Shown here in pieces: positions 1-64,000 of a stretch of DNA of 64,000 bases. The stretch is taken from assembly GCA_965246835.1 (NCBI GenBank), contig CBDFFQ010000001.1, positions 2,558,451-2,622,450 on the forward strand. Direction: 5' to 3'. The notes below the pieces were generated by a model. The model saw nothing but the letters and a program-made list of their open reading frames with translations, did not search any database and was not told the DNA's origin. The translations under genes and the position numbers were made by a program. Origin of the DNA: Acetobacteraceae bacterium. Lineage in GTDB: Bacteria; Pseudomonadota; Alphaproteobacteria; Acetobacterales; Acetobacteraceae. The number at the start of each line of letters is the position of its first letter. Positions within the stretch are counted from its first letter, which is position 1.

Positions 1-735
1 GCCATGCGCCTGGTGATGCGCCGCCTCGGCCAGCGCCAAAGCCTCGGCGTCGCGACCCTGGCTGAACAGGATCCGAGCCACCTCCGCGCGGAGCAGCGCG
101 CCATACAGGACATCGATGCCCTTGGTGCGGGCAATCAGGCGCACGGCCTGGTCCGCCCGCCCGGCGCGGGCCGGCTCGTGGACCGACCTATCCAGCCTGG
201 GATTGCGCGGCAGGACGCGGATCACGGGATCCACGTCATCCGCAGGGACCGCCGCGGGAGCGATCGGGCGAGGCAAGGGCAGAGGTGGTAGCACCGCGCC
301 CTTGGGCAGAGCCGCAGTCAATAACGCATGGATACCCGGCGCATCCGGCAAATCCGCATACCGGCCCAGCCACTGGCGAAGCGGTTCCTCGCCGGGTTGC
401 TCGGCGAAAGCGGAGGCGCCGAGGTAGCGATCGGCCAGCACATGGCCGAGCAAAAGCGGGTCCGATACCTGCTCGGCCTCGGTTCGGGCGATCTGAAGGT
501 CGCCCTTGGCCTGCGCCGCGAAGATACGCCGCAGCCGCAGCGCATCGCTTGCTGATAGCGGGTGCGGTAATCCGATGGTGCCGGAACCCGGTGACATGCG
601 CGGAATGGCCAGAGCCACGTCGTCATACACATCTGCCGCTGCCGCCGAGGCCGAGGCCCCTGCGAGAAACGCGGCCCCGGCGATCAACGCCCGGGCGGCG
701 GGTATCCGGGAAAGCGCGAGGCCGATCCCATTCAT
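1..735 (-). CDS. exported protein, N-terminal part only (lytic-transglycosylase-like periplasmic protein suspected); C-terminus lies outside window
   Basis: Absent from the ORF track because it has no stop in the window. My minus-strand translation from ATG (733..735) gives MNGIGLALSRIPAARALIAGAAFLAGASASAAAADVYDD...DPLLLGHVLADRYL...LRQWLGRYADLPDAPGIHALL and stays open to position 1. The N-terminus is signal-peptide-like. Confidence 0.45.
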   Translation of the reverse strand, partial: MNGIGLALSRIPAARALIAGAAFLAGASASAAAADVYDDVALAIPRMSPGSGTIGLPHPLSASDALRLRRIFAAQAKGDLQIARTEAEQVSDPLLLGHVLADRYLGASAFAEQPGEEPLRQWLGRYADLPDAPGIHALLTAALPKGAVLPPLPLPRPIAPAAVPADDVDPVIRVLPRNPRLDRSVHEPARAGRADQAVRLIARTKGIDVLYGALLRAEVARILFSQGRDAEALALAEAAHHQAHG

Positions 736-822
736 TCGCAGTCGCCTACACGTCGCACGTGACCGGCGCAATGGTTAGGGACGGTCACATCCGTTGAACA
801 ATCCGCGACTGTTCATAACAGA

Positions 823-1614
823 CTACCGACTCAACGCCTCCGCCACGGTCAAAAGATCAGCCCAGATCTCACGTTTGGCGGCAGCCGAGCGCAGCCACTG
901 GTCGGCCGGCGCCGTGACCAGCGCAACCGCGCCGTCCACCCCGTCGATCGAATGGGGCTTGCCTCGAAGTCGGCGAACGGTCTCCGCTGTGCCCAGCACC
1001 GTACGCGCCGGGCCCTGTCCGAGCAGCAGCACGACGCGCGGCCGGACAATCTGCAGCAGCCGCATGACATACGGACGGCACAGCTTGGTTTCCGCCTCGG
1101 TCGGCGCCCGGCCGCCCGGTGGTCGCCAGGGCACCATGCTGGTCAGCAGAACCTGCGTACGATTGAGCCCGATGCTGCCGAGCATCCGGTCGAGCAGCAC
1201 GCCCACCGCCCCGGCGCCAGATTGGCCGGACCGGTCCTCCTCCGCCCCCGGCGCCTCGGCGATCAACATCAGCGCGGCCGCCGTAGTGCCGGAGGGACGC
1301 ACGGTGGTGGTGGCGGTGGCCCGGAGCGGACACTCCGTCAGCGCGGACAGGGCCGCGTAGACCGCCTCCGGTGTCAGCAGCCCATCCAGCGCCACCCCAG
1401 GATCGGGCAGCGACCGTGGCCGCATGCTTTTTGAGGGCGGGGACGGGGGTGGCACGGGCGCCGAAACGTGCAGGGACGCGGACGCCAACCGGAAGCGGCT
1501 GCACGGCTCTCCAGCCAGCGCCTCGTCGGCGCCCCACTCGACCATGAGCCTGAGCGCCGCGAGATCATCCATCCCGCGAAAATGTGGCGGCCCCGGGTTT
1601 TGCGCAACCGCCAA
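823..1614 (-). CDS. uracil-DNA glycosylase family 4-like protein
   Basis: 263-aa ORF. LMLIAEAPGAEEDRSGQ...LLTSMVPWRPPGGRAPT...VVLLLGQGPA matches family-4 UDG (phage SPO1 polymerase-related) motifs. Confidence 0.7.
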   Translation of the reverse strand: MAVAQNPGPPHFRGMDDLAALRLMVEWGADEALAGEPCSRFRLASASLHVSAPVPPPSPPSKSMRPRSLPDPGVALDGLLTPEAVYAALSALTECPLRATATTTVRPSGTTAAALMLIAEAPGAEEDRSGQSGAGAVGVLLDRMLGSIGLNRTQVLLTSMVPWRPPGGRAPTEAETKLCRPYVMRLLQIVRPRVVLLLGQGPARTVLGTAETVRRLRGKPHSIDGVDGAVALVTAPADQWLRSAAAKREIWADLLTVAEALSR

Positions 1615-1649
1615 CTCGCCCTACCTTAGGAGGGAAGACGGAGAGCGAG

Positions 1650-3323
1650 ATGTCGGAACAGGTGAGCGCCCCGCAGACGGGCCAGGACGGCCAGGCCCGG
1701 ACCGACCGCGAGGCGATGGAGTTTGACGTGGTGATCGTGGGCGCTGGGCCGGCTGGCTTGGCCGCGGCGATCCGCCTGAAGCAACTCGCGCCCGACGCCG
1801 GCATCTGCGTCGTGGAGAAGGCAAGCGAAGTGGGCGCGCACATCCTCTCGGGCGCCGTGATCGAGCCGCGCGCGCTGGAGGAACTCCTGCCGGATTGGCG
1901 GGAGCAGGGCGCGCCCTTGCACACGAAGGCGACCGATGACCGCTTCCTGTTCCTCACCGAAACCCGCGCCTTCAAGCTGCCCACCCCGCCGCAGATGCAT
2001 AACGAGGGCAATTACATCGTGAGCCTCGGCGATGTCTGCCGCTGGCTCGGCACGCAGGCGGAGGCGCTGGGCGTCGAGATCTATCCCGGCTTCTCCGCCG
2101 CGGAGGTGCTGATCGAAGGCGGCCAGGTGCGCGGCGTCGCGACCGGGGACATGGGCATCACCAAATCCGGCGAGCACGGCTCCGCCTACCAGCCCGGCAT
2201 GGAGCTGCGCGCCGCCTACACCCTGTTCGCCGAGGGCTGCCGGGGTTCGCTCACCAAGCAAGTCATGCAGCGCTTCGGCCTGCGGGAGGGGCGGGACCCG
2301 CAGACCTACGCGCTGGGCATCAAGGAGCTGTGGGAGGTGCCGGCCGCGCAGCACAAGCCGGGCCTGGTGGAACACGCGGTGGGCTGGCCGCTGGACCGGA
2401 ACACGTATGGCGGCTCCTGGCTCTATCATTTCGGCCACAATCTTGTTTCGTATGGGTTCGTCGTCGGGCTGGACTACGCCAACCCCTGGCTGTCCCCGTT
2501 CGACGAGATGCAGCGCTTCAAGACGCACCCCGCCATCCGCGGCCATTTCGAGGGCGGCCGGCGCATCAGCTACGGCGCCCGGGCCCTCAGCGAAGGCGGG
2601 CTGCAATCCATCCCGAAGCTGACTTTCCCGGGCGGCGCGCTGATCGGGGACACCGCCGGGTTCCTGAACGTGCCGAAGATCAAGGGCACCCATGCCGCCA
2701 TGAAATCCGGCATGCTGGCGGCCGAGGCGGTGGCGGAGGCGCTGGCGCAGAACCGCCCGGCGGAGCCCGAGAGCTACACCGCCCGCTTCGAACAGAGCTG
2801 GCTCCACACCGAGTTGCACGGCGCCCGCAACATCCGCCCGGCCTTCGCCAAGCTCGGTTTGCTGGGCGGCATCGCCTATTCCGCGGTGGATACCTTCGTA
2901 TTCCGCGGCCGCGCACCCTGGACCTTCCACCACGCCCATGCCGACCACGAGAGCCTGCGCCTCGCCAGCGCCGCGCCGAAACCGGCCTACCCGAAGCCGG
3001 ATGGCAAGTTGACCTTCGACCGCCTCAGCTCCGTATTCATCAGCAACACCAACCATGCCGAAGACCAGCCGCCGCATCTGCAATTGCGCGATCCCGCACG
3101 CTGGCGTGGGGTGAATTGGGACGAGTATGCCAGCCCCGAAAGCCGCTATTGCCCGGCGGGCGTCTATGAGGCCGTGGGCGTCGAGCAAGGCGAGCCGCGG
3201 CTGCAGATCAACGCGCAGAACTGCGTCCACTGCAAAACCTGCGACATCAAGGACCCCACGCAGAACATCGACTGGGTGGCCCCCGAGGGCAGCGGCGGTC
3301 CTAACTATCCGAGCGGCATGTAG
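1650..3323 (+). CDS. electron-transfer flavoprotein:ubiquinone oxidoreductase
   Basis: FAD motif FDVVIVGAGPAGLAAA. C-terminal 4Fe-4S motif CVHCKTCDIKDPTQNIDW. Start moved to ATG 1650 (MSEQV), which is preceded by GGAGAG. Confidence 0.9.
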   Translation: MSEQVSAPQTGQDGQARTDREAMEFDVVIVGAGPAGLAAAIRLKQLAPDAGICVVEKASEVGAHILSGAVIEPRALEELLPDWREQGAPLHTKATDDRFLFLTETRAFKLPTPPQMHNEGNYIVSLGDVCRWLGTQAEALGVEIYPGFSAAEVLIEGGQVRGVATGDMGITKSGEHGSAYQPGMELRAAYTLFAEGCRGSLTKQVMQRFGLREGRDPQTYALGIKELWEVPAAQHKPGLVEHAVGWPLDRNTYGGSWLYHFGHNLVSYGFVVGLDYANPWLSPFDEMQRFKTHPAIRGHFEGGRRISYGARALSEGGLQSIPKLTFPGGALIGDTAGFLNVPKIKGTHAAMKSGMLAAEAVAEALAQNRPAEPESYTARFEQSWLHTELHGARNIRPAFAKLGLLGGIAYSAVDTFVFRGRAPWTFHHAHADHESLRLASAAPKPAYPKPDGKLTFDRLSSVFISNTNHAEDQPPHLQLRDPARWRGVNWDEYASPESRYCPAGVYEAVGVEQGEPRLQINAQNCVHCKTCDIKDPTQNIDWVAPEGSGGPNYPSGM

Positions 3324-3340
3324 CGGCCTACACTCCGCCG

Positions 3341-5053
3341 ATGCACCCGATCCGCCGCTCCGCGCTCCTGTTCCTGGCGATGATCGCCGGGGGCGCCGCC
3401 AATGATTACGGGTTCGAGACCGCCAGCGGGGTCTCGGTCTTCCAGCCCAATGGCGCGTTCGGCGCCTACCTGACCGGCCGCTTCGCCGCGCAGCGGACGG
3501 ACATGGCGATGGCGGCGGACCAGCTCGATCGGGCATTGACCCAGGATGCCGGCGTGCCGGAGGTGGCGCAGCAGGCCTTCATCGCCGCCACCATGGCCGG
3601 GCGCCCCGATGCCGCGCGGCTGGCGGCGGCCTTGCCGGACAATCCGGTGGCGCAGCTGGTGCTCGCCAACCGGGACGCGCTGGCGGGGGACTGGGCCTCC
3701 GCCGAAGCGCGCTTCGCGACCTTGCCCAACACCGGCATCACCCAGGTGCTGCGCCCCTTGCTGGTCGCCTGGGCGCAGCAAGGGCAGGGGCGGACGGAAG
3801 CGGCACTCGCGACGTTGCAACCCTATTTCGACGGCAACCGGTTTCGCGGCGTCATGGCGCTGCACGCCGCGCTGATCGCCGATCTGGGCGGTCAGGCCGG
3901 GAACGCCACGCGCCTCTATGATCTGGCGCAGGCCGAATATGGCGGCACCAATCTTCGCCTCGGGCAAATGCTCGCGAGCTGGCGCGCACGGTCTGGCGCC
4001 GCCTCCGAAGGGCTGCGCACCTTGCAAGATATGCTGGGCGCCAGCGGGGACCTCGCGATGGCGCGCCCGGCGCTTGAGGCAGCGATGGCCCGGCCCGTGG
4101 TCCGCACCCCCGCCGACGGCATCGCCGAAGCCTATCTGGCACTCGCGGGCGCGCTGCGGGCGCAGGTCGGGCAACCGGCCTCCGCAGGCGGCGGGCAGCT
4201 CACGGCCGACACGGCGCAGGTATTGCTGCGCCTGGCGCTTGCGATGCGGGACGACAACGCTGCCGCCCGGCTGGTGCTGGCGGAGGCGCAGGAGAGCGGA
4301 CGACACTACGCCGCCGCCGCCGAGCTGCTGGCCGCCGTGCCGGCCGACGACCCGCTGATCGCCGTCGTGCGCCTACGGCAGGCCGTGCTGCTCGAAGAGG
4401 CCGGAACGCCGGACGAGGCGGCCGCGGCGCTCGAACGGCTGGCCGCGGAGTATCCCGTGAGCCCGGAGCCGCTGACCCAGCTCGGCGATAATTACCGCCG
4501 GGCCAAGCGGTTCGCGGCCGCGGCGCAGGCCTATGATCGCGCGCTGGCGCGGGTTGGCACGCCGAGCCGGGCCAACTGGCCGCTGTTCTACCAGCGCGGC
4601 ATCGCCTACGAACGGTCCGGCGAGTGGCCGAAGGCGGAAGCCGATTTCCAGTATGCGCTGCGCCTGTCGCCCGACCAGCCCAACGTGTTGAACTATCTGG
4701 GGTACGCCTGGGCGGATCAGGGTGTGAACCTCCCCGAGGCCCGCGGCATGATCGAGCGTGCGGTGGCACAGCGCCCCACCGACGGCTCGATCATCGACAG
4801 CCTGGGCTGGGTCATGCTGAAGCAGAAGGAGCCCGCCGCGGCGCTCACGCAGCTGGAACGGGCGGCCGAGCTGATGCCGGAGGACCCCGTCATCAACGCG
4901 CATCTGGGCGACGCGCTGGATGCCGTGGGCCGCGCGCGGGAGGCCGAGTTCCAATGGCTGCGCGCGCTCAACCTGAAACCCGATCCCGAAGACCGCGAGC
5001 GGATCGAGGCGAAGCTGCGCGCCCGGGGCATCGTGCCGCTCCCGGCGCAGTAA
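3341..5053 (+). CDS. tetratricopeptide-repeat protein with signal peptide
   Basis: 570-aa ORF. Repeated TPR-like A/L/Y-rich helices (AEADFQYALRLSPDQPNVLNYLGYAW, REAEFQWLRALNLKPD). Lies upstream of ispE, as is common in alphaproteobacteria. Confidence 0.7.
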   Translation: MHPIRRSALLFLAMIAGGAANDYGFETASGVSVFQPNGAFGAYLTGRFAAQRTDMAMAADQLDRALTQDAGVPEVAQQAFIAATMAGRPDAARLAAALPDNPVAQLVLANRDALAGDWASAEARFATLPNTGITQVLRPLLVAWAQQGQGRTEAALATLQPYFDGNRFRGVMALHAALIADLGGQAGNATRLYDLAQAEYGGTNLRLGQMLASWRARSGAASEGLRTLQDMLGASGDLAMARPALEAAMARPVVRTPADGIAEAYLALAGALRAQVGQPASAGGGQLTADTAQVLLRLALAMRDDNAAARLVLAEAQESGRHYAAAAELLAAVPADDPLIAVVRLRQAVLLEEAGTPDEAAAALERLAAEYPVSPEPLTQLGDNYRRAKRFAAAAQAYDRALARVGTPSRANWPLFYQRGIAYERSGEWPKAEADFQYALRLSPDQPNVLNYLGYAWADQGVNLPEARGMIERAVAQRPTDGSIIDSLGWVMLKQKEPAAALTQLERAAELMPEDPVINAHLGDALDAVGRAREAEFQWLRALNLKPDPEDRERIEAKLRARGIVPLPAQ

Positions 5054-5062
5054 CAGGGCGCC

Positions 5063-5938
5063 ATGCTGACGGAGTTCGCGCCGGCCAAGGTCAATTTGTT
5101 CCTGCACGTCCTGGGCCGGCGGCCGGATGGCTATCACGAGCTGGACAGCCTGGCGGTGTTCGCCGGGGCGGCGGATGCGCTGCGGGCCGGGCCGTCGACG
5201 GGTCTGAGCCTCGCCATAGAGGGGCCGGCGGGCGCCGCACTGGCGGCCGAGACGGACAATCTGGTGCTGCGGGCGGCCCGTGCGCTGGCGGCTTCTGCCG
5301 GCATCGAGCCGCGCGCATCATTGATCCTGGACAAGCATCTTCCGGTCGCGAGCGGGATCGGCGGCGGCTCCGCAGATGCGGCGGCGGCCCTGCGGGTGCT
5401 ATCCCGCGCTTGGGGCCTCGGGTCGTCGGCGGAGTTCTTGCGCGGTGTCGCGGCGTCGTTGGGGGCGGACGTGCCGGTGTGCGTCGAGAGCCGGGCCGTG
5501 GTGATGCGGGGCGTGGGCGAGGTCCTTGCACCGGCCCCGGTTTTACCGCCGTTCGCGATGGTGCTGGTCAATCCGGGCGTGGGTGTCGCGACACCGGATG
5601 TGTTCCGGGCCCGGGCAGGGGCGTTTTCCACCGAAGCCGTCTTGCCACCTCGCTGGGACGACGTGGCGTCCATGGCAGACGGGCTGCGGCCGCTTCGCAA
5701 CGAACTGCAGCAGGCCGCGATCCGGCTCTGCCCCCCCATCGCCGACGCGCTGGCGTGGTTGGAACGGCAGCCCAAGTGCCTGCTGGCGCGCATGAGCGGC
5801 TCGGGCGCCACGTGCTTCGGCCTGTTTGCCGAGGGGGAAGCGGCGGCGGTGGCGGCGCAATCGGCGCCGGCGGGCTGGTGGGCGTGGGGCGGGGCGTGTC
5901 CCACACGGGGCTTTACGCCGGGGCTGCTACCCGCCTAA
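5063..5938 (+). CDS. ispE: 4-diphosphocytidyl-2-C-methyl-D-erythritol kinase
   Basis: N-terminus APAKVNLFLHVLGRRPDGYHELDS. GHMP kinase motif PVASGIGGGSADAAAAL. Confidence 0.9.
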   Translation: MLTEFAPAKVNLFLHVLGRRPDGYHELDSLAVFAGAADALRAGPSTGLSLAIEGPAGAALAAETDNLVLRAARALAASAGIEPRASLILDKHLPVASGIGGGSADAAAALRVLSRAWGLGSSAEFLRGVAASLGADVPVCVESRAVVMRGVGEVLAPAPVLPPFAMVLVNPGVGVATPDVFRARAGAFSTEAVLPPRWDDVASMADGLRPLRNELQQAAIRLCPPIADALAWLERQPKCLLARMSGSGATCFGLFAEGEAAAVAAQSAPAGWWAWGGACPTRGFTPGLLPA

Positions 5939-5950
5939 TCAGGGGGGCGC

Positions 5951-6025
5951 TGGGGCGTCGCCAAGCGGTAAGGCAGCGGACTTTGAATCCGCCATTCGAA
6001 GGTTCGAATCCTTCCGCCCCAACCA
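5951..6025 (+). tRNA. tRNA-Gln (anticodon TTG)
   Basis: TGGGGCG acceptor stem pairs with CGCCCCA. Anticodon loop CTTTGAA. T-arm GGTTCGAATCC. Encoded CCA end. Confidence 0.9.
6009..6025. repeat. attL: 17-bp direct repeat (tRNA-Gln 3' end)
   Basis: TCCTTCCGCCCCAACCA is identical to 52162..52178. Confidence 0.85.
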
Positions 6026-6302
6026 ACATGTTTTCGTCCTTTAAATCAATAACTTGCCGGAATTCGCTCTGTAACACACGTGGCCCCAATGTGTTACACA
6101 GGAGCACCCTCTGGCCGCCCCCTATCTCCTCCGCCGCGGAGCCGCGTACAGCCTGCGCGCCCGCGTCCCCTCGGATTTAAGATTTCGTATCGGCCGACCC
6201 GAGATTATCCGTGCTCTCGGGACAAACTGCCCGCGTCTGGCTCGCGTCCGCGGGGCAGGAGCGTATGCCCGTCTGCTGGAGGCGTGGTATCGGATCCGGG
6301 CA

Positions 6303-7838
6303 ATGAGCGACGAAGAAGCAACCCCCGAAAAAATCATCGAGGTTCTGGAAGCGGCTCTTGCGGTGAGTGAAGCCGTAGCGGTCGCGGCTGCGCGCCGCGA
6401 CGACGTCGCCGCACAGGTGACTGCGTTGAAAAATGCGGTGACGCTGGTGCGGCAGGCTGAGGCAAACAGCACGATTATCGCGGGCATGCAGGAGAGGGCC
6501 GCGGAACTGGTGCCGGAACTGGAGCGTGTGGGACGGTCGGTTGGTCAGCAGCGGGACGCGGCAGCCCTGTCTCCCGCCGCCCTGAAGTCACTCCGCAGCA
6601 TCATGTCCACCGCGGGGATGGTGATGCGGGATACGCCGTCTCCTACCGTCCTGACCTACCTCGAAAAGACCTACCTTTTGGAGCGTCGGCTGAAGGACGA
6701 CGGCCGTCGTCACATGCAGGGGTATGTGAGGTTGTTTGCGAAAATCCTCGGTGACCGGCCGCTGAACACGTTCGAACGCAGCGACGTCCTGAAATGGGTG
6801 AAGACGCTGGAGCGGGTGCCGACGAGCTACGGCAAGGGCGGGAAGGATGCTCATAAGACCATCGCCGTCATTCTACGGGAGGCGAACAAAGGCAAGAAGC
6901 CTCGCCTTGGGGAGACCACCATCAGGAAGCACGTCACCCACCTTCAGGCATTCTTCCTGTCGGCCATCACGCACCACAAGTTTGCCACCGGCGATGATGT
7001 GCGCGGATGGTTCGGCAACATCGTCCTGAGCGAGGCTGTGCCTGTGGCGAAGGAGCGCATCATCTGGTCGACGGTAAAGCTCCGGCAGCTGCTCACAGGC
7101 CCTGTCTGGACAGGCACTCACAGCCTGAAAGCCGTGTTCTCGTCCCGCTCGAAGCCCGGTCCCTGGATACACCTTGATGCATGCTGGTGGTTGCCCGTCA
7201 TTGCCCTGCACACGGGCGCACGGCTTGAGGAAATTGCTCAGCTGTATCACCACGACCTGCTCTACGACTCAGGCGGCTTGCCTTTCCTTGACCTGACGGA
7301 CGAAGGCGACCGCGAGTTGAAGAACGAGCACAGCAAACGTGCCGTGCCCATTCACCCGTTCCTGCGGGAAATCGGCTTCCTGGACCTGTTCAAGGCGGGG
7401 AAGAAAGGGCGGGTCTTCAGCGAACTTCGCCTGAAAGGGACCGAGGGGAAGCTGAGTGCAGGATACAGCCAGCACTTCACCAAATACCGTCGGGAGCTGG
7501 GTATGTACATCCACCTGTTGGATTTTCATGCGCTTCGGCACACGTTCATCACGGCCATGCGCGAGAAGGCGAAGGCCGATGTAGGCATGGTGGCGACGAT
7601 GGTGGGACACACCCGCGACCAGGCGCTCAAGGACTTCAAGCAGACCGAGGGCTACACCCATTTTTCGGTGGCGGCCCGCCTTGAAGCGTTGGAACGGCTG
7701 GATTGGGAAGCCCAGGGCATCGACCTGTCACACCTTCGCCGGACAGTGCTGGCCGCAGGTGGTCCACGTGGTCGTGTCAGGGCGGCGGACATCGGCTTGC
7801 CTCTCGAAAAGCAGGAGCCGTCAATGGAAGATAGCTGA
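6303..7838 (+). CDS. tyrosine-type site-specific integrase
   Basis: 511 aa. Catalytic-type motifs ALHTGARLEE, HALRHTFIT, GHT...GYTHF. First gene after the tRNA. Confidence 0.85.
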   Translation: MSDEEATPEKIIEVLEAALAVSEAVAVAAARRDDVAAQVTALKNAVTLVRQAEANSTIIAGMQERAAELVPELERVGRSVGQQRDAAALSPAALKSLRSIMSTAGMVMRDTPSPTVLTYLEKTYLLERRLKDDGRRHMQGYVRLFAKILGDRPLNTFERSDVLKWVKTLERVPTSYGKGGKDAHKTIAVILREANKGKKPRLGETTIRKHVTHLQAFFLSAITHHKFATGDDVRGWFGNIVLSEAVPVAKERIIWSTVKLRQLLTGPVWTGTHSLKAVFSSRSKPGPWIHLDACWWLPVIALHTGARLEEIAQLYHHDLLYDSGGLPFLDLTDEGDRELKNEHSKRAVPIHPFLREIGFLDLFKAGKKGRVFSELRLKGTEGKLSAGYSQHFTKYRRELGMYIHLLDFHALRHTFITAMREKAKADVGMVATMVGHTRDQALKDFKQTEGYTHFSVAARLEALERLDWEAQGIDLSHLRRTVLAAGGPRGRVRAADIGLPLEKQEPSMEDS

Positions 7839-7961
7839 CAAACTCCTGTCAGCCCGGTATGCACCTCAGTTATGAGCCGCTTCCGGAACGACATAGGACG
7901 CTGACGCAAGGCCCTCCCGGGCCTGACCTCACCCGTCGCGTCGTCCGTTCCGAGGCATCTC

Positions 7962-8630
7962 ATGCCTTCCAAATCCGGCATCCTTTTTTACGGCGACCCG
8001 CACGGACGTTGGCAGCCGCTGCTCGACGAATATGCCCGCCATCCTGCCAAAGCCGTGGTCCTCCTCGGCGATTGCGAGTTGTCGGCTCCTCTCGCAGAGA
8101 CGCTGAAACCCATCAGCACTGATGGGTGTCCCATTCATTGGATTTACGGGAATCATGACAACCACACTGAAAACCAATGGGACAACCTCACAAGCGCCCC
8201 GAGCGGTTTGCATGGCCGAGTGACCGATGTGGCGGGCCTGCGGCTGGCCGGGCTGGGCGGCAATTACGCCGCTAAAATCTGGTATCCTAAGGTCGGCAAC
8301 GAGGAACCCCGTCTCCGCACACGGCGGGAATTCCTGAAGAGCTTGCCGCGCTCTGGTCGTCCCGGGACGGAATTGCCCCTTGAGCGCCGTGCTTTGATTT
8401 TCTCGGAGGACCACGACGCGCTGAAGCGGCTGCGGGCTGATGTGCTCGTGTGCCATGAAGCACCCACCAGCCATCCGCATGGGTTTGGCGGGATTGATGA
8501 GCTGGCGAAGGCGATGCGGGTGAGGCTAGTCGTGCACGGCCATCATCACGTCGGTTATCGCGGTGCGTCCCAAGACGGAATTGAGGTCCGGGGGCTCGGC
8601 ATCGCGGAGTGCTGGCGGCACGAAGTGTAG
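7962..8630 (+). CDS. calcineurin-like metallophosphoesterase
   Basis: Motifs GDPHG, LLGDCE, GNHDNH, VCHEAP, VHGHHH. Confidence 0.8.
   Translation: MPSKSGILFYGDPHGRWQPLLDEYARHPAKAVVLLGDCELSAPLAETLKPISTDGCPIHWIYGNHDNHTENQWDNLTSAPSGLHGRVTDVAGLRLAGLGGNYAAKIWYPKVGNEEPRLRTRREFLKSLPRSGRPGTELPLERRALIFSEDHDALKRLRADVLVCHEAPTSHPHGFGGIDELAKAMRVRLVVHGHHHVGYRGASQDGIEVRGLGIAECWRHEV
8109..8126. repeat. motif B copy 1 (CCCATC-N6-GATGGG)
   Basis: CCCATCAGCACTGATGGG, inside the phosphoesterase CDS. Confidence 0.7.
8356..8371. repeat. motif A copy 1 (core GTCCCGGGAC)
   Basis: gtcGTCCCGGGACgga. In a CDS, read as R-P-G-T. Confidence 0.8.
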
Positions 8631-8896
8631 CTTCACGCAACGCTGTGTGGGAGGCGTGCCATTGTCCGCCGGGATGATAAGCTCTGCTTGCTCCCTGCTT
8701 TTCAAGCTGGCACGGTCCCGCCCGAATGAGCAGGTATCGAGTCGGTGGACCAAATCAAGAGCGGGAGATATGGCGTTGTTCCGGGACAGTTCTCCGGCCT
8801 TTTAGCGCGCTTGCCATCCGGCTGTGAGGGTCCAGCCTGTGTTCGCGGCATAGGGGCGGAATTGCCGCTGGTTAACCTTCGGCTGAAGGCATTCTA

Positions 8897-9952
8897 ATGG
8901 CGTTAGCGGAAGCGGTGCCAACACCAGATGCAGTAGAGCACCTGAAGGGAACACCTCAGCGGAAGGCATCCAGAATCGCCTATTCGACCGATTCCGGCTC
9001 CATGTATCACGGGTTTATAGAAGATGTCCTGAAGCGGCCCGACGTCAGGCAATCTCGCGGCAAGGTGGACCTGATATTCACGTCTCCGCCGTTCCCACTT
9101 GTCACCAAAAAGCGCTACGGCAACGAGACGGGCGAGGCATATCTGAACTGGCTTACGTCGCTGGCCGAGCCACTGGCAGAGATGCTGGCACCGAACGGCT
9201 CTATAGTGATGGAGGTTGGAAATGCGTGGGAGAAGGGTTCGCCCACGATGTCCACGTTGCCGCTGGAGTCGCTACTGGCCTTTAAGAAGGCAGGAAACCT
9301 GCATCTCTGCCAGCATGTGATTTGTCACAATCCTGCCCGTCTTCCGAGCCCGGCAGCTTGGGTAACCATCAAGCGCCTTCGCCTGAAAGACACCTACACA
9401 CATGTCTGGTGGATGTCGAAAAGCGAATATCCGAAAGCAGACACCCGCAAAGTGCTGACTCCCTACAGCAAAGAAATGCTGAAGCTGCTCGCTCGCCAGT
9501 CCTATAACTCCGGCCAGCGCCCCTCGGGGCATAAGATTTCAGAGCGGGGCTTCATGACCGACCAGGGAGGAGCCATTCCAGCGAACGTTCTCGACTTTCA
9601 GGACGGCGACGACCGCCTTCCTCCAGCGTTGATGAAGTTCGCCGGCACCGGGTGGGACACGAAATACAGGGATTACTGCAAGGAGATGGGAGTGGATGCC
9701 CACCCGGCTCGCATGCAGATGAGTCTGGCCGCGTTCTTCATAAGCTACCTGACTGACGCAGGGGACCTGGTGCTCGATCCATTCGCGGGTTCCAACACGA
9801 CCGGTGCCTCTGCCGAGCAGTTAGGCCGGAGATGGCTAGGGGTCGAAGCCGAGGAACAATATGTAATCGGGTCAAAAGGCCGCTTCAGCGGCTTCTTCGG
9901 TGCCGGGTCGAAAGGGCAGCCCTCCTCTTCGCAGGATATCGAACATGAATGA
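8897..9952 (+). CDS. DNA methyltransferase, beta-class (N4-cytosine or N6-adenine)
   Basis: Motif IV FTSPPF precedes motif I LDPFAGSNTTG, which is the permuted order typical of the beta class. The stop overlaps the next gene's start. Confidence 0.8.
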   Translation: MALAEAVPTPDAVEHLKGTPQRKASRIAYSTDSGSMYHGFIEDVLKRPDVRQSRGKVDLIFTSPPFPLVTKKRYGNETGEAYLNWLTSLAEPLAEMLAPNGSIVMEVGNAWEKGSPTMSTLPLESLLAFKKAGNLHLCQHVICHNPARLPSPAAWVTIKRLRLKDTYTHVWWMSKSEYPKADTRKVLTPYSKEMLKLLARQSYNSGQRPSGHKISERGFMTDQGGAIPANVLDFQDGDDRLPPALMKFAGTGWDTKYRDYCKEMGVDAHPARMQMSLAAFFISYLTDAGDLVLDPFAGSNTTGASAEQLGRRWLGVEAEEQYVIGSKGRFSGFFGAGSKGQPSSSQDIEHE

Positions 9953-11534
9953 CGTGATAGCCACGGATAGTTTCGAGACCGACTTCTCCGTCGGCCCACA
10001 GGCAATCGCCAACTACAGTCGCCTGAGCTACACGATGTGGCACGCGCTGGCGGAATTCATCGACAACTCCACCCAGTCCCGCCTAAACTACGGCTCCATC
10101 ATAGATGATGTCCTGAACCAGGAGGGTACGCCCCTGGTGGTGGATATCACCCACAATCGCGTCGCCAAAACGATCACAATCTCCGACAACTCGATTGGCA
10201 TGACCAAGGACGACTTGGTTGACGCATTGAAGATTGCAATGCCGACGAAAGACAGCCGCGGTAGGTCGAAGTACGGGATGGGCATGAAGACAGCTGCCTG
10301 CTGGATAGGAGCTGTCTGGGAAATAAGCACGGTCGAGTGGCTGAGCGGAACTCGCTACTCAGCCGTCATCGACGTCGATTCTGTGAGCAAAGGCGGCAGG
10401 ATAACTATTCTGAGTAGCCCGGTCGGAGAAAACGAACACGGCACTTCGATAACCATCTCAAAGCTTCATCGGAATGTTCAGAAACGAACAGAGGGGACAA
10501 TTCGCGACTATCTTGGCTCGATGTATCGCTTTGACCTTGCGCGTGGCGCGACAAAGCTTCTCTATAACGGTACCGAAATAAAGCCCATCGATGAGTATGA
10601 CGTGGACACGGACCCCGCTGGGAACTTAATGCGGATGGACCTCCCAGGTCTGACCATCAACGGTAAAGCCGTGACGGGATGGGTAGCCATCCTGAAGAAG
10701 GGCGGCAGGAAATTCGGTGGGTTTTCGCTGTTTCAGAATGAACGCCAGATTCAGGGCTTTCCGAACGCCTGGAAGCCAAAGGTCATATTCGGCGGGGAAG
10801 ACGACGAAGGGGCCAACAATCTTGTGGCTCAGAGACTGACCGGAGTGCTCAATCTGGACGGGTTCGAGGTGTCACACACCAAGGATGCCATACTCTTTCA
10901 GGGGGATGAGGAAGAGGAGCTGGAGACGTTCCTCAAAGGTTTCACGAAGGACTATCGCGACTACGCAAAGAATAGACGGGGCCCTAAGAAGACCACCTGG
11001 ACGCGGGAGAAAGTGCGCGACCTGATGGTCGACCTGAAAAAGGAGTTTAGCAGTCCGGAATTCAAAGATACCGTAACGAACTCGGTTCTTCCGCCTATCG
11101 AGGTTATTCTGGCCGGCAACCAGAAGCAGCTCGAAAGCATCGAGCCAGCCGACCATATTGGCACGTTCGACATTCCGCCGGACCTGAAGGTGGTTGTCTC
11201 CTTCCTGGAGAAGAGTGTCTACGAGCCCTACGTGACGCTCGTCGCGGGTGCGAACCCTGGCACGATCCATGTCATTATAAACGGATTGCACCCCTATTAC
11301 TCATCGCTGGAAACCGGCGAGGCGATCCACGAGTGCATGAAGCAGTTTGTTTATGATGCGATAGCCGAATACCGAGTACGCAAGCTGTCCAGCAAGATAA
11401 GCTGGGAAAGCGTGCGGCTATTGAAAGATGACCTTCTGAAGGCGAAACTCGTTCAGATTGAGAACCGGGCGGCAGCAGAGCAGGACGGGGACGAGGTCGA
11501 TACCGGCAAGGTTGATCCAGACACGGACGAGTAA
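9945..11534 (+). CDS. GHKL-superfamily (MORC/HSP90-like) ATPase
   Basis: N-box AEFIDNS, G1 ISDNSIGM, G2 YGMGMKTAACW. Start set at ATG 9945 (MNDVIATD), which overlaps the MTase stop. Confidence 0.75.
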   Translation: MNDVIATDSFETDFSVGPQAIANYSRLSYTMWHALAEFIDNSTQSRLNYGSIIDDVLNQEGTPLVVDITHNRVAKTITISDNSIGMTKDDLVDALKIAMPTKDSRGRSKYGMGMKTAACWIGAVWEISTVEWLSGTRYSAVIDVDSVSKGGRITILSSPVGENEHGTSITISKLHRNVQKRTEGTIRDYLGSMYRFDLARGATKLLYNGTEIKPIDEYDVDTDPAGNLMRMDLPGLTINGKAVTGWVAILKKGGRKFGGFSLFQNERQIQGFPNAWKPKVIFGGEDDEGANNLVAQRLTGVLNLDGFEVSHTKDAILFQGDEEEELETFLKGFTKDYRDYAKNRRGPKKTTWTREKVRDLMVDLKKEFSSPEFKDTVTNSVLPPIEVILAGNQKQLESIEPADHIGTFDIPPDLKVVVSFLEKSVYEPYVTLVAGANPGTIHVIINGLHPYYSSLETGEAIHECMKQFVYDAIAEYRVRKLSSKISWESVRLLKDDLLKAKLVQIENRAAAEQDGDEVDTGKVDPDTDE

Positions 11535-12688
11535 TGTCACCGCTGGCACTTCGAGCGTGGCAAGAGCAGGCGTTGCCTCGATGGCGTGCACAAGGTCATC
11601 GGGGAATTGTCGAGGTGGTCACCGGGGGCGGAAAGACTGTCTTTGCGCTTGCGTGCATTGCCGACCTTAAGGCGGAAACGGTGCTCATCGTCGTTCCGAC
11701 CGTCGCTCTCCTGGAGCAGTGGTGGGCGGAGGCAGCCTCGTTCTTCGGTCTGGATCTGGATGAGATAAACATCATCTCCGGCAACCGTTCGGTCGTGAGC
11801 GGCACCATCAACATCGCCGTTCTAAATACGGCGGCGAAGCTCGCAGGCAGACGCGGTATCAAGGACTGCTTCCTTATCGTAGACGAGTGCCACAAGGCGG
11901 CGACCCCGCAGTTCAGAGCCGTTCTCGAAATTCCGAAATTTGCGGCACTGGGCCTGTCGGCTACCCCGGAGCGCCAGTATGATGACGGTCTGGCGCAAAT
12001 TCTAATTCCGGCGCTCGGCCCGGTCATTTACCAATACAGCTACCGCGAAGCCATTCTGGACGGCGTGATCGTCCGCTTCGAGCTTAGGAACATCGTCTTC
12101 GAACTGGAGGCTGACCGAGCAGCGGAATACGAGAAGCTGTCCAAATCCATTGCCCGGTCGGTTGATCGATTCGGGATTGAGTCCGAGCAGGCAATTGCCC
12201 TCCTGCTCCGACGGACAAGGCTGGTAAACCTCAGCCTGGAACGCATTCGTATCACTATCAGGCTCATAAACCGGCACAAGGGTGCGCGCATCCTCGTTTT
12301 CCACGAGGACATCGAAGCGTGCGATCTGATCCTGCAATTCCTCAGGGAGGCGGAGTTCCGGGCGGGGGCCTACCACTCCAGACTTCCGGCCCGGCAACGT
12401 GTCGAGTCACTTGCGGCCTTCCGCCGGGGTGACCTCGACATCCTGATTACGTGTCGTGCGCTTGACGAGGGTTTCAATGTTCCTGAAGCGCAGGTGGGCA
12501 TCATCGCGGCCAGTACGGCAACGCGCCGTCAGCGCATTCAGCGACTGGGCCGCGTCCTCCGACCTGCGGCAGGTAAGAGCGAAGCGGTTGTGTATACCTT
12601 GGTTGCCACGGGACCCGAGGTAGGCAGGCTGAAGGAAGAGGAAGATGGATTGGCGGACCTGGCGACAGTCACCTGGGTCCATGCATGA
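11534..12688 (+). CDS. SF2 DEAD/DEAH-box helicase (type III restriction res-like)
   Basis: Walker A TGGGKT, DECHK, SATP, QRLGRVLR. TAATG overlap with the upstream gene. Confidence 0.8.
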   Translation: MSPLALRAWQEQALPRWRAQGHRGIVEVVTGGGKTVFALACIADLKAETVLIVVPTVALLEQWWAEAASFFGLDLDEINIISGNRSVVSGTINIAVLNTAAKLAGRRGIKDCFLIVDECHKAATPQFRAVLEIPKFAALGLSATPERQYDDGLAQILIPALGPVIYQYSYREAILDGVIVRFELRNIVFELEADRAAEYEKLSKSIARSVDRFGIESEQAIALLLRRTRLVNLSLERIRITIRLINRHKGARILVFHEDIEACDLILQFLREAEFRAGAYHSRLPARQRVESLAAFRRGDLDILITCRALDEGFNVPEAQVGIIAASTATRRQRIQRLGRVLRPAAGKSEAVVYTLVATGPEVGRLKEEEDGLADLATVTWVHA

Positions 12689-13458
12689 AAAAGATGTTTG
12701 TCGGCAACTGTTCGCCGGAGACGCTCTTCGAAATGACGGACCCCGACAGCGTGTCGGAGACAGCCTTTGAGGCGTGGGTCGTCCGGGCACTGGCCTGCGC
12801 GTTCCCGAGCTACCGCTGCGTTATCTTCACGGGCTCGTTTCAATACGAAGGCCGTACATTCCGGCCGGACCTGGCCTTGCTGTCGCGTGACCTGTCTCAC
12901 TGGTTCATCATTGAGGTCGAGCTGACGACGCACTCGCTTTACCAGCACGTTCTGCCCCAGGTGCGCGCATTCAGATACGGCGAGCCACAAGCTGATTGCG
13001 CGCCCGGTCTGGCTACGGCGCTGGGTCTGCCGCTTGGGCAGGCGGAGACGCTGGTCCGGCGCATCCCGTATGGCATTGCAGTTGTAGCTAATCGAGATAA
13101 TCGAGACTGGTGGGTAGCGCTCAACGCGCACGAGATACAGATGCTCACCGTTTCAGCGTATACGTGCCCAAAGGGGATTGAGGCTTTGGAGGTTGATGGC
13201 TCCCTGGAAGTCGTGAAGGACAGTCTGGGGTTCGGGATTTATTCCGCAGCGGTTCGGTCACTTCGGTTCAGCCCGCTGCTCAGGGTTGTCGGACCGCGCG
13301 TTTTGATACGGGACTATTTCGGAGGCCTGTCCTGGTGGCTCGTTCATCGTGACGTAGATGCAACCTGGCTGACCAAGGAGCTCGGGACACCTGACATCGA
13401 CGATAGCAAACACGTGCAGCTTGTGGCGACCCGCGACGGCGGATTATCCCTAAGATGA
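12685..13458 (+). CDS. hypothetical protein, possible PD-(D/E)xK-fold nuclease
   Basis: ATGA overlap with the helicase. FRPDLALLSRDLSHWFIIEVELTTH resembles a restriction-endonuclease-like core, but the lysine is not obvious. Confidence 0.5.
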   Translation: MKKMFVGNCSPETLFEMTDPDSVSETAFEAWVVRALACAFPSYRCVIFTGSFQYEGRTFRPDLALLSRDLSHWFIIEVELTTHSLYQHVLPQVRAFRYGEPQADCAPGLATALGLPLGQAETLVRRIPYGIAVVANRDNRDWWVALNAHEIQMLTVSAYTCPKGIEALEVDGSLEVVKDSLGFGIYSAAVRSLRFSPLLRVVGPRVLIRDYFGGLSWWLVHRDVDATWLTKELGTPDIDDSKHVQLVATRDGGLSLR

Positions 13459-13981
13459 CCGGGGCGGCAGGCTGGGTAACGCGTCTGAAACCATCGTCAA
13501 ATTCCGGCCGGGGGCACGCTCAGTTTAGAACACCACTGAGGCTGCCAATGGGTCAGGGCGGTCTAGAGGAGGCACCGCTCCGACTCAATGACGAACAGCA
13601 CGACTATTTGGGACCGCTGCTAAGCCGCCTTCAATCCTTGGTCACGGGAGACGTACTGGGCATCCGGGAACTCGGCACGGAGTGCGGCGACGACCGCTGC
13701 ATCGGCCCCCCACAGGACGAGAGCTGACCCTTTGCCGGATCCAGAATTCCGCCCTTGCCCAGAGCCGTCAATAAATTTCACCCGACGCTTCAGCAGCAGC
13801 ACGTCAGCGACACCGTAAACACTTGCTGACCACCACCGGGTATCAAAGCTTCCGGGGACAAGCCCCACGACCAGCGAGGCCTCACCAGTATCGACCGCTC
13901 GGGCGCAACGTTCGACGCAGGCGACGATTTCGCGTCCGTACGGGGGATTCGCGTACACAACACCCTCCCACCGCGCCACTA

Positions 13982-15033
13982 GAGCGGTTTCCATTCATTC
14001 TGGCTCATACCCGGCGGCAGTGAAGTAGCTGGCGCAGTCCTGCGCGGTAAAGCAGGGAAGCGCGTTGCGGATCACGTCCCATAGGTCGTCGATCGTGCGT
14101 GCTGCTGCCTTGCGCAGGTAGGCTTTGAGCTTGGAGAAGGCATTCTCGATTGGGTTGAAGTCGGGGGAGTAGGGCGGCAGGTAGCGTAGCGTGGCCCCAA
14201 CTGCCTCGATCGCCCGCCGCACGTCTGCGCCTTTATGCGCGGGCAGATTATCCATGATGACGGTGTCGCCTCGGTGGAGCGTGGGCACCAGCACCTGCTC
14301 GATGTAGGCCTGGAAGGCGATGCGGTTCATCGGGCCGTCGAGGACCATGGGCGCGGTCATGCCGCTGACCCGAAGCGCGCCGGTGAAGGTGGTCGTCTTC
14401 CAGTGACCATGCGGCACGGCGGCGCGGCAGCGCTCGCCTTTGCGGGCGCGGCCGCGGATCCGGGCCATCTTGGTCGATGCGCCGGTCTCGTCGATGAAGA
14501 CCAGGCGCTTGGGGTCGAGGTCAGGCTGGCCTGCGAACCAGGCTCGCCGTCGGGCTGCGACGTCGGGCCGCTCCTGCTCGGCTGCGTGCGCTGTTTTTTT
14601 TGAAGGTGAGGCCGTGGCGGTCGAGGCAGCGCCAGATGGTGCTGGGGCCGAACGAGGCGCCGTGGTGGTCGCGCAGCAGGTCCGACAGCTCAGCCAAGCT
14701 GATGTCCTTCTGGGCCGCGACCGCTGTCAGGATCACGCCGCTGAAGGCCTCGATCCGACGCGAGCGGGTGTCGCCGCCCTGCGGCTTGGGCGCGACGGAC
14801 CCGGTCGTATTGACTGCCTGCACCCACCGGACGGCGCTCGCAGCTGAAACACCAAACCGCTCCGCCGCAGCGCGCCGAGACATGCCGTCTGCAACCGCCG
14901 CAACAAGCCGGGACCGTAGATCGACGGAAAGAATCTTCCCCATGCACGCTGGCCTCCTAACCAGCCTGCATGGTGAATCACATCACGCCCGCGTCGGGGA
15001 ATCCCTTTGATTCAGACCGGACGAGAACCGCTC
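13982..15033 (-). mobile_element. IS630-family insertion sequence, copy 1 (1052 bp)
   Basis: Terminal inverted repeats GAGCGGTT(C/T)C. Flanked by TA/TA within CTAG. All six-frame ORFs are identical to copies 2 and 3. Confidence 0.9.
13995..14943 (-). CDS. IS630-family DDE transposase (two frames joined at a T8/A8 run)
   Basis: orfA is an HTH part (14521..14943). orfB is the DDE part ([28 protein letters not shown]). The A8 run lies at 14594..14601. Confidence 0.85.
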
Positions 15034-15553
15034 TAGTGCATCCTCCTCGCGGGTGATGTAGCGGATTGCGGGCACAGGGCTTCGCTCCATCCCCGGCGAG
15101 AACGCATCTACATCGAACTGCTCGCGGCCCAGGGCCTTGAGAATACGGGCGAGCAATGGCTTGGGCGTGTACCATTCGACATGGGTACTGGGTCCGCGCC
15201 CGAAAAAGGGTTTCACCTCATCTTCGCCGGTCACTGCAAGCCGTTCGAAGGCACGATGTGTGTCCTGGGACGCACCGACATCATTGGCAGCCGTCGGCCG
15301 CTGCTTTCCGCGCTTCGAGACATGCCGCCGCAGCGGCTGCTCTCCCCGTCGCGCAAGGCAACCATCCAACTGACGAAGAACCCACTCATGGAGTGGCGCG
15401 CCGTCATTGGCTGCATGCCGGTGAAGGCGGTCCAGGTCCTCGCGATAGAGATAAAGCGAAGTGGCCGAGGTCTCGCGCTTGATGCCGGTCCGGGTATCAT
15501 CCTTTTCGTCGCGGCGGTTTCGCGTCGGCGGGGTTGTCACCGCCGCTTTCGTC

Positions 15554-15569
15554 TCCGTCCCGGGACGGA
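15554..15569. repeat. motif A copy 2 (perfect 16-bp palindrome)
   Basis: TCCGTCCCGGGACGGA, inside the MTase CDS. Confidence 0.8.
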
Positions 15570-15822
15570 CGACCGCGACCTCTCGCGCGGCTTTCACCAG
15601 CGGAGCCAGGACGTGCTTGCCCAGCCACGCGACGACCGGAATGGACAGGCCGTCACCGATGCACTTCACAGCCGACGACAGGGCATCCGGAAGGACGAAA
15701 TCATCCGGCAGACCCGACAACCGCGCCAACTCCCGACCGGAGAAATCTCGGATGCGGACACCGGTCGGGTCGGCACGAAGCACCAGCTGGCGCGCACGCC
15801 CCGCGGTGAAACACCGGGCAAT

Positions 15823-15840
15823 CCCATCGGTGTAGATGGG
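15823..15840. repeat. motif B copy 6
   Basis: CCCATCGGTGTAGATGGG, inside the MTase CDS. Confidence 0.65.
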
Positions 15841-16847
15841 AAGTGCAGGAGTGCATCCTTCACGCCGGTCGGTACGCTGGGCGGCAATGATGCCGAGCAC
15901 GGAGCTATCGGCCCGCATGCGCTCCACATCAGCCACGTCGGCTGCTCGGCAACCGGCAAGGATGCGCTCCACACGGTCCGGCTTGAACCAGGCGTGACCA
16001 TCGTCATCGTCCAGCAATTCTGCCAGAGACGGCACCGGAGCGTCCGGTTGCGGCATCGTCAGCCACAACCATTCCCGTCGCGCAGCCAGAGGAAGGCGGG
16101 CGACGGCCTGCACGAGTGGCGCGGGGTGCCATGCGGGGTCCGGCTTCTTCAGCAGCATGTTCGAAGGGACGACCACATCGCGCCGGATGGCTACGATGAA
16201 CAGGCGCTTACGCAGAACCGGACGGAACCGGTCGGCATCGATGACCACAGCGCCGACCCGGTAGCCGAGGTTCAGAAAGGTCTGAACAAGGGCCGCAAAG
16301 TCTCGGCTCTCAGCATGAGAGGCGAACCGGGTCACATTCTCGCAGCAGACTACCGGTGGCATCGTGCCGAGCAGACTGTGTTCACCCAGGATTCGGGACA
16401 CATCGAACACGAGGCTGGCCCGCATACCCTTGAGGCCTGCGCCGTCTCCGAGCGCTGAGTGGTTCACACAGGGAAAGCTGACCCAGAACAGGTCAGCGAC
16501 AGTCATTCCGACAGCGCGGACTTCTTTGATGCTCCGTTCATCGAAAGGGACATCGGGATGATTCTGCCGGAAAACGGCAGCTTTGAGCGGGCTGTTGTCG
16601 TTGGCGAGAGCAGTCTTGAAAGCGGGGGCGAGAGCAATGCCTGCGCCGCCGATACCGGCGAAAAACTCAATGAGAGTGTAGGTTTCCTGCTGATTGTCGT
16701 CCATTTTGAAATTCCGAACACGCGCGCACGTTCGGACCGGCTGACCGGCGTAGGGTCAGGGGTCCCGTCGGGGGCGGGCCGCGCGCCGGATGGCACGGGC
16801 CGGAGCGCGTTATCATTTCGAAACAGTCGGTTCGGAGGTTCATCGCT

Positions 16848-17414
16848 TTAAGTCCAGTCGGGCGTTGTGAGGTCCACACGGAACAGGCCGTCGGCAATCT
16901 CGCCTTCGACGACGTTGATGATCATGGTTCGGCGCGCGTGCTGAATGACGTTGTTGCGGTCATCGTCGTTGGACCAGTCCATGCTCCGGGGAGTCCACAT
17001 CAGCGGCCGGCGAACAAGGCGCTGCTTCACGAGAAGCGCCGGGCCGCAGATGAGCATCGGCTCGGCGTTACCCGTGACAGGGTTCAGCGTCAGCGACTGC
17101 TGGAGTCCGTCGATGTGGCCGGTTTCGTTTACAACCAAGCGATAGGGCCATTTCGGGCGGGCGGAGTTGCCGGCCACATGCCATCCACCAACGAGCGAAC
17201 GGCAGATGACGGCAGTGGCGGCCGCCATACCGGCATTCGAAAGCGGCCTTCCGTCAAGGAACAGGCGAGTGTGCTGCCAGGCCGTATCCGGTCGTTTAAT
17301 CAACAGGTGGAAACCCGGTCCGTGAGACACGGGCACCGGCTCGCTGACATCGAGCAGTTCCGGCCGGTCGAGGACGCGTCCGTAGACCGGGTGTTCAGGA
17401 TCGAAGTACTTCAT
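16848..17414 (-). CDS. hypothetical protein
   Basis: 188-aa ORF with coding-like composition. Same strand as the MTase and just upstream of it. No motif recognised. Confidence 0.55.
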   Translation of the reverse strand: MKYFDPEHPVYGRVLDRPELLDVSEPVPVSHGPGFHLLIKRPDTAWQHTRLFLDGRPLSNAGMAAATAVICRSLVGGWHVAGNSARPKWPYRLVVNETGHIDGLQQSLTLNPVTGNAEPMLICGPALLVKQRLVRRPLMWTPRSMDWSNDDDRNNVIQHARRTMIINVVEGEIADGLFRVDLTTPDWT

Positions 17415-17801
17415 GTTTGTGGTTCCTCATTTCGGAACCCACACGATGAACAGTCAGACACCCTTACCGCGGAGTGCGGAAAGGCAAACTGGCCGACGCA
17501 TGGGAAAGAGACCCGCCGCGTGCGCGGAAGGTCAGCACGTGACCGCCCCTTCGGATGGTCAGACGGCTATGAGGGAGGTGCCCGAGATGCCTGCGACGCA
17601 AACCGAAAACAGCATCGCCACGCCACCCTTTACTCGGGTAGACGCGGCTGATACTGTGCTGTTGCGGCGGGAGTTGCTTGGCATGGGGGCGCTCTACTGA
17701 CAGCCAGTCACTCGTTTGTCAATATACTTATTTTTCGGCCAGTAGCTTGACCAAGCTATGGTATGCTGTTCGGTAGTTCGCCACCAAAGCTTGTACGAAC
17801 G

Positions 17802-18356
17802 TCAGGTCTGCGGCAGAACGCCCATCCTCACCAGAGCCGCCCCTGCCACTGCGCGTTGCATCTCCGTCGGCCGTTCCGGCGGCAGCAACTCCGACATCGG
17901 CCCGCCAAGGCTTGCCGTTCCCTCCTCTCCGGGCAGACCGAGCGCACGCAAGCCGGTCGGCTGCCCATCTTTGCCACGCAGGATTTCTCTTACGGACGAA
18001 AGGCTGACCACCTCATTGTCGACCCTGCCTTGGACGACAACAGCGACAGCTTCGACGCGGCGCTCTGATTCTGAAGGAGCGACACCGGGTGTCGGCTGGC
18101 CGACTACCATCCAGACTTCCGAAAAGTGACTCGCGAGGACGGCATCCTCGGCGATGGCGAGAAGCCGTACGGCCGTCATGGACGCGGCTTTCATGTCGGC
18201 GCTGCTGAAGTCCGGGACGACCGGAATCAGGGTGCCGTCGGCGGTGGTCAGGGCGACGAAAGGCGCGAGAGAGCCGTCACGAAGCAGGACGGCCTCGGAG
18301 TGCTGAGCATCGTGGTCAAGGCGGGCGTGCAGGTCGGTAAGGGTGAGGTCGGCCAT
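17802..18356 (-). CDS. hypothetical protein
   Basis: 184-aa ORF. A motif A copy lies 47 nt upstream of its start. No motif recognised. Confidence 0.55.
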   Translation of the reverse strand: MADLTLTDLHARLDHDAQHSEAVLLRDGSLAPFVALTTADGTLIPVVPDFSSADMKAASMTAVRLLAIAEDAVLASHFSEVWMVVGQPTPGVAPSESERRVEAVAVVVQGRVDNEVVSLSSVREILRGKDGQPTGLRALGLPGEEGTASLGGPMSELLPPERPTEMQRAVAGAALVRMGVLPQT

Positions 18357-18399
18357 ACCAAGGTGGTCGCACGGGGGGCCGGGATTGTCAGCTATGCTG

Positions 18400-18415
18400 T
18401 CCGTCCCGGGACGAG
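18400..18415. repeat. motif A copy 3
   Basis: tccGTCCCGGGACgag, intergenic. Confidence 0.8.
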
Positions 18416-18838
18416 GGGCGAATGGTTAATGCACAAAACCCAAGGCCCACTGGTAGGTTTCTTCGATGCGGGCCGCGATCTCTGCCTCAGTCAACTCGTG
18501 AAGCCCGTCCGCAAGTTCATCGCAATCGTTTAAGTATATGAAGGCCGCGACTTCAGCCGGCTCAAACCGGGTCGCCAACTCAATGAATCTTCGAGCCGTG
18601 TCATTCTCAAAATTTGGCACCTCATGGCCGTCCTCGTCTTCATCGGGATAGTAAGTTTCGCCGTCCTCTTCGATTCCGTCCCGACTCAGGCGGAGCAAGT
18701 CAGATGCTTTTGACAGGGATACCCTCCCGTCAAGCGCTACAAGCATAGTCAGAAGCTCGAAATCCGATTCGGCCATCGGGTCAGGGATCCCGACTTCCAA
18801 AGCAATGCATTCTCCCAGAGCCGTTTGATAACGAACTA

Positions 18839-19890
18839 GAGCGGTTCTCGTCCGGTCTGAATCAAAGGGATTCCCCGACGCGGGCGTGATGTGATTCACC
18901 ATGCAGGCTGGTTAGGAGGCCAGCGTGCATGGGGAAGATTCTTTCCGTCGATCTACGGTCCCGGCTTGTTGCGGCGGTTGCAGACGGCATGTCTCGGCGC
19001 GCTGCGGCGGAGCGGTTTGGTGTTTCAGCTGCGAGCGCCGTCCGGTGGGTGCAGGCAGTCAATACGACCGGGTCCGTCGCGCCCAAGCCGCAGGGCGGCG
19101 ACACCCGCTCGCGTCGGATCGAGGCCTTCAGCGGCGTGATCCTGACAGCGGTCGCGGCCCAGAAGGACATCAGCTTGGCTGAGCTGTCGGACCTGCTGCG
19201 CGACCACCACGGCGCCTCGTTCGGCCCCAGCACCATCTGGCGCTGCCTCGACCGCCACGGCCTCACCTTCAAAAAAAACAGCGCACGCAGCCGAGCAGGA
19301 GCGGCCCGACGTCGCAGCCCGACGGCGAGCCTGGTTCGCAGGCCAGCCTGACCTCGACCCCAAGCGCCTGGTCTTCATCGACGAGACCGGCGCATCGACC
19401 AAGATGGCCCGGATCCGCGGCCGCGCCCGCAAAGGCGAGCGCTGCCGCGCCGCCGTGCCGCATGGTCACTGGAAGACGACCACCTTCACCGGCGCGCTTC
19501 GGGTCAGCGGCATGACCGCGCCCATGGTCCTCGACGGCCCGATGAACCGCATCGCCTTCCAGGCCTACATCGAGCAGGTGCTGGTGCCCACGCTCCACCG
19601 AGGCGACACCGTCATCATGGATAATCTGCCCGCGCATAAAGGCGCAGACGTGCGGCGGGCGATCGAGGCAGTTGGGGCCACGCTACGCTACCTGCCGCCC
19701 TACTCCCCCGACTTCAACCCAATCGAGAATGCCTTCTCCAAGCTCAAAGCCTACCTGCGCAAGGCAGCAGCACGCACGATCGACGACCTATGGGACGTGA
19801 TCCGCAACGCGCTTCCCTGCTTTACCGCGCAGGACTGCGCCAGCTACTTCACTGCCGCCGGGTATGAGCCAGAATGAATGGAAACCGCTC
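18839..19890 (+). mobile_element. IS630-family insertion sequence, copy 2
   Basis: Same ends and the same ORFs as copies 1 and 3. TA duplication in CTAG. Confidence 0.9.
18929..19877 (+). CDS. IS630-family DDE transposase (frames joined at A8 19271..19278)
   Basis: Identical to the copy 1 protein parts. Confidence 0.85.
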
Positions 19891-20488
19891 TAGACATGAA
19901 ATCATAATGGATGCGCGCTTGTCCGAAATGGTCGGTATTCCAGCCGTTTTGACATTCAGCCTGGAGTGCTGGCCCCCCCAAATTTGAAACGGTTTCGGAT
20001 TGGCAGTCGAGTTCACAACTGGAGCCGGCCGGTTCTCTGACGACGCGGATGCGTTGGGATCTGCCGCAGCCTTCAATGGCCAGAGATAGCTCAGGAACTG
20101 CCTCATGAGTGACGCTCTATCAAAGGATCCCACTGCTGGCACAGACCTAAATCGCTGTCACTCTTTCCACGGTCGCCGTCCCCTGATGCACGCCAGCACC
20201 TCTGCCGAAAGGACTTCCTTCTGAAGGCAAACAGCTTACACCGGGATTGCTGGCCGAGCACACTGTCGGAAGGTGGTGTTGGAATAGGCCGCATGAGTTA
20301 TGCCGTTCACACGCGGACGTCCGCGTCCGATCCAAGGTTTATCGTCCTGCCTCATTGATTTGCTAAAAAATACGTTGGCGGCAGCCCAACTGTCAGTCGC
20401 CCAGCACTCTCAGCAAGATCTACCAGTACGCCAGACCTCGAAAAATTGAGACATCGGATCACCTATTGCCCCTGGCCGAGAAATCGGC

Positions 20489-21571
20489 TCAATCGCTTCG
20501 GCTGCTGCGCACGGCCAAAACACCCATGAGAATGCGATCGATAGCGTCTGGCCCGTCGGCCAAAGCGGGCGGGCCATCAACAAATTCCAAGCCAGCATCG
20601 ACCGGGTAAACGCTCATCTTGCCTATCCCGGCTGTTACCGCGTCCTGAACGAACGCCTGAAATTCGGCATTTGGGGCCGCGTTCGCGCGAAAGACGAAGC
20701 CGGCGATCAGGTCGCATAGCTGCAGCGACGAGCACTCGTGGCTACGGGCGCTGGTCGTCGACGTTACAGATATTGGTAACGTGAGCGTCTTCTTGTTGCC
20801 CACTTGGATGACTTGAGCGGGATGGGTCGCATCGGTCATCTCCGACCAGCGCCGACTACGCGCGAAGAAATGCTTGCTCTCATCGTGGAAGACCGCGAAC
20901 GGCCCTGTGTGACGGCTCTGCCAGTGAGCCATGCTCGACACTAAGCTTGTAACATGGATATCGTTCGAATCCTTGAGTAGTGACAGATTAGTACCTTGGA
21001 GGCGATTGACTCCCTCCACCATCAAGCTCAGGAAGGGGGTTGTTTCCTCAGGCGCACTGAGTGTTACATTCTTGAGGGCCGCCTGAAGACGGCTAAGCGT
21101 GTTGGCATCCGGCGCGCGTCCAAACGCGTTGTAAGCCGCAAAAAGAACTGTCAGAGCATCTTTGTTCAGGAAATTGTCAAACGCGAAATAAGCCATATTA
21201 GCATAGCGTGCAGCATAGTCATCTTTGTAGAAATCATAACCATTTGCACGCACCACTGGCTCTGTAAGATAGTCAACCATCTTGCAGAGCACTGCAAAGT
21301 GCTTATTTATTTTGGTCGCAACAAAGCGTTCGGGCTGTAAGCCTACCTCCTGTGCAAATGAAAGAAATGCACGACGACCCTGAGATCGCTTAAATATTTC
21401 CTTCGACTTAATTTCCGGCCCTTTTTGAAGCGGGAAGCAGCGCCTTATTATGTCGGTAGCCTCATCCTCCTGGATGTCCGTGCTGCCAATTGTGAAGTAG
21501 GGCTGCTCAGAGTCGAGTAACTCAGTGCCAGTATTGCCACTTTCGTCAAAGTAAATTCTCGTAACGTCCAT
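20489..21571 (-). CDS. DUF3800-like protein
   Basis: Start set at MDVTRIYFDESGNTG, the characteristic DUF3800 N-terminus. Lies in an AT-richer block. Confidence 0.65.
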   Translation of the reverse strand: MDVTRIYFDESGNTGTELLDSEQPYFTIGSTDIQEDEATDIIRRCFPLQKGPEIKSKEIFKRSQGRRAFLSFAQEVGLQPERFVATKINKHFAVLCKMVDYLTEPVVRANGYDFYKDDYAARYANMAYFAFDNFLNKDALTVLFAAYNAFGRAPDANTLSRLQAALKNVTLSAPEETTPFLSLMVEGVNRLQGTNLSLLKDSNDIHVTSLVSSMAHWQSRHTGPFAVFHDESKHFFARSRRWSEMTDATHPAQVIQVGNKKTLTLPISVTSTTSARSHECSSLQLCDLIAGFVFRANAAPNAEFQAFVQDAVTAGIGKMSVYPVDAGLEFVDGPPALADGPDAIDRILMGVLAVRSSRSD

Positions 21572-21866
21572 CCTGCCCTCTTGTAGCGCAAAGCTGGTCC
21601 AGGCACTAAGTCTGACCTGCCGCACGCCCCCCCAAAACACCCCAGAAGGGGATAATTTAGCCTACTGCGGCAAGACCGCAAATGGCCGCTTTCCGTCACA
21701 AGGGCTCACCCGTCCACATGGGTGCTCCCTCCCGAGACACCCACGCCGAACATTCGTCCTGGGACGAACCCGTCTCGTCAGGGTTAGCTTGCCGATATCC
21801 GAGACAAACAGCTGACTTTCCGGACCGGGGTCTAGGATAATCCGAGACACAGCAACGGAGTTTTGG

Positions 21867-22487
21867 ATGGCAAAATACGGATATGCACGGGTAAGTTCAG
21901 ACGACCAGAGCCTGGACGTACAGCAGGAGCAGCTGCGGGCGGCGGGGTGCGACGTGGTGCGCGGGGAACACGCATCGGGAGCGTCCCGGGACGGACGCGG
22001 CGAACTCGCGCTCCTGCTCCAGTTCCTCCGCGCCGGTGACAGGCTGGTCGTCACCCGGGTGGACCGGCTGGCGAGGAGCCTTGCCGACCTTCAGGACCTG
22101 ATGCGCGAACTGAAAGCAAAGGGCGTGACGCTGGAAGCCACCGAACAGCGCATTGACACCGGCACGTCCGGCGGCAAGGCGTTTCTGGACATGTTGGGCG
22201 TGTTCGCGGAGTTTGAAACGAACCTGCGGCGCGAGCGTCAGATGGAAGGCATCGCCAAAGCCAAAGCCCGCGGGGTCTACAAGGGCAGACCGGCGAAGAT
22301 AAGGGCCGACCGCATCAGCGAATTACTCGACGGCGGTATGACCCCGACTGAGGTGGCCCGCGAGATGGGGATTGGGAGGGCGAGCGTATATCGAGTTCTG
22401 AGCAGAAGCACGCCGCTGACGAGTTGCACAACACGCCACCATTCCGTCGATGAACCGGCAGTTACTACGCAGGAAGCGGGTATTTAG
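21867..22487 (+). CDS. serine recombinase (resolvase/invertase family)
   Basis: MAKYGYARVSSDDQSLDVQ catalytic-Ser motif. C-terminal HTH (TPTEVAREMGIGRASVYRVL). Confidence 0.9.
   Translation: MAKYGYARVSSDDQSLDVQQEQLRAAGCDVVRGEHASGASRDGRGELALLLQFLRAGDRLVVTRVDRLARSLADLQDLMRELKAKGVTLEATEQRIDTGTSGGKAFLDMLGVFAEFETNLRRERQMEGIAKAKARGVYKGRPAKIRADRISELLDGGMTPTEVAREMGIGRASVYRVLSRSTPLTSCTTRHHSVDEPAVTTQEAGI
21980..21995. repeat. motif A copy 4
   Basis: agcGTCCCGGGACgga. In the recombinase CDS, read as S-R-D-G. Confidence 0.8.
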
Positions 22488-22567
22488 CGGCCCACGAGGA
22501 CGCAACGGTATCCGTCAGTGACAGGCAGAGCTTCCTCCGAGTCGGGCGCGTCGGGTAAGCCTGAAGT

Positions 22568-23998
22568 ATGGCAAACCGCCGATTCGTTTTCCTCGGTCAC
22601 GCGAACCCGCATGACAACGCATTTACCCTGTGGCTGGGTGCTCGACTGAGCGCCGCAGGGTTTGAGGTTTGGTCAGACCTGCGCCAGCTCCACGGAGGCG
22701 AGACGTTCTGGAACGACATCGAGGACGGACTTCGGCAACACACCGCAGTCTACGTTCCGATCCTGTCAAATTCCTCAGTGAACCGCGAGCGACGCGGCTT
22801 CCACGATGAAATCGCCATGGCCGTCCAGATTATGAGAACCCCGAACATGGAGCGGTTCATACAGCCGGTCATGATCGAGCGGGTTCATCCGGTCCCTCCT
22901 CCGCTTATTCAGCTCAACTACATCGACTTCACCGGAGGCTGGGCGAACGGCCTTCTGAGGCTCATCACTGCACTGGAAAAGTCCGGCGTTCCCAGAACGG
23001 ACAACCCGCCGACACAGGCGGTTTCGGCTTGGCGTGGCTATCAGGCAAGCGCCGCCGGGGCTGCGCAAGAGGCGGACGATCCCGAGCGTCTCTCGACCAC
23101 ATGGTTCGGCATCGACGGTCTGCCGCCCCGCATTCGTCTGGTTAAATCGCCTGTGGCATTCGACACCTGGACCAGGCTGCTGACGAATCATGGTGTGCCG
23201 CATGCCATCCATGGGGATGAGGTGCTTACTTTTGCCTCCGCGAAGCACATCGAGGAGCGACTGGGCGCGGACATCCCTGTCAGGCAATCGGCAGAGCACC
23301 GCACGGAACGTTTCCTCGTGGGTGACACGGGAAAAAACGGACTGCGTATTCGACCCGGGGAAGCGCAACGGCTCGTCGCCGGCATGATCAACCGGAGCTG
23401 GGACATTTTTGCTGCCTCTCGTGGGCTGCACCGTCATGAACTCTCGAAATCGACCGCATGGTTTTTCCCGCTCGACCTTCTTGGCGGAAAAACCCGGTTC
23501 GAGAAGGAAGTCGGCGGAATCGGTGAAAGAGCGTTGATCGGTCGAAAGGGGAAGTTGGGAGTGCGATGGCATTTTGCCCTGTCGGCAAGGTTCGAGTTGC
23601 GTGAGCCAAGCCGCCTGATCGTCCGCTCGCATGTGCTGTTCAGCCAAGGCGGGACGGCGATGTTGGACAGCAAGAAAGCCCAGCGGCTGCGCAAATCGCT
23701 CTGCAAAGGTTGGTGGAACGACGAATGGCGGGACCGGCTTCAACTTGCCATGGCATACTTGAGCCAACGCGAGGGAGCGCTCCGTCTGCCGCTTCGGCAC
23801 AGCCCGACCCTGCGGCTTACCTTGGGTGACGCATGGGTCGATGTGGCAGCCCGTTCCATGCTCTTCGAGAGCGTGTCTTCGTTCCAGCGCCCACGCACGG
23901 AGGCAGAGCGGGAAGAGCCGAACGACAAGGCATTCGACGAGGAGGTTCGCGCGCCGGAGCTACCGGACGGTGACGATGACGACGAGGACGAGAAGTGA
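22568..23998 (+). CDS. TIR-APAZ protein (SPARTA-type effector partner of a short pAgo)
   Basis: N-terminal TIR-like FVFLGHANPHDNAFTLWLGARLSAAGFEVWSDLRQLHGGETFWNDIEDGL...HDEIAMAV, followed by about 330 aa. The stop overlaps the pAgo start. Confidence 0.8.
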   Translation: MANRRFVFLGHANPHDNAFTLWLGARLSAAGFEVWSDLRQLHGGETFWNDIEDGLRQHTAVYVPILSNSSVNRERRGFHDEIAMAVQIMRTPNMERFIQPVMIERVHPVPPPLIQLNYIDFTGGWANGLLRLITALEKSGVPRTDNPPTQAVSAWRGYQASAAGAAQEADDPERLSTTWFGIDGLPPRIRLVKSPVAFDTWTRLLTNHGVPHAIHGDEVLTFASAKHIEERLGADIPVRQSAEHRTERFLVGDTGKNGLRIRPGEAQRLVAGMINRSWDIFAASRGLHRHELSKSTAWFFPLDLLGGKTRFEKEVGGIGERALIGRKGKLGVRWHFALSARFELREPSRLIVRSHVLFSQGGTAMLDSKKAQRLRKSLCKGWWNDEWRDRLQLAMAYLSQREGALRLPLRHSPTLRLTLGDAWVDVAARSMLFESVSSFQRPRTEAEREEPNDKAFDEEVRAPELPDGDDDDEDEK

Positions 23999-25467
23999 CC
24001 GTGCGAAAGCTCCTGAAGCTGCCGGAGCCACTTCTTCGCGTTGGACATGCACAGCTGACGGATAATCCGAAAGACGGTCTGTTTCTCTTCGGGCCGGTTA
24101 TCGATGCAGAGCACCCACGCCAACTCCGGCTCGGGATCATCGGAACCACGGAGGGCTTACTTCGGTATCAGCGTTGGGCAAAGCGCATGCGGGGGTTCAT
24201 TCCCGCGCCTGAGAAGGCCCGTGCCTTTCACATGGCGTGGCCCGGCTTCGAAGCCGCTTTCAGCTGCGAATGGCCGGAAGAGCCTGTTGCCACCCTGGTT
24301 GTTGACGGCACCGAAATATTCAATGCGATCCATATCCGGGACCGCCATGAGGCAATTTACAAAACTGTCGACCTGTTCCTTCAGCCTATGCTGGCCCACA
24401 CACGCAAGGAGGAAAGCAGGCCTACTCTGTGGTTCGTCGTCATCCCGGAGGACATATACAAGTTCGGCAGGGAGAAATCGCTGATACCGCCCCACCTCAG
24501 ACAGCCCTCATCAAGCCGGGCCGGTGACAAGGTGGTAAGGGCCAGCCTGAAGCTTGGTCAGGGGCTTCTGTTAACCGACGACGCTGAAGGTGCGCGGCTT
24601 CACCGGTTTTCCAGGGATTTCCACAATCAGCTGAAGGCCCGGCTGCTGCGAGAGCGCATTGCCATTCAGATCGTCCGGGAGACGACGCTTGCGCCCGAGG
24701 ACTTCCTGACGAACTTCGGCAAGCCTGCGCGGGTCATGGAGGATGAGGCGACACGGGCGTGGAATCTCGGTGTCGGAACCTTCTTCAAAGGTGAGGGGAA
24801 GCCGTGGAGCCTGGCCGCCGCTCGGCCGGGGGTGTGCTACATAGGCCTTGTCTTCAAGAAGGTTCCGGGGGGACCGGTAGGGTATTCTGCCTGCGGAGCC
24901 CAGATGTTTCTGGACTCCGGCGTGGGCACGGTGTTTCGAGGGGCCATGGGTCCCTGGCGTAGCCCTGAGGACAAATCATATCACCTCTCGGAAGACGCTG
25001 CCGCCGACCTCGCGAGGGTCGTCATCGCCGAGTTTGAGCGGAAGCATCACGGCGCACGGCCGACCGAGTTGTTCATCCACGGACGCATTGCCTTCTCCGA
25101 TGCTGAGTGGCGTGGCTTTTCAGCCGCTGTCGATTACCGAACGAATCTCGTCGGGGTTCGCATCCGTCAGACCGATGAACTGAAGGCATTCACACCGGGT
25201 GAGATGCCATTGCTCCGGGGTCATGCCCTAATCCTGACACCGACAAAGGCTTTCTTGTGGAGCAACGGCTTTGTGCCACGCCTGGACACGTATCCCGGCT
25301 GGGAGGTCCCGCGCCCGCTGGCGATTGACGTCGTCCGGGGCGAGGCGGGCATGGAAACGGTGCTCGGTGACGTGTTGGCGTTGACCAAGCTCAACTACAA
25401 TTCCGCAGGTTACGGGTCCGGCCTTCCGGTCACTCTCGGCTTTGCCGATGCTGTCGGAGAGATTCTA

Positions 25468-26519
25468 GAGCGGTTCTCGTCCGGTCTGAATCAAAGGGAT
25501 TCCCCGACGCGGGCGTGATGTGATTCACCATGCAGGCTGGTTAGGAGGCCAGCGTGCATGGGGAAGATTCTTTCCGTCGATCTACGGTCCCGGCTTGTTG
25601 CGGCGGTTGCAGACGGCATGTCTCGGCGCGCTGCGGCGGAGCGGTTTGGTGTTTCAGCTGCGAGCGCCGTCCGGTGGGTGCAGGCAGTCAATACGACCGG
25701 GTCCGTCGCGCCCAAGCCGCAGGGCGGCGACACCCGCTCGCGTCGGATCGAGGCCTTCAGCGGCGTGATCCTGACAGCGGTCGCGGCCCAGAAGGACATC
25801 AGCTTGGCTGAGCTGTCGGACCTGCTGCGCGACCACCACGGCGCCTCGTTCGGCCCCAGCACCATCTGGCGCTGCCTCGACCGCCACGGCCTCACCTTCA
25901 AAAAAAACAGCGCACGCAGCCGAGCAGGAGCGGCCCGACGTCGCAGCCCGACGGCGAGCCTGGTTCGCAGGCCAGCCTGACCTCGACCCCAAGCGCCTGG
26001 TCTTCATCGACGAGACCGGCGCATCGACCAAGATGGCCCGGATCCGCGGCCGCGCCCGCAAAGGCGAGCGCTGCCGCGCCGCCGTGCCGCATGGTCACTG
26101 GAAGACGACCACCTTCACCGGCGCGCTTCGGGTCAGCGGCATGACCGCGCCCATGGTCCTCGACGGCCCGATGAACCGCATCGCCTTCCAGGCCTACATC
26201 GAGCAGGTGCTGGTGCCCACGCTCCACCGAGGCGACACCGTCATCATGGATAATCTGCCCGCGCATAAAGGCGCAGACGTGCGGCGGGCGATCGAGGCAG
26301 TTGGGGCCACGCTACGCTACCTGCCGCCCTACTCCCCCGACTTCAACCCAATCGAGAATGCCTTCTCCAAGCTCAAAGCCTACCTGCGCAAGGCAGCAGC
26401 ACGCACGATCGACGACCTATGGGACGTGATCCGCAACGCGCTTCCCTGCTTTACCGCGCAGGACTGCGCCAGCTACTTCACTGCCGCCGGGTATGAGCCA
26501 GAATGAATGGAAACCGCTC
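25468..26519 (+). mobile_element. IS630-family insertion sequence, copy 3
   Basis: Same ends and ORFs as the other copies. TA duplication in CTAG. Confidence 0.9.
25558..26506 (+). CDS. IS630-family DDE transposase (frames joined at A8 25900..25907)
   Basis: Identical to copies 1 and 2. Confidence 0.85.
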
Positions 26520-26652
26520 TAGTCGCTGCACCTATCGAAGATACGCCGCCCCTCCCATTCCGCTTCTACATGTAGCCCGCTCCGGGCCTGAGCGCTGGCT
26601 CAGCCGTTGGAGGACCTTTGCAGGCGTTGCACGTCTCCCCGGTTCGCTCGTC

Positions 26653-27198
26653 TCAGTGGCCGCCGTAAAGCGCGTTGTAGTCTGACTTGGCAACAAAAGC
26701 TCCGATGAGTCTGCACAACGGCTCACCGGCGGCAATCAACAACGCTCCCAGCAGGTTCTTCCTGGATAGATCGCCTCGACGTGCGGCAATTTCATCAACA
26801 CGAGCCATTGCCAGAAAAGCCATCAAGGCAGACACGTGCCGGGAATTGCGCATGGCTTTCACAACCGGTATCGCCCAAACATGATATCCGCGATAAGTCT
26901 GTTCGGAAATCCGTGAAGAAGCATCTTCGGAGCACAACCGGTAATCGTCTTGTGACATCCTGCCCTGTGAGTAGAGTTCGGTGCAGATCACTTTCTTTTT
27001 TTCAGCCGGTTCGCTGGTCCAAGGCGTTTGCCCCGACCAGAGCAAGTTGTCCCTTGCCGTTTCGCTTCCGTGAGCCGAGGCGATCTGCCATGAATCAATC
27101 TGGCTCTGCTGAGCGAGGGCGTGGTTTTGTTCTCGCCGAGCCGCTTTTTGGTCGGCGGCCCACTGCATCTGCCTTGAGAACTCGTCATCGGAAGCCAT
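26653..27198 (-). CDS. hypothetical protein
   Basis: Start set at MASDDEFSRQMQW. Coding-like. Divergent from the next gene. No domain recognised. Confidence 0.5.
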   Translation of the reverse strand: MASDDEFSRQMQWAADQKAARREQNHALAQQSQIDSWQIASAHGSETARDNLLWSGQTPWTSEPAEKKKVICTELYSQGRMSQDDYRLCSEDASSRISEQTYRGYHVWAIPVVKAMRNSRHVSALMAFLAMARVDEIAARRGDLSRKNLLGALLIAAGEPLCRLIGAFVAKSDYNALYGGH

Positions 27199-27456
27199 CG
27201 GTTGCACTCCCAGATCAAAGGCCGGCACTACGTTTACCAGCCTGACCCACATACAGTGCGCCGCCTCTCTTTCGAATAGGTATGCAGAAATTGCATCTGC
27301 GCCATCGGCACGGAGTGAGCAAATAACCAAACTTAGAGGGGAACGTTGTTGGACGGCGAGCCCCGGGGAAAAGCTGCTGGCTGGCGGCCGGTCCATAAAC
27401 GACCGGTTGCGGGACACGTGCATATCTGCAGGTTCGCGTCGTGCTATCCTGCTCCC

Positions 27457-28725
27457 ATGCCTCCGCCGACGCTTTACATGGACAGCAGCGATTACTCGAA
27501 CCTTGCAGCTGCTGTGGGAGACGGACCCTTTGCTGCCCGTCAGCGATGGTTGGATCTGCGGACACGAATTCTGGCGGCAAAAGCGAACGGTAGAGCCGTT
27601 TTCAGGTTTTCATACCCCATCGTGATGGAGGCTTACCCGACATCACCGGACCATCTTGCCCACGCCGTGGGGCGAGCTGCCGTTATCGGCGAAGTGTGCG
27701 GGAAAGATTGCATTCTTGATTTTCTCACGCTTGTTACCGAAGAGAGCAAAGCACTTGTGCTTCGGGGCGAGCAGTTCGAGAGGGCCGCCGCTTGGCGAAA
27801 CGATGGCGCGTGGCACCCAAATCCTGATGGTCTGCTCAGCGAATCAATCGCAGGTTTCAGGACCGGGTTGCCCAGCCAGCTTCGTGAACAACTCAAGGAG
27901 TCCAGGCTGCTGAACCGGAAGGCCCGGAGAAAACTTGAACTCTCGATGTTTTCCCGAGACGGTACTCCCACCCGACAGATGGCTTCGCTGTTCACGCTGG
28001 AACAGCGTCAGGAACTCAGTGCGGCGATCGGCCAGCGTTTTCATCTTCCTGGTTCAGCCCTCACCACGGACATCCCGGCCAAAGTCATACTGGGAGAGCT
28101 GCCCATTTCAGCTATGAGTGCACTGCTCGGTGCTATTCTCCGCGACTTGCCAACGCTGTTTCAACAGGAAGCCGTCCGGAAACACGAAGGCGCGCTTTTC
28201 CACTGGATCCGAAGCACAGGGCAGTCAGTTTCCGCCCCGCTCCGAGAGGCCCGCGCAAACCTTCTCGACATGATTGGCCGCCTGGGCTTGGACCGGGTTC
28301 GCTCCTTACATGCTCAGAGTGAGCTGGAATCCATCTCACAGACTTGGCTCGTCAAGCTGCGTACTCAGTTACTGGAAGCTCTCTGGAAAGCGGAACATCT
28401 GGCCCTCACGTCCTCAGGCGTAACCGCTCGCGACTGGGACGGCATCGTCAAAGGCTCGGGCTCGGGCCGAATGCCGGCTCTGGATGCACTCGTCACGGCT
28501 TGCGTCTTGCACATCGTCGCAGCTCTCCGGCCTTCGGCTCAACCCCGTCAACCCCGGGATAGCGACGGCGGCGATATGATCCATATGATGTATCTCCCAT
28601 ACGTCGATGTATTCCGGTGTGACGGTTACGCGGCAACGATTGCGGACCAGGTAGTCAGCGAGTTCGGTTTGTCTGCGGAGATTGTGACAAGCATGGAGCA
28701 GGCGCTAGAGGTTGTTGGTTGCTGA
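27457..28725 (+). CDS. hypothetical protein (422 aa) with PIN-like N- and C-terminal acidic motifs
   Basis: Start set at ATG 27457 (MPPPTLYMDSSDYSNL). The C-terminus GDMIHMMYLPYVDVFRCDGYAATIADQV is reminiscent of a split PIN/PIN-like fold. This assignment is weak. Confidence 0.5.
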   Translation: MPPPTLYMDSSDYSNLAAAVGDGPFAARQRWLDLRTRILAAKANGRAVFRFSYPIVMEAYPTSPDHLAHAVGRAAVIGEVCGKDCILDFLTLVTEESKALVLRGEQFERAAAWRNDGAWHPNPDGLLSESIAGFRTGLPSQLREQLKESRLLNRKARRKLELSMFSRDGTPTRQMASLFTLEQRQELSAAIGQRFHLPGSALTTDIPAKVILGELPISAMSALLGAILRDLPTLFQQEAVRKHEGALFHWIRSTGQSVSAPLREARANLLDMIGRLGLDRVRSLHAQSELESISQTWLVKLRTQLLEALWKAEHLALTSSGVTARDWDGIVKGSGSGRMPALDALVTACVLHIVAALRPSAQPRQPRDSDGGDMIHMMYLPYVDVFRCDGYAATIADQVVSEFGLSAEIVTSMEQALEVVGC

Positions 28726-29197
28726 GCAAGGTGGCGCAGGTGACGATCCGCTTTCCCGTCGTGACAGGAGGCGCGGACCAACACCTGTCCGGTACGTGTA
28801 AGTCTCCTGGGTTTTTTTGCCGACTTTGTAACTGACGTCCACGGGACCTACCCTGCTGTTCACCATCATCAACTTCTTTGTTTGGATTGTAGACTGGCTG
28901 AGGGCAGACTCGAATACGGCAGGCCATTTTGACAATTCGGGCTTTCTCGAACGATCTGCCGTCCATACGTCCTGCTTGATTCTGGCCCTTGCTGGTGCTT
29001 ATCTTCTGAGCGGAAAGTTACAAGACGAGCCCGGGTCCAATCAAATTGGTTTTGTGGGGACTTTTGCAGGTCTTTCGCTATTACTCTTAAGCGACGGGTT
29101 CAATATCAAAAAGGAACTCATCTCTTTAGTTCGAAAGTTTCTGACACTTGCATTGGTGGTAGTCGCATTCCTACTACATCAATGCAGTCATTCGCAA

Positions 29198-29611
29198 TTA
29201 TGAGCGGAAAAGTGCAAGCCCAATAAAAAATCCGAGGACAAGGCAGACCCTTATTTCTCGCATTCTCTCCTCTTTCGGTAATCTCCAGAAGCCATCGTTA
29301 GCAGGAGTCGAGGTATCTTCGGTTCTGATGTCGGCTGCCCAGTGTAGTCCCCAGATAAACCCCGCAGCCCAGCTCCAAACCGTCGGCCCGCCGCCCGCCT
29401 CCAGCTTCCAGCCGACCGCGAATGCGACCATCCCCAGCCCCCACAGACCAACTGCCTGCACGCGTCCCAGATTGGCCTCACGATGACGGCCGGCCTTCCA
29501 GTGTACGTTCGCCGCTGCCCTGAACCGCAACGCCACCCACCCCAGCCACGAGCCGATAACAACGCCGTCCGTCACGGTGTAGCGGCCAACGAGTTCCGAC
29601 ACGGCACTCAC
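29198..29611 (-). CDS. small integral membrane protein
   Basis: 137 aa with about 4 hydrophobic, Trp/Gly-rich segments. Overlaps the upstream gene's stop. Confidence 0.55.
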   Translation of the reverse strand: MSAVSELVGRYTVTDGVVIGSWLGWVALRFRAAANVHWKAGRHREANLGRVQAVGLWGLGMVAFAVGWKLEAGGGPTVWSWAAGFIWGLHWAADIRTEDTSTPANDGFWRLPKEERMREIRVCLVLGFFIGLALFRS

Positions 29612-29988
29612 GCCGCAGCTCCACCAGCGGCATCAGCCCGGGCACGTCGCCCCCTCCGTCCCGGGACAGACAGCATCAGCGTCCTGATGAGTTCTTCGAC
29701 ACTGGCAGCAGCGTGCTCAGCCGCTCCCTCGTCACCGTCCTCCATCGCGCTCTCAAGCTCGACAACAGCAGTCCTGAGTTCCTCGGCGGCAGACCAGCGC
29801 ACGGCAGCGGCGGCGTAAGCCCTCGTGCCGCGCAGGCACTCATCGAAGCGCTCACCAGCCTGCCAGCGGGCGTAATAACGGCGGTATGCTCTGGCCGTGT
29901 CGGTGCGCGCGGGCGGGCCGGAGGGAGCCGCAGCAACCACTCCGGCAGCATAACCGACCAATCTTGAATACTGTTCCCGGTTCTCCAT
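29608..29988 (-). CDS. hypothetical protein
   Basis: 126-aa ORF, 4-nt overlap with the downstream gene. Helical and Ala-rich. Confidence 0.5.
   Translation of the reverse strand: MENREQYSRLVGYAAGVVAAAPSGPPARTDTARAYRRYYARWQAGERFDECLRGTRAYAAAAVRWSAAEELRTAVVELESAMEDGDEGAAEHAAASVEELIRTLMLSVPGRRGRRARADAAGGAAA
29655..29670. repeat. motif A copy 5
   Basis: tccGTCCCGGGACaga. In a CDS, read as V-P-G-R on the minus strand. Confidence 0.8.
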
Positions 29989-30004
29989 TCGGCCCTCGCC
30001 TGGA

Positions 30005-30060
30005 TATATTCACAATACTAGCTGCGGTCACTTGCATGAGTCAGCTATATTGTAAGTATA
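30005..30060. promoter_or_regulatory. long imperfect inverted repeat in a divergent promoter region
   Basis: TATATTCACAATACTAGCTG -17 nt- CAGCTATATTGTAAGTATA, with 17 of 20 arm positions pairing. Lies between the minus-strand and plus-strand membrane-protein operons. Confidence 0.5.
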
Positions 30061-30089
30061 GGCCGCAGCAGGCCTTACCGGAGGCCGGC

Positions 30090-30458
30090 ATGAGCGAAAC
30101 AAAGACACAATTGAGTAAAGCGGAAGGCGGCCTGCGCTGGCTCGGCAAGCAATCTCTGCTCGGCGCACGTGACGGCTGCATAGCTCTCGCTGCGATGACG
30201 GCGATGACCTACAGCGCCACGGACAGCCTGACCCCGGACATGCTCAGGCCCCTCGCCGCTGCCTGGGATATTACCCTTGCTGACCATGAGGCGCTTCTCC
30301 GGGTCGCCTTCTTCGGAGGAGCAATCATCTCGGCAGCCCAGACCGCAGTGGGGTTCGCCGGCCTGTCGCTGGTCGCCCGCCTCCTCATCGCTGCGGGCAA
30401 AATCCTGTTCCGAGCGCACGTCCGTCCAGTGATGGAGGCGCGCGATGGCGGACGGTAA
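30090..30458 (+). CDS. small membrane protein
   Basis: Start set at ATG 30090 (MSETKTQL). Two hydrophobic helices. The stop overlaps the start of the 1002-aa gene. Confidence 0.5.
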   Translation: MSETKTQLSKAEGGLRWLGKQSLLGARDGCIALAAMTAMTYSATDSLTPDMLRPLAAAWDITLADHEALLRVAFFGGAIISAAQTAVGFAGLSLVARLLIAAGKILFRAHVRPVMEARDGGR

Positions 30459-33453
30459 TCACAGCGCGTTCCGGCGTGCCCGCAGTCTGCTGTTTCCGGC
30501 CATCGTGCCCGCCTTCAAAGACATGCACAGCACCATTGCCGAAGAGGCACGCGGCACTCGCAGCGTGGTCGCGGGTGCATTCTCCCCTTACCGACCCGAC
30601 CCGCGCGTTGCTGCCGTTTCAGACCCGAAGGAGCGCTTCAAGGTGGCCCTGTTCGTGGCAGGCCGCGGAGAGCGTGACCTGCCAGCCATCGAGCAGCAGG
30701 CCGGTCGCACGTTTGAGCTCTACGCCGTGCTGACCCTGATAGCCGTCCTGTGGCTGTTCGTCGCCCCCGCGCTCGGCCTCGGCGGCGCAAGCGGCTGGCG
30801 GCTCGCCGACCTGATGCTGCCCGTTGGTGTCGTCCTGTTAATCGGCTCCAAGGCGTTCGCGACCAGTGTCGCGCTGTACCGTATACAAAGGCGCAGCCTC
30901 GTCCCTGTTCGTGAGTTCCTGCGCGACCCGAATGCGTGGCTGGGCGGGAAACCGCACCTCGGCACGACCCTTACCGCACTCGCCATCGGCCTCGGCCTTG
31001 GTCATTTCCTGAACGCGCCCGCGCTGGCACAGGGGGCCGCCGTGACGGCCGCCGCAGGAATTCAGGGAGCCGGTGCTTCCTTGCAGACGCTGGCAACGTA
31101 TGCGGGCGCGGAAGACCTATCACTGGAATGGCTGCGCAGGCTGTTCCCCGGAATGGCGAACCTTGCCTGTCCGTCCAATCCCGTCACGGCAGCGGCGAAC
31201 TCCTGCGCCGCTTCGAACGCGGATGTTCTCGGCGCGATGATGGGCGCGCTGAACAGCATTCTTTGCGGGTTCGGCAGCATCATTCTCGCATGGCACACGA
31301 TTGCCGGCACCGTAGCCACCGCGCACGAGGGCAAGGTTATGGGCCAGCGCTGGCATACGATGTGGGCACCCGTACGGGTGTGTCTCGGCTTCGGTATGCT
31401 GGTGCCCGTCAAGGGCTACTGCGGCGCTCAGTTCGCCGTCCTGCTCGTCATCGTCGGCGGCTACAACATGGCGAACGGGCTGTGGTCCGCATACATCGAC
31501 AAGGCCTTGTCAGGTGAAATGGCATCTGTCGCCGCGAGCACCGCCCCCAGCATGGGGCTGGACCTCGCGCACTCGGTGCTCGGCTCCGAAACCTGCGTGG
31601 CCGTTCTCGACAACTACCGTCGCGGCGTGGACTCCCAGAACCGCGGCGCGCTCGCCCGCCTGAGCATCCGCATGGGCCTGTACGACACGGGAGTGCCTGC
31701 GACGAACCTGCCCAGCCCGGCCGGAACGGCAGGCACTGCCGACGTGAATGCCGGCCACATTGCAAACCTGCGCCTTGCCTCGGCTCTCACCCCCACGAAG
31801 ATATGGGACTACGGCACCGTCTGCGGCCTCATCCGCACAAGCGCCAACGATAACCCCGGCAACGAAATAGCCAGCGCTCTCGGCGGGGTCGTGAATACAG
31901 GACTGGGAGCGGTCGGCAGCGGTGTTAACACCGGGGTCAATCTTACCTTCGCGAACGCCTCGAACCAGGCTTACAGCGCCTTCATCACCACACGGGATGC
32001 GGCGGTGACGACTCTCATCACGTCTGTCAGGGCCGCAGGCCTGCACACAGCTGTCGCGAATGCCGTGTCGGCAGGACAGAACGTGGTCGTCGCCGGCAAC
32101 CCTGTCTCGGGTCCGGATATGGTTACAAAGTACAATGCGGTGCGCGCTGCCGCCGTCGCATTCGACGCGTCGGTGGATGATGCGGCCAAGGAGCTCGTCA
32201 CGGTTCTGAACAGCAGCGGCGGGGCCACGTTCAAGGCTCGCGCGCAGGCGCTCGGCTGGGCTTCGGCGGGTGGACTGAACAGCACGATGGTGCGGGCTGC
32301 CGCAAGGGCGCAGGAGTTGGTGACGAACGCAGCCCCGCGCGCCACGGGACCGAACCTGACCGAGCTGAGGACGGTAGCCGAGAGGGCACCCGCCGAGTAC
32401 CGCACGCAGCTGGAAGCGGGCCTCGGCTACCTCGGAAACATCGTCCGCGACATGGAAGCGCGCGGCGAGACCAACCCCCGCAGCACGACGCTTGGTGACG
32501 ACATGCAGGGCCGCAATCTGCTGGCCCAAATCGTCAAGCCCATCACCGACAGCATCATGCGCGGTCTCACCGACAAGGTGGCCTATATCGACCCTGTGCA
32601 TCCCATCGCCGACATCCAGAACCTCGGCAATCTGATGCTGGCGGGCGGATGGAGCGGCGTGGCCGTGCTGATAGCCGCGAAGAGCGGAGGGGGCTTCATC
32701 AACGGCATCCCCATCGTTGGCGGTATGGCCGGAGGTGCGATTCAGGGCGCGCTGGAAGCGCTGGGGCCGATTATCTGGACGCTGCTCGGGGCGCTGTTCA
32801 TCTGCGGAACCATGCACGCCTACATCCTGCCGATGCTGCCGTTCCTGCTGTGGTTTTATGCCATCATCGCCGTGGTTTCTCTGGCGGCCGAGCTGGTCAT
32901 CGCGGCTCCGCTTGCTGCGTTCATGCACATCCGTGCGGATGGTCAGGAACTCATCAACGCCGAGCAGCGGACCATTTACATGATGAGCTTCAACGCGCTG
33001 CTGCGGCCGAGCCTGCTGCTGTGCGGTCTGGTCGTCAGCAACCTGGTGCTGAGCGTTTCGGCCAACTTCCTGAACAAGCTTTACGGTGTGGCCGTGACCA
33101 CGACGAACGGCGACAGCGTGGTGGGCGTGATGGGGTTCATCTCGCTGACCGTGCTCGCCTTCTACATGCACTATCAGATGGTCGTGCGCAGCATGCACCT
33201 GATAACGGCGGTGCCTGCGATGGTCAGTAGCCTGCTTCAGGTGGGCGACCAGGAACGGGGTGAGAAGCACGAGGGCAACCAGGTGTTCGCTGCCATCGGC
33301 AACGTTACCCGGAGCGGTGTGAGCGCCACCAGCCAGGGACTGATGCGTGGGTTGGCACCTAAGCCCGGGCAGGAGCTTGAAAACCCGAAACCCCGCCCGC
33401 CGACAGAGAACAAGGTCACAGCCGCAGGAACCGGCGGGGGAGGTCAAACATGA
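30445..33453 (+). CDS. large polytopic membrane protein, DotA/TraY-like (tentative)
   Basis: 1002 aa. N-terminal TM hairpins. A WHTMWAPVRVCLGFGMLVPVKGYCGAQF segment recalls the DotA/TraY family. About 370 aa form an Ala/Gly/Asn-rich exported region. Ends in a C-terminal multi-TM bundle. Confidence 0.45.
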   Translation: MADGNHSAFRRARSLLFPAIVPAFKDMHSTIAEEARGTRSVVAGAFSPYRPDPRVAAVSDPKERFKVALFVAGRGERDLPAIEQQAGRTFELYAVLTLIAVLWLFVAPALGLGGASGWRLADLMLPVGVVLLIGSKAFATSVALYRIQRRSLVPVREFLRDPNAWLGGKPHLGTTLTALAIGLGLGHFLNAPALAQGAAVTAAAGIQGAGASLQTLATYAGAEDLSLEWLRRLFPGMANLACPSNPVTAAANSCAASNADVLGAMMGALNSILCGFGSIILAWHTIAGTVATAHEGKVMGQRWHTMWAPVRVCLGFGMLVPVKGYCGAQFAVLLVIVGGYNMANGLWSAYIDKALSGEMASVAASTAPSMGLDLAHSVLGSETCVAVLDNYRRGVDSQNRGALARLSIRMGLYDTGVPATNLPSPAGTAGTADVNAGHIANLRLASALTPTKIWDYGTVCGLIRTSANDNPGNEIASALGGVVNTGLGAVGSGVNTGVNLTFANASNQAYSAFITTRDAAVTTLITSVRAAGLHTAVANAVSAGQNVVVAGNPVSGPDMVTKYNAVRAAAVAFDASVDDAAKELVTVLNSSGGATFKARAQALGWASAGGLNSTMVRAAARAQELVTNAAPRATGPNLTELRTVAERAPAEYRTQLEAGLGYLGNIVRDMEARGETNPRSTTLGDDMQGRNLLAQIVKPITDSIMRGLTDKVAYIDPVHPIADIQNLGNLMLAGGWSGVAVLIAAKSGGGFINGIPIVGGMAGGAIQGALEALGPIIWTLLGALFICGTMHAYILPMLPFLLWFYAIIAVVSLAAELVIAAPLAAFMHIRADGQELINAEQRTIYMMSFNALLRPSLLLCGLVVSNLVLSVSANFLNKLYGVAVTTTNGDSVVGVMGFISLTVLAFYMHYQMVVRSMHLITAVPAMVSSLLQVGDQERGEKHEGNQVFAAIGNVTRSGVSATSQGLMRGLAPKPGQELENPKPRPPTENKVTAAGTGGGGQT

Positions 33454-33934
33454 CGGAAGGTATGAACGGCAACCGAGTAAGCAGCCCTGCGGAGAAGACC
33501 GCCACGGCTACGGGCGAACTGGAAGCAACTCGGGGAAGAGTGCGCCGCGTGGCTCCCTCAAGCGGAGCGCTACGAGAAACTGAACGGAGAGGGCTCGCTT
33601 CTGGACCGCACCCATCCCGCAGTGCAGAGAGTGGCTGAGGTGATGGCACGAGGACCAAACTTGAAGCGTAGGAATGATAGTTTGCCATATGTTCCCAATG
33701 ATGAGGGTGGGTGTAAATCTCCCGTCGAGAAGGCCACTAACTGTATACGGTGCGGGGCGCGCAACTCGCGGCCGACTTGGAATGAATATCTGGACATCTA
33801 TCTGGGCGCACTTGGCAGAATGCGCGACAGTGCCGAATGGACAGCGATACTCTTTGCCACCGACCGACCAAGAAAGCTTCGTGGTGACATCGTCAAACAC
33901 GCAACGCCACATCAACTTCAGCATTTTGCAGAGT

Positions 33935-34396
33935 TCAGGTATCGTTCCCGGTGCGCCTTAGGGAAAGTTGCCTCAACCGCTCCAGAATGACTGTCAGCTG
34001 CGTTACGTCCGTGACCCGACCCCGCCAGGCCTGTTCAAGCTCCACTCCTCCAACCGGCAGAATGACGTATTTCGCCTCGTCATCAGGGCGCACGCTCTGC
34101 CATATTTCGAAATCCTCGTCCGCGGGTTCGTCCTCCGGTGACAGGGAGTGAGGAACCATACCGACCCGCCCTGCCTCCAATACCAGGGTCAACTCCAGCG
34201 TCAAACGAACATGAAGCTGTTGCTGGTCTAAGATGCTGTCATCCCAAAGTCTTTGGAGCAGTTCCCACTTGTCATCGAGTCGATGGAGTTCGTAATTCGC
34301 CTCGGCCTCGTTGGCGCAAACTCGGGTCAGGAAGCCACTTCGCTCGGACCGGAACTGGTAGCATTCCTTGCCGCGCCAGATGAAGGGTAGGGCCAC
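33935..34396 (-). CDS. hypothetical acidic protein
   Basis: Coding-like frame (..YELHRLDDKWELLQRLWDD..EDEPADEDFEIW..). Probable GTG start at 34396. The longer track ORF runs into the IS256 end. Confidence 0.4.
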   Translation of the reverse strand: MALPFIWRGKECYQFRSERSGFLTRVCANEAEANYELHRLDDKWELLQRLWDDSILDQQQLHVRLTLELTLVLEAGRVGMVPHSLSPEDEPADEDFEIWQSVRPDDEAKYVILPVGGVELEQAWRGRVTDVTQLTVILERLRQLSLRRTGNDT

Positions 34397-34435
34397 TGTC
34401 AACCGCCTTGTCTGCTGAGGCCGCCACCATGAAGG

Positions 34436-35847
34436 GATCGTGTCCCGAGTCGTGGTGTAGCAACGGCGTTGCTGAGCAGGGCTGGCTGCTCGATCAGGCT
34501 GCCAAGGACGGCAGGCTGACGGCGATATCATCGCTGAGTGGGGCGATGGTTTCCAGGCTCATGTATCGGGCGCGCTGAACGGCCCATTCGTCGTGCTGTT
34601 CCAGCAGCAGCGCGCCGATCAGACGGGTGACGGCGGCCTCGTTGGGGAAGATGCCGACGACCTCGCTGCGGCGCTTAATCTCGCCGTTGAGGCGCTCGAG
34701 TGGGTTTGTGCTGTGCAGCTTGGCCCGATGCTGGACGGGAAAACCCATGTAGGCGAGCACGTCGGCCTCGGCGTCATCCATGAGGGCGGCGAGCTTTGGC
34801 ACGCGGGGCCGGGCCTGGTCGGCGACCTCGCGCCATTGCTTGCGTGCGGCAGCCGCGTCGTCTTGGGCGAACGCCGTGCCGACCCAGGCCGAGACGATGC
34901 GGCGCTGCGTCTTGCCCGCGTAGGCCAGTGCGTTGCGCATGAAATGCACCCGGCACCGCTGCCAGGTCGCGCCGAGCACCTTGATGATGGCGGCCTTGAG
35001 CCCGGGATGGGCGTCCGAGACGACCAGCTTGGCGCCGCGCAGGCCGCGCCTGGCCAGCGATCGCAGGAACTCGACCCAGAACGGCTCGGCCTCGCTGTGG
35101 CCCGTGGTCATGCCCAGCACCTCGCGCCTGCCATCTGTGTTGACGCCGACGGCGACGATGACGGCGACCGAGACGATGTGATGGTCGCGGCGGACTTTGA
35201 CGTAGGTGGCGTCAAGCCAGAGATACGGCCAATCCCCCTCAATCGGCCGGGCCAGGAAGGCGTTGACGCGCTCGTCGATCTCGCCGCACAGGCGGGAAAC
35301 CTGGCTCTTGCTGATGCCGTCCATGCCCATGGATCGCACCAGGTCGTCGACGGAGCGGGTGGAGATCCCCTGGATGTAGGCTTCCTGGATCACGGCCGTT
35401 AGCGCCTTCTCGGCCATGCGGCGGGGTTCGAGGAAGCCGGGGAAGTAGCTGCCCCGGCGCAGCTTCGGGATGCGCAGCTCGACGGTGCCGGCCCGGGTCT
35501 GCCAGTCGCGGTCGCGGTAGCCGTTGCGCTGGTTGGTCCGCTCGGCGCTGCGCTCGCCCGGTGCGGCGCCGCAGAGGCCGTCGGTTTCGAGTGCCATGAG
35601 GCGTTCGGCGGCGAAGCCGATCATCTCGCGCAGGAACGTCGTATCGGAGCCCTTCTCCAGAAGCGCGCGAAGGGCGATCTTGTCATCGGTCATCGTGGTG
35701 GTCCTCGGGTCAGAGTTGCGTCTCGCAACCCAACCCTACCCAGCAACATCGCGATGACCACTGATCGGCTCGTCTCCGCAGCCGCCTACGGCGACCGCTC
35801 CGACAAGCCGATCAGTGGCGTCCTACACCACTACCGGGGACACGACC
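34436..35847 (-). mobile_element. IS256-family insertion sequence (1412 bp)
   Basis: Imperfect terminal IRs G(A/G)TCGTGTCCC.. Flanked by the 8-bp direct repeat CATGAAGG (34428..34435 and 35848..35855). Confidence 0.85.
34494..35693 (-). CDS. IS256-family (mutator-type) transposase
   Basis: 399 aa. ..[37 protein letters not shown].. is characteristic. Confidence 0.9.
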
Positions 35848-35870
35848 CATGAAGGTCGCGTTCCAAAACA

Positions 35871-35894
35871 GAAAGGGGCCTCGCGGCCCCTTTC
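35871..35894 (-). terminator. Rho-independent terminator
   Basis: Perfect 10-bp stem GAAAGGGGCC/GGCCCCTTTC with a 4-nt loop, followed on the minus strand by TGTTTTGG. Lies 32 nt after the stop of 35926..36426. Confidence 0.7.
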
Positions 35895-35925
35895 CAAACC
35901 ATCCCGTTCCTGCTCCCCGAAGCCC

Positions 35926-36426
35926 TCAGGATATTCGATGGGCCTCGGGGTTCGTTATGCCAAGCCTCCGGGCCGCAGCATCGAACTCGGCTGCCCAGAC
36001 TCTGTAATTCCTCTTCAACGGCCTGCCATCCCTTAACTTCCCCACAACATCGTGGAGTGGACTGACCGGGTGAGCACCGCGCCATGCCGTCGTCACTGCG
36101 CCGTTCGCTTGGTCGGTGGCCTTTGCCAGCAAATCTCGCAGGTTCAAAGCCGCTTCCAGTTCGGCCACTCTGCGCTCCAGCCCGTGAGCATACTCTTTCC
36201 ATTCCAGAGCCGACTGGAGATTGATATCCGCCTGCCTGGCATTCCTGCCGGCGATGAACTGGTTGGTTCGAGCCGTGTTCAGCAGCCCAATATTCGTATC
36301 ACCTTCAAACACGATTTCTGCCCTCCTCTCGGGCACCCTTTCAAATCTCTCCGGCTCAACCCCTCCTTCGGTCGCTGCGGCCGGAGAGCCGCCTATCCAG
36401 CACCACGCAGGATATCTAAACAGCAA
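35926..36426 (-). CDS. hypothetical protein (coiled-coil segment)
   Basis: 166-aa ORF followed by a terminator. Divergent from the XRE gene. The start is uncertain. Confidence 0.5.
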   Translation of the reverse strand: MLFRYPAWCWIGGSPAAATEGGVEPERFERVPERRAEIVFEGDTNIGLLNTARTNQFIAGRNARQADINLQSALEWKEYAHGLERRVAELEAALNLRDLLAKATDQANGAVTTAWRGAHPVSPLHDVVGKLRDGRPLKRNYRVWAAEFDAAARRLGITNPEAHRIS

Positions 36427-36503
36427 TAATATAGCTCATAATGAACCACGCGTCAGCTCTATAAGCTGTTAGCCCGAAACGAGCCGTTTTGACACGGTTC
36501 GAT

Positions 36504-36875
36504 ATGGCCGAATCAGGAACATGGGGTGAGCGCTTGCGTGCCCGCGCGCAGGAACTGGGACTGTCAGATTCCGAGGTTGCTCGCCGTATCGGCATGACGC
36601 AGCGGAGATATTCGAGCTACGTGAATATGAGCCGCGAGCCGAACTTCGCAGACCTGCTGAGGGTTTGCGCGGGCCTGAGCACCACGCCGGATTACGTTCT
36701 CGGTGTGAGGCCAGCGGAGCCGCGGGACGATGCGGCCAGGCGCGCACTGTCGGCGCTCGACAACATGCCTGCCGAATACCTCCTCCCGGCAGTCGCAGCC
36801 GTTGAGGGTATGGCAGCTTGTCCGCCACCGGTCACTGCCGCAGATCGGCTGAAGCCGAAGCGCCTAAAAACCTGA
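36504..36875 (+). CDS. XRE-family helix-turn-helix transcriptional regulator
   Basis: WGERLRARAQELGLSDSEVARRIGMTQRRYSSYVNMSREPNFADLLRVCAGL. ATG 36504 is preferred over the TTG at 36489. Confidence 0.75.
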   Translation: MAESGTWGERLRARAQELGLSDSEVARRIGMTQRRYSSYVNMSREPNFADLLRVCAGLSTTPDYVLGVRPAEPRDDAARRALSALDNMPAEYLLPAVAAVEGMAACPPPVTAADRLKPKRLKT

Positions 36876-36971
36876 CCCGGTATCCTTCGGGGCGACCTGA
36901 AACAGCCTTCCGGCCCACTTACCAATGAGCCATAGTCCGAAACGTGCTTCGGAGTAGCTCATTTGCGTCAT

Positions 36972-37415
36972 ATGTCTATATTCCTCCCTGTGCTGCTGGC
37001 CTCCTGTGTCGCAGCACCGCAGCCCTACTACGGGGCACAGCAACAGCCCGCCGTCTACACTGCCCCTCCTCAGCCCGTCCCACAGCGAGGTGCGTCCGTT
37101 CGTCCCGGGACGGTGACAAACTTCGCGGGAAGCGGCGACGGCAGCAAAATCACGGTCAAGCTCACGACCATAAGCAACGGGAATGTCCGCGCTGAGGGCG
37201 GGGTGTCGGGTGTTGGCGGAGGCTTCTGCGCCGGCTCATTTTCGGGGAGTGGTCCGCTTCGTGGGCAGTCGCTGGTTGTTCGTGACGAGACGGTCCCCGA
37301 GTGCAGTTTCACTCTGACCCGAAACGGTCGGCGGCTGACGGTTGAGGAAGCACCGCAATGCCTGCCGACTCACGGGCCGTCCTGTGGCTTCTCCGGAGTG
37401 CTAACGCAGCGGTAG
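36972..37415 (+). CDS. lipoprotein
   Basis: MSIFLPVLLASC lipobox signal. Confidence 0.6.
   Translation: MSIFLPVLLASCVAAPQPYYGAQQQPAVYTAPPQPVPQRGASVRPGTVTNFAGSGDGSKITVKLTTISNGNVRAEGGVSGVGGGFCAGSFSGSGPLRGQSLVVRDETVPECSFTLTRNGRRLTVEEAPQCLPTHGPSCGFSGVLTQR
37099..37114. repeat. motif A copy 6
   Basis: ttcGTCCCGGGACggt. In the lipoprotein CDS, read as R-P-G-T. Confidence 0.8.
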
Positions 37416-37456
37416 CGGCTTCCCCGGCACGAATTTCCTACAATGATGAGGTTTGC

Positions 37457-37936
37457 ATGGCGACGTTCTGGAACGCGACGGGCACGGTTGAGGCGCTGGG
37501 TAATTCGACGTTCAACAAGGCCGCGACCGAGTATTCCGTGGTCAAGATGCGGGACGGGGCAGGTCATCTTTTCACCGGCCATAAGGTCGTCTGCGCCACC
37601 AACACGCACGCCGACATGGGGGTCGGTGCGCACCTGACCCTGCTCGGTTTCGAGGCCGAGGGGAAGCACTGGGTGTTCGCAGCGATATCCGGAAAGGATG
37701 TCTCGGAAGACATCTCGGAAATGGCCGCCGGAAAGGGAACGCTCATCCGCATGGGCACGATGTTTTGCCTGTTTGGAGCTCTGATTGCAGTTACCATCAT
37801 CGGTATCATCGTCACGATTGCGCTCGTCCCACACGGCATTCGCATGCTGAAGACCGGCGGTGAGTTCCCCGACAGGGCTCAGATGGACGCTTACCTTCGC
37901 CAGCATCTCGCGTTGTCGGAGACCGGTGCAGTGTGA
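37457..37936 (+). CDS. membrane-anchored hypothetical protein
   Basis: Start set at ATG 37457 (MATFWNATG). C-terminal TM helix FCLFGALIAVTIIGIIVTIALV. Confidence 0.5.
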   Translation: MATFWNATGTVEALGNSTFNKAATEYSVVKMRDGAGHLFTGHKVVCATNTHADMGVGAHLTLLGFEAEGKHWVFAAISGKDVSEDISEMAAGKGTLIRMGTMFCLFGALIAVTIIGIIVTIALVPHGIRMLKTGGEFPDRAQMDAYLRQHLALSETGAV

Positions 37937-37957
37937 GCGGGCTGTTGGGTCCGTCCA

Positions 37958-38650
37958 TCAGGAGGGAGTTGCCACCTCCGGGAGCGGCTCACGTCGTGGT
38001 CTCCCCGGTCCACGACGTGGTGCAAGAGCCGCAGAGCTTTCCTCAACATCGACCTGTGACGGTAAACGCCGGACCAACTCGCCCAGCGTACCTTGCAGGT
38101 GCTCCACCGTTCGTCGGGTTGCCTGCTCTTCTCCCCGCGCCGTTGCCTCTGCCTGCCTCGCTGCAGCAACAGCCGCCGCAGCAGCCTGCGTGTCATTCGC
38201 ACGGTCGCCGCGCTCCTGTTCAAGGTCTCTGGAAAGCGCTGCATACCGCTCGTCAGCTATCTCCAGCAGTCGGGTCGCCTCGGCGCTGTCATCCTCCAGC
38301 TCAGCAACCCGTGCGCGCGCCGCGCCAATTTCCGCCTGGACACGCTGGCCGGAAAGTTCGGACGCTGCCCTCCACGCAGCGGAGAACGCCGCCCTCAACT
38401 CGGATGTCAGACGTTCCTCGGCCGTTGCGAGGCTGTCGGCCACAGCAGGCGGCAATGCCACCGTAAGCTCAGTGGCCGGCGCTGCATGAGCGCTGACGTT
38501 CAGACTGTCCCAGATTGCGGCCAAGCGGTCGGCTCGTCCCGAGCCGATAATCGTCCGAAGCGTCCAGCCGGTTATGGTTTTCCCTTTTGTGGTAAGCTCC
38601 TCCGCAGCCGCACGCACTTGCTCTTCTGTAATAACTGAAATTGCTGGCAT
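37958..38650 (-). CDS. kfrA: KfrA-like DNA-binding coiled-coil protein
   Basis: N-terminus ITEEQVRAAAEELTTKGKTITGWTLRTIIGSGRADRLAAIW (KfrA_N-like), followed by a long Ala/Glu/Arg coiled coil. Confidence 0.65.
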   Translation of the reverse strand: MPAISVITEEQVRAAAEELTTKGKTITGWTLRTIIGSGRADRLAAIWDSLNVSAHAAPATELTVALPPAVADSLATAEERLTSELRAAFSAAWRAASELSGQRVQAEIGAARARVAELEDDSAEATRLLEIADERYAALSRDLEQERGDRANDTQAAAAAVAAARQAEATARGEEQATRRTVEHLQGTLGELVRRLPSQVDVEESSAALAPRRGPGRPRREPLPEVATPS

Positions 38651-38662
38651 CCTGGTCCTCCT

Positions 38663-38692
38663 CTAACGTTAGCGAACGTTCGTTAACGTTAG
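38663..38692. promoter_or_regulatory. near-perfect 30-bp palindrome with three AACGTT hexamers at 10-bp spacing (candidate operator)
   Basis: CTAACGTTAGCGAACGTTCGTTAACGTTAG, lying between the predicted -10 and the RBS of the kfrA-like gene. Confidence 0.6.
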
Positions 38693-38721
38693 TATATCGT
38701 CATGGGCTGGTGCCTCGTCAA
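38693..38721 (-). promoter_or_regulatory. sigma70-like promoter of the kfrA-like gene
   Basis: On the minus strand: TTGACG (38716..38721), 17 nt, GATATA (38693..38698). Confidence 0.45.
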
Positions 38722-38769
38722 CAGTATTAAGAATTATTATTCATAGCCCTAATTTACTCTTATTCATTC

Positions 38770-38785
38770 TCATCGGTGCTGATGG
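38770..38785. repeat. motif B copy 2
   Basis: TCATCGGTGCTGATGG, intergenic, 18 bp from motif A copy 7. Confidence 0.65.
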
Positions 38786-38800
38786 TTTACTGTCCGCGCT

Positions 38801-38816
38801 ATGGTCCCGGGACGGA
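38801..38816. repeat. motif A copy 7
   Basis: atgGTCCCGGGACgga, intergenic. Confidence 0.8.
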
Positions 38817-38828
38817 CACACATTCCTC

Positions 38829-39575
38829 CTACCCGTCGGGCAGATGTTCCAGCAGCAGAACCGCCCCCGGCAACGCCTTCCGCTTCTGCCGCAAAAGCTT
38901 CAGCCCGCCCGCCGCAAGGACAGCCAGAGCCTCCAGAAGCTCCCGTAATCTGTCCACGCTGCCCGCTTCAAAAGGCAGAACACAGCCGCCTGACGCGTCA
39001 GCAATCGCATCAAATGCCGACCGATGCTCACGGGCAGAACTGTCTGCCGTGTCGTGGAGGACGATGACCCGGCAGCCTTTCAAACGCAGAGCCTTGGCTG
39101 CTGCAACCGCCTCGGGCAGGGCCTCTTCGAATACGTCACCGATGTACACGGCCACCTTCAGCCGCTCGACCAACCGCGCTCTGTCCAGAACTTCGACCAA
39201 GCGCGTTACACCTCCCTTGCAGCGCACGGATGCCGCCCTGTCCCTGAGGTGAGCGGCATCAGCAGAGAAGTCCGTCCAGGTGTGAACCTCTGAGCCGCCA
39301 TGAACGGCGAGACCGACATCCAGCCCGTCAGGCACGGCAGAGAACAGGCTGTCCGTGACCTGCTTGGCCGTCACCCAAGCCGGTTCCCGACTGGCCGTGG
39401 CATCCACCGCCAGCAACAGGCGCGGTCGGCCTGCGTCCAGCGCTGCTCGTCGGAGGTCGGCTGACGTTGGTTGAACGAGAGCGGGCGGCTTAGCTGCACG
39501 TATCCGGTCCAGGGCAGCCGAAGACTTGCCGATAACGGGGAGGCCGCGGCGAGGAGGTACGACGAGATTGCCCAT
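38829..39575 (-). CDS. von Willebrand factor A (vWA) domain protein
   Basis: LLLAVDATASREPAW (MIDAS-like D-x-T-x-S) ... VYIGDVFEE ... VIVLHD. The ATG overlaps the stop of the J-domain gene (TGATG). Confidence 0.65.
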   Translation of the reverse strand: MGNLVVPPRRGLPVIGKSSAALDRIRAAKPPALVQPTSADLRRAALDAGRPRLLLAVDATASREPAWVTAKQVTDSLFSAVPDGLDVGLAVHGGSEVHTWTDFSADAAHLRDRAASVRCKGGVTRLVEVLDRARLVERLKVAVYIGDVFEEALPEAVAAAKALRLKGCRVIVLHDTADSSAREHRSAFDAIADASGGCVLPFEAGSVDRLRELLEALAVLAAGGLKLLRQKRKALPGAVLLLEHLPDG

Positions 39576-40771
39576 CACGCGGCCTCCCTGACGTTCCTGT
39601 ATGCGTCAGCAACGGCGCGGCTGACCCATGGCGGCAATCCTGATACGTCGGGATGCACTTTCTTCATGATGGTCCGATATGCGGCTGTCACTTCGTCCCG
39701 GGACGCTCCGCGTGTCAGGCCGAGCACCTCCCACGGATCGGATGCTGTCGTCGCGTCAGCAGGTTCCTCGGCTGCAACGTCGCGCCATGCGGGATGAGCC
39801 GCATCTAGGTAGGCTTCGAGGAGGTCAGCGTCCATCCCGTGCTTCTCCGTTCGAAGCAGACCGAGCAGTTCGACAAGGCGCGGCACTGTTATGTCAGTGA
39901 AGGTCGTTTCAGCGGGCCAGCCGCCGAACCCACGACGAAGGTGCCCGTGAACACGACCATCGGCATCAACGTCCACGACGATGATATCGCCGTCGTCCCC
40001 GGCCTTTTTACGTCGGCCAGAGGTCCGCTTCAGTTGCTCGGTGGGGTCTACGCCCAGCCAAACAAGTGCTTCGTCAAGAACCAGCTTTTCCACTTCCTGG
40101 GAAACCGATGAAGCGGGTCGCAACATCTGAACCTCCTCTGTCTCCAGGAGACCATCGGCTGCCTCGGCCACAACACTGTTCAATTCAATGCAGCGCTGAA
40201 GGTCACGCTCCCATGCTTCCGCTGCCAGCGCGCCGATTCGCTTTGCCCCCGCGTCAGCAGAGCCGTGCATTGCAGCGGCAAGTCTGAATGCCCCATCGGA
40301 CACCCAAACCGTGCTGCTCTTCTTCACGGCTTGCCATCCTGTCGGTCCGTTTCCGCCCGTGGGCGTGCCGCCCGTGACAAGCTCCCGCTTGAATGGATGC
40401 TCCGGTTCTCTGTCGTCCGCTGCTACCGACGGCTCCCGAGGCGGTGGCGGCTCGTCCGTGCGCCACAGGTGTGCCGTATCGAGAAGCGTCCACAGAGCTA
40501 CGTACGCGGGCTGAACGCCACCGTTGGCCGTTTTTGCCGTCGCCCTGCGGTGCTCGGGAAGGCCATCCGTAGGAACGACGCGCCTGACCAGCGTGTGGGA
40601 GATTGCAGGACCGATAAGCGCGTTCTCCCCTCTGACCGGCAACTCGAAAATTTCACCCGTCTCGGGATGAACAGCCTCACCTTCGAGCAACAAATCCTGC
40701 CGGATGAAGGACACCTGCCGCCGAATAGGCTGACCGAGTCCGGTTGAGAATGAAAGTATGTGACGGCTCAT
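39575..40771 (-). CDS. protein with C-terminal J-domain (DnaJ-like)
   Basis: C-terminus DPWEVLGLTRGASRDEVTAAYRTIMKKVHPD carries the HPD motif. The N-terminal ~330 aa are unassigned. Confidence 0.7.
   Translation of the reverse strand: MSRHILSFSTGLGQPIRRQVSFIRQDLLLEGEAVHPETGEIFELPVRGENALIGPAISHTLVRRVVPTDGLPEHRRATAKTANGGVQPAYVALWTLLDTAHLWRTDEPPPPREPSVAADDREPEHPFKRELVTGGTPTGGNGPTGWQAVKKSSTVWVSDGAFRLAAAMHGSADAGAKRIGALAAEAWERDLQRCIELNSVVAEAADGLLETEEVQMLRPASSVSQEVEKLVLDEALVWLGVDPTEQLKRTSGRRKKAGDDGDIIVVDVDADGRVHGHLRRGFGGWPAETTFTDITVPRLVELLGLLRTEKHGMDADLLEAYLDAAHPAWRDVAAEEPADATTASDPWEVLGLTRGASRDEVTAAYRTIMKKVHPDVSGLPPWVSRAVADAYRNVREAA
39692..39707. repeat. motif A copy 8
   Basis: ttcGTCCCGGGACgct. 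In the J-domain CDS, read as S-R-D on the minus strand. Confidence 0.8.
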
Positions 40772-40799
40772 GATGGTTCTCCCGGATTGCGGAAGAGAA

Positions 40800-40815
40800 C
40801 CATCGGTGGCGATGG
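40800..40815. repeat. motif B copy 5
   Basis: CCATCGGTGGCGATGG, in the divergent promoter region 40772..40934. Confidence 0.6.
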
Positions 40816-40934
40816 ATTAACTGCTTCCAGTCCAGAATGTCATGGATGAACGGCGTGTGTCAGCTGTTCTGTTCACCTAGCGCAATATATGTTGCTAGCT
40901 GCATTTGTTACCGGGCGCTGATACGCTGTTGTCG

Positions 40935-41624
40935 ATGACAAACGCGAGCAAAGATACTGTTCTGCTTTCAACGACCGAGGCTGCGGAGCTTGCCGGTGTG
41001 AGTCAGCAGGCACTCAATCTGTGGATCCACCGCGGTCTTCCCGGTGCCCGTCGGCTGGGTGGGTCGTGGGGCATTGAGCGGGAGCAGTTCGAGGCGTTCC
41101 TGCGCCATCGCGCCGCCCACTGCGCAAAGAACTGGTATCGCAGCTTCGGGAAAGCCGCGGTCGAGGCCCCGGGGTCAGACCCCTCCGTCTCTCAGGACTT
41201 CATCACCATTGCCGATGCAGTCCGGCACAGCGGGTTTACGAAGAGTGCCGTTGAGGGGTGGGTCAAGAGGGGCGTGGTGTCTGCCGTGCATGTCGGAACC
41301 AGGCGCTGGCTGCTCAGCCGGGCATCACTGGATGCGTGGCTGCTGCGGCGGACCGAAGAGCCGAACCTGCCCGGGCACATCACGGTCGGGAAGGCAGCGG
41401 AGCAGGCGGGCACCGACAGGGACACCATACGGAAGTGGCTGAAGCGAGGGCAGGTAGCGGGGACAACCGTTGACGGGAACAAAATGGTGGAGAGTGCGTC
41501 GCTGGAAGCGTGGCTGGTCAGGCGGGCACATCATTACAGGCGACGTCCCGAGTGGATAGGCGGCAAAGGCAGGAAGCGGGTCAGCGCCTCAGTCCAGCAC
41601 CGAACTGAAGTCCGGCCGCAGTAG
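40935..41624 (+). CDS. DNA-binding protein with three tandem excisionase/MerR-type HTH (HTH_17-like) modules
   Basis: Three repeats: LLSTTEAAELAGVSQQALNLWIHRG, FITIADAVRHSGFTKSAVEGWVKRG and HITVGKAAEQAGTDRDTIRKWLKRG. Each is followed by ..SLDAWL / SLEAWL / QFEAFL. Confidence 0.65.
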   Translation: MTNASKDTVLLSTTEAAELAGVSQQALNLWIHRGLPGARRLGGSWGIEREQFEAFLRHRAAHCAKNWYRSFGKAAVEAPGSDPSVSQDFITIADAVRHSGFTKSAVEGWVKRGVVSAVHVGTRRWLLSRASLDAWLLRRTEEPNLPGHITVGKAAEQAGTDRDTIRKWLKRGQVAGTTVDGNKMVESASLEAWLVRRAHHYRRRPEWIGGKGRKRVSASVQHRTEVRPQ

Positions 41625-42347
41625 ATAGCGCTGAGGTGCAAACCGCAGATGCCTGACTACAGGGAGCTGCGGGTCGCGGGAGATGGGCAGCGTGACCGAG
41701 AAGTTCCGCACCACGACGTGGCAAACATCACCCCGGACTTCGAAACGGAACGGGTCGCTCCAGAACGGCATGTTTTCAGCGGACGGTGCGGGTGCGTCAC
41801 CCCCGAGGACCATCTGGGACATCGCAGGTATATCCCGCAGGAATCTGTCGGGTGCGAAGAACTGCCTCCGCGCCAGAATGCCGGCAGGCGTGAAAGCGAC
41901 CTTGTAGCCAAACCTTGCGACCATCGCGAGATAGCCCACCGAAAACGCAGCAACGCTCACACGCTCCGTTAGCTTACCTTTGCCTCTGAAAACCGAACGG
42001 TTCATCAGCGCTCGCAATGACGCGTCGTAGAAGCTGCCCTTCCACCCGTTGCAGCCGTTGCCCTGCGTTCGCCGCCCTTTCACGGTCAGCGGCGCGCTGC
42101 ACAGCAGGATGTGGCCGCTGCGCATGCTGGCCGAAAGGCTTGCCTTCACGAACTGAGGGTCATCGGCCAGGGCTTGCCGCGGAACGATGTGCTCAAGGCT
42201 GAATGCACTGCGTTGAAGGAGGCGGCCACAAACACAACAGCGCAGGCGGTCGGCCTCTACGGGCCCGCTGACCGCTTCCAGGTCTGCCCGCATCTCATGC
42301 CAGAGCTTGTCCGTTCGGGCCGCGGTAAGCAGGTTCATCTCGCCCAT
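41589..42347 (-). CDS. HNH-type endonuclease domain protein
   Basis: CCVCGRLLQRSAFSLEHIVPRQAL ... NGCNGWKG. The start overlaps the relaxase stop. Confidence 0.6.
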   Translation of the reverse strand: MGEMNLLTAARTDKLWHEMRADLEAVSGPVEADRLRCCVCGRLLQRSAFSLEHIVPRQALADDPQFVKASLSASMRSGHILLCSAPLTVKGRRTQGNGCNGWKGSFYDASLRALMNRSVFRGKGKLTERVSVAAFSVGYLAMVARFGYKVAFTPAGILARRQFFAPDRFLRDIPAMSQMVLGGDAPAPSAENMPFWSDPFRFEVRGDVCHVVVRNFSVTLPISRDPQLPVVRHLRFAPQRYLLRPDFSSVLD

Positions 42348-44260
42348 GGCGGCACCGGAACATATGCGGGAGCCTCATCGAGCACTGCCCAATCAAAACC
42401 GAGGCCGGCTGCTTCCTCCCGCAACTCAGCCTGCTCCTCATCGCTGAGGGGACAATCCAACACCTTAATACCTTGCCTGAGCAGTTCCCGCGCCGCAGCA
42501 ACCCTGAACTCCGGGTCGCCATCCACCTCGACTGCTTGCCAGCCACGCCGGGCGACGCAGGCGACCAACTCGGCAACGGCGACGTCGTCCGCCGGACCTT
42601 TGACGGTTATCTTGTCGCCTGTATCCAGAATTTGCGTGCCGCTCCACAGGGTCAGCATCACGTATTTGCCGTCCTCCTCAACGTCCACACGCCTGAGCGC
42701 CAGCACGGCCTCCACGGGCAGGTAATCAACCAGTTTGTATGTACGTTTCACGACCAGCGCGAGAAAGCGCAGCCGGCGTTCCCTGACGGTCTTGGGGTCC
42801 TCGGCACAGCGCAGCGACACCTTGGGGCTACCTTCAGGCGCAGGACGGATGTCAAAGCGGTCGATGCTGCGGAGTGCCGCACCAAGCCACTCATCGCGCT
42901 GATGCCGTCGAAAATGCTGTTCGAGTGATGCGGCCTCAAGAAGCTTCTTCAGGCGCGCTGCTCGCCTGTTCTCTGCTTCCTCGGCTTCGGCACCGCCCGC
43001 TCCACTTCTATCTTCTCGGCCAGCGTTGCCTCGTCCGCCTGCCGTGCTGCTCTGGGCGAGGCGATACGCAGCAGTGCGTTCAGCAGCTGCTTCACTTCCC
43101 GCAGTTCCTGCACTTGCTCCGTCAGTAACGCCTCTATCCTGTCGAGTGACGTTGCTCCGTCCGTCGCCTCGGCTCTGTCCAGCAGCGACATCAATCTGCT
43201 CACCCCGCTTCCCGCGTCGAGCGCTGCCGCGACCGGCGGGGTCATCCCGCGCCTGTCCAACTCTCTGAGCTGTGCCGGCTCGCCAATACCTGCGAGAAAC
43301 TCGTCGTACTCGCCCGTTCCCCAAATCCTGTTCTGCGATTTGCCCTGTATCATCGTGTTCCTCCCCTTGGAGCGGTTTCCAGCCGCCCATCCATGTTTCG
43401 GCTTCTCCGAGCTTCACCTTCAGCAGCCTGTGCAGCGCGCCGGCATACGACCAGTTGCCCGCGCGGCTTTGAACCTCGATTATCCAGCGGCTGTCTTTCC
43501 GTCCCGGGACGGTCCGCAGGCCGTATTCGGCAAGCGATGCTGCGAATGCCTCAGGTCCGTCGCTGAGCATGCGGCATTCCCGCACCTGGTCAGCAATCTC
43601 CGGCAACGTCCGTTCTGCGAGTTTTTGCGTTTCCTTGTCGTCTTCGTCCTTGCAACGGCTCGCCCGACGCTTCACCGCCTGCACTTGGTGAGTTGTGTAG
43701 GCGGCCTGCGGTTCTGCCTTCACGTTTAGGCCGTCGCCAATCAACAAGTCTGCATCGTCCTCCCGCCCTTCAGCACGCAGGCGCTCGATGATGATGCGGT
43801 TGAACGCGCCCTGAACAATGCTGTGGCCCCAGCGAGCTTCGAGGACGCGGCTAACCTTCTCCTGCCGCGCGTAACTCCAGCGGCTACTGAGCACGCGACC
43901 GTTTGTTGGGTTCACCTCCGGCACCAGCACGTGCAGGTGGAATTCTGAAGCCGCATCGTGCAGCCGCCGTTTCTGATGGCCCACGACTACGGCATCATCT
44001 TCGCTAAAGCCGAATTCCAGCGCGAGGTCCGTCACCGCTTCCGCCATTTGCGCACGGGTGGGTGTCTCGCGCGGAGCTATCTTGAAATGCCGAATCCCGT
44101 ATGTCCGCCGCCAATGGCGCGCGTCATCAACGGCATCATACAGGGCCTGTTCGCTCCCTTGCAGAACGACAATCCGCTCGTTCGCCGTGCCATGGAATAC
44201 GTGGTCAGCCGTGGCTTTCGCACCCTTCGAAGCCAGCAGGCGGGCGCTCTGGACAATCAC
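42335..44260 (-). CDS. relaxase/mobilization nuclease with C-terminal LPD7-like domain
   Basis: The N-terminal 150 aa carry a histidine triad-like FHLHVLVPEVNP. Ala/Arg/Gly-rich linker. C-terminal ITVKGPADDVAVAELVACVARRGWQAVEVDGDPEF. Confidence 0.7.
   Translation of the reverse strand: MIVQSARLLASKGAKATADHVFHGTANERIVVLQGSEQALYDAVDDARHWRRTYGIRHFKIAPRETPTRAQMAEAVTDLALEFGFSEDDAVVVGHQKRRLHDAASEFHLHVLVPEVNPTNGRVLSSRWSYARQEKVSRVLEARWGHSIVQGAFNRIIIERLRAEGREDDADLLIGDGLNVKAEPQAAYTTHQVQAVKRRASRCKDEDDKETQKLAERTLPEIADQVRECRMLSDGPEAFAASLAEYGLRTVPGRKDSRWIIEVQSRAGNWSYAGALHRLLKVKLGEAETWMGGWKPLQGEEHDDTGQIAEQDLGNGRVRRVSRRYWRAGTAQRVGQARDDPAGRGSARRGKRGEQIDVAAGQSRGDGRSNVTRQDRGVTDGASAGTAGSEAAAERTAAYRLAQSSTAGGRGNAGREDRSGAGGAEAEEAENRRAARLKKLLEAASLEQHFRRHQRDEWLGAALRSIDRFDIRPAPEGSPKVSLRCAEDPKTVRERRLRFLALVVKRTYKLVDYLPVEAVLALRRVDVEEDGKYVMLTLWSGTQILDTGDKITVKGPADDVAVAELVACVARRGWQAVEVDGDPEFRVAAARELLRQGIKVLDCPLSDEEQAELREEAAGLGFDWAVLDEAPAYVPVPPWAR
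43498..43513. repeat. motif A copy 9
   Basis: tccGTCCCGGGACggt. In the relaxase CDS, read as V-P-G-R on the minus strand. Confidence 0.8.
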
Positions 44261-44742
44261 CGCAGCCCCCTTGGCCGTAACAGCGCGGTAAGCTCACCCC
44301 GCAGCCCGTCCAGAGCCGTGTGTGCATCCCGCACTGCCTTAGACAGCGCCTCGGCATCCACGGCTTGCCCGGCCTTGGCAGCCGCATTTGCGTGCGCCAT
44401 GGCCTGGTTGAGATTGCTGCCCACGCCGCTCCCGATATCCCGCCGAAGCCGCGCAATCTCGGCAAGCACCTCATCCGACAGCCGTGGCGTACTCTCCCCC
44501 TCAGCAGCCGAAAGCAGAAGCCCTCGCGACCATGATGAGAGGTCAGGATATCCCGCCCGCCTGGATGCTGCGGTCAGCCGGATCTTCTCACTCGGTAGAA
44601 CCCTGAAGCGAACAAACCCGCTTCGGAAAGCCCTGACTGACGGCGGACGGCCACCACGATCACGCTTCGTCGCGGGCTTCCCATCCGGTAACGCGAAGGG
44701 GTCGGACAGCCAATCTGCCATGTCAGGGAGCCGGGCTTTCAT
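44257..44742 (-). CDS. mobC: MobC-family relaxosome accessory protein
   Basis: Start set at MKARLPDMADW. GSNLNQAMAHANAAAK is the MobC signature. The stop overlaps the relaxase start. Confidence 0.75.
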   Translation of the reverse strand: MKARLPDMADWLSDPFALPDGKPATKRDRGGRPPSVRAFRSGFVRFRVLPSEKIRLTAASRRAGYPDLSSWSRGLLLSAAEGESTPRLSDEVLAEIARLRRDIGSGVGSNLNQAMAHANAAAKAGQAVDAEALSKAVRDAHTALDGLRGELTALLRPRGLR

Positions 44743-45154
44743 GACCGCCGGTTCCGTGGTCACCTGAGTTACTGAGCACCTCCACAGGCGGCGTGACACC
44801 ATAGGTGCGGGCGTGCGTGAGGTAGCCGTAAAGCGCACACTCCACAGCGTAGCCCCAGTTAACCGCTGTCTGGAGGTTTTCAGCGTAATGATTGAAAACA
44901 CGGACCGCGGGCGACATTGTTTCCTCGTCAACGTGGGCCTGGCATAGCGTGACTGCCCCAGCGTCAGCTGGCTCCTCAGTGCCTGCAACCCGCCCCATGT
45001 CGGCGAAGACGGGCCGAAGAAGTTCAAGCAAAGGCTCGGGCGTATTCTCGTCCATCCAGCGGGGTAGGTTTTCGGCGATGTACCTGACCGTCTCCGGCGG
45101 AACCGCTGGCACGCTGCCGTCAACCGTTTCATTGCTGCTTATTCCTGTCGTCAT
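44723..45154 (-). CDS. hypothetical protein
   Basis: Start set at MTTGISSNETV (ATG 45154). Coding-like. Overlaps the mobC start. Confidence 0.5.
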   Translation of the reverse strand: MTTGISSNETVDGSVPAVPPETVRYIAENLPRWMDENTPEPLLELLRPVFADMGRVAGTEEPADAGAVTLCQAHVDEETMSPAVRVFNHYAENLQTAVNWGYAVECALYGYLTHARTYGVTPPVEVLSNSGDHGTGGHESPAP

Positions 45155-45187
45155 AGCCCACTCTCCTTCATGCGGAGCGGCATCAGT

Positions 45188-45203
45188 GCCGTCCCGGGAC
45201 GGA
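45188..45203. repeat. motif A copy 10
   Basis: gccGTCCCGGGACgga, 37 nt upstream of the 45154 start. Confidence 0.8.
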
Positions 45204-45400
45204 TGAGAAGACCGATACCTGCTTGACCGCTCAGGGCCGCTCAGGCGGGGGTTCCACAGGGGCGCAGCCCTTTGGCGAGTTGTTCTGTGGCACACGGAAC
45301 ATGCCTCGCAATCCCTGATAGTCTTCACCATCCGTGTTACTGAGGATAGTCGGCCCGTACGCAAATTACCGGTGAAATCGTATTATGGAAGTAATTGGGT

Positions 45401-45416
45401 TCCGTCCCGGGACAGA
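45401..45416. repeat. motif A copy 11
   Basis: tccGTCCCGGGACaga, intergenic. Confidence 0.8.
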
Positions 45417-45523
45417 AGAGGCTGACTGTGTTTAACTGAGGCTTGCGGTCTTCCATGCCGTACGGTGTGTCACCCACGCGGTATTTTACGATGGCCGAGG
45501 GTGCGGTGTCGGGACGTTGAAAG

Positions 45524-45539
45524 CCATCGGTGCTGATGG
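45524..45539. repeat. motif B copy 3
   Basis: CCATCGGTGCTGATGG, intergenic. Confidence 0.7.
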
Positions 45540-45545
45540 GGATAG

Positions 45546-45845
45546 TCAACCATCGCCGTGGAGAAGGAGTGCCCATCCCGGAACGAGGGAGCCGACTAGA
45601 GGGCCGGGGCCGTGGGCATCTTCGCAGAGGTAGATGGAGACCTGCCGTCCTCGGCAGCCGTTGCACCGCAATCGTATCATCGTATCGGCCACGGTCTGGC
45701 CGTTCAGCTCAGGGTTGGTGTCCAGCATCAGGCGCACGGGATGAGGAGTGGAATGGCCGCAGCCGCAGCGCACGTATAACCAGCGAGCACGGATGCTGCC
45801 CAGCGTGCAGGCAAGGGCGACAGAGCGGTCGAAGGGTGGTGACAT
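45546..45845 (-). CDS. small Cys-rich (zinc-ribbon-like) protein
   Basis: MSPPFDRSV..YVRCGCGHS..LRCNGCRGRQV. CxC...CxxC pattern. Confidence 0.45.
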   Translation of the reverse strand: MSPPFDRSVALACTLGSIRARWLYVRCGCGHSTPHPVRLMLDTNPELNGQTVADTMIRLRCNGCRGRQVSIYLCEDAHGPGPLVGSLVPGWALLLHGDG

Positions 45846-45929
45846 AGACAAGAACGTATCAGGAACTGCTAAGATTGCCACCTTCGAGGAAGCTGCACAG
45901 GCTCAAGCCTCCGGGGCCTGCTTGCTGAA

Positions 45930-45946
45930 CCCATCGGCACTGATGG
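45930..45946. repeat. motif B copy 4
   Basis: CCCATCGGCACTGATGG, in the divergent region between 45845 and 45982. Confidence 0.7.
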
Positions 45947-45981
45947 ATTATGTGGGAGCGTGCAGGACCGGAGATGATTGC

Positions 45982-46233
45982 ATGGCCGATGAAACGGATT
46001 TCATCCGGGAGTTGATGGCCCGTGAAGGGCTGACCGAGTATGCCGCGCTGGCACGGGTCGAGCACAACCGCACGCGGATTGCAGAGACGCGCACGGCCAT
46101 TCGGGAGCGGATTGCAGAGAGCGACATGGAGATTGCCGAGCACCTACGTGGCAGCTTCGGAAATGTGCTTCCCGGCCATGTGAGCGCCGAGGAATTCCTT
46201 GCAGAGGACGGAACCGAAGAGCCGCCACGTTAG
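45982..46233 (+). CDS. small hypothetical protein
   Basis: MADETDFIRELMAREGLTEYAALARVEHNRTRIAE.. The start is uncertain; ATG 45943 is an alternative. Confidence 0.4.
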   Translation: MADETDFIRELMAREGLTEYAALARVEHNRTRIAETRTAIRERIAESDMEIAEHLRGSFGNVLPGHVSAEEFLAEDGTEEPPR

Positions 46234-46241
46234 AACACCAC

Positions 46242-46727
46242 CTAACTGTGCAATCCTGCCAGTCTCTTAATGGCAACCACGGCCGGCCCGGATATCTCAA
46301 TGCGGACGTCCGTGCCCCAGCGCTCCGACACTACCGCCTGAGCAGACAGGCCAGCGTCAAGGTGTGGCGCGAGGTCAGCCGCCACAGCACGGGGCAGGTA
46401 TCCGCAGCGTATGCCGTAAGCGGAATGCACGGCCAATGCATTCCCATCAACGCGGTTGTCCGGTTCGCGCCTCAGTTGAAGCTGGTCGCCCTCGGAGAGG
46501 CTAACCGACGGTGGATCACCGAGCGCGTAGAAAAGCCCTGCAATCCTAGATTTAAGTGGTCGGTTTAGATCCACCACACCCCGCAAACCGTCGAGGGCAG
46601 CCTCAACTTGGTCAGCGAACGTCTCGGCCGTCCTGTGCGTGACCGGGGCCGCACGGACGGCCAGCACTGCGGTGCGGATGTGGTCAATTGCGGTGTTGAC
46701 GGACTCTGAGAGCGGCAGCGTGTTCAT
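46242..46727 (-). CDS. HIRAN domain protein
   Basis: GDQLQLRREPDNRVDGNALAVHSAYGIRCGYLPRAVAADLAPHLDAG matches the HIRAN signature. Start set at MNTLPLSE. Confidence 0.65.
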   Translation of the reverse strand: MNTLPLSESVNTAIDHIRTAVLAVRAAPVTHRTAETFADQVEAALDGLRGVVDLNRPLKSRIAGLFYALGDPPSVSLSEGDQLQLRREPDNRVDGNALAVHSAYGIRCGYLPRAVAADLAPHLDAGLSAQAVVSERWGTDVRIEISGPAVVAIKRLAGLHS

Positions 46728-46811
46728 CTGCCAGAATACCGGAGCGCGGTGCGGAACACAGCTATTATTGTTCCGCTTGCGTATGAACATCGATGTTCGT
46801 CAAAATCGTAG

Positions 46812-47813
46812 ATGCCCCGCCAAACCGCCCCAGCTCACCTCCTTCCCTATGGTCTCGACAAAACCGGAGAACTCCGATGCGTTGATGACGTCGCGCAAGG
46901 CCTCGCCTGCGGCTGCACATGTCCGGGCTGCGGCGACACGCTCGTCGCACGGAAGGGCAAGATTGTTGTCCACCACTTCGCCCATGTCGGGCCCGAATGC
47001 GGAGCGCTGGGCGGGGAGTCAGCCCTGCACCTGCTTGCCAAGCACGCCCTTGCTGAACACCGCCGCATCCTGCTCCCCGCGGCCACTGCAGCGACGGACA
47101 TTTTTAAGGTAACCGTCGAGGCGGCCCATGTCGCTGTAGCCGACGAGGTCGCGGTCGAGGTGTCGATGAACGGCTTTCGCCCGGACGCGGTTATCAGCGT
47201 CGAGGACCGCGAGGTGCTTGTCGAGTTCCGCGTCTCTCACCCCGTCGATGAGGATAAGGCAAGGCGCGTTCGTGAAGCAGGACGCTTCTGCGTTGAAATC
47301 GACCTGCGGGGCTTCGACTGGTCGGGCAGCCGCGCCGACCACGAGCGGCGCATCCTCGGACTGGAAAGCGCTTCGGACGGCCACGGCTTCTCCCCGGTGC
47401 GACAGTGGATCCACCATCCTGCGGCGGAGAGACGCGGGGCGGAGCTGGCGGACGAAGCACGACGTGAAGCTGCCGCCAGAAAGGAACGGCTGCGCAGGCG
47501 ACTGCGGGAGAACCCGCCTGCGGACGACAGGCCGTACAGCAAACCCGAAACCGTCGCATTGAAGCCTGACACGGATGCTGACTGGGTCAGGTATGTCCGC
47601 AGCTGTCACGGGCGGGCTGTCGCCGAAGCGAAGGAGTGGGCAGCGCGCGAACTCGGACAGGAGTGTGACGACCAGGTTGAACGCTTCGTCGCCCGCATCA
47701 TCGCTCGTCAGGACGAAGCCGCCATGACGGCACTCGGCATCCTCAGCACCTACGAGTCCGAGTTTCTCCTCAGCAATCTCAGCGCCGCTGTCCGCGCAAC
47801 AACTCGGGCCTGA
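46812..47813 (+). CDS. CoiA-like competence/nuclease family protein
   Basis: CGCTCPGCGDTLVARKGKIVVHHFAH..ESALHLLAK ... FRPDAVI..VLVEFRVSH resembles CoiA (Zn-finger plus a PD-(D/E)xK-like core). Confidence 0.55.
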   Translation: MPRQTAPAHLLPYGLDKTGELRCVDDVAQGLACGCTCPGCGDTLVARKGKIVVHHFAHVGPECGALGGESALHLLAKHALAEHRRILLPAATAATDIFKVTVEAAHVAVADEVAVEVSMNGFRPDAVISVEDREVLVEFRVSHPVDEDKARRVREAGRFCVEIDLRGFDWSGSRADHERRILGLESASDGHGFSPVRQWIHHPAAERRGAELADEARREAAARKERLRRRLRENPPADDRPYSKPETVALKPDTDADWVRYVRSCHGRAVAEAKEWAARELGQECDDQVERFVARIIARQDEAAMTALGILSTYESEFLLSNLSAAVRATTRA

Positions 47814-48043
47814 ACGGGAAAATCGCCTCACAAGGCTCTCAGGTGGGTGTTTTTCGTCCGTCTGCTGTCTGCATACATCCCGAAGCCATTTCATGCGCCT
47901 GCGCGTCTCTGACGGCATCCGCGGGGCATGCGTGCATCTGTCCCTCATGCTCCGACGGCACCGGTCCCACGTCCTTCGGGGTTGTGCTTTTCTTCGAGGG
48001 CCGAAGACGACGCGCCAAGAGCGCGGCGGCGAGGGCCGCACTC

Positions 48044-48067
48044 CTAGGATATCTTAGTATATCCTAG
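48044..48067. repeat. inverted repeat CTAGGATAT-N6-ATATCCTAG next to oriV
   Basis: 9-bp perfect arms. The related AGGATATCCT occurs at 51347..51356, upstream of the primase-helicase gene. Confidence 0.6.
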
Positions 48068-48110
48068 TATACGCGCCAGACGCTCAACGATTCCAATGGG
48101 TTAGACCCCC

Positions 48111-48176
48111 ATCACGACGGCAAAACGACAATACCACGACGGTAAAACGACAATACCACGACGGTAAAACGACAAC
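48111..48176. repeat. oriV iterons: three tandem 22-bp direct repeats
   Basis: atCACGACGGcAAAACGACAAT / ACCACGACGGTAAAACGACAAT / ACCACGACGGTAAAACGACAAc. Followed by the GACAAC-att-GTTGTC hairpin and an AT-rich stretch (48181..48300). Directly beside repC. Confidence 0.8.
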
Positions 48177-48329
48177 ATTGTTGTCACTGTTGATAAAGAC
48201 AGAACGGCGCATATCTTTGCGCAATCTTCTAGATACAGCACCTGCGACCACCCGAAAATTTTGTCTTTTTATTTTAATTGCTTAGGTTGAACTTGGGGGC
48301 TAAAGAACAACAGGATGCGCGGCGTGCAT

Positions 48330-49265
48330 TCAAGCCGACACTCCGATTACGAATTGGTCGGAGTTTCTTTGTCGTGATAAAGTTTGTTTCTCCGCATGGC
48401 TCTCCCTTTTTACCGTGACGAGCAATCGCCGCCGGTTCTCCGACAAACACCAGCCGTCGAGAGCACTTAGGTCTTCAAGACCGTGACGAACCTCCTCTCG
48501 ACGGCGAACTCGTTCCCGCATAGAGGATGCTGCCAAGCCGTATATCCAGTCACCCAGCTGATCAGTGCTGACAGTGAGGGACCGACCCTGACGTACGGTC
48601 AGGGTTAGCCGAAGATGCAAAAGTCTCGCCATCTCGCCGAGCTGACGCGACTCAGTCAGGTTGACGCGGACAAAATGCGCTCCCAGAATTACGGCTGCAA
48701 AGCGCGCGTTTATGACCACAACAACTTCCCCGGTCGCCTCATCCATGCTGAAGGACAAAAGTCTCTGGGAGCCGCCGGTTCTGTGCGAACGGGCATTTGC
48801 ACTCACCGGCCCGAGGTCAGTGTAAGCAACCATCGACATACGTTCCAGCGAGGAGGCAACCCGGTCGTAACTGTCTCCGTTCGCTTGAAGACCGGCTTCT
48901 CGGCATGTTGCATAAAGCGTCGTCCGAATACGGATATGTTTTGACTCGGCGACTTCACCCTTCGTCTCCAGGCCATCAACTATCGCCACTCGCGAGGCTT
49001 CAGAGCCCGCGGCCGTAATAGTGCTGCCCAGAAACCCCGCAAGAGCCATTATGGATAAGAGAACCGACAGGTCGTCGGCTCCTAGAGTGTAGGGGCCAAC
49101 GACCTTGAGTTTTCGCCCGTCATGAACTGCCTCAACTTCGAACATTCTCTTCCGGGCCAACGCTCTCCCCTTCCGCGGCAACGGCCTGAAAAGATTTTGC
49201 CCCATCAACCCGGGGTCAACCATGGCGAAATCCGTGAGTTCTCTGGCTACAGCGAGCCTAGTCAT
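48330..49265 (-). CDS. repC: IncQ-type replication initiator RepC
   Basis: NLFRPLPRKGRA..KLKVVGPYTLGADDLSVLLSIMALAG and EMARLLHLRL resemble RSF1010 RepC as I recall it. Adjacent to the iterons. Start set at ATG 49265 (MTRLAVA). Confidence 0.7.
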   Translation of the reverse strand: MTRLAVARELTDFAMVDPGLMGQNLFRPLPRKGRALARKRMFEVEAVHDGRKLKVVGPYTLGADDLSVLLSIMALAGFLGSTITAAGSEASRVAIVDGLETKGEVAESKHIRIRTTLYATCREAGLQANGDSYDRVASSLERMSMVAYTDLGPVSANARSHRTGGSQRLLSFSMDEATGEVVVVINARFAAVILGAHFVRVNLTESRQLGEMARLLHLRLTLTVRQGRSLTVSTDQLGDWIYGLAASSMRERVRRREEVRHGLEDLSALDGWCLSENRRRLLVTVKRESHAEKQTLSRQRNSDQFVIGVSA

Positions 49266-51288
49266 CGGAACGGCGTACAATCCGGCCTCTCCCTTCAGGA
49301 CTGACAGTTGCCGGCAGGTCACACGCTCTCAGAACGCCGCCCGCTTCACGGAACAGCCACCGCTCCGGCGGTGGCGCGGCATAGTTGCTCTTGCTGACCA
49401 CCCAGCGAATCCACCTTCGACGCTCCTCATCAGCGATGCCGTGGGCCAGCGCCTCATCCTTGCTCAACCCTACCAAATTGCTCTGCCAGCGGGCGTTATC
49501 GGTTATGGCTCCGGCACCTCGTGCGGCCTGCTGTTCATCTCCCTGGCCTTCTCGTGCGGCACCTTTGCTGACGTGGTGCAGCACGAGGCACGCAGCGCCG
49601 ACAGGGGCGACCATGGCCTCCAACTCCGACACGATTCGGCCCTGAGCCGCATTGTCGTTTTCGGGGATGCCGGCAAGACAGCGGTTCAGCGTATCGAGAA
49701 CTACGAGCCGCGGCCTTAACTCCAGCACTTCCCTGCGAAGCACCTCGAATGCCGCTGAAGGCTGGAATCCCGCTGGCGACCACGTGCCGAAACCGAAATT
49801 TGTGCCCTGCACCGCCTTGACTCTGAAGTTGCGCCGGAAGAGCTCATCATTTCCAAGGGAGATATTCGCACCCGGCACGTTCACCAGCGCGTGCAGCCGA
49901 TGCGCCAGTATCGCCTTTGGGTCCTCCGCAGACAGCAGAAGCACCGGTCCCGCTTCGGGGTCGTGAGGCAGCAGCCCCCACATGCTGCGGCCTGCCGCGA
50001 CACATGCGGCCAGCCCGAGCGCCAGCATTGACTTACCCGCACCCCCCGGACTCACGAGCACGGCCATCGTACCCGCGAGGATGCCCGGCAACACGAAGTC
50101 GAGCGGCGGAGGCGGCTCCGACAGGATGGCCTCCAGATTCAGGTAATCCTGCCAGAGCGCGCCTACCGGAACGTTTGTCGTCTGAGGGGCGACGGCCGCG
50201 GCACTGTGCATCTCGCCGGTCAGAAGTTTCTCGACGGCACTCCGGACCTTCACGGTGGCCTCAGCCTGAAGGCTGTTCAGCCATCGTCCTGACACCTCGC
50301 AGCCGTCGGAAAATTCCTGAACAACCTGCGCGACGATGCGAGCGGTAACGTTCGAGATGTCCCCGTCAGCGTGAGCGGATTTCAACGATGCGCTGTTCGA
50401 GCGCACGACGTTCCACGCCAAATCGCGGAGGTGGCCCTCACGCCCGTCCGTAAGCACGCCCGTCCGTCCCGGGACGGATGCTGTGTGTAGTTGTGTGCCG
50501 ACTTGACCCCGTGCCGACAGAGCGAACGGATATTCGGCCGCGACGGTAGACATGAATGTGTCGACCAATGCCGCAGGCACTGCGGGCGCTTCATCGGGGC
50601 AGGAGGTCAATGGACTGAGTTCAGGCCAGTGGAAAAATCGGCCCGTGATGTAGTGGATGCCGTGCAGCGTCAGAGCTTTGCCTGCTCCGAGAATCTCAAC
50701 CGCACATTCATCGCGTCCTTCGAGTTTAACCATCCGACTGGCAGGCGAGCCACCACCATCGTATCGGTAAATCAGGGCGACCTTCGGCGCGCGTCCGATG
50801 CGGATGAACGGTGTCTGGCCCAGGACTTCGGCGGCAATGGCCTGGATGCGGCGGCTTACAGCCTCGTCCATGCAGTCGACGTCCACGCAGAATGTGTTTC
50901 CGCTGGCCGTCCCGAGCGCACACGCTACGTTGGCCCGCGGTGCATGCCGCACAAACCGCTTCATCTCGGCCTCGGACGGCGGACGTTCCTGAAAAGGCTT
51001 CCAGGCGACCACAGCGTCCTCGATACGGGACGGCATTCTTTTCCCATCCCGGTCCTGCGGCCATACGCTCCAGCCATTGCCCAGCATCATCGGTCCGGCG
51101 ATGGCGAATATGTCGTCACCCGGCGCGTAAAGGATGTCGGTCGTGTTTTCGACCCGCTGAAACCGACCTGTGCCAGGCACAAATGGTCGGCTGACGGGTT
51201 CGGAAGCGGCGCTCACCTGAGGAGGTGCGCGGGGATTCTTTTGTAATGGGCTGAAATGCGCATTATGCTGTCCTCGTGCGTTCAACAA
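49258..51288 (-). CDS. bifunctional primase-polymerase (PrimPol-like) / RepA-type (AAA_25) replicative helicase
   Basis: N-terminal part GWSVWPQDRDGKRMP..VAWKPFQERPP..FCVDVDCMD. C-terminal Walker A SPGGAGKSMLAL, Walker B LVVLDTL, then VLHHVSKG. The true start is uncertain (TTG 51288, with later GTG/ATG candidates). Confidence 0.7.
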   Translation of the reverse strand: MLNARGQHNAHFSPLQKNPRAPPQVSAASEPVSRPFVPGTGRFQRVENTTDILYAPGDDIFAIAGPMMLGNGWSVWPQDRDGKRMPSRIEDAVVAWKPFQERPPSEAEMKRFVRHAPRANVACALGTASGNTFCVDVDCMDEAVSRRIQAIAAEVLGQTPFIRIGRAPKVALIYRYDGGGSPASRMVKLEGRDECAVEILGAGKALTLHGIHYITGRFFHWPELSPLTSCPDEAPAVPAALVDTFMSTVAAEYPFALSARGQVGTQLHTASVPGRTGVLTDGREGHLRDLAWNVVRSNSASLKSAHADGDISNVTARIVAQVVQEFSDGCEVSGRWLNSLQAEATVKVRSAVEKLLTGEMHSAAAVAPQTTNVPVGALWQDYLNLEAILSEPPPPLDFVLPGILAGTMAVLVSPGGAGKSMLALGLAACVAAGRSMWGLLPHDPEAGPVLLLSAEDPKAILAHRLHALVNVPGANISLGNDELFRRNFRVKAVQGTNFGFGTWSPAGFQPSAAFEVLRREVLELRPRLVVLDTLNRCLAGIPENDNAAQGRIVSELEAMVAPVGAACLVLHHVSKGAAREGQGDEQQAARGAGAITDNARWQSNLVGLSKDEALAHGIADEERRRWIRWVVSKSNYAAPPPERWLFREAGGVLRACDLPATVSPEGRGRIVRRSDD
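50463..50478. repeat. motif A copy 12 (perfect 16-bp palindrome)
   Basis: TCCGTCCCGGGACGGA. In the primase-helicase CDS, read as V-P-G-R on the minus strand. Confidence 0.8.
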
Positions 51289-51633
51289 CGCCGTCTGTAG
51301 TTTGCCTCAGGGTTCTCAGGTCCTGCTGCACGCGGCGTAATACTATAGGATATCCTTGGTTGTAGGCGCAATGCAAGGAGTTTACTTGGGGGGCCGCGGA
51401 TAACGTCCGCGGCCTTCTTTGGTCATGCCCTCCGGAATGCTCTGCCACTTGTTTCAGAATGAGCATCCTGTTGTGCTCGGCGGCAGCGGACAGGAGCCCA
51501 GAATGTTCGATGACCCGGCCGACTATTCTGTGCAGGACGTTCTGTTAAGCCAGCAACCAAGACGAGGCCAAAGGTGATGGCTGTTGGTGCGCAGGCAGGC
51601 CATTCAATTGAATGCCGGGCGATGGCGGCCTGA

Positions 51634-51993
51634 ATGGCAAATCGAAACCTCACCGCAGAGGAACTCATACATGCTACGGCCCTGCTCGCGAGCATCAAGG
51701 CCGAGATAGCGTCCCTCGCGGGCTCCGATTCGGAACTCCTGTTCGCCTACACCCGAAAGATTGGCAAGGAGCTGACCTACTTCGAGCGGGGCAAGCCCAT
51801 GATGCGGCGAAAGCTCAAGAGGGACAAAATGGCGGAGCAGGGTGGCTTGTGCGCTGTGTGCGGGACGGCGCTGCCGCCCACGTACAACGTTCTCGACCGT
51901 ATGACCGCTTCCGGCGGTTACACGGCTGCGAACACCAGACTGATATGCGCGGCTTGTGACACTGCGGTCCAGCAGGACAGGGGCTATCGATGA
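51634..51993 (+). CDS. hypothetical protein with CxxC...CxxC motif
   Basis: 119 aa. ..GGLCAVCGTALPPTYNVLDR..NTRLICAACD. Last gene before attR. Confidence 0.5.
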   Translation: MANRNLTAEELIHATALLASIKAEIASLAGSDSELLFAYTRKIGKELTYFERGKPMMRRKLKRDKMAEQGGLCAVCGTALPPTYNVLDRMTASGGYTAANTRLICAACDTAVQQDRGYR

Positions 51994-52161
51994 CGGAAAT
52001 GGTCGCTTGCTACCGCGAACTCCTGTCTCCCATTCCCTCGAAAGTTGACAATTCCCGTGCACGCTGTGTTACATCCACATGGTCATCTGTAACACAGCGT
52101 GGTTTCCGGCCCCTGATTTGATGAGCGGATACAATGGGTTGCGGCGGAAACGGGGATAGGG

Positions 52162-52178
52162 TCCTTCCGCCCCAACCA
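52162..52178. repeat. attR: 17-bp direct repeat
   Basis: TCCTTCCGCCCCAACCA, identical to 6009..6025. Confidence 0.85.
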
Positions 52179-52246
52179 TTGCTCGAGGGCTTAGCACCGC
52201 CGGAATGGCCCAGCACCGTCGGGACGAAGGACACCAGGGAAGCGCC

Positions 52247-52669
52247 ATGCTGATCGCCATCGCCCCCGGCATCGCCTTCGACCCCCGCGAGATCCAGGAA
52301 AGCTTCATCCGCAGCTCCGGTCCGGGCGGACAGAACGTCAACAAGGTCTCGTCCGCCGTGCAGGTCAGGCTCGATCTCCGGCGAGAGGGCAGCTTGCCCG
52401 CCAGTCTGCGGGAGCGGGCGGAGGCGCTGGGCGGCCGCCGGGTCACCGCCGAGGGCGTGCTGGTGATCACGGCCCAAACCCATCGCTCCCAGGACCGCAA
52501 CCGGCTGGATGCGCAGGAGCGTATCGTGGCGCTGCTCCGCGCCGCCGCGATCCGGCCCGTGCTGCGGCGGGACACCAAGCCCAGTTTCTCGGCGCGGAAA
52601 AAGCGCGTTGAGGCGAAGGTGCAGCGGGGCGAGACGAAACGGTTGCGGGCGCCGCCGCGGCCGGAGTGA
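52247..52669 (+). CDS. arfB: alternative ribosome-rescue factor ArfB (peptidyl-tRNA hydrolase)
   Basis: SGPGGQNVNKVSSAVQ GGQ motif with a basic C-terminal tail. Start set at ATG 52247. Confidence 0.85.
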   Translation: MLIAIAPGIAFDPREIQESFIRSSGPGGQNVNKVSSAVQVRLDLRREGSLPASLRERAEALGGRRVTAEGVLVITAQTHRSQDRNRLDAQERIVALLRAAAIRPVLRRDTKPSFSARKKRVEAKVQRGETKRLRAPPRPE

Positions 52670-52683
52670 CGCCCCGGGCAGGC

Positions 52684-54570
52684 TCAGCTCGAAACGGGGT
52701 GCGACGGGTCCGGCGTCGCCCGCGGGCGCAAGGTGCGGCGCAGCAGCCGGGCCAGCTTGCGACGGCGGAGGCCATCGGTTTCGTCGCCCTCCCCCTCGGC
52801 CTGGTGACGGCGCAAGGCCAGCTTGCGGGTGTGATATTGCTCGAGCTCCGGGCGGTGCCCCACGCTGATCACCGTCGTATCCGCGAGCTCGTGCTGGAAC
52901 AGCTCCATCATCGAGGCCTGGCTGTGCACATCGAGCGCGGCCGTCGCCTCGTCCATGATGACGATGTCGGGCTTTTGGATCAGCAACCGGGCGAAACCGA
53001 TCCGCTGCTGCTCGCCACCGCTGAGCTGCTTGTCCCAGCGGTCTTCTTCATCGAGCCGCGGCGTGAGGCGCTGCAGGCCGCAGCGTTCCAGCGCGTCCGC
53101 CAGCGCCTGATCCGTCGCGTCTTCCTTCGCCACCGGGTATTGCAGCACCTGGCGCAAGGTCCCGTTCGGGATGTAGGCCCGCTGCGGCAGGAAGGCGAGC
53201 TGCGCGCCGGCGGGGATCAGCACCCGGCCGGAGCCCCACGGCCATAGCCCGGCGATCGCGCGGATCAGCGTGCTTTTGCCGGTGCCGCTTTCCCCGGTCA
53301 GCAGCACCTTGTCCCCCCGCTCGATCGCGGTATCGGCCTCGTCGATCATCACGCGGCCGTTGAACTGCGCGACCGAGAGGCCCACCAGGCGCAATGCCTG
53401 GTCCGGGCTGTCCCCGATCACGATCCGGTCCGTGGCATCCGTGCCGACCGACGCGTCCAGCTGCGTGAACGCCGTCCACAATCCCGTGACGCGCCCGGCG
53501 GAGGCCAGCCATTCCGCGATCCGGGGATAATTGTCGAACAGCCAGTTCAGCGCGACCTGCACCTGCACGAACGCCGCCGCCGTCTGCATCAAAGAGCCGA
53601 GCGTCATGGTCCCGGCCAGGTAGTTCGGCGCCTCCAGCAACAAGGGAAAAATCGGCGCCACCGCCCAGTTGCTGCCCATCAGCCATGTCATGCGCGCCAG
53701 CTGCTGGATCTGCCGCATCCAGGTATCGACCAGGTGCTGCAGCGTCGCCTTGATGCCGGTATTTTCGTCGGCCTCGCCGCCGATGAGGGCGATGCTCTCG
53801 GCATTTTCGCGCACCCGGCCCATCTCGGTGCGCAATCGGGCTTCGGCGCTGTTCTTGGCCTCGATCCGGGCGATCAGCGGGCGGCCGAACAGCACCATGG
53901 AGCCGGACATGATGCCGGAATAGGCGATGGCGGCGAACACCATGAATCCGGGAATATGGATGCCAAACACATCCGCGTCCCCGCCCACGGTCCACAGGAC
54001 GCCGAAGAACACCACGGCCGTCAGCACGGCATTCAGGATGCCGGAGCCGAAATCCACCACGGGTTCGGTCGCGATCCGCGCGTCGTCGGCGATGCGGAAC
54101 TCCGGCGCATCGAGGTCGGGTGCGGCGATGCTGAGCCGGTAGAAGCGCTGGTCGCCCAGCCAACGTGCCGCCAGCCGCTCCGTCAGCCATTGCCGCCACA
54201 GCACCTGGAGCTTCATGCGGGCGATGAGCTGGAATACCGCCACCGCAGAGGAGGCCACGGCCAGCACGGCGAACAGCCCGATCGCGCTCAGCACCACGTT
54301 CTGCTGCTTCGCCTCGAGCGCGTTGAAGAAGAACTTGTTCCAGCGGTTCACGCCATACTGCACGGCGATATTGGCGATCACGAGACCGATCGTGGCGATC
54401 GTCAGCACCCAGGCCATGCGGGCGGTGGGCCCGCGCCAGTATCCGCCGGCCAGCTTCCAGTATTGCCGGACGGTGCCGGGCGTGCGCGGCCGCTTGTCCC
54501 GCGGCAGGCCCGGGGAGGGTTCGTCCGCCGGGCTATCGGTGAGCGGAGGCTCGGCCTCAGCGTCCGGCAT
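52684..54570 (-). CDS. ABC transporter permease/ATP-binding fusion (YddA/SbmA-BacA-like)
   Basis: RQYWKLAGGYWRG N-terminus. Walker A GESGTGKST, signature LSGGEQQR, Walker B IVIMDEA. Start trimmed to ATG 54570. Confidence 0.85.
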   Translation of the reverse strand: MPDAEAEPPLTDSPADEPSPGLPRDKRPRTPGTVRQYWKLAGGYWRGPTARMAWVLTIATIGLVIANIAVQYGVNRWNKFFFNALEAKQQNVVLSAIGLFAVLAVASSAVAVFQLIARMKLQVLWRQWLTERLAARWLGDQRFYRLSIAAPDLDAPEFRIADDARIATEPVVDFGSGILNAVLTAVVFFGVLWTVGGDADVFGIHIPGFMVFAAIAYSGIMSGSMVLFGRPLIARIEAKNSAEARLRTEMGRVRENAESIALIGGEADENTGIKATLQHLVDTWMRQIQQLARMTWLMGSNWAVAPIFPLLLEAPNYLAGTMTLGSLMQTAAAFVQVQVALNWLFDNYPRIAEWLASAGRVTGLWTAFTQLDASVGTDATDRIVIGDSPDQALRLVGLSVAQFNGRVMIDEADTAIERGDKVLLTGESGTGKSTLIRAIAGLWPWGSGRVLIPAGAQLAFLPQRAYIPNGTLRQVLQYPVAKEDATDQALADALERCGLQRLTPRLDEEDRWDKQLSGGEQQRIGFARLLIQKPDIVIMDEATAALDVHSQASMMELFQHELADTTVISVGHRPELEQYHTRKLALRRHQAEGEGDETDGLRRRKLARLLRRTLRPRATPDPSHPVSS

Positions 54571-55180
54571 CGAAGCCCAGGAACCCGGCCTGCGGCACCG
54601 GTGCGCCGCCATTGCCCGCGAACAGACGCGCGGTCTGCGGCGTGCTGGCGGCCGAGGGCCGGGCGGCAACGGCGGTGGTGCGGCGCGCGGCCCGGGCTTC
54701 TGCCTGTTCGGCGCGGGCGGCGGCCAGCTTCTCGGCGCGGGTCTGCGGGCGGCTCGCCACCGGACCGGTCGAGGTGCTGTAGCCGCTGCCGCCCCGCAAC
54801 GACAGCAGCAGGAACGAGATCTCGTTACGGCCAAGATCGACCGCAAGCTCCAGCGGCGTCAGGCCCAGCACATTCACGCCGTTCAGGTCCGCGCCGCGAT
54901 TAACGCTGTCCCGTGCGGTCGCGAGGTCCCCGCGGTTGATGGCATCAAACAAGGCCTCCGTCGGTGGCAGGTCGGAGGCGGCGCGCTCAGCCGGTGTGAC
55001 GGCATTCGGTTCGGCGCGGGAGCCCGGCAGCGCGGGGGGCGCGGGCTGCCGGGGGGCCCCCTTGGCGTTGGGGTTTGCCGGCAGGCCCTGCGGCTGCACG
55101 TTGCTCGGGGTTTGCGCGCCGGCAGGCAGCGCCGCCATTGCCAGGGCGGTGAGAAGAACGGCTTGCTTCATGCGGTTCAT
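54557..55180 (-). CDS. secreted ankyrin-repeat protein
   Basis: Signal peptide MNRMKQAVLLTALAMAALPAGAQ. Ankyrin-like NRGADLNGVNVLGLTPLELAVDLGRNEISFLLL. Confidence 0.7.
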   Translation of the reverse strand: MNRMKQAVLLTALAMAALPAGAQTPSNVQPQGLPANPNAKGAPRQPAPPALPGSRAEPNAVTPAERAASDLPPTEALFDAINRGDLATARDSVNRGADLNGVNVLGLTPLELAVDLGRNEISFLLLSLRGGSGYSTSTGPVASRPQTRAEKLAAARAEQAEARAARRTTAVAARPSAASTPQTARLFAGNGGAPVPQAGFLGFDAGR

Positions 55181-55269
55181 GAATGTCCTCAGCCCGATCG
55201 GGGCGCCTGGCGATACGATAGGGGAGGCAGGTTACGACAGTCTTAAGATGCGCGCCAATTTGCGCCCTG

Positions 55270-57342
55270 CTAAGCGCTGCCCTCGCGCCGCCACGCCACC
55301 AGCACGAGGCCCAGCAGCAGCGGCAGCGCAGCCCAGGCCGGCAGCAAGGGAACGGCATCGAGGCCGGTGACGATGTGGTCGTGCCGCCGCGGCAGACCGA
55401 TCCAGCCGGCGCCGCTCGCATCCCGCCCCGGCTCTGTCCGCCGCAGCTCGGGCAGCTTCAGGTCTGGGAGGGTGCCGCCGACGAACCGCACGCTGCCGCC
55501 CGAGGCGCGGGCGAGCGGCCCCAGCACGCCAGCCGTGGCACGAAGGTCCGCGATCTCCCGCGGGTTCCCGCTGCTGGCGGCGGCATAGGCGGTATGCACG
55601 CCATCCGAGACCTGCCAAAGGCCGGGCGCCTCGGCCGCCATCACCGCGGTGCTGCGCCCGGCGCCCGCTGGCGCCAGCACAGGCGCCACGGCTTCCCCTT
55701 CCGGCGGCGTCACCTTGAGAGCCGGCAGCGGCGCATCCAGCACGCTGCGGCGCTCAATCTGTAGGCGCCCCTCGGTGATCTCCGCCCGCAGCGCTTCCTC
55801 CTCCAAAGCCGGTTCCTTCATCAGCCAGTGCGCGATCCGGCGCAGCAGCTCCGCCTGCGGCCCGGCTTCGGCGCCCCGCGACCACAGCCAGATCTGGTCG
55901 GACAGCAGCAGCGCCGTCCGCCCCTCATCCACCCGGTCCAGCAACAACAACGGCCCGCCATCCGGCGCGCTCAGCAGCGGCGTGGACGGCGACGCACCGA
56001 CCGCGATCCGGCGATACCAGGGGCCCCACGCCGGCTCCCCCTCCGGCCGCCAGCCCGGCAGGCCGGAGGTCACAGGGTGCCGCGTGCCGGTGGGCGTGAC
56101 TTCAGGGCGGAACGCGCCCTCGATCACGCCGGACCCACCCAGGCTGGGCCGGGCGGCCAGGATGGCGCCGAGCGGGGTGGCGGACAGGCTGGCCGCACTC
56201 GCGAATTCCGGCCCGGCGCTCAACAGCAATCCGCCGCCCGCCCGCACGTAATCGGCAATGTTGCGCAGATACAAAGGCGGCAGGATGTTGCGGTTCTGGA
56301 ACCGGTCCAGGATGATCAGGTCGAAGTCCCGGATCTTGACCTGGAACAGCTCGCGCACCGGAAAGGCGATCAGCGCCAGCTCGTTCAAGGGCGTCATGTC
56401 ATCCCGCTCCGGCGGGCGCAGGATGGTGAAGTGCACGAGGTCGACCGCCGGGTCCGCCTTCAACAGGCGGCGCCAGGTGCGCTCCCCCTGATGCGGCTCG
56501 CCCGATACCAGCAGCACGCGGAGCCGGTCCCGCACGCCGTTGATGGTCACCACGGCCCGGTTGTTCAGCTGGCTGGCTTCGCCCGGCAGAGCCTCGGCCT
56601 GCAGCTCGATCAAGGTCGGCCCGGCGCGGGTGATCGGGATGTCGATCGACTGCTCCGGCCCGATCGGCACCGCCTGCGTCTCCGGCGCCTCGCCATCCCG
56701 CCGGATCGTGAGCCGGGCGGCGGCGGCGGGCCGTGTCACACCGAGGTCCTCGATCGCGAACCGGATCGGCACGCTGCGCCCCACCACCCCGAAGGACGGC
56801 GCTTCGATCAAACGGATCCGGCGGTCGGTCTCCTCGCCCCGGGCAGGGATCAGCGCATGCAGCGGCGCGGGCGCGGCTTGTGGCACATCGTGCACCTGGC
56901 CATCCGTCAGTGCCACGATCGCCGATAGCCGGCTGCGCGGGATGTCGGCCAGCGCACGGTCGATGGCGGCGAATAGCTGCGTGCCCTCCCGCCCCTGTTC
57001 CGGCACCACGATTGTCCGCAGCTCGAGGTCCGGCAGGCGCAGCGCCTGGTCCTGCAAGTTGGCGCGGGCGGCGTCCCGCAACGCCGCGCGATCCCCGACC
57101 TGCATCGACCGGCTTTCATCCACCACCAGCAGCGCGATGTCGGGCAACGCATCCCGGCTCTCCCGCACCAGCCGCGGCCCCGTGAGCCAGGCCAGCAGCA
57201 CGGCGAAGGCGAGCCCCCGCCACAGCGCGCCGCGGGCCCGGCGGATCAGGGCGGGGGCCAGCGCCAGCAGGCACAGCCCGGCCAGCAAGCCGAGCGCCCA
57301 CCACGGCGCCGCCGGGTCGAAGCGCAACGCGGCGGCGGTCAT
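55270..57342 (-). CDS. membrane protein of the MoxR/DUF58/DUF4159 (Bat-like) operon
   Basis: 690 aa with N- and C-terminal TM helices. Operon context. Confidence 0.65.
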   Translation of the reverse strand: MTAAALRFDPAAPWWALGLLAGLCLLALAPALIRRARGALWRGLAFAVLLAWLTGPRLVRESRDALPDIALLVVDESRSMQVGDRAALRDAARANLQDQALRLPDLELRTIVVPEQGREGTQLFAAIDRALADIPRSRLSAIVALTDGQVHDVPQAAPAPLHALIPARGEETDRRIRLIEAPSFGVVGRSVPIRFAIEDLGVTRPAAAARLTIRRDGEAPETQAVPIGPEQSIDIPITRAGPTLIELQAEALPGEASQLNNRAVVTINGVRDRLRVLLVSGEPHQGERTWRRLLKADPAVDLVHFTILRPPERDDMTPLNELALIAFPVRELFQVKIRDFDLIILDRFQNRNILPPLYLRNIADYVRAGGGLLLSAGPEFASAASLSATPLGAILAARPSLGGSGVIEGAFRPEVTPTGTRHPVTSGLPGWRPEGEPAWGPWYRRIAVGASPSTPLLSAPDGGPLLLLDRVDEGRTALLLSDQIWLWSRGAEAGPQAELLRRIAHWLMKEPALEEEALRAEITEGRLQIERRSVLDAPLPALKVTPPEGEAVAPVLAPAGAGRSTAVMAAEAPGLWQVSDGVHTAYAAASSGNPREIADLRATAGVLGPLARASGGSVRFVGGTLPDLKLPELRRTEPGRDASGAGWIGLPRRHDHIVTGLDAVPLLPAWAALPLLLGLVLVAWRREGSA

Positions 57343-57366
57343 TGCCCCCGCCTCATTGCCCCGGCC

Positions 57367-60027
57367 TCATTGCCCCAGCCGCTCCAGGATCGCCGGCACG
57401 TGCACCTGGTCCCCCTTATAGTTGCCCGTCAGCGCATACATCACGAGATTCACCCCGAACCGGTAGGCCAGCACGCGCTGCCGCGCCCCGCCCGGCACGG
57501 TCGCATACGGGTTGCGCCCCTGCGCATCCACCGCCCACGCCGCCGCCCAGTCATGCCCGCCGATGATCACCGGGCTCACGCTGTCATTGCTGCGGTCCTG
57601 GTCCCGCTGCACCCACACCGTGTCCCCAGTGAAGCGGCCCGGAAAGTCCTGCAGCAGGTAGAACGACCGCGCCAGCACATGCTCGCCCCCGAGTGGCGCC
57701 AGCGGCGGCACCGCCAGCCCCTGCGTGACCCGGCGCAACGCCTGGTCCGCCCCCGGTGCGAACCCCTCGCCGCTCCCCCCGCTTCCCATGGCGCCTCCGC
57801 GGGTATCGATCAGGATGATGCCGCCATGGCTGGTGTAATCGTTGAGCGCCGCGATCGCCGCGGGATCGAGCTGCGCGCCGGGAATGATGGGCCAGTAGAG
57901 CAGGGGGTAGAACCCGAGTGCGTCGACGCCGGGCCGGAGGGCCGCGGGATCACCTAGGCTCGCGGCCGTGCGGCGGTTCACATAGGTCGAAAGCCCCGCG
58001 AGCCCGGCCCGGGAGATGCCGTCCACCGTGGCGTCCCCGGTCTGCACATAGGCGAGCCGGGTCATCAGCGCCGGCAGGTCTTCAGCGTGCGCGGGTAGCG
58101 CGATCAGCAGCAATCCGGCGACGGCGGCCCGGCTCAGCAGCCCGCGCAACCACAATGACAGCAGCAAATCCGCCGCGAGCAGCACGACGGCGACGGTCAG
58201 GAGCGTTGGTCCCAGCACCCGCTCCCGCGGCAGCGCCCCCAAGGGCTGCACCTCGCCCATCACAGCCGCAGCAGTCAGCGAAGGGATCGCCCGCGCCAGG
58301 TTCATCGAGCGCCGCCCGGTATCCGACCCATAGAAACCCGGCGGATGCCGCGGCGACACGGCCGCCGCCTCCAGCTCCGCCCCCGTGATCCCGGTCGCGG
58401 CCCGGGGCGGCGTCGACAGGGCGCCGAACCCATCCAACGTCTCCGCCGGCGCCAGCACCGCGTCCTCCGCCACCGCCGCCACACCCGCCGACAGCTCCAC
58501 CACCCGGCGCAGCATGTCGACAAACAGGCCCGACAGCGGCAAATTGGACCAGTCCGCATTGGCGGTGACGTGGAACAGCACCACCCGCCCGGCCCCGCGC
58601 GGCGCCGCCGTCACCAAGGGCGTCCCGTCCTGCAACGAGGCCCAGGTGCGCGCGGCCAGTTGCGCCGAGGGTTCCGCCAGCACCTGCCGGTTCACCAGCA
58701 CCTCCGCCGGCACGGCCAAACCCACGAACGGCGAGCCCGCCGCGAACGGGGCCAGCGGCGCCGGCTGGCTCCACGACAGCGCGCCGCCCAACTGCCGATC
58801 GCCGGCCAGCAGACGCACCGGCAGCAGATCGTCCCGAAACCCCGGCTCGTTCGAAGCCTCTGCCAAACGCGGCCCGGCGAAGCGGATCAACACGCCGCCC
58901 TGCTCGACCCAGCGTGTAAGCCGCGCCGCCTCCTCCGCCGTCGGCAGCACGTCCGCCAGCACCAAAACGGAAATGTCCCGCGACAGCACGGTGTCGAGGT
59001 TGCCCTCCCGCAGCTCCGACGTGGGTGCCAGCGCGCGCCGGGCATAGAATAAAGGCCCGATCAGCGGCGTATCGGCCCCGGACTCCGCCGAGAGCAGCCC
59101 CACGGGCCGCCGCCGCCACCGCTCATCCAACAGCACGACCGACCCGGCGCCTGCGGAACCATCCAGCACCAGCCGGGCCAGCTGGTTGCGCAGCTCCGGC
59201 AGCAGATTGAGGGCGATCTCGGCAGAGTCCGCCCCGGCCGCCACCACTCCCTCCGCCCGCGCCAAAGTGCGCCCATCGCCGGTCTGCGCCAGCACCGCGA
59301 GCGGGGTGGGCGCCGGCTGCGGCAACAACGACACCCGGGCGATCAGCCGGCCGGGCTCGGCGCGGGGCGGGCGCATCAGTCGCACGGGCGACGGGTCCGG
59401 CCGGATTTCTACGACCGTCCCGACAGCTGCGAGCGCGGTGGCGAAGGCCTCGTCGGCCGGCGTGGCGATCCCATCCGCCACATACACGACGGAGCCGGCG
59501 CGCAATGTTCGCAGTGCCTGCGCGGCCGCCGCGCGATCCGTTAGCCAGGGCTTGGGCCGCAGCGCCGCGAGCCGGGTGCGCAGCTCCGGCGCCGGCATCG
59601 CGGGGGTGGGCGTGGGCGGCTGGTCGGTCTCGGTGCGGGCGGTGGTCAGCAGCATCGCGGCGCGGCCGGCGCGGGCGGCGCGGTCCAGCACCGATGTCGC
59701 GGCCTGTTGCCGGGCGGCCCAGCCCGGGGCGGCGGCCCAGTCATCGTCGATCACCAGCAGCACCGGCCCCTGACCCGGCAGCCCGCCCGCCGCGTCCAGC
59801 ACCGGTCCGGCCAGCCCCACGATCAGCAGCCCGGCCGCCACCACCCGCAGCGCCAGCAGCCACCAGGGCGTGCGCGCCGAACTACGCTCCTCCGCCTGCA
59901 ATCCCAGCAACAGCGAGATCGCCGGAAACCGCTGGGTGCGCGGGGAGGGCGGCGTGACGCGCAGCAGCCACCACAGCAACGGCAAAGCGGCGAGCGCCAG
60001 CAACAGCCAGGGCGCGGCAAAGATCAC
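57367..60027 (-). CDS. DUF4159 / N-terminal double-transmembrane domain protein (BatA/B-like)
   Basis: GTG 60027 gives (M)IFAAPWLLLALAALPLLWWLLRV. The C-terminus LTGNYKGDQVHVPAILERLGQ is typical of DUF4159. The longer track ORF overlaps DUF58. Confidence 0.7.
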   Translation of the reverse strand: MIFAAPWLLLALAALPLLWWLLRVTPPSPRTQRFPAISLLLGLQAEERSSARTPWWLLALRVVAAGLLIVGLAGPVLDAAGGLPGQGPVLLVIDDDWAAAPGWAARQQAATSVLDRAARAGRAAMLLTTARTETDQPPTPTPAMPAPELRTRLAALRPKPWLTDRAAAAQALRTLRAGSVVYVADGIATPADEAFATALAAVGTVVEIRPDPSPVRLMRPPRAEPGRLIARVSLLPQPAPTPLAVLAQTGDGRTLARAEGVVAAGADSAEIALNLLPELRNQLARLVLDGSAGAGSVVLLDERWRRRPVGLLSAESGADTPLIGPLFYARRALAPTSELREGNLDTVLSRDISVLVLADVLPTAEEAARLTRWVEQGGVLIRFAGPRLAEASNEPGFRDDLLPVRLLAGDRQLGGALSWSQPAPLAPFAAGSPFVGLAVPAEVLVNRQVLAEPSAQLAARTWASLQDGTPLVTAAPRGAGRVVLFHVTANADWSNLPLSGLFVDMLRRVVELSAGVAAVAEDAVLAPAETLDGFGALSTPPRAATGITGAELEAAAVSPRHPPGFYGSDTGRRSMNLARAIPSLTAAAVMGEVQPLGALPRERVLGPTLLTVAVVLLAADLLLSLWLRGLLSRAAVAGLLLIALPAHAEDLPALMTRLAYVQTGDATVDGISRAGLAGLSTYVNRRTAASLGDPAALRPGVDALGFYPLLYWPIIPGAQLDPAAIAALNDYTSHGGIILIDTRGGAMGSGGSGEGFAPGADQALRRVTQGLAVPPLAPLGGEHVLARSFYLLQDFPGRFTGDTVWVQRDQDRSNDSVSPVIIGGHDWAAAWAVDAQGRNPYATVPGGARQRVLAYRFGVNLVMYALTGNYKGDQVHVPAILERLGQ

Positions 60028-60031
60028 CCGC

Positions 60032-60904
60032 TCAGCCAGGCGCCAAGGCGGTGAACAGGCCCAGCAGCGCGGCCTCCGGCGGATGATCCGTGCGATGGGT
60101 CGCAAAGCTCCATCCGGCGGCGGCGCAGAGCGTGGCGAGGCCGTCCTGCTGCCGGGCCAGGGCGGCGGTGTAGGCGTCCCGGATGCCTTCCACGCGCGGC
60201 ACCAGGTGGTCGGCCTCCTGCTCGGTGCCCTGGAACCGGATGCGCCCGGCATAGGGCAGCAGCGCCTCCGCGGGGTCCAGCACCTGCAGCAGATGACCGG
60301 TCACCGGGATGGCGCCCAGCGCGCCCAGCGTGGCGGCGATGTCGGACAAGGGCGACAGGAAATCGCCCATCAGCACCACATGGGCATGGCGGGGCAGGGG
60401 CGCCGCCGCGGGCACGCCGCCGCCCGCGGGCAGTTCGGTCAGCGCCTCCGCCAGCCCGTCCAAGGCACGCCGGCCCGCCGCGAGCCGGGTGGGGCCGCCC
60501 AGCAGCCGCACCCGCTCGCCCCCGCGCAGCAACAGCGCCGCCAGCGCCAGCAGCAGCAGCTCCGCCCGGTCCCGCTTTTCCGGCAGATCGGGGCCGGAGC
60601 GCCAGGCCATGCTGGGGGAGCCGTCGCGCCACAGGAACACGGTCTGCGCCGCCTCCCACTCGGTCTCACGCACGAAGAAGCGGTCGGATTTGGCGCTGGC
60701 GCGGCCATCGATGCGGGTGGGCGCGTCCCCCTGCACGAAGGGCCGGTATTGCCAGAAGCTATCCCCCTGGCCGACCCGCCGCCGCCCATGCACCCCCTGC
60801 GCCACCGTCGCCGCCACCCGCTGCGCATGCACCAGCAGCGGCGGGAGCGTGGCGCCAAGCGCCTCCGCCCGTCGTGCAACCGGGGCGGCGACGGTCGCCG
60901 TCAC
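60032..60904 (-). CDS. DUF58 domain protein
   Basis: ..GDSFWQYRPFVQGDAPTRIDGRASAK.. Sits directly downstream of moxR. Confidence 0.75.
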   Translation of the reverse strand: MTATVAAPVARRAEALGATLPPLLVHAQRVAATVAQGVHGRRRVGQGDSFWQYRPFVQGDAPTRIDGRASAKSDRFFVRETEWEAAQTVFLWRDGSPSMAWRSGPDLPEKRDRAELLLLALAALLLRGGERVRLLGGPTRLAAGRRALDGLAEALTELPAGGGVPAAAPLPRHAHVVLMGDFLSPLSDIAATLGALGAIPVTGHLLQVLDPAEALLPYAGRIRFQGTEQEADHLVPRVEGIRDAYTAALARQQDGLATLCAAAGWSFATHRTDHPPEAALLGLFTALAPG

Positions 60905-61926
60905 CCGATATGCCTCGTGAGGCCGTCGATCACGCCCGTGAGGTCCACGCCCTCCGCCCGCGCCGAGAAATTGAGCGCCATGCGGTGCCGCAGGATGGGC
61001 TGCGCCAACGACGCCACGTCATCGAGGCTGGGGGACAGCCGGCCATCCAGCACCGCCCGCGCCCGGCACGCCAGCATCAACGCCTGCGCCGCACGGGGGC
61101 CGGGGCCCCAGGCCACGTGCCGGCGCACGCCCTCATGCGGGCTGGTTTCCGGCCGGCCGCCGCGGACCAGGGCCAGGATCGCCTCCACCACGCTCTCACC
61201 GACCGGCACCCGGCGGATCAGCCGCTGCGCCGCCATCAACTCCGCGCCGTCCAGCACCGGGCGGGCGCGGGCGGCCTCCGACCCGGTGGTGGCCAGCAGC
61301 ATCGTGCGCTCCGCCTCCAGGGACGGATACCCGACCTCGACCTGCAGCAGGAACCGGTCGAGCTGCGCCTCCGGCAATGGATACGTCCCCTCCTGCTCGA
61401 TCGGGTTCTGCGTCGCCAGCACATGGAACGGCCGCGGCAGGCTGTGCAGCACGCCCCCGACCGCGACCTGCCCTTCCTGCATGGCTTGCAGCAGCGCGGA
61501 TTGGGTGCGGGGGCTGGCGCGGTTGATTTCGTCCGCCATCAGCAGCTGGCAGAACACGGGCCCCGGGATGAAGCGGAATCCCCGCCGTGCATCATCCCCC
61601 ACGGAATCAAGCACCTCGCTCCCGGTGATGTCGGCAGGCATGAGGTCCGGTGTGAACTGCACCCGCTTGGGATCGAGGCCCAGCACCGTGCCGAGCGTCT
61701 CCACCAGCAACGTCTTGCCCAGGCCCGGCACCCCCACCAGCAGCGCGTGACCGCCCGAGAGCAACGTGACCAGCACCTGCTCCACCACCTCGTCCTGCCC
61801 GAAGATCACCCGGCCGATCTCCGCCCGGGCGGCGGCGGCGCGGTGGCCCAATGCCTCGATCGCTGCGGCGAGCGCGCCGGGGGCAAAGTCGGCAGTGTCT
61901 TCCGGTACTCTGTCGCTTCTCGGCAA
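60901..61926 (-). CDS. MoxR-family AAA+ ATPase
   Basis: Walker A GVPGLGKT, Walker B LLMADEINRASPRTQSALLQAMQE. Confidence 0.9.
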   Translation of the reverse strand: MPRSDRVPEDTADFAPGALAAAIEALGHRAAAARAEIGRVIFGQDEVVEQVLVTLLSGGHALLVGVPGLGKTLLVETLGTVLGLDPKRVQFTPDLMPADITGSEVLDSVGDDARRGFRFIPGPVFCQLLMADEINRASPRTQSALLQAMQEGQVAVGGVLHSLPRPFHVLATQNPIEQEGTYPLPEAQLDRFLLQVEVGYPSLEAERTMLLATTGSEAARARPVLDGAELMAAQRLIRRVPVGESVVEAILALVRGGRPETSPHEGVRRHVAWGPGPRAAQALMLACRARAVLDGRLSPSLDDVASLAQPILRHRMALNFSARAEGVDLTGVIDGLTRHIG

Positions 61927-62066
61927 CGTCTTGATCCCCCATCGAAGCGCTTCGTGATGATCTGCCTACTCCAGGCCTTTCATCAACCGGGTCAGGCTAC
62001 CTATATCGAGTCTGGACGCGAAGCACGGCTTCGACGGGGACTTCGATTTTATGATGATGCACGACC

Positions 62067-62663
62067 GTGAGTGATCTGTCGCTGAACAGCCCCGCGAGCC
62101 CGGTTGCCCTGCCGCAGGCCCGGTCCAAGTCCGCGCCGCGCCGCGCGCCGGTAGAGTGCGGGGACTTGCCGTTCCTCATCAAGCGGGACGGCACCTGGCT
62201 GTATAAAGGCAGTCCGATCGGGCGGAAGGAGCTGGTCTGCCTGTTCAGCAGCGTGCTGACCCGCACGGCGGACGGCGCTTATTGGCTGGAAACCCCCGCC
62301 GAGCGCGGCCGGATCGAGGTGGAGGACACGCCATGGGTCGCGGTCGAGCTGGATTGGCGCGGCGTCGATCGCGGGCAGACGCTGTCGTTCCGCACCAACG
62401 TGGACCAGGTCGTGACGGCCGGGCCGGACAACCCGATCCGCGTGCGCCATGACGTGCTGACCTGCGAGCCCACCCCGTACATCACGGTTCGTCAGCCGGA
62501 CGGCGCGCCCCCGATCGAGGCGCGGATCGGGCGGGCGGTTTATTATGAGCTCGTGGCCCTGGCCGTGCCGGGCATCCTGAACTGCCGCAAGGTGCTGGGC
62601 GTCTGGAGCCAGCATCGCTTCTTCTCCTTGGGCGACCTGCCGTCCGGCGCCTTCGAGGACTGA
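62067..62663 (+). CDS. DUF1285 domain protein
   Basis: FLIKRDGTWLYKGSPIGRKELVCLFSSVL is typical of DUF1285. Sits upstream of the NUDIX gene, as in many alphaproteobacteria. Confidence 0.7.
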   Translation: MSDLSLNSPASPVALPQARSKSAPRRAPVECGDLPFLIKRDGTWLYKGSPIGRKELVCLFSSVLTRTADGAYWLETPAERGRIEVEDTPWVAVELDWRGVDRGQTLSFRTNVDQVVTAGPDNPIRVRHDVLTCEPTPYITVRQPDGAPPIEARIGRAVYYELVALAVPGILNCRKVLGVWSQHRFFSLGDLPSGAFED

Positions 62664-62665
62664 GC

Positions 62666-63268
62666 TTGGACCTGGAGGCGCTGCGGGAACGGCTGGGCGT
62701 GGCACCGGCGGAAGCCATGGGCATGCCGGCCCGATCGGATGACGCGCTGGATTTGGTGCCGGGCCCGCTGGTGCCGGCGGCCGTCCTGGTCGGCATCCTG
62801 CACGGCCGCCACCCCGGCGTCTTGCTGACCAAGCGCACCGCGCACCTCGCCAAGCACCCCGGCCAGGTCGCGTTTCCGGGCGGCCGGATCGAACCCAGCG
62901 ACACATCCGTCGAGGATGCCGCGTTGCGTGAGGCGGAGGAGGAGGTCGGGCTCCCGCGCGAGGCGGCCGAGATCGTGGGGCGGCTGCCCGATTACGTGAC
63001 CGGCACCGGCTTCAAGATATCCCCCGTGCTGGCCCTGCTGCCGGACGGGCTCACGTTGCGCCCCTGCGCGGATGAGGTCGCAGAGATCTTCACCCTGCCA
63101 CTGGACGTGCTGCTCGACCCGCGCGCGCCGCAGCGGCAGCGCCGGGAGTTCCGCGGCCGCAATCGCGAGTTCTGGGTCTGGCCGCATCCCGATCACTACA
63201 TCTGGGGCGCCACCGCTGCGATCCTCGTGCATTTGGCGCACCGGTTGCGCGTGCAGGAAGCGGCCTGA
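62666..63268 (+). CDS. NUDIX hydrolase (CoA pyrophosphatase type)
   Basis: Nudix box GGRIEPSDTSVEDAALREAEEEVGL. Confidence 0.85.
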   Translation: MDLEALRERLGVAPAEAMGMPARSDDALDLVPGPLVPAAVLVGILHGRHPGVLLTKRTAHLAKHPGQVAFPGGRIEPSDTSVEDAALREAEEEVGLPREAAEIVGRLPDYVTGTGFKISPVLALLPDGLTLRPCADEVAEIFTLPLDVLLDPRAPQRQRREFRGRNREFWVWPHPDHYIWGATAAILVHLAHRLRVQEAA

Positions 63269-63507
63269 TGCGGTTTGCGGAGTTGGCAGTCTTTCTCATG
63301 CCGCTGGCCCTCTATGTAGTGTGGCACCGGACCGCTTCGCGCGGTGCGGCGCCGTCCCGCCCCACGATGGTGGCGATCGCGGCGGGATTGCTGGCGTTCG
63401 GCGCCGGGCTGGCGTGGTTCGGCGTGCACGAACGGCTCCCGGCCGGCGCGCAGTATGTGCCGGCGCGGCTGGATCACGGGCAGGTGGTGCCTGGTCATGC
63501 GGGGTGA
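63268..63507 (+). CDS. small two-TM membrane protein
   Basis: 79 aa with two hydrophobic helices. ATGA-type overlap with the NUDIX stop. Confidence 0.45.
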   Translation: MRFAELAVFLMPLALYVVWHRTASRGAAPSRPTMVAIAAGLLAFGAGLAWFGVHERLPAGAQYVPARLDHGQVVPGHAG

Positions 63508-63558
63508 ATGCAACTTCCCCCTCTCCCGCTGGCGGGAGAGGGTGCCTCGGTTCTGCCC

Positions 63559-64000
63559 GTGCCTCTAACGCCTGCCTTCCTTTCCGACCCCGCCCTGATC
63601 GCCGTCCTCGACGCGCTTCCCTCCGCCCGCCTGGTCGGCGGCTGCGTGCGGGATGCGATCGCGGGGGTGCCGTCATCGGACATCGACCTCGCGACGCCGG
63701 AGCCGCCGGAGCAGGTCGTGCGTGCCCTGGCGGCGGCCGGGCTGAAATCGGCGCCGACCGGCCTCGCCCATGGCACCGTCACCGCCATCAGCGACCATCG
63801 CGGGTTCGAGGTCACGACCTTGCGCCGGGACGTCGCGACCGATGGCCGCCATGCCGAAGTGGCCTGGACCGATGACTGGCAGGAAGACGCGGCCCGGCGC
63901 GACTTCACCATGAACGCCATGTCCATGACCCGGGACGGCACGATCTATGATTATTTCGACGGCGCGCGCGATCTCGCGGCCGGGCAGGTCCGCTTCGTGG
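63559..64000 (+). CDS. cca: CCA tRNA nucleotidyltransferase, N-terminal part (continues beyond the window)
   Basis: Absent from the track because it has no stop. My translation from GTG 63559 reads ..ARLVGGCVRDAIAGVPSSDIDLATPEPPEQV..GLAHGTVTAI..RRDFTMNAM. Confidence 0.8.
   Translation, partial: MPLTPAFLSDPALIAVLDALPSARLVGGCVRDAIAGVPSSDIDLATPEPPEQVVRALAAAGLKSAPTGLAHGTVTAISDHRGFEVTTLRRDVATDGRHAEVAWTDDWQEDAARRDFTMNAMSMTRDGTIYDYFDGARDLAAGQVRFV

Follow-up and report, generated by a model that had tools for sequence, protein, structure and literature searches.

Palindromes of 14-16 bp in many scattered and mostly intragenic copies are known from bacterial chromosomes, where the NBS sites of Noc and the parS sites of ParB are read by ParB-family proteins; in B. 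subtilis the NBS consensus is ATTTCCCGGGAAAT. Mobilizable islands without a mating pore of their own, such as SGI1 with its AcaCD boxes and the MGIs with their SetCD boxes, carry several copies of one motif through which a factor supplied in trans acts, and also encode a substitute mating-pore component. These boxes are parts of promoters and number only a handful. The relaxosome accessory proteins NikA (R64), MobC (pC221/pC223) and TrwA (R388) bind one to three sites at oriT. In the IncP-1 plasmids (RK2/RP4), KorB recognizes the OB palindrome, of which RK2 has 12 sites. From its OB sites, KorB reaches promoters as far as 1.5 kb away (PMC11790492).

The window, the whole 64,000-nucleotide stretch of Acetobacteraceae DNA analysed here, contains an island of ~46.1 kb bounded by a 17-bp direct repeat, TCCTTCCGCCCCAACCA. 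The first copy (attL, 6009..6025, plus strand) forms the 3' end of a tRNA-Gln gene (5951-6025) and is followed by an integrase gene (6303-7838); the second (attR) is at 52162..52178, plus strand. The island is an IncQ-like integrative mobilizable element. Its replicon comprises repC (48330-49322, minus), oriV iterons (48113..48175, 22 bp × 2.9 copies) and, beside them, a PrimPol-helicase gene (49258-51288, minus). For mobilization it encodes a MobA/VirD2-type relaxase with an LPD7 domain (42335..44260, minus), an accessory protein (44257..44706, minus) and an oriT-like block (45240..45320, minus; GGGATTGCGAGGCATG ... ACAACTCGCCA ... CCCTGTGGAACCCC), which occurs once in the window and is conserved in the relatives L008, L001 and L092. 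An orphan DotA/TraY family protein (30445..33453, plus; TIGR04346, E=1.4e-85) parallels the substitute mating-pore components of SGI1 and the MGIs, and no other mating-pore gene was recognised in the island. The gene set also includes a KfrA-like protein (37958..38650, minus; KfrA_N, E=1.4e-8) and an XRE-family regulator (36489..36875, plus).

The initial annotation of this DNA reported 12 exact copies of a 10-bp palindrome, GTCCCGGGAC, and this observation was confirmed, all 12 being found at the same positions; dinucleotide shuffles gave an expectation of 0.10 (maximum 1). Confinement to the island was borne out as well, since all 12 copies lie between the 17-bp repeats and none is present in the 17.8 kb of flanking DNA, although 17 other CCCGGG hexamers occur there. 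Likewise, no copy was found in any of the three IS630 copies, the IS256 element or the DotA/TraY gene. Every occurrence of TCCCGGGA in the window (12/12) is part of the 10-mer, nine of the 12 copies extend to CGTCCCGGGACG, and the two perfect 16-mers previously described, TCCGTCCCGGGACGGA, were located at 15554-15569 and 50463-50478. Information content beyond 16 bp was at background, which indicates that they are not pieces of longer repeats. A central-transition variant, GTCCTGGGAC, is present at 15262 and 21756.

The motif falls both within genes, in three reading frames, and between them, in agreement with the earlier proposal that conservation is at the DNA level. It is read R-P-G-T in a cargo metallophosphoesterase gene (7962-8630; copy 1, gtcGTCCCGGGACgga, 8359..8368), in a cargo C5 cytosine methyltransferase gene (14983-16704, minus; copy 2, 15557..15566, together with the TG-centre variant at 15262-15271) and in a conserved 150-aa gene (36963-37415, plus; copy 6, 37102..37111). 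The S-R-D reading occurs in a serine resolvase gene (21867-22487, plus; copy 4, 21983..21992) and in the J-domain of gene 39575-40771 (minus; copy 8, 39695..39704); an uncertain ORF, 44723-45364, would make copy 10 a third. V-P-G-R is encoded at the 3' end of a conserved 126-aa gene (29608-29988, minus; copy 5, 29658..29667, which also precedes the next gene start, 29611, by 47 bp), in the relaxase gene (copy 9, 43501..43510) and in the variable linker of the PrimPol-helicase gene (copy 12, 50466..50475). Intergenic copies are found 47 bp before ORF 17802-18356 begins (minus; copy 3, 18403..18412), between a vWA-like 249-aa gene, whose stop is 16 bp away, and kfrA, which the copy precedes by 154 bp (copy 7, 38804..38813), and at 45404..45413 (copy 11). 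Copy 10 (45191..45200) precedes the mob operon by ~60 bp, is ~45 bp from the oriT-like block, and forms with copy 11 a 13-nt inverted pair, 197 nt apart. The variant at 21756..21765 occupies the divergent intergenic region between a DUF3800 gene (20489-21640, minus) and the resolvase gene.

Ten related elements (187.8 kb in total), whose shared proteins are mostly 40-90% identical, contained 48 GTCC-YR-GGAC sites, 33 of them with a CG centre. By comparison, 1.38 Mb of control DNA from 80 loci, mostly of Acetobacteraceae and other alphaproteobacterial MAGs, contained a single CG-centre copy and no TG, CA or TA copies. Enrichment was seen only at a 2-bp spacing of GTCC and GGAC. Neither of the two outcomes named beforehand as refutations, a genome-wide oligonucleotide bias and a lack of conservation in related elements, was seen, the host chromosome being covered by the 17.8 kb of flank. 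Almost all of 62 viral contigs chosen because they contain a 14-mer form of the motif had one copy, and one had two exact copies, 24 bp apart. Based on these comparisons, the motif is a trait of the element family, with the consensus C-GTCC-YR-GGAC-G, sharpened in the window island to TCCGTCCCGGGACGGA.

Several sites have kept their positions despite diverged flanks. The site in the PrimPol-helicase linker (copy 12) recurs in L001 (10745) and L005 (1726), where the flanking codons differ, and that at the relaxase VPG (copy 9) in L007 (7527), L159 (8752) and L160 (7825). The J-domain SRD site (copy 8) is on the same codons in L009 and L010, L008 has a copy after its vWA gene in the place equivalent to copy 7, and the site upstream of mob (copy 10) is homologous to L008 5919, L160 6189 and L001 17921 (one mismatch). 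In L007, a copy lies ~30 nt from the equivalent of copy 5, in a different reading frame. Gain was also seen: four resolvase homologues from plasmids outside the family (66-69% identity), the closest there, have no site at the codons equivalent to copy 4, indicating that this copy was gained in the window lineage.

Variation within the family is concentrated at the central dinucleotide (CG, TG/CA, TA), and this might be explained if the motif were a crossover or binding site for site-specific recombination; the obvious candidate enzyme is the small serine resolvase, since such enzymes cut at a central dinucleotide. Copies do lie beside or inside resolvase genes, at 21756 and 21983 in the window and at 20333 in L161, 49 bp upstream of its resolvase gene. 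However, known resolvase/invertase sites span 26-30 bp and are A/T-rich at their inner positions, whereas just 10-16 G/C-rich bp are conserved here. A dozen recombination sites would also be expected to shuffle the element, but the relatives share a conserved order of backbone genes, and a resolvase was seen in only three elements. This was judged the least probable of the explanations weighed.

The variants met most often are C-to-T transitions at the central CpG, the change that deamination of 5-methylcytosine would produce. Together with the CCCGGG within the core (a SmaI/XmaI-type site) and the presence of two island methyltransferases, the C5 enzyme and an N4/N6 enzyme (8897..9952, plus; SPPF at residue 63), this could suggest methylation or restriction marks written by the island as an epigenetic switch, an alternative already raised in the initial annotation. 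The conserved span is 10-12 bp, though, rather than 6, and the island holds 13 other CCCGGG hexamers without the motif flanks. The two methyltransferase genes belong to the 6-29 kb cargo region, of which only the resolvase has a counterpart in the motif-keeping relatives. The element part of L006 has no CCGG (~31 expected) and one GATC (21.5 expected) but keeps five GTCCTGGGAC/GTCCCAGGAC copies in 6.9 kb, so the motif was retained there by the smallest change that removes CCGG, and its function would need the GTCC/GGAC arms, not CCCGGG. L161 similarly has two GTCCTAGGAC copies. Mobile elements usually avoid restriction palindromes, and the whole family avoids GATC ~four-fold, in line with such avoidance. 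Methylation marking is thus highly improbable.

A palindrome gives the same signal on either strand, and on an IncQ-like replicon with RepC, 22-bp iterons and a fused PrimPol-helicase, the sites might be a dispersed version of IncQ ssiA/ssiB, that is, single-strand initiation hairpins at which the PrimPol-helicase would prime the complementary strand in strand-displacement replication or after conjugative entry. The few-kb spacing would suit priming on a 46-kb element. Against this, folding predictions gave weak single-strand DNA hairpins (-2 to -6 kcal/mol), with energies no more favourable than for shuffled sequences, and the TG- and TA-centre variants are retained although, by inspection, they shorten the possible stem further. 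In addition, L160 has four copies and no RepC or PrimPol-helicase in its 17 kb of sequence, and the iterons have no adjoining motif copy. Such a role appears quite improbable, and the folding energies suggest that the motif acts as duplex DNA rather than as a hairpin.

With respect to genes, ~70% of the family sites are intragenic. The intergenic share of 29%, against 16% expected (p=0.014), is a mild enrichment. The description of four copies as lying just upstream of backbone gene starts holds only loosely, as 21% of family sites are within 150 bp upstream of a start compared to 14% expected, which is not significant (p=0.14). A classical repressor regulon therefore fits poorly. This distribution also bears on the possibility that a factor supplied in trans binds the sites, either one that regulates a helper conjugative element (type IVB/MPF_I), through which the island would sense and respond to its helper, or a host protein. 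The AcaCD boxes of SGI1 and the SetCD boxes of the MGIs provide precedent for an island that responds to its helper. With a relaxase, an oriT-like block and the orphan DotA/TraY as the only recognised mating-pore gene, the island is presumably helper-dependent. Furthermore, Acetobacter has an MPF_I conjugative plasmid, the island itself encodes no convincing reader, and the identical motif persists although the elements' own proteins have diverged to 40-60% identity. Activator boxes of the AcaCD/SetCD kind, however, sit in promoters, whereas the copies here are mostly intragenic and form a compact perfect palindrome. No copy was present in the one plasmid region examined beside an MPF_I system, and a host factor would also have chromosomal sites, contrary to the control and flank counts. 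A trans-acting reader is accordingly considered unlikely.

The reader is most likely a DNA-binding protein encoded by the island itself. It does not belong to the ParB/KorB proteins: the ~60 island ORFs yielded no ParB or ParA domain, none is listed for the relatives' genes, and the earlier picture of a dispersed, operator-like network lacking ParB/KorB holds. The binders then proposed are less likely, and the initial interpretation as a whole is partly supported. The triple HTH_17 repeat protein (40905..41624, plus) was found in the window alone, and KfrA was undetected in the examined stretches of two motif-rich relatives (L003/L007 and L009). The XRE regulator, whose recognition helix QRRYSSY is invariant across five relatives, has its own conserved upstream sequence, including a palindrome, CAGCTCTATAAGCTG, at 36454-36468, unlike the motif. 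It resembles P22 c2 and the ImmR N-terminal domain, and repressors of the P22 c2 type read the outer, not the inner, operator bases.

The leading candidate is instead the relaxosome accessory protein. Along with the relaxase, it is the most widely shared protein of the motif-bearing elements (7/7 where the mob region is visible), its N-terminal segment RVLPSE...G..D.S.W.RG is nearly invariant in 20 homologues, and a conserved motif site lies directly upstream of its operon. A likeness to NikA and MobC is suggested by a weak NikA-like Pfam match (E=0.021) and a MobC-like NLNQ motif, and, as in those systems, one copy lies at a conserved position, with the oriT-like block on one side and the operon of the accessory protein and relaxase on the other. 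One ribbon-helix-helix dimer would be a good fit for a compact palindrome whose invariance reaches the dyad, and if the accessory protein has that putative fold it could be the reader. The AF2 monomer model has a pLDDT of ~60 in the N-terminal segment, and Foldseek gave no match. Counting against this protein, accessory proteins of other relaxosomes bind at oriT, not at a dozen dispersed sites; here, putative binding would extend to a dozen copies over 42 kb.

With moderate confidence, the motif can be read as a set of family-specific duplex-DNA binding sites for a dimeric sequence-specific protein, forming a putative element-wide network. Its layout would be like that of KorB-OB and ParB-parS on plasmids. 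As with OB, about a dozen copies of a short element-specific palindrome cover the whole mobile element, some beside promoters and others far from promoters or intragenic. The OB core, TTTAGCGGCTAAA, is nevertheless unrelated in sequence, and the island differs from the IncP plasmids in its IncQ-like replicon and in lacking a KorB-family protein and an IncC/ParA partner. The NBS consensus has the central TCCCGGGA in common with the motif, but the bases flanking the core differ and the central CG is dispensable in this family, as the L006 variant shows. No ParA/ParB partner that would make a partition role concrete was found among the ~60 island ORFs.

In such a network, the site fixed between the oriT-like block and the mob operon start would most plausibly control mob transcription or relaxosome assembly, while other sites lie where operons end or begin, downstream of the vWA gene, ahead of kfrA and where backbone meets cargo. 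Approximately 70% of the sites are inside genes, newly acquired cargo included, and this spread fits coverage of the whole element better than a promoter-by-promoter operator set. For the element family, binding of this kind may serve to silence the element in a coordinated way, to mark it, or to position the circle that replicates after excision.

The 10-bp palindrome GTCCCGGGAC occurs 12 times in the window, and a recount reproduced exactly the coordinates of the 12 copies reported in the initial annotation. Dinucleotide-preserving shuffles gave an expectation of 0.10 copies and a maximum of 1. All occurrences of TCCCGGGA in the window fall within GTCCCGGGAC copies; the extended form CGTCCCGGGACG was present in nine of the 12, and the perfect 16-mer TCCGTCCCGGGACGGA in two (15554 and 50463). 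In a position-by-position information profile of the copies, the inner 10 bp were invariant, the outer 3 variable and the signal confined to 16 bp, indicating that the copies are not fragments of a longer repeat. A second conserved element beside the sites, GCTGTC, was rejected, having no support in this profile. Two variants with a central transition, GTCCTGGGAC, were also found in the window, at 15262 and 21756. Promoter and terminator scans showed no association with the motif sites, and a literature search with the 10-mer returned unrelated primer sequences only.

The copies span 42 kb and are read in three frames in different proteins, as first described. The motif codons specify R-P-G-T in the phosphoesterase, the C5 methyltransferase and a 150-aa gene, S-R-D in the resolvase and the J-domain protein, and V-P-G-R in the relaxase, the PrimPol-helicase and a 126-aa protein.

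All 12 copies lie within an island. The last 17 nt of a tRNA-Gln gene with its 3' end at 6025, TCCTTCCGCCCCAACCA, recur at 52162-52178, which defines an island of approximately 46.1 kb with a G+C content of ~0.60, compared with ~0.70 in the flanks. A profile search of its ~60 ORFs identified a backbone comprising a tyrosine integrase, an IncQ-type RepC (48330-49322), a fused PrimPol-helicase, a HIRAN protein, a MobA/VirD2 relaxase with an LPD7 domain preceded by an accessory protein gene, a J-domain protein and a vWA-like protein, KfrA (37958-38650), an XRE regulator and a DotA/TraY family protein (30445-33453; TIGR04346, E=1.4e-85). Adjoining repC are oriV-type iterons (48113-48175; 22 bp, CACGACGGTAAAACGACAATAC, 2.9 copies, 97% matches), preceded by three copies of the 10-bp repeat TCCTAGTATA, together forming an IncQ-style origin at 48042-48175. 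We classify the island as an integrative mobilizable element whose replicon is IncQ-like. Besides DotA/TraY, no other mating-pore or type IV secretion genes were recognised in the island, and the DotA/TraY protein may be a substitute mating-pore component that serves to hijack an MPF_I helper. A conserved small gene lies upstream of its gene, and a conserved, divergently transcribed gene pair (126 and 137 aa) lies nearby. The J-domain and vWA-like gene pair (38829-40771) is 65−77% identical among close relatives.

The cargo (6-29 kb) encodes an N4/N6 methyltransferase with a GHKL ATPase and a helicase, a C5 methyltransferase, DUF3800 and TIR-domain proteins, and a serine resolvase. With the methyltransferase, GHKL ATPase (HATPase_c_3) and ResIII helicase at 8897-12688 and the DUF3800 and TIR-domain genes at 20489-25518, these two parts of the cargo look like a defence island; the equivalent place in relatives holds type I restriction-modification, GmrSD, HATPase_c_3 and AAA_11/12 helicase genes. 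One IS630-type element is present three times (13995-14943, 18929-19877 and 25558-26506), all within 12 kb of cargo, each copy with an HTH ORF (140 aa) and a DDE_3 ORF (157 aa) of identical lengths and composition. Abutting the first copy, a partial Dam-like N6-adenine methyltransferase gene (13620-13994; Pfam Dam, E=1.3e-10) appears to have been truncated by it. The backbone is interrupted by an IS256 element (Transposase_mut, 34494-35693). Beyond the island end, an RF-1-domain (ArfB-like) gene, 72−74% identical, adjoins the element in the window (52205-52669) and in two relatives (L002:2013-2435 and L159:1787-2209), pointing to a common integration locus among related hosts.

Contigs of relatives, here denoted by L numbers, were reached through homologues of the PrimPol-helicase, the vWA protein and the accessory protein. 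The backbone gene order of the window was also found in these relatives, and the common proteins are mostly 40−90% identical, from which we infer that synonymous positions are largely saturated. The family form GTCC-YR-GGAC was counted 48 times in 187.8 kb, 33 times with a CG centre. The numbers of copies with CG and with TG, CA or TA centres, respectively, were 12 and 2 in the window, 4 and 3 in L007 (same contig as L003), 3 and 2 in L008 (same contig as L002), 4 and 0 in L160, 3 and 2 in L161, 2 and 0 in L159, 2 and 1 in L001, 2 and 0 in L009, 1 and 0 in L005, and 0 and 5 in L006. The motif was thus present in every related element counted, and spacings between GTCC and GGAC were enriched at 2 bp only. 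One further locus, L092, was at first taken for a family member lacking the motif; this reading was dropped, since its single site in 9.6 kb does not fall significantly under the family density (Poisson estimate). A pattern scan of genome contigs built on the relaxase alignment gave no match, the patterns being too specific. In L159 and L160, a homologous gene (452 and 873 aa, respectively) with no counterpart in the window carries a motif pair 102 bp apart (3924/4026 and 2078/2180); the second L159 copy has AG at its centre. As a conserved hallmark of a small family of mobilizable islands, the motif makes for a stronger observation than the initial annotation could know.

The initial annotation had named two results that would refute it, a genome-wide oligonucleotide bias and a lack of conservation in related elements; both were checked and neither was found in the sequence covered. 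The 17.8 kb of flanks, all of the host chromosome that was seen, contained no copy. A background control of 80 loci (1.38 Mb), mostly from Acetobacteraceae and other alphaproteobacterial MAGs, contained one CG-centre copy and no TG, CA or TA copy, so that by the ratio of counts the exact 10-mer is ~240 times denser in the family. These 80 loci share only the vWA protein gene (249 aa) with the island, and the protein was rejected as a family marker; its >800 homologues come largely from Acetobacteraceae MAGs and as a rule lie outside the island family. Plasmids with distant relatives of the relaxase and MobC (33−37% identical) contained no motif copies and were likewise set aside as family relatives. 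Among 62 viral contigs chosen for a 14-mer form of the motif, nearly all had one copy and one had two exact copies, 24 bp apart. Uptake sequences, Chi and REP elements, which would show as a high density throughout the chromosome or, for REP, as longer extragenic repeats, were ruled out by these controls of 17.8 kb of flank and 1.38 Mb of other DNA; copies occur within genes, and their conservation stops at 16 bp.

Several single sites recur at homologous positions. In the PrimPol-helicase linker, the window, L001 and L005 have the copy at the same V-P-G-R position, with differing adjacent codons and amino acids. The relaxase copy (G-L-R-x-V-P-G) is common to the window, L007, L159 and L160, the J-domain copy (G-A-S-R-D-E) to the window, L009 and L010, and a copy just past the vWA stop codon to the window and L008. 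Approximately 35−60 bp upstream of the mob operon, which consists of the accessory protein gene (44257-44706) and the relaxase gene (42335-44260), a copy was found in the window (45191), L008 (5919) and L160 (6189); the L001 copy (17921) differs at a single position. These mob-upstream copies sit in alignable sequence containing an oriT-like block (GGGATTGCGAGGCATG ... ACAACTCGCCA ... CCCTGTGGAACCCC; 45240-45320 in the window). The block has one copy in the window, and the other motif copies were on that ground rejected as secondary oriTs. For the resolvase, four homologues outside the family (66−69% identical) have S-R-E, T-R-T or R-R-D at this position, use other codons and lack the motif, indicating that the window copy arose in this lineage. 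The retention of single sites across the aligned sequences is evidence that points to selection on individual sites.

With an IncQ-like replicon in the island, the motif could be a single-strand hairpin of the kind formed by the IncQ ssi, a stable hairpin beside oriV. The nearest motif copies are 2.3−2.7 kb from the iterons. Predicted DNA hairpins reached only -2 to -6 kcal/mol and were not better than those of shuffled sequences (folding z-scores -1.7 to +0.75), and by inspection the retained centre variants further shorten the possible stem. L160 carries four copies with neither RepC nor the PrimPol-helicase visible. The hairpin reading is very unlikely. That the copies are recombination sites is unlikely because the backbone gene order is stable and only 10−16 G/C-rich bp are conserved.

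The initial annotation had offered methylation of CCCGGG, contained in the motif core, as an alternative, and the island does encode methyltransferases. The element part of L006 (4693-11628, 6.9 kb to the contig end) contains no CCGG, with ~31 expected, and one GATC, with 21.5 expected; the 4.7 kb of adjoining chromosome contains 50 CCGG. This looks like restriction avoidance by complete purging of two 4-bp sites. The same stretch holds five GTCCTGGGAC/GTCCCAGGAC copies and no GTCCCGGGAC, compared with a composition-based chance expectation for these variants of ~0.02 and none in the 1.38-Mb control. The motif has been kept in L006 through the one change that abolishes CCGG. Its function therefore rests on the GTCC and GGAC arms with a central T tolerated, independently of CCCGGG and the central CpG. 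L161 likewise carries two GTCCTAGGAC copies, so CCCGGG is not kept wherever the motif is kept. A type II restriction-modification site would be conserved over 6 bp only; the 12 window copies share 10 bp, conservation covers 10−12 bp, and a further 13 CCCGGG in the island lack the motif flanks. Nor do methyltransferases travel with the sites: both genes belong to the 6-29 kb cargo, where the resolvase alone shows homology to the relatives. The methylation or restriction reading is weakened by the L006 variants in particular, and overall it is disfavoured.

GATC was also 3- to 4-fold under-represented in the family backbone (window 29200-52161, L007, L008, L160 and L161), with 21 observed and 82 expected in the window backbone and 19 and 71 in L007. 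The chromosomal flanks showed no depletion (142 observed, 135 expected).

The best reading of these patterns is that the motif is a duplex DNA site that would be recognised by a symmetric protein; beyond specific protein binding to duplex DNA, the mechanism is one that we infer. Intergenic sites make up 29% of the family total (16% expected, p=0.014) and intragenic sites 71%; 21% of all sites lie in the 150 bp preceding a start codon (14% expected, p=0.14). The layout is mostly intragenic and element-wide, cargo included. The earlier suggestion that the motif acts in the manner of a dispersed operator network is supported. An operator role is plausible for some sites, chiefly that at the mob promoter and oriT-like block.

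On plasmids, palindromes that are dispersed and element-specific are the footprint of global control systems such as KorB, ParB and omega; for integrative mobilizable islands, descriptions of them are to our knowledge rare. As with KorB and ParB sites, the motif is a palindrome in the 13−16-bp range repeated both near and far from promoters. The KorB operators (OB) of IncP-1 plasmids and the ParB or Noc sites show a similar layout, whereas the protein that defines those systems is absent from the island family. Pfam scans of the ~60 island ORFs found no ParBc domain, upholding the reported absence of a ParB/KorB homologue, and no match to ParA, CbiA or AAA_31; no ParBc domain was present in the precomputed Pfam lists of the relatives' genes. 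Membership in the KorB/ParB family is thus not supported, neither a ParB nor a ParA domain having been detected. KorB acts on promoters from distal OB sites (PMC11790492).

Three proteins had been proposed as binders, and each became less likely. The triple-HTH protein is present in the window only. KfrA was found in the window, L001, L008 and L006, at 25−30% identity among members, and was not detected in the examined stretches of L003/L007 and L009, where proteins of 246 aa (L007) and 258 aa (L009) were rejected as KfrA homologues by profile comparison. The XRE regulator occurs in six relatives, with the recognition helix QRRYSSY invariant in the first five aligned and QRRYSAY in L160 and L161, and its N-terminal domain is similar to P22 c2 and ICEBs1 ImmR. 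The motif was absent from the XRE upstream regions of the five aligned and of L160 and L161. These regions instead have another conserved sequence in common, including a palindrome, CAGCTCTATAAGCTG (36454-36468), that probably serves the XRE gene itself as operator or promoter. P22 c2-type repressors contact outer operator bases, and in c2/ImmR-type operators the outer half-site bases are the most conserved; in the motif, by contrast, the inner 10 bp are invariant. The five hits of a metagenome-contig scan with the XRE recognition helix were all short fragments from this family, so the scan provided no independent test of this protein as reader. The divergent region between the XRE gene and a 130−166-aa gene is itself conserved (window 36427-36488, L008:11968-12108, L009:3329-3406).

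The accessory protein encoded at 44257-44706 ranks first among the candidate readers, as a tentative choice. No protein is more widely shared than it and the relaxase, which were found in seven of the seven elements with the region visible, and the operon of the accessory protein is directly downstream of the positionally conserved motif site. Its N-terminal segment is almost invariant over 20 homologues; it has a weak Pfam NikA-like match (E=0.021) and a MobC-like NLNQ motif, and a related plasmid gene carries a MobC annotation. The AF2 model has a coil at 33-37 and helices at 38-50 and 58-68 with modest confidence (pLDDT ~60). A Foldseek search of the PDB with this model gave no match, nor did a scan of viral contigs for the protein. 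If the protein has a ribbon-helix-helix fold, its dimer would fit a compact palindrome conserved up to the dyad; we know of no relaxosome accessory protein that uses dispersed sites. The reader may instead be an unannotated backbone protein, or a factor from a helper element or the host.

A broader proposal, which we regard as improbable, is that a non-ParB system loads at, or recognises, the motif and thereby marks the whole island as 'self'. Such a system would put most copies inside genes, and new copies would be actively made in fresh cargo. Its reader could be a relaxosome accessory protein that has taken on the silencing or organising of the whole element, or else an unannotated backbone protein with a new type of DNA-binding fold.

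In a literature search that was not aimed at the family itself, we found no description of this island family of Acetobacteraceae-type bacteria. With its IncQ-like replicon, MobA relaxase and orphan DotA/TraY, the family now has in the motif a sharp, searchable signature, and the purge of CCGG in L006 with a single central change already indicates which motif bases matter. As the family has no ParB-type protein, a real reader would be a new protein-site pair in the coordination of mobile-element genes. A 'self'-marking system, if true, would give an integrative mobilizable element a new means of controlling or protecting its 46 kb of DNA.

Follow-up and report, generated by a model that had tools for sequence, protein, structure and literature searches.

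A dispersed palindrome in an IncQ-like integrative mobilizable island as the probable operator of an element-encoded repressor

Global repressor circuits are a known kind of control in plasmids, and the probable operator set described here would be a new case of it. In the case of the IncP-1 plasmids (RK2), KorA and KorB act with OA and OB, and KorC is found in IncP/IncU; their short palindromic operators are present at many backbone promoters, including those of kfrA and of replication and transfer genes, and form an autoregulated circuit. OA and OB are often neighbours, and some sites are located away from promoters. A much smaller repressor, protein F of the IncQ-1 plasmid RSF1010 (68 aa in pSRC15), is autoregulated and represses its own promoter together with the replication genes of the E-F-repA-repC operon. 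Finally, in integrated elements, XRE/Cro-type proteins such as ImmR of ICEBs1 and SetR of SXT are element-encoded repressors that silence transfer/excision genes via palindromic operators.

The locus analysed here is contained in a stretch of 64,000 nucleotides from an Acetobacteraceae bacterium (the window). It is a 46-kb IncQ-like integrative mobilizable element with defence cargo, of a rare family, and not a conjugative plasmid like those of the IncP-1/IncU groups; its IncQ-like hallmarks are iterons, RepC, a PrimPol-helicase and a MobA-type relaxase. The island is delimited by a 17-bp direct repeat, TCCTTCCGCCCCAACCA, at 6009-6025 and 52162-52178, and its GC content is about 0.60, versus about 0.70 in the flanks. 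Its backbone features are as follows.

6009..52178, no strand: integrated island with all six motif B sites, inserted at the 3' end of tRNA-Gln (5951-6025)
6303-7838, strand not given: integrase, within the island
36489..36875, plus: XRE-family HTH protein, conserved in the backbone
37958..38650, minus: kfrA (KfrA_N and coiled coil), downstream of site B3
38829..40771, minus: J-domain/vWA-like operon, downstream of site B4
38829-39578: vWA-like protein of that operon
39575-40771: J-domain protein of that operon
40905..41624, plus: triple excisionase-type HTH_17 protein
42335..45153, minus: mob operon, relaxase and two accessory proteins
42335-44260, minus: MobA/VirD2-type relaxase with LPD7 domain
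44257-44700, minus: NikA-like accessory protein
44723-45153, minus: further mob accessory protein
45240..45325 (approximate), no strand: putative oriT, a block of non-coding DNA upstream of the mob operon that contains an inverted repeat
45546..45845, minus: Cys-rich ORF (99-111 aa), between sites B5 and B6
45982..46233, plus: candidate repressor, 83-aa protein of an unnamed family with syntenic homologues in relatives
46242..46790, minus: HIRAN-domain protein, convergent with the small gene
48113..51288, minus: IncQ-type replicon
48113-48178: three 22-bp iterons of the replicon
48330-49322, minus: RepC
49258-51288, minus: PrimPol-AAA_25 helicase fusion

The block at 45240..45325, which is conserved at the DNA level in all frames with the related elements L001, L003, L004 and L005, is probably the oriT, whereas the Cys-rich ORF is common to the window and L001 only.

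Within this island, six copies of a 16-bp palindrome, motif B (CCATCGGTGCTGATGG), are present. A six-copy family of the form CCATC-N6-GATGG had been reported in a preliminary description of this DNA, and it was recovered here as five exact sites and one with a single mismatch; the sites are the same, with coordinates shifted by 1 where a flanking C had been included.

8110..8125, no strand: site B1, CCATCAGCACTGATGG, inside the metallophosphoesterase ORF 7962-8630 (codons for PISTDG), motif A at 8358
15824..15839, no strand: site B2, CCATCGGTGTAGATGG, inside the C5-cytosine methyltransferase ORF 14983-16704 (minus), motif A at 15556
38770..38785, no strand: site B3, TCATCGGTGCTGATGG, one arm mismatch, 119 nt upstream of kfrA
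40800..40815, no strand: site B4, CCATCGGTGGCGATGG, divergent region between the J-domain and triple-HTH genes
45524..45539, no strand: site B5, CCATCGGTGCTGATGG, exact consensus, on the oriT/mob side
45931..45946, no strand: site B6, CCATCGGCACTGATGG, divergent region, 35 nt before the ATG of the small gene

Exact matches to CCATCNNNNNNGATGG number five (8110, 15824, 40800, 45524 and 45931), whereas 100 dinucleotide-preserving shuffles gave 0.05 on average and never more than 1; the earlier rough estimate was ~0.07 per 64 kb. The only further match in the window with at most one mismatch to the 16-mer consensus is TCATCGGTGCTGATGG at 38770. An unbiased count of every palindrome of the form 5+gap+5 ranked motif B with the top families of the window, L003 and L004. 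Genome-wide (3.87 Mb), the exact arms are found 20 times, five of them inside the island, which makes up 1.2% of the genome, and none of the 15 arm matches outside carries the spacer of the island sites; matches with at most one mismatch to the full 16-mer are confined to the island, as are 6/15 of those with at most two.

As had been proposed, four of the sites lie in regulatory DNA (38770, 40800, 45524 and 45931, all intergenic), and the two others (8110 and 15824) are inside cargo ORFs, B2 having the most divergent spacer. Site B3 is located in an AT-rich gap of 178 bp separating the stop codon of the vWA gene from the start of kfrA, together with a motif A-like site at 38803. Site B4 is 28 nt upstream of the J-domain ATG (40771, minus) and 89 nt upstream of the triple-HTH start (40905). 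Site B5 falls within the 18-nt spacer of a plus-strand TTGAAA/GATAGT hexamer pair and 12 bp upstream of a promoter-like sequence on the minus strand, CCGACA-18-TAAAAT, which faces oriT/mob. A TATAAT-like hexamer (e.g. TATAAT, TATAAA, TATTAA) follows most sites within 1-2 nt. The proximity of four copies to motif A (CGTCCCGGGACG), noticed before, also holds: with motif A at 8358, 15556, 38803 and 45403, four of the six sites are at most 270 bp from one (p = 0.004 versus random placement in the island).

A pattern search in related elements had been suggested as a check, and the same arms were found two to four times each in the fetched parts of the contigs of four independent relatives, whose relaxases are 44-75% identical: two exact sites in L001, three in L003, four in L004 and three in L050 (shuffle expectation 0.02 each for L003 and L004). 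The five elements, including the island described here, come from metagenome contigs of differing G+C content. Across all 18 sites the arm bases CATC and GATGG are constant, the outermost C being replaced by T once (38770), and the spacer follows GGTGCT, giving ATAnCCATCGGTGCTGATGGnTAT as the consensus; the full consensus is ATAnCCATCGG-TG-CTGATGGnTAT with A/T-rich symmetric flanks. Sixteen of the 18 sites are intergenic, and in L003 and L004 they are found only in backbone intergenic DNA. Positions are conserved as well. Sites in the relatives precede the replication region (L003 3566, L004 3094), HIRAN (L003 7801, L004 6741, L050 5952; not in the window), kfrA (L050 6890, 107 nt upstream of a kfrA-like gene, matching 38770 of the window), the oriT/mob region (L001 5850, L003 8563, L004 8231, matching 45524) or the small gene; the homologous J-domain/vWA operon of L004 has no site. 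A comparison of the window with L001 shows no change in the arms where the non-coding DNA next to them is only about 50% identical, and the L001 counterpart of 45931 has a spacer that is the exact reverse complement of the window spacer, implying that the site is read irrespective of strand.

Motif B is thus non-random, confined to the island, conserved in sequence and position in four other elements, mostly intergenic, and syntenic with the small gene. Judged from these sequence patterns, it is very probably an operator for an element-encoded transcription factor. As an overall explanation, we favour, with reasonable rather than high confidence, an element-encoded twofold-symmetric repressor with the 83-aa protein as the likeliest binder of the motif; repression itself, the exact promoters controlled, the binder's identity and its oligomeric state are what we infer. 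Such a repressor would sit on sites overlapping or abutting promoter elements and hold down kfrA, the J-domain/vWA operon, the divergent excisionase-like gene, the oriT/mob side and its own gene, and in the relatives its regulon may extend to HIRAN and the replication region. In this way a single autoregulated repressor would, through its concentration, couple maintenance, excision/transfer and replication. It should be noted that the two sites inside cargo ORFs count against simple promoter occlusion, as do the rep-side sites of L003 and L004, which are separated from the likely rep promoter, about 200 bp downstream, by a terminator-like hairpin.

The proposed circuit resembles those of KorA/KorB/KorC and protein F. 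Like the Kor operators, motif B would serve an autoregulated circuit at many backbone promoters, has a second palindrome nearby and includes sites away from promoters. However, its sequence is unrelated to the IncP-1/IncU Kor operators, the scanned island proteins include no homologue of KorA, KorB/ParB or KorC, and the candidate binder, a two-helix protein of 57-103 aa across elements and of no known family, is unlike the Kor regulators. With protein F the candidate shares its very small size, its IncQ-type replicon and, in L003 and L004, a site preceding the replication region. In contrast to protein F, whose gene is at the head of the rep operon, the small gene has HIRAN and oriT as its neighbours, the proposed regulon reaches mob, kfrA and excision-type genes, and the window has no B site upstream of its own rep operon; there is no sequence relationship between the two proteins (hhalign probability 0.2%). 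The likeness to ImmR and SetR would be the silencing of transfer and excision genes in the integrated state, but the XRE protein of the island does not track motif B, and no sign of a partner protease or anti-repressor, as in those systems, was seen adjoining the B sites.

The 83-aa protein is our best, still tentative, candidate for the factor that binds motif B. It is the sole ORF conserved between HIRAN and oriT in all four close elements; syntenic homologues are present in L001, L003 and L004 (two copies), and distant ones in L008/L009. In every case a site is found upstream of the small gene or its operon, at 35 nt (window, L001), 21 nt (L003) and 32 and 49 nt (L004). In L050 a positional analogue of 103 aa, which shows the same helix-GL(T/P)-helix pattern, follows a site at 21 nt; its match to the small protein is not significant (hhalign E = 0.06). 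This adjacency is partly a necessity, since the short interval from HIRAN to oriT is where the sites are clustered. In L005 the small gene is absent and the sites at homologous places are decayed (1 and 2 arm mismatches), while XRE and HIRAN are intact. In the AF2 model, a two-helix hairpin only (pLDDT 75), a short helix is joined by a G-L-T turn to a long one. Across the A1-A3 alignments no substitution is seen at G16 and N29, and R25, R30 and T36 show few or none; R25, N29 and T36 (i, i+4 and i+11) share one face of the long helix, with R30 next to N29. The distant homologues keep N29 and T36 (L009 also R30), yet CCATC-N6-GATGG was not found in the L008/L009 contigs. The protein has no match in Pfam, NCBIfam, PHROG or PDB.

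Other functions for the palindrome fit less well. A non-transcriptional DNA site, whether centromere-like or silencing-nucleating, recombinational or a restriction-modification target of island methyltransferases, is very improbable: two copies are inside ORFs, as is possible for parS or KorB-type OB sites, a second dispersed palindrome (motif A) is nearby, the island carries several methyltransferases, and CCATC is a type IIS recognition word, but no ParA/ParB homologue was found among the island ORFs scanned, the L003 and L004 sites are confined to the backbone, and the fixed 6-bp spacer and conserved intergenic positions across differing cargo are not expected of a restriction-modification target. 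A role in RNA, as a terminator or a translational operator in 5' leaders, is the least probable of all. The palindrome can fold into a hairpin with a 6-bp stem and a loop of 4 nt (about -7 kcal/mol), two copies are flagged as terminator-like and several lie 21-35 nt before a start codon, but fold energies are unremarkable for three of the four sites tested (z -0.5 to -1.4) and 16 of the 18 copies have no T-run. Moreover, the G6/T11 asymmetry, which gives a G-U pair on one strand only, is not kept on the sense strand: at one and the same site it has opposite orientations in the window and L001, and ahead of HIRAN it is antisense in both L003 and L004; the A/T-rich symmetric flanks and the divergent-promoter positions suit recognition of duplex DNA.

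If motif B is an operator, as we favour, its binder might instead be HIRAN, KfrA, a host factor or a protein encoded in parts of the relatives beyond those fetched; the small protein would then be only one of the regulated genes, such as an anti-repressor or a relaxosome/replisome modulator. We consider this unlikely. The small protein matches no known DNA-binding family or fold and, by residue count, is neutral to acidic and not basic; HIRAN co-occurs with motif B and is preceded by a site in three relatives, and KfrA, a known autoregulating DNA binder, is preceded by one in the window and L050. However, HIRAN is disfavoured because HIRAN domains are known to bind DNA ends and not specific sequences, and because the gene is intact in L005 despite its decayed sites; the fetched sequence of L003 and L004 showed no KfrA, which is present in L011, where no B site occurs; and a host factor is unlikely since the host chromosome has no comparable sites and the five elements are on contigs of differing G+C. 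The dimeric-repressor reading of the preliminary description, an operator set for maintenance, transfer and replication, is supported, but neither of its suggested binders is. The XRE protein would leave the sites as operators, is a bona fide Cro/C1-type HTH present in the window, L001, L003 and L004 and not found in the L050 contig, and the 5+6+5 geometry suits HTH dimers, whose half-sites are typically about one helical turn apart; even so, we regard it as an improbable binder. No element has a B site within about 1.9 kb of its gene, and its recognition helix QRRYSxYxN (Q38 R39 R40 Y41 S42 Y44 N46) is invariant in L008/L009, where the XRE and mob-upstream regions have no B site, and unchanged in L005, whose XRE protein is the closest to that of the window (68%) but whose B sites are decayed. 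The triple-HTH protein, which is found in the window alone and has no homologue in any of the fetched motif-carrying relative windows, would be a regulated target rather than the conserved binder.

All six sites of motif B, the palindrome CCATC-N6-GATGG with arms of 5+5 bases, lie inside a 46-kb island (6009-52178) that has a GC content of ~0.60, compared with ~0.70 in its flanks. Its insertion point is the 3' end of the tRNA-Gln(ttg) gene (window 5951-6025), and a direct repeat of 17 bp, TCCTTCCGCCCCAACCA, marks its borders, the second copy occupying 52162-52178; the right flank is formed by an RF-1-domain (ArfB-like) gene, a homologue of which is also present within L002, a contig carrying a related element. 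The replicon of the island is of the IncQ type, with iterons, a RepC initiator (PF06504 match, 1e-24; 28-31% identity to RepC of IncQ plasmids) and, in the place of a RepA-type helicase and a primase, a PrimPol-AAA_25 helicase fusion that matched Prim-Pol and AAA_25. Together with the integrase, the insertion into a tRNA gene and the mob backbone, this identifies the island as an integrative mobilizable element whose core is IncQ-like. Its left half contains defence-type cargo (methyltransferases, a GHKL ATPase, a helicase, a TIR protein and a DUF3800 protein). Three identical copies of an IS of ~1.06 kb each are found in this cargo (13975-15037, 18835-19893 and 25465-26526), one of which abuts the C5-methyltransferase gene that holds the second motif B site, B2 (15824).

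Features of the island (window coordinates)
6303-7838, tyrosine integrase
36489-36875 (+), XRE protein
40905-41624 (+), triple-HTH protein with three excisionase-type HTH domains
45982-46233 (+), 83-aa ORF, referred to here as the small protein
48113-48178, three iterons of 22 bp
island backbone, mob module with a MobA/VirD2-type relaxase containing an LPD7 domain, and accessory genes
island backbone, conserved oriT-like block
further backbone, HIRAN protein, kfrA, J-domain/vWA operon, triple-HTH protein and XRE protein

The window contains five exact matches to the pattern CCATCNNNNNNGATGG (8110, 15824, 40800, 45524 and 45931), and a search with the 16-mer consensus added TCATCGGTGCTGATGG at 38770, which is the sole further match with one mismatch. 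Dinucleotide-preserving shuffles of the window gave a mean of 0.05 sites and never more than one, so that the counts, sequences and chance estimate of the preliminary description are all correct. In the whole genome (3.87 Mb, two contigs) there are 20 arm-exact sites, five of which are within the island, and the spacers of the other 15 are unrelated. All genomic matches with at most one mismatch to the full 16-mer are confined to the island, as are six of the 15 matches with at most two mismatches.

Motif B sites in the window
8110, within the metallophosphoesterase ORF
15824, within the C5-methyltransferase ORF
38770, in an AT-rich gap of 178 bp, 119 nt upstream of kfrA
40800, upstream of both members of a divergent pair, 28 nt from the ATG of the J-domain gene and 89 nt from the triple-HTH gene
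45524, immediately beyond the Cys-rich ORF, on the side that faces the oriT-like block and the mob operon
45931, 35 nt before the 83-aa ORF 45982-46233, and also upstream of the divergent Cys-rich ORF

In most cases a TATAAT-like hexamer follows the motif B site within 1-2 nt, although the promoter assignment is a weak consensus match. The site at 45524 occupies the 18-nt spacer between TTGAAA and GATAGT, a putative -35/-10 pair on the plus strand; on the minus strand, a CCGACA-18-TAAAAT sequence has this site 12 bp upstream of it, and both are weak matches to consensus promoters. The Cys-rich ORF (CGCGH...CNGCRGR; 45546-45845, minus strand) lies between the two operators on the mob side. It is 84% identical in the related contig L001, none was found in the other relatives, and its product may bind zinc.

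The elements to which the island can be compared are rare: only 13 relatives of its relaxase were found among 5.8 billion clustered proteins. We compared the contigs of these relaxase relatives and two more reached through the HIRAN protein; they are metagenome contigs, and the comparisons cover their fetched parts.

Contigs with exact motif B sites
L001, relaxase 75% identical, two sites
L003, relaxase 57% identical, three sites
L004, relaxase 54% identical, four sites
L050, relaxase 44-52% identical, three sites

The conservation of the sites in homologous islands, on which the preliminary description had made its proposal depend, was thus observed in four independent elements. Across the 18 sites of the window and these contigs, the CATC and GATGG arm bases are invariant, the outermost C being replaced by T in a single case (38770); the spacer reads GGTGCT or nearly so, and the flanks are A/T-rich and symmetric, yielding the extended consensus ATAnCCATCGGTGCTGATGGnTAT. 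The 24-bp form of the site is written as ATATCCATCGGTGCTGATGGATAT. Positions are conserved as well. Motif B is found before the replication region (L003 3566, L004 3094), before the HIRAN gene (L003 7801, L004 6741, L050 5952), before a kfrA-like gene (L050 6890, matching window 38770), and between the small-protein gene and oriT/mob (window 45524, L001 5850, L003 8563, L004 8231). When the window is aligned with L001, no arm base differs, and the adjacent non-coding DNA is only about half identical. At one site (window 45931-45946, L001 5445-5460) the spacer has been exchanged for its exact reverse complement (GGCACT / AGTGCC), four of the six bases being different though the region is ~95% identical. 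This change could be the result of four neutral transitions within an R-G-Y-R-C-Y pattern, or of a template-switch inversion across the arms.

The contig L005 has decayed copies at homologous places: position 3011 reads CCATCAGCACCAATGG, and the copy at 7246 has two mismatches; a further decayed copy is located at 7896. L005 retains the XRE, HIRAN and mob genes, and lacks the small-protein gene. Judged by its gene content, this looks like a single case of operator decay after loss of the regulator. Remote relaxase relatives were found on Acetobacteraceae and Marivivens plasmids and in a Roseococcus genome; the Roseococcus contig (L011), the sole addition from a relaxase-alignment scan, is without motif B, and so is the one remote plasmid relative examined. 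A single-relaxase scan of genome contigs found nothing, and the plasmid database contained neither a DNA match to the island, near or distant, nor a match to the small protein. Scanning metagenomes for ATCCATCRGYRCYGATGGAT yielded 26 contigs, about the number expected by chance, each with a single site and without a homologue of the backbone or the small protein. Two unrelated soil-metagenome contigs (L014 5653-5672 and L015 94-113) carry aatCCATCGGTGC(T/C)GATGGatt, the L014 copy being 12 nt upstream of a gene whose translation resembles, by eye, a subtilisin-type (S8) peptidase. These copies are probably a coincidence, because backbone homologues are absent from both contigs. The 16-mer and its regulon are not described in the searchable literature.

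What could give rise to such a set of sites? Chance recurrence is excluded by the shuffle expectations, which are as low as 0.02 sites for each of L003 and L004, and by the genome-wide confinement to the island; consistent with this, a motif-blind count of every 5+gap+5 palindrome placed motif B among the top families in the window, L003 and L004. If the palindrome acted as an intrinsic terminator or another RNA hairpin, a stable stem-loop, a T-run and a fixed orientation would be expected. Instead, the stems are weak (~-7 kcal/mol, z mostly above -1.5), a T-run is present at only two of the 18 sites, and the orientation relative to transcription is not conserved. The reversed spacer at 45931 with its arms kept implies that the site is maintained and read regardless of the strand. 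This is compatible with recognition of duplex DNA by a symmetric protein and speaks against an RNA hairpin. The possibility that motif B is a restriction-modification target, a recombination site or a centromere does not fit the fixed spacer and the conserved intergenic positions, and neither ParA nor ParB was found among the island ORFs scanned.

By contrast, motif B has the properties of the operator set of a global repressor: it is a repeated, symmetric and element-specific site present far above chance, it is placed in promoter or intergenic regions of the backbone (16 of the 18 sites in the window, L001, L003, L004 and L050 are intergenic), and both the site and its positions are conserved in these homologous elements. 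Judging from these sequence features, the functional interpretation of the preliminary description, i.e., that motif B is the operator set of an island-encoded repressor, appears largely right as regards the motif, its positions and its conservation in relatives, but not as regards the regulators proposed. The most economical reading is that a twofold-symmetric repressor would sit on sites overlapping or abutting core promoter elements. The site before its own gene would provide autoregulation, and the other targets kept repressed would be kfrA, the J-domain/vWA operon, the excisionase-like gene and the oriT/mob side, joined in the relatives by HIRAN and the replication region. It should be noted that simple occlusion is ill-fitting for the two intragenic window sites (8110 and 15824). 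The idea that these sites and their motif A neighbours (8110/8358 and 15824/15556) belong to one inserted cassette was rejected, as there is no similarity beyond the motifs.

The putative motif B regulon is plastic. The J-domain/vWA operon has a site in the window and none in L004, where it directly follows the relaxase gene. Likewise, no motif B site is present upstream of the rep operon of the window (51290-51420), though a hairpin and a TATAAT-like box are. In L003 (3566-3660), L004 (3094-3185) and L005 (3011-3100, decayed), a strong terminator-like hairpin, itself conserved, comes ~40 nt after the rep-side site, and a TATAAT-like box is located ~150 nt beyond the hairpin. These rep-side sites, ~200 bp upstream of the likely rep promoter, do not fit simple occlusion either. 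The arrangement could reflect a short regulated transcript or an attenuator.

Motif B shares the island with a second dispersed palindrome, motif A, a 12-bp sequence (CGTCCCGGGACG) of which nine of the ten exact genome copies are within the island. Allowing at most one mismatch, there are 13 island copies (8358, 15556, 18402, 21755, 21982, 29657, 37101, 38803, 39694, 43500, 45190, 45403 and 50465). Motif A ranks first among 5+gap+5 palindromes in each of the window, L003 and L004. It is also present in L001-L007 and L011, a wider set of related elements than that containing motif B, and is absent from L008 and L009; one copy, over codons V-P-G-R of the relaxase gene, is conserved in position. 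The earlier remark that motif B often occurs near motif A holds, since four of the six motif B sites have a motif A copy at most 270 bp away (p = 0.004 for random placement).

With respect to the protein that binds motif B, the triple-HTH and XRE proteins had been put forward, and in their place we propose the small protein. The triple-HTH protein cannot be the conserved binder, because homologues are absent from all fetched relative windows. The XRE protein is a backbone gene product in most relatives; as the repressor, it would be expected to co-vary with the motif and to have a site at its own promoter. However, no motif B site is near the XRE gene in any element, and its recognition helix is invariant in L008 and L009, both without motif B, and also in L005, whose XRE protein is the closest to that of the window (68%) and whose motif B sites have decayed. 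We therefore consider it very improbable that the XRE protein is the binder. That another protein fulfils this role is somewhat less improbable, though still unlikely. KfrA was rejected as a common binder: L011 encodes it but has no site, and the fetched parts of L003 and L004 yielded no KfrA. The Cys-rich ORF was rejected too, because it is common only to the window and L001.

In the interval from HIRAN to oriT, the small-protein ORF alone is conserved across the four close elements, with members of 83 aa in the window (45982-46233) and in L001, 57 aa in L003, and two paralogues of 65 and 98 aa in L004. A motif B site is located 21-49 nt upstream of every small-protein gene or operon in these elements. 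In L050 the corresponding syntenic position, 21 nt downstream of a motif B site, is occupied by the gene of a 103-aa protein that shares the helix-GL(T/P)-helix pattern, although its similarity to the family is not significant (hhalign E = 0.06). The family is very small: an exhaustive profile search of 1.8 billion representatives returned only ~8 members, and, apart from spurious weak matches, the profile detected nothing but the window's own copy in 301 genomes of the same taxonomic family. Distant homologues in L008 and L009 are not accompanied by motif B. The protein has no sequence match in Pfam, NCBIfam, PHROG or the PDB, and neither these profiles and PDB sequences nor Foldseek revealed a recognised DNA-binding fold such as HTH, RHH or bZIP. 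Its AlphaFold2 model (pLDDT 75) is a helix-turn-long-helix hairpin composed of a short helix (4-15) joined through a G-L-T turn to a long helix (19-58), for which Foldseek found nothing significant, the best hit being to the HU helical body (E = 2.9). By residue count the protein is neutral to acidic. Within the long helix, the spacing of the conserved residues R25, N29 and T36 (i, i+4 and i+11) puts them on a common face, R30 being adjacent to N29, and this predicted face would suit a groove-reading helix. From its genomic association, the small protein has, in our estimation, a little under an even chance of being the motif B binder. More tentatively, the family of helix-GL(T/P)-long-helix proteins (57-103 aa) may constitute a new type of sequence-specific DNA-binding repressor that reads a 16-24 bp palindrome via R25, N29, R30 and T36 and that might be the master switch of the islands, forming a KorA/KorB-like pair with the motif A factor.

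The putative circuit, known here from sequence, has a logic similar to that of the global repressors KorA/KorB of IncP-1, KorC of IncU/IncP and protein F of RSF1010. KorA and KorB of IncP-1 also control kfrA, and the proximity of motifs A and B recalls the pairing of their OA and OB operators. The motif B circuit is not a KorA/KorB regulon, however, as Pfam scans of the island ORFs revealed no KorA-like or ParB-like protein, and motif B differs in sequence from OA and OB. RSF1010 protein F was also rejected as a homologue of the small protein, since the family alignment is unrelated to protein F of pSRC15 (hhalign probability 0.2%, E = 0.38). The general principle is not new, because global repressor circuits with dispersed palindromes are well known in IncP, IncU and IncQ plasmids and in ICEs. 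What the analysis defines is a regulatory code for IncQ-like integrative mobilizable islands with defence cargo, a rare family not described before, in which one 16-bp operator would link kfrA, an excision-type gene and oriT/mob and, in relatives, replication too. Motif B is a sensitive marker for finding and delimiting such elements, and gives a handle on how these islands stay silent and when they mobilise. The tiny protein of unknown family is a specific candidate for a new DNA-binding module, and a new small DNA-binding family is a moderately interesting possibility. The HIRAN protein (window 46242-46790, minus strand) is a conserved backbone gene product of the element family, often present in two copies; its gene always adjoins the small-protein gene, near the replicon, and a role in replication or in processing of the transferred strand seems possible.

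Follow-up and report, generated by a model that had tools for sequence, protein, structure and literature searches.

Three copies of one insertion sequence (IS) interrupt three genes in the window, the whole 64,000-nucleotide stretch of Acetobacteraceae DNA analyzed here, and the locus raises the question of whether the element prefers defense genes or enters the target sites that are on offer. The first-pass annotation had leaned toward a bias for immune genes. Our analysis makes it likely that the three hits are explained by the distribution of the tetranucleotide CTAG, with no preference for defense genes needed.

Three identical copies of an IS630-family element in a genomic island

The window contains an integrative genomic island at a tRNA gene. 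A 17-bp attachment repeat, TCCTTCCGCCCCAACCA (6009 to 6025, plus strand), forms the 3' end of tRNA-Gln (5951 to 6025) and recurs at 52162 to 52178 on the same strand, so that the island extends from 6026 to 52178 (46 kb). A tyrosine integrase gene (6303 to 7838) lies beside tRNA-Gln, the GC content falls from ∼0.70 to 0.74 outside to 0.55 to 0.65 within the island, and the ETF-QO/TPR/IspE/tRNA-Gln synteny is common to relatives.

The IS copies lie at 13982 to 15033 (copy 1, minus strand), 18839 to 19890 (copy 2, plus strand), and 25468 to 26519 (copy 3, plus strand). Copy 1, flanked by the TA of CTAG, sits inside a C5/Dam methyltransferase gene (g1), copy 2 inside a gene for a 220-amino-acid (aa) protein (g2), and copy 3 17 codons upstream of the end of a short prokaryotic Argonaute (pAgo) gene. 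The first-pass annotation had let its reading stand or fall with identity of the copies at the nucleotide level; we found 0 differing positions over 1,052 bp in all pairwise comparisons, and a repeat finder returned arms of 100% identity. The flanks of all three window copies read cTA/GAGCGG...CCGCTC/TAg, which corresponds to a TA duplication inside CTAG, and since the element begins with G and finishes with C, CTAG is rebuilt at both junctions. The termini, GAGCGGTT, are identical at 8 of 8 positions when inverted, with partial similarity further inward. Deletion of the IS and one TA from each site yields single open reading frames (ORFs) of 676, 220, and 508 aa, and these restored frames are backed by homologues that run through the junctions of g1, g2, and pAgo. 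Copy identity and in-frame restoration are far above chance expectation. Three independent simple insertions at the TA of CTAG, with contiguous gene parts, were thus correctly recognized in the first-pass annotation, as was the possibility in principle of recombination between copies 2 and 3, which are direct and 6,629 bp apart from start to start (deletion), or with the inverted copy 1 (inversion).

The assignment to the IS630 family also held: the fused 315-aa transposase matched NF033545 at 3.1e-68 and 230 bits (cutoff, 100) over model positions 2 to 295 of 299. Pfam placed HTH_23/HTH_28 in ORF1 (18929 to 19351 in copy 2) and DDE_3 in ORF2 (19404 to 19877) at 5.8e-32, and the catalytic residues D151, D231, and E266 have DD34E spacing. 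The nearest annotated plasmid-borne relatives share ∼70% aa identity and <76% nucleotide identity with the element, and a high-identity search of the plasmid database returned only two partial matches of ∼75%. Searches of GTDB representative genomes gave no exact match to the left end, and neither the left end nor the A-run region described below was found in JGI metagenomes. Judged by its sequence, the element is an IS630-family insertion sequence and a previously uncatalogued member.

Five extra copies, 0 to 2 nucleotides different, were present in the same metagenome (ENA assembly ERZ26165376). One copy interrupts a glycosyltransferase gene and another is intergenic; of the other three, one is at a LysR start, one lies ahead of an integrase fragment, and one falls in a peptidase gene's stop codon. 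A 260,627-bp contig, the name of which suggests circularity and 146x coverage, carries three copies that are identical or differ by 1 nucleotide. Exact-protein look-ups with TIR-APAZ and the truncated pAgo retrieved no entry; the copies counted here are the three of the window and these five. TA was found on both sides of all eight copies, and the frame was restored in four (g1, g2, pAgo, and the glycosyltransferase gene). Eight copies only 0 to 2 nucleotides apart at different sites point to recent activity of the element.

The transposase frame changes at an A8 run

The transposase is split at a run of eight A residues (IS positions 433 to 440), found at 19271 to 19278 in copy 2 (plus strand), 25900 to 25907 in copy 3, and 14594 to 14601 in copy 1 (minus strand). 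With A7 instead, the element has one 315-aa ORF. The first Met of ORF2 is fused residue 159, downstream of the catalytic D151. As ORF2 alone starts past D151, recoding or an A7 form is required. In relatives of ∼70% aa identity, the A run at the same site is A7G, A8, or A7; two Sphingobium relatives differ in that the A8 one is split and the A7 one is in frame. CTAG flanks were seen in 3 of 3 relatives examined. The element thereby appears to have the design of programmed recoding, with two overlapping ORFs, a slippery homopolymer at their junction that relatives also have, and a catalytic ORF that would be incomplete alone. IS630-family elements are known to use both frameshifting and transcriptional realignment (PMC5009743). 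A heritable switch in run length between A7 and A8, or transposase acting in trans, would be just as possible as recoding at the RNA level.

Two of the three interrupted genes are recognizable as defense or antidefense genes

The N-terminal part of g1 (residues 1 to 556; 15034 to 16704, minus strand) comprises the whole C5 cytosine methyltransferase domain and, beyond a linker, the first part of the Dam-type domain, and the C-terminal part (residues 557 to 676; 13620 to 13981, minus strand) contains the remaining Dam-type N6-adenine methyltransferase domain, including NPPY. The C5 domain matched PF00145 at 3.7e-34 and PADLOC DruM/MTase_II over residues 6 to 376, and the Dam-type domain of the restored protein matched PF05869 at 3.7e-16 over residues 510 to 648. 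The junction reads ...EEDAL/VARWEGVVYANPPYG, just ahead of NPPY. Full-length relatives with both PF00145 and PF05869 were found at 68%, 58%, and 50% identity; no intact allele above 68% was found, which precludes a direct empty-site comparison. Two of the intact homologues (L011 and L012) adjoin a restriction-like cassette, and L012 also has other island genes in common with the window. This context suggests an antirestriction role for g1. The insertion would destroy the Dam-type domain and spare the C5 domain, so that the earlier word "inactivate" is too strong for the methyltransferase.

Copy 2 divides g2 into an N-terminal part (residues 1 to 83; 19891 to 20142, minus strand) and an acidic C-terminal part (residues 84 to 220; 18426 to 18838, minus strand). 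Distant relatives have invariant residues on either side of the 83/84 junction, with L84, R86, Y87, and G92 right after it, and g2 thus appears to be split within its most conserved block. No match that bears on g2 function came from Pfam, PADLOC, or a word-index search. An exhaustive phmmer search retrieved 10 distant relatives, none of known function and all on short contigs, and none of the 10 has a DUF3800 neighbor on those contigs. In the window, an intact DUF3800 protein gene (20489 to 21640, minus strand; PF12686, 1.8e-09) lies upstream of g2, and an intact serine recombinase (resolvase/invertase) gene follows at 21867 to 22487 (plus strand; PF00239, 2.5e-38).

The third target belongs to a SPARTA operon. 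Its TIR-APAZ gene is intact (22568 to 23998, plus strand; PF13676 TIR_2, 3.9e-17; PADLOC Aga_TIR-PNTD [Aga_TIR-PNTD1-PNTD2], 4e-112), and its stop overlaps the pAgo start in the sequence GTGA (23995 to 23998). Residues 1 to 491 of the short pAgo (MID-PIWI) are encoded at 23995 to 25467 (plus strand; PADLOC pAgo_I, 1.8e-183). After residue 491, the ORF in the window runs into 16 foreign IS codons and reaches a stop by 25518. The displaced 3' end (26520 to 26575, plus strand) consists of the duplicated TA followed by the 17 last codons, VAAPIEDTPPLPFRFYM (26522 to 26575), and the stop. The restored 508-aa protein aligned end to end (residues 3 to 508) with solved SPARTA pAgos (PDB 8j8h/8ifk) at 3e-115, and the displaced 17-residue tail aligned with their conserved C terminus, ...TPPL.F.[FY]Y[IM]. 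In SPARTA, the guide 5' phosphate is held by Mg2+, and Asn468 and, putatively, the terminal Ile507 coordinate it (PMC11156904). The complete pAgo C terminus, which would close the guide 5'-phosphate pocket, is lacking at the window locus. With its conserved pAgo C terminus swapped for 16 IS-encoded residues, this SPARTA has probably lost guide binding; going by the encoded proteins, the locus is a disrupted SPARTA and not a working one. The closest pAgo relative in the database is 74% identical, and no intact allele identical to or closer than that was found there, which again precludes a direct empty-site comparison.

The earlier view that all three targets are immunity related therefore did not survive, since only the pAgo and the C5/Dam methyltransferase are recognizable as defense or antidefense genes and g2 has no recognizable function. 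The gene "halves" described earlier are contiguous parts, but unequal ones: copy 1 interrupts the methyltransferase between residues 556 and 557 of 676, and copy 3 the pAgo after residue 491 of 508, which leaves a second part of 17 residues.

CTAG sites are depleted in host DNA and commoner in acquired DNA

IS630 favors the TA in 5'-CTAG-3' (Tenzen 1990 and 1991, as cited in PMC2170065). Seven of the eight known insertions of the element described here are at CTAG and one is at TTAG; five of the eight are outside defense genes. CTAG is scarce in this DNA, with 20 sites in the restored 60.8 kb versus 203 expected from base composition, and makes up 1.9% of the TA dinucleotides in the window. 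Its density rises from 0.06/kb in the host flanks to 0.43/kb within the island and 1.18/kb in plasmid-like contigs. Exactly one CTAG, the occupied one, is present in each of the interrupted genes or operons (g1, g2, and the SPARTA pAgo). The integrase, relaxase, and DotA/TraY genes have no CTAG, and the PrimPol gene has one, at its stop codon only. The backbone is thus largely untargetable rather than spared: the first-pass annotation was right that no insertion lies there, whereas its implied sparing is accounted for by target availability. Occupied CTAG sites more often have A at −1 or T at +1 (6 of 7) than unoccupied ones (13 of 49; Fisher P = 0.0045, post hoc), and such a preference may narrow the usable sites further.

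Of the 20 CTAG sites, 9 lie between genes, and all three window insertions are coding. In site-based calculations with categories chosen post hoc, P was 0.046 for at least two of three hits in the 3 sure defense sites, 0.031 for three of three in left-arm coding sites, and 0.14 for three of three in coding sites. With P values of 0.03 to 0.14, one CTAG per hit gene, and five other copies in nondefense contexts, the proposed bias toward immune genes is not upheld, and the CTAG site counts make defense-directed targeting unnecessary. As a separate observation, the nominal P values of 0.03 to 0.05 for two or three of three cargo hits leave room for selection or local hopping.

We therefore favor an explanation by CTAG availability. 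A recently active IS630-family IS (DD34E, A8 recoding) would have entered the 46-kb tRNA-Gln island three separate times. The host is an uncultured, Acetobacteraceae-like alphaproteobacterium of high GC content; CTAG is strongly depleted from its own DNA and much commoner in acquired DNA of lower GC content. This skew would channel the element into the island and plasmids, and inside the island only genes that hold a CTAG could be entered.

Alternative explanations for the three insertions

Selection could have favored and kept these insertions because they disarmed immune functions that were costly or harmful to the cell itself, for example by allowing the host to keep the 260-kb circular replicon with the same IS. 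SPARTA kills cells with highly transcribed multicopy plasmids. It depletes NAD(P)+ on detecting plasmids (PMC9097488), and three copies of the element are on the 260,627-bp plasmid-like contig in the one metagenome that yielded the IS. The exclusively coding window insertions and the nominal P values of 0.03 to 0.05 point the same way. However, those P values are weak and their categories were chosen afterwards, g2 has no known immune role, the methyltransferase hit leaves the C5 domain, the five other copies are at neutral or unrelated places, and the plasmid-like contig and the chromosome may belong to different cells. We regard selection as unlikely, and it would be compatible with CTAG availability rather than opposed to it. 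A more specific form, in which the plasmid's own IS served as a self-delivered disarming device and the survivors of SPARTA killing were the cells hit at the operon's only CTAG, seems decidedly improbable. That CTAG is located at the very 3' end of the pAgo gene, and on this reading a pAgo truncated to 491 of its 508 residues might keep TIR-APAZ in an inactive heterodimer without binding guides; as free TIR-APAZ shows NADase activity (PMC9097488), a truncated pAgo that still holds it would avoid that activity.

The remaining alternatives concern how the copies came to lie together. Three copies lie within 11.5 kb, and the element fills three of five successive CTAG sites in the stretch from 13563 to 25465, so a first island insertion might have seeded the other two at nearby CTAGs; the identity of the copies fits this, and eukaryotic Tc1/mariner relatives prefer reinsertion near the donor. 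Yet the filling of 3 of 19 island CTAG sites within 9.4 kb is mild clustering that does not reach significance (P ∼0.09 to 0.12), identical copies occur on other contigs too, and cut-and-paste transposition, the mode of the IS630 family (PMC2170065), would normally empty the donor site. Local hopping is accordingly a rather doubtful account. Copies 2 and 3 are direct and bracket a 5.6-kb cargo segment, as would be expected if they were the arms of a composite transposon through which DUF3800, the resolvase, and SPARTA entered the island as one unit. This origin is negligibly probable and we rule it out, since the gene parts are contiguous across each IS: g2 is in frame across copy 2 and pAgo across copy 3, so that both genes must have been complete at this locus before the insertions, and the outer flanks of the two copies do not make up one target site. 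Finally, because the source is a metagenome assembly (a protein of the window maps to a contig of 3,311,259 bp), assembly or polishing might have homogenized the repeat copies, in which case "very recent" would be overstated. We consider this very improbable, as the same assembly retains single-base differences (at position 225 in L001 and L004, and two in L005), and the unique flanks and restored frames establish three real insertions whatever polishing did.

Significance and comparison with known systems

CTAG availability, our preferred explanation, illustrates how a transposable element with a preferred target sequence, in a host that avoids this sequence, would have its insertions funneled into horizontally acquired DNA. 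Because defense genes reside in acquired DNA, such funneled insertions can look like immune-gene targeting. A literature search on systematic IS bias toward defense islands returned nothing directly relevant. The chief value of the locus is a caution, namely, that available target sites should be counted before a few IS hits are interpreted. The locus is also a natural, datable case of a SPARTA that was probably disabled by an insertion ahead of the final 17 codons of its Argonaute gene, which is a modest curiosity; the rest is ordinary IS630 biology and leaves current understanding unchanged.

Like IS630 of Shigella sonnei and the IS630/Tc1-mariner family, the element is ∼1.05 kb long, with a single transposase that has an N-terminal HTH and DDE_3 (DD34E), short terminal inverted repeats, TA duplication, and a preference for CTAG (7 of 8 insertions); its 1,052 bp fit the usual family length of ∼1.0 to 1.4 kb. 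It differs from IS630 in that its transposase is split at the A8 run and needs recoding, in that its G...C ends restore CTAG on either side, and in that it may have an extra preference for ACTAG/CTAGT. It resembles homopolymer-recoded IS elements (the Roseiflexus IS630 element by transcriptional realignment; IS1, IS3, IS5, and IS630 elements by frameshifting; PMC5009743) in having an upstream DNA-binding ORF, a downstream catalytic ORF, and an A-run junction, and a message minus one A would encode the full enzyme. The g1 product has the architecture of fusions of a C5 methyltransferase (PF00145) with a phage-type Dam (PF05869), which are orphan or multispecific methyltransferases of mobile elements, as in three intact homologues of 670 to 673 aa; in contrast to these, its Dam-type domain is split and its C5 domain whole. 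As in MapSPARTA and CrtSPARTA, a TIR-APAZ gene lies immediately upstream of, and overlaps, the gene for a 508-aa MID-PIWI pAgo, whereas in the window pAgo 16 IS-encoded residues stand in place of the final 17.

Three identical IS copies interrupt three genes at CTAG sites

The 1,052-bp IS630-family insertion sequence (IS) is present in three copies, at 13982-15033 (copy 1, minus strand), 18839-19890 (copy 2, plus strand) and 25468-26519 (copy 3, plus strand). All pairwise comparisons revealed 0 differences, and a repeat finder returned the same three arms at 100% identity and no further long repeats in the window. The boundaries of every copy read cTA-GAGCGGTT...AACCGCTC-TAg, which establishes CTAG as the target, with duplication of its TA. 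Since the first base of the element is G and its last base is C, a CTAG is rebuilt at both junctions of each insertion. After deletion of each IS together with one TA, the flanking ORF pieces fused to single frames of 676, 220, and 508 codons. The observation of the first-pass annotation, namely three identical copies that are each flanked by TA within CTAG and separate contiguous, in-frame gene halves, is thus correct and precise. Furthermore, each IS is still bordered by both halves of its gene, which means that the copies have not recombined with one another so far.

Copy 1 interrupts a minus-strand gene (13620-16704, IS excluded) encoding a 676-aa protein in which a C5 cytosine methyltransferase (PF00145, 3.7e-34; PADLOC DruM/MTase_II across residues 6 to 376) is fused to a phage-type Dam methyltransferase (PF05869, 3.7e-16, residues 510 to 648). 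The IS follows residue 556, immediately ahead of ...VARWEGVVYANPPYG, and splits the Dam-type domain before its catalytic motif, leaving the C5 domain whole. Intact homologues with the same architecture contain 673, 671, and 670 aa and are 68%, 58%, and 50% identical, respectively.

Copy 3 lies in the short pAgo gene of a SPARTA operon, whose TIR-APAZ gene (22568-23998; TIR_2, 3.9e-17; PADLOC, 4e-112) overlaps the pAgo start. The pAgo matched PADLOC pAgo_I (1.8e-183) and solved SPARTA pAgos (3e-115), aligning with the latter over residues 3 to 508, with the conserved end ...GEIL.A....TPPL.F.[FY]Y[IM]. The IS follows residue 491, and the last 17 residues are displaced, with 16 IS-encoded residues in their place. 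In a SPARTA structure, Asn468 and, putatively, the terminal Ile507 coordinate the Mg2+ to which the guide 5' phosphate is bound (PMC11156904). Given this putative coordination by the C-terminal residue, it is reasonable to expect that the truncated pAgo would lose guide binding. TIR-APAZ is catalytically active without pAgo (PMC9097488), and we speculate that a pAgo cut back to 491 of its 508 residues might lose sensing yet still restrain the NADase; the cut site, however, is also just the one CTAG that the operon has.

The gene hit by copy 2 (18426-20142, IS excluded) encodes a 220-aa protein that is acidic in its C-terminal half. No homologue was found by word index, and an exhaustive phmmer search retrieved ten distant relatives. 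In the alignment, F52, Q58, H59, L62, G68, and P70 before the junction and L84, R86, Y87, and G92 after it are invariant. As these residues flank the junction, the 220-aa protein gene is a real gene that was cut within its most conserved block. No DUF3800 neighbor was seen beside the few relatives with readable context, all on short contigs. The three targets had been described as immune-related; such a role is recognizable for the fused methyltransferase and the SPARTA pAgo but not for the 220-aa protein, which had no match in Pfam or PADLOC.

The element has a split transposase and five further copies

In the orientation of the element, ORF1 (140 aa) contains HTH_23/HTH_28 domains and ORF2 (157 aa) contains a DDE_3 domain (5.8e-32). 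The frame switches between them at an A8 run (element positions 433 to 440, TTCAAAAAAAAC), which, when read as A7, yields a single 315-aa transposase. This fused protein matched the NCBIfam IS630 equivalog NF033545 over model positions 2 to 295 of 299 with 230 bits (cut-off, 100 bits), and its catalytic residues D151, D231, and E266 have DD34E spacing, confirming the family initially assigned to the element. The first Met of ORF2 is fused residue 159, downstream of D151, so ORF2 by itself cannot be the enzyme.

The closest annotated relatives are plasmid-borne "IS630 family transposase" genes with ∼70% aa identity. The Roseomonas mucosa relative has A7G in the same position as the A8 run, the Sphingobium herbicidovorans relative has A8 and aligned in two pieces, and that of Sphingobium sp. 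TomTYG65 has A7 and aligned in one piece. C-TA...TA-G flanks were found in all three relatives examined. A sister IS occurs in two closely related copies on Sphingobium plasmids, with a split transposase where the run is A8 (L094, 643-650) and an in-frame one where it is A7 (L095, 631-637); besides being a slippage site, the A run may also be a heritable on/off switch. The IS ends had no match in GTDB representative genomes or JGI metagenomes, and PLSDB gave solely partial matches at ∼75% nucleotide identity.

Exact-protein look-up with both ORFs yielded five additional copies, every one of them in ENA assembly ERZ26165376. A 260,627-bp contig, circular and of 146x coverage to judge by its name, carries three of them, and low-coverage linear contigs carry the other two. 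The five copies differ from the window element by 0, 0, 1, 1, and 2 bases. None of the five is inserted in a defense gene: the sites are a CTAG within a glycosyltransferase ORF of >1000 aa, an intergenic CTAG, a TTAG where a LysR gene starts, a CTAG upstream of an integrase fragment, and a CTAG at the TAG that terminates a peptidase S41 gene, whose stop is kept because the IS starts with G. An IS66-family element in turn splits this last copy (locus L005, 3911-7808) and has duplicated the 8 bp at IS positions 635 to 642. On the apparently circular 260-kb contig (L002/L007), an N6_Mtase/Eco57I (type IIG-like) restriction-modification gene lies upstream of one copy, ∼2 kb away, and is not interrupted by it.

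The insertions lie in a genomic island with variable cargo

A 46-kb island (6026-52178) is integrated at tRNA-Gln (5951-6025), with an integrase gene at 6303-7838 and a direct repeat of 17 bp from the tRNA 3' end at 6009-6025 and 52162-52178. GC is 0.55 to 0.65 inside the island versus 0.70 to 0.74 outside, where the flanks carry housekeeping genes. The ETF-QO/TPR/IspE/tRNA-Gln synteny is common to Acetobacteraceae-like genomes, to which IspE is at most 67% identical, indicating a host without a close reference.

The island carries a relaxase (42335-44260), a PrimPol-AAA_25 protein (49258-51288), an HTH_17/MerR-type DNA-binding protein (HTH_17 being a Pfam family that includes excisionases), a lone DotA/TraY gene, an IS256-family element, and a restriction-like cassette with an N6/N4 methyltransferase, an HATPase_c_3 protein, and a helicase. 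The 1002-aa DotA/TraY family protein (30445-33453; TIGR04346, 1.4e-85) is the sole recognizable type IV secretion component of the island, which may be mobilizable or else the remnant of a conjugative element. The IS256-family (Mutator-type) element (34435-35848) contains a minus-strand transposase ORF (34494-35693; PF00872, 3.6e-121) and 26-nt inverted repeats (34435-34460 and 35823-35848) with ATGAAG on either side; its excision with an 8-bp overlap gives a 313-codon ORF, but the flanking 8-mers mismatch. In the right arm, a minus-strand gene for a HIRAN-domain protein (46242-46790), weakly matching the PADLOC candidate component PDC-M03B (5.4e-09), holds an unoccupied CTAG at 46546 and is possibly a further defense gene, free of the IS.

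A related island, L012, has the metallophosphatase, the fused methyltransferase, and two small genes in common with the window, lacks the 220-aa protein gene, DUF3800, and SPARTA, and has a different restriction-like cassette. This pattern assigns the methyltransferase to a conserved section of the island, with SPARTA, DUF3800, and the 220-aa protein gene as variable cargo. The two small genes (16848-17414, 188 aa; 17802-18356, 184 aa; both minus strand), between the 220-aa protein gene and the fused methyltransferase, had no family matches, but L012 keeps both beside its methyltransferase, at identities of 35% and 54%, and L011, another locus with a methyltransferase homologue, contains a match to the 184-aa protein. 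Copy 2 may be polar on both if the minus-strand genes form an operon. The cassette of the window (7962-13458) is convergent with the fused methyltransferase and comprises, in order, the metallophosphatase, the N6/N4 methyltransferase, the HATPase_c_3 protein, a ResIII/PbeA-like helicase, and a 257-aa unknown protein. Other cassettes occupy the same position in L012 (12218-19293; C5 methyltransferase, HATPase_c_3, Z1, and DUF4420) and L011 (3211-11787; additionally Vsr and AIPR), which looks like a variable defense slot beside a conserved methyltransferase.

CTAG supply and the question of an immune bias

Once each IS and one TA were removed, the window contained 20 CTAG sites versus ∼203 predicted from base composition. 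The host flanks had 0.06 sites/kb, the island 0.43/kb, and plasmid-like contigs with the same IS 1.18/kb, and related chromosomes had 0.12 to 0.36/kb, with the exception of one 0.67-GC locus (0.95/kb). This contrast indicates that the target of the IS is concentrated in foreign DNA. Nine of the island sites are intergenic and ten are coding. The methyltransferase gene, the 220-aa protein gene, and the SPARTA operon contain one CTAG each, the occupied one, the pAgo insertion point being the sole CTAG of its operon. In contrast, the integrase, relaxase, and DotA/TraY genes have none, and the only one in the PrimPol gene is located at the stop codon. The island backbone is indeed untouched, as first reported, but this is no sign of sparing, because the backbone is without targets.

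With site categories that were all set after seeing the data, we calculated P values of 0.046 for at least two of three hits among the three clearly defense-related sites, 0.031 for three of three among the seven left-arm coding sites, 0.14 for three of three in coding sequence, and 0.09 to 0.12 for the observed clustering. Together with the CTAG counts, these window-based values do not support a bias of the IS towards immune genes beyond target availability. A post hoc test gave a hint that the target is wider than CTAG: A at -1 and/or T at +1 was present at 6/7 occupied CTAGs versus 5/17 unoccupied ones in the window (P = 0.018) and 13/49 once plasmid-like flanks were added (P = 0.0045). Eight sites in the window are favored in this respect, 3 of them occupied.

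Origin of the insertions

We consider it probable that an active IS multiplied recently and that its need for CTAG confines it to acquired DNA, so that three hits in the island would be unremarkable in kind. Activity would rely on recoding at the A8 run, which we infer and which the conservation of the run in relatives supports. The near-identity of the eight copies shows recent multiplication, and the CTAG requirement, as the site counts show, limits the IS to the few available sites, located in acquired DNA.

Since SPARTA is lethal to cells with highly transcribed multicopy plasmids (PMC9097488), plasmid-bearing cells, for example, would benefit from its loss. Selection for this loss could add to multiplication at available CTAGs, yet the latter works without it, and we deem a selective origin unlikely. 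Local hopping of the IS might lie behind the clustered copies and could similarly contribute, but it is not needed either and seems equally doubtful. Homogenization by the assembler is an unlikely source of the identity between copies, as this assembly retains single-base differences between copies at other loci. The restored frames are incompatible with the SPARTA segment having arrived as a composite transposon.

For the IS630 family, cut-and-paste transposition is established (PMC2170065), as is the preference of IS630 for TA in CTAG (Tenzen 1990/1991, as cited in PMC2170065), and family members are known to use frameshifting and transcriptional realignment (PMC5009743). The element is an ordinary, apparently uncatalogued IS630-family member, and both the element and its behavior are those of the known family.
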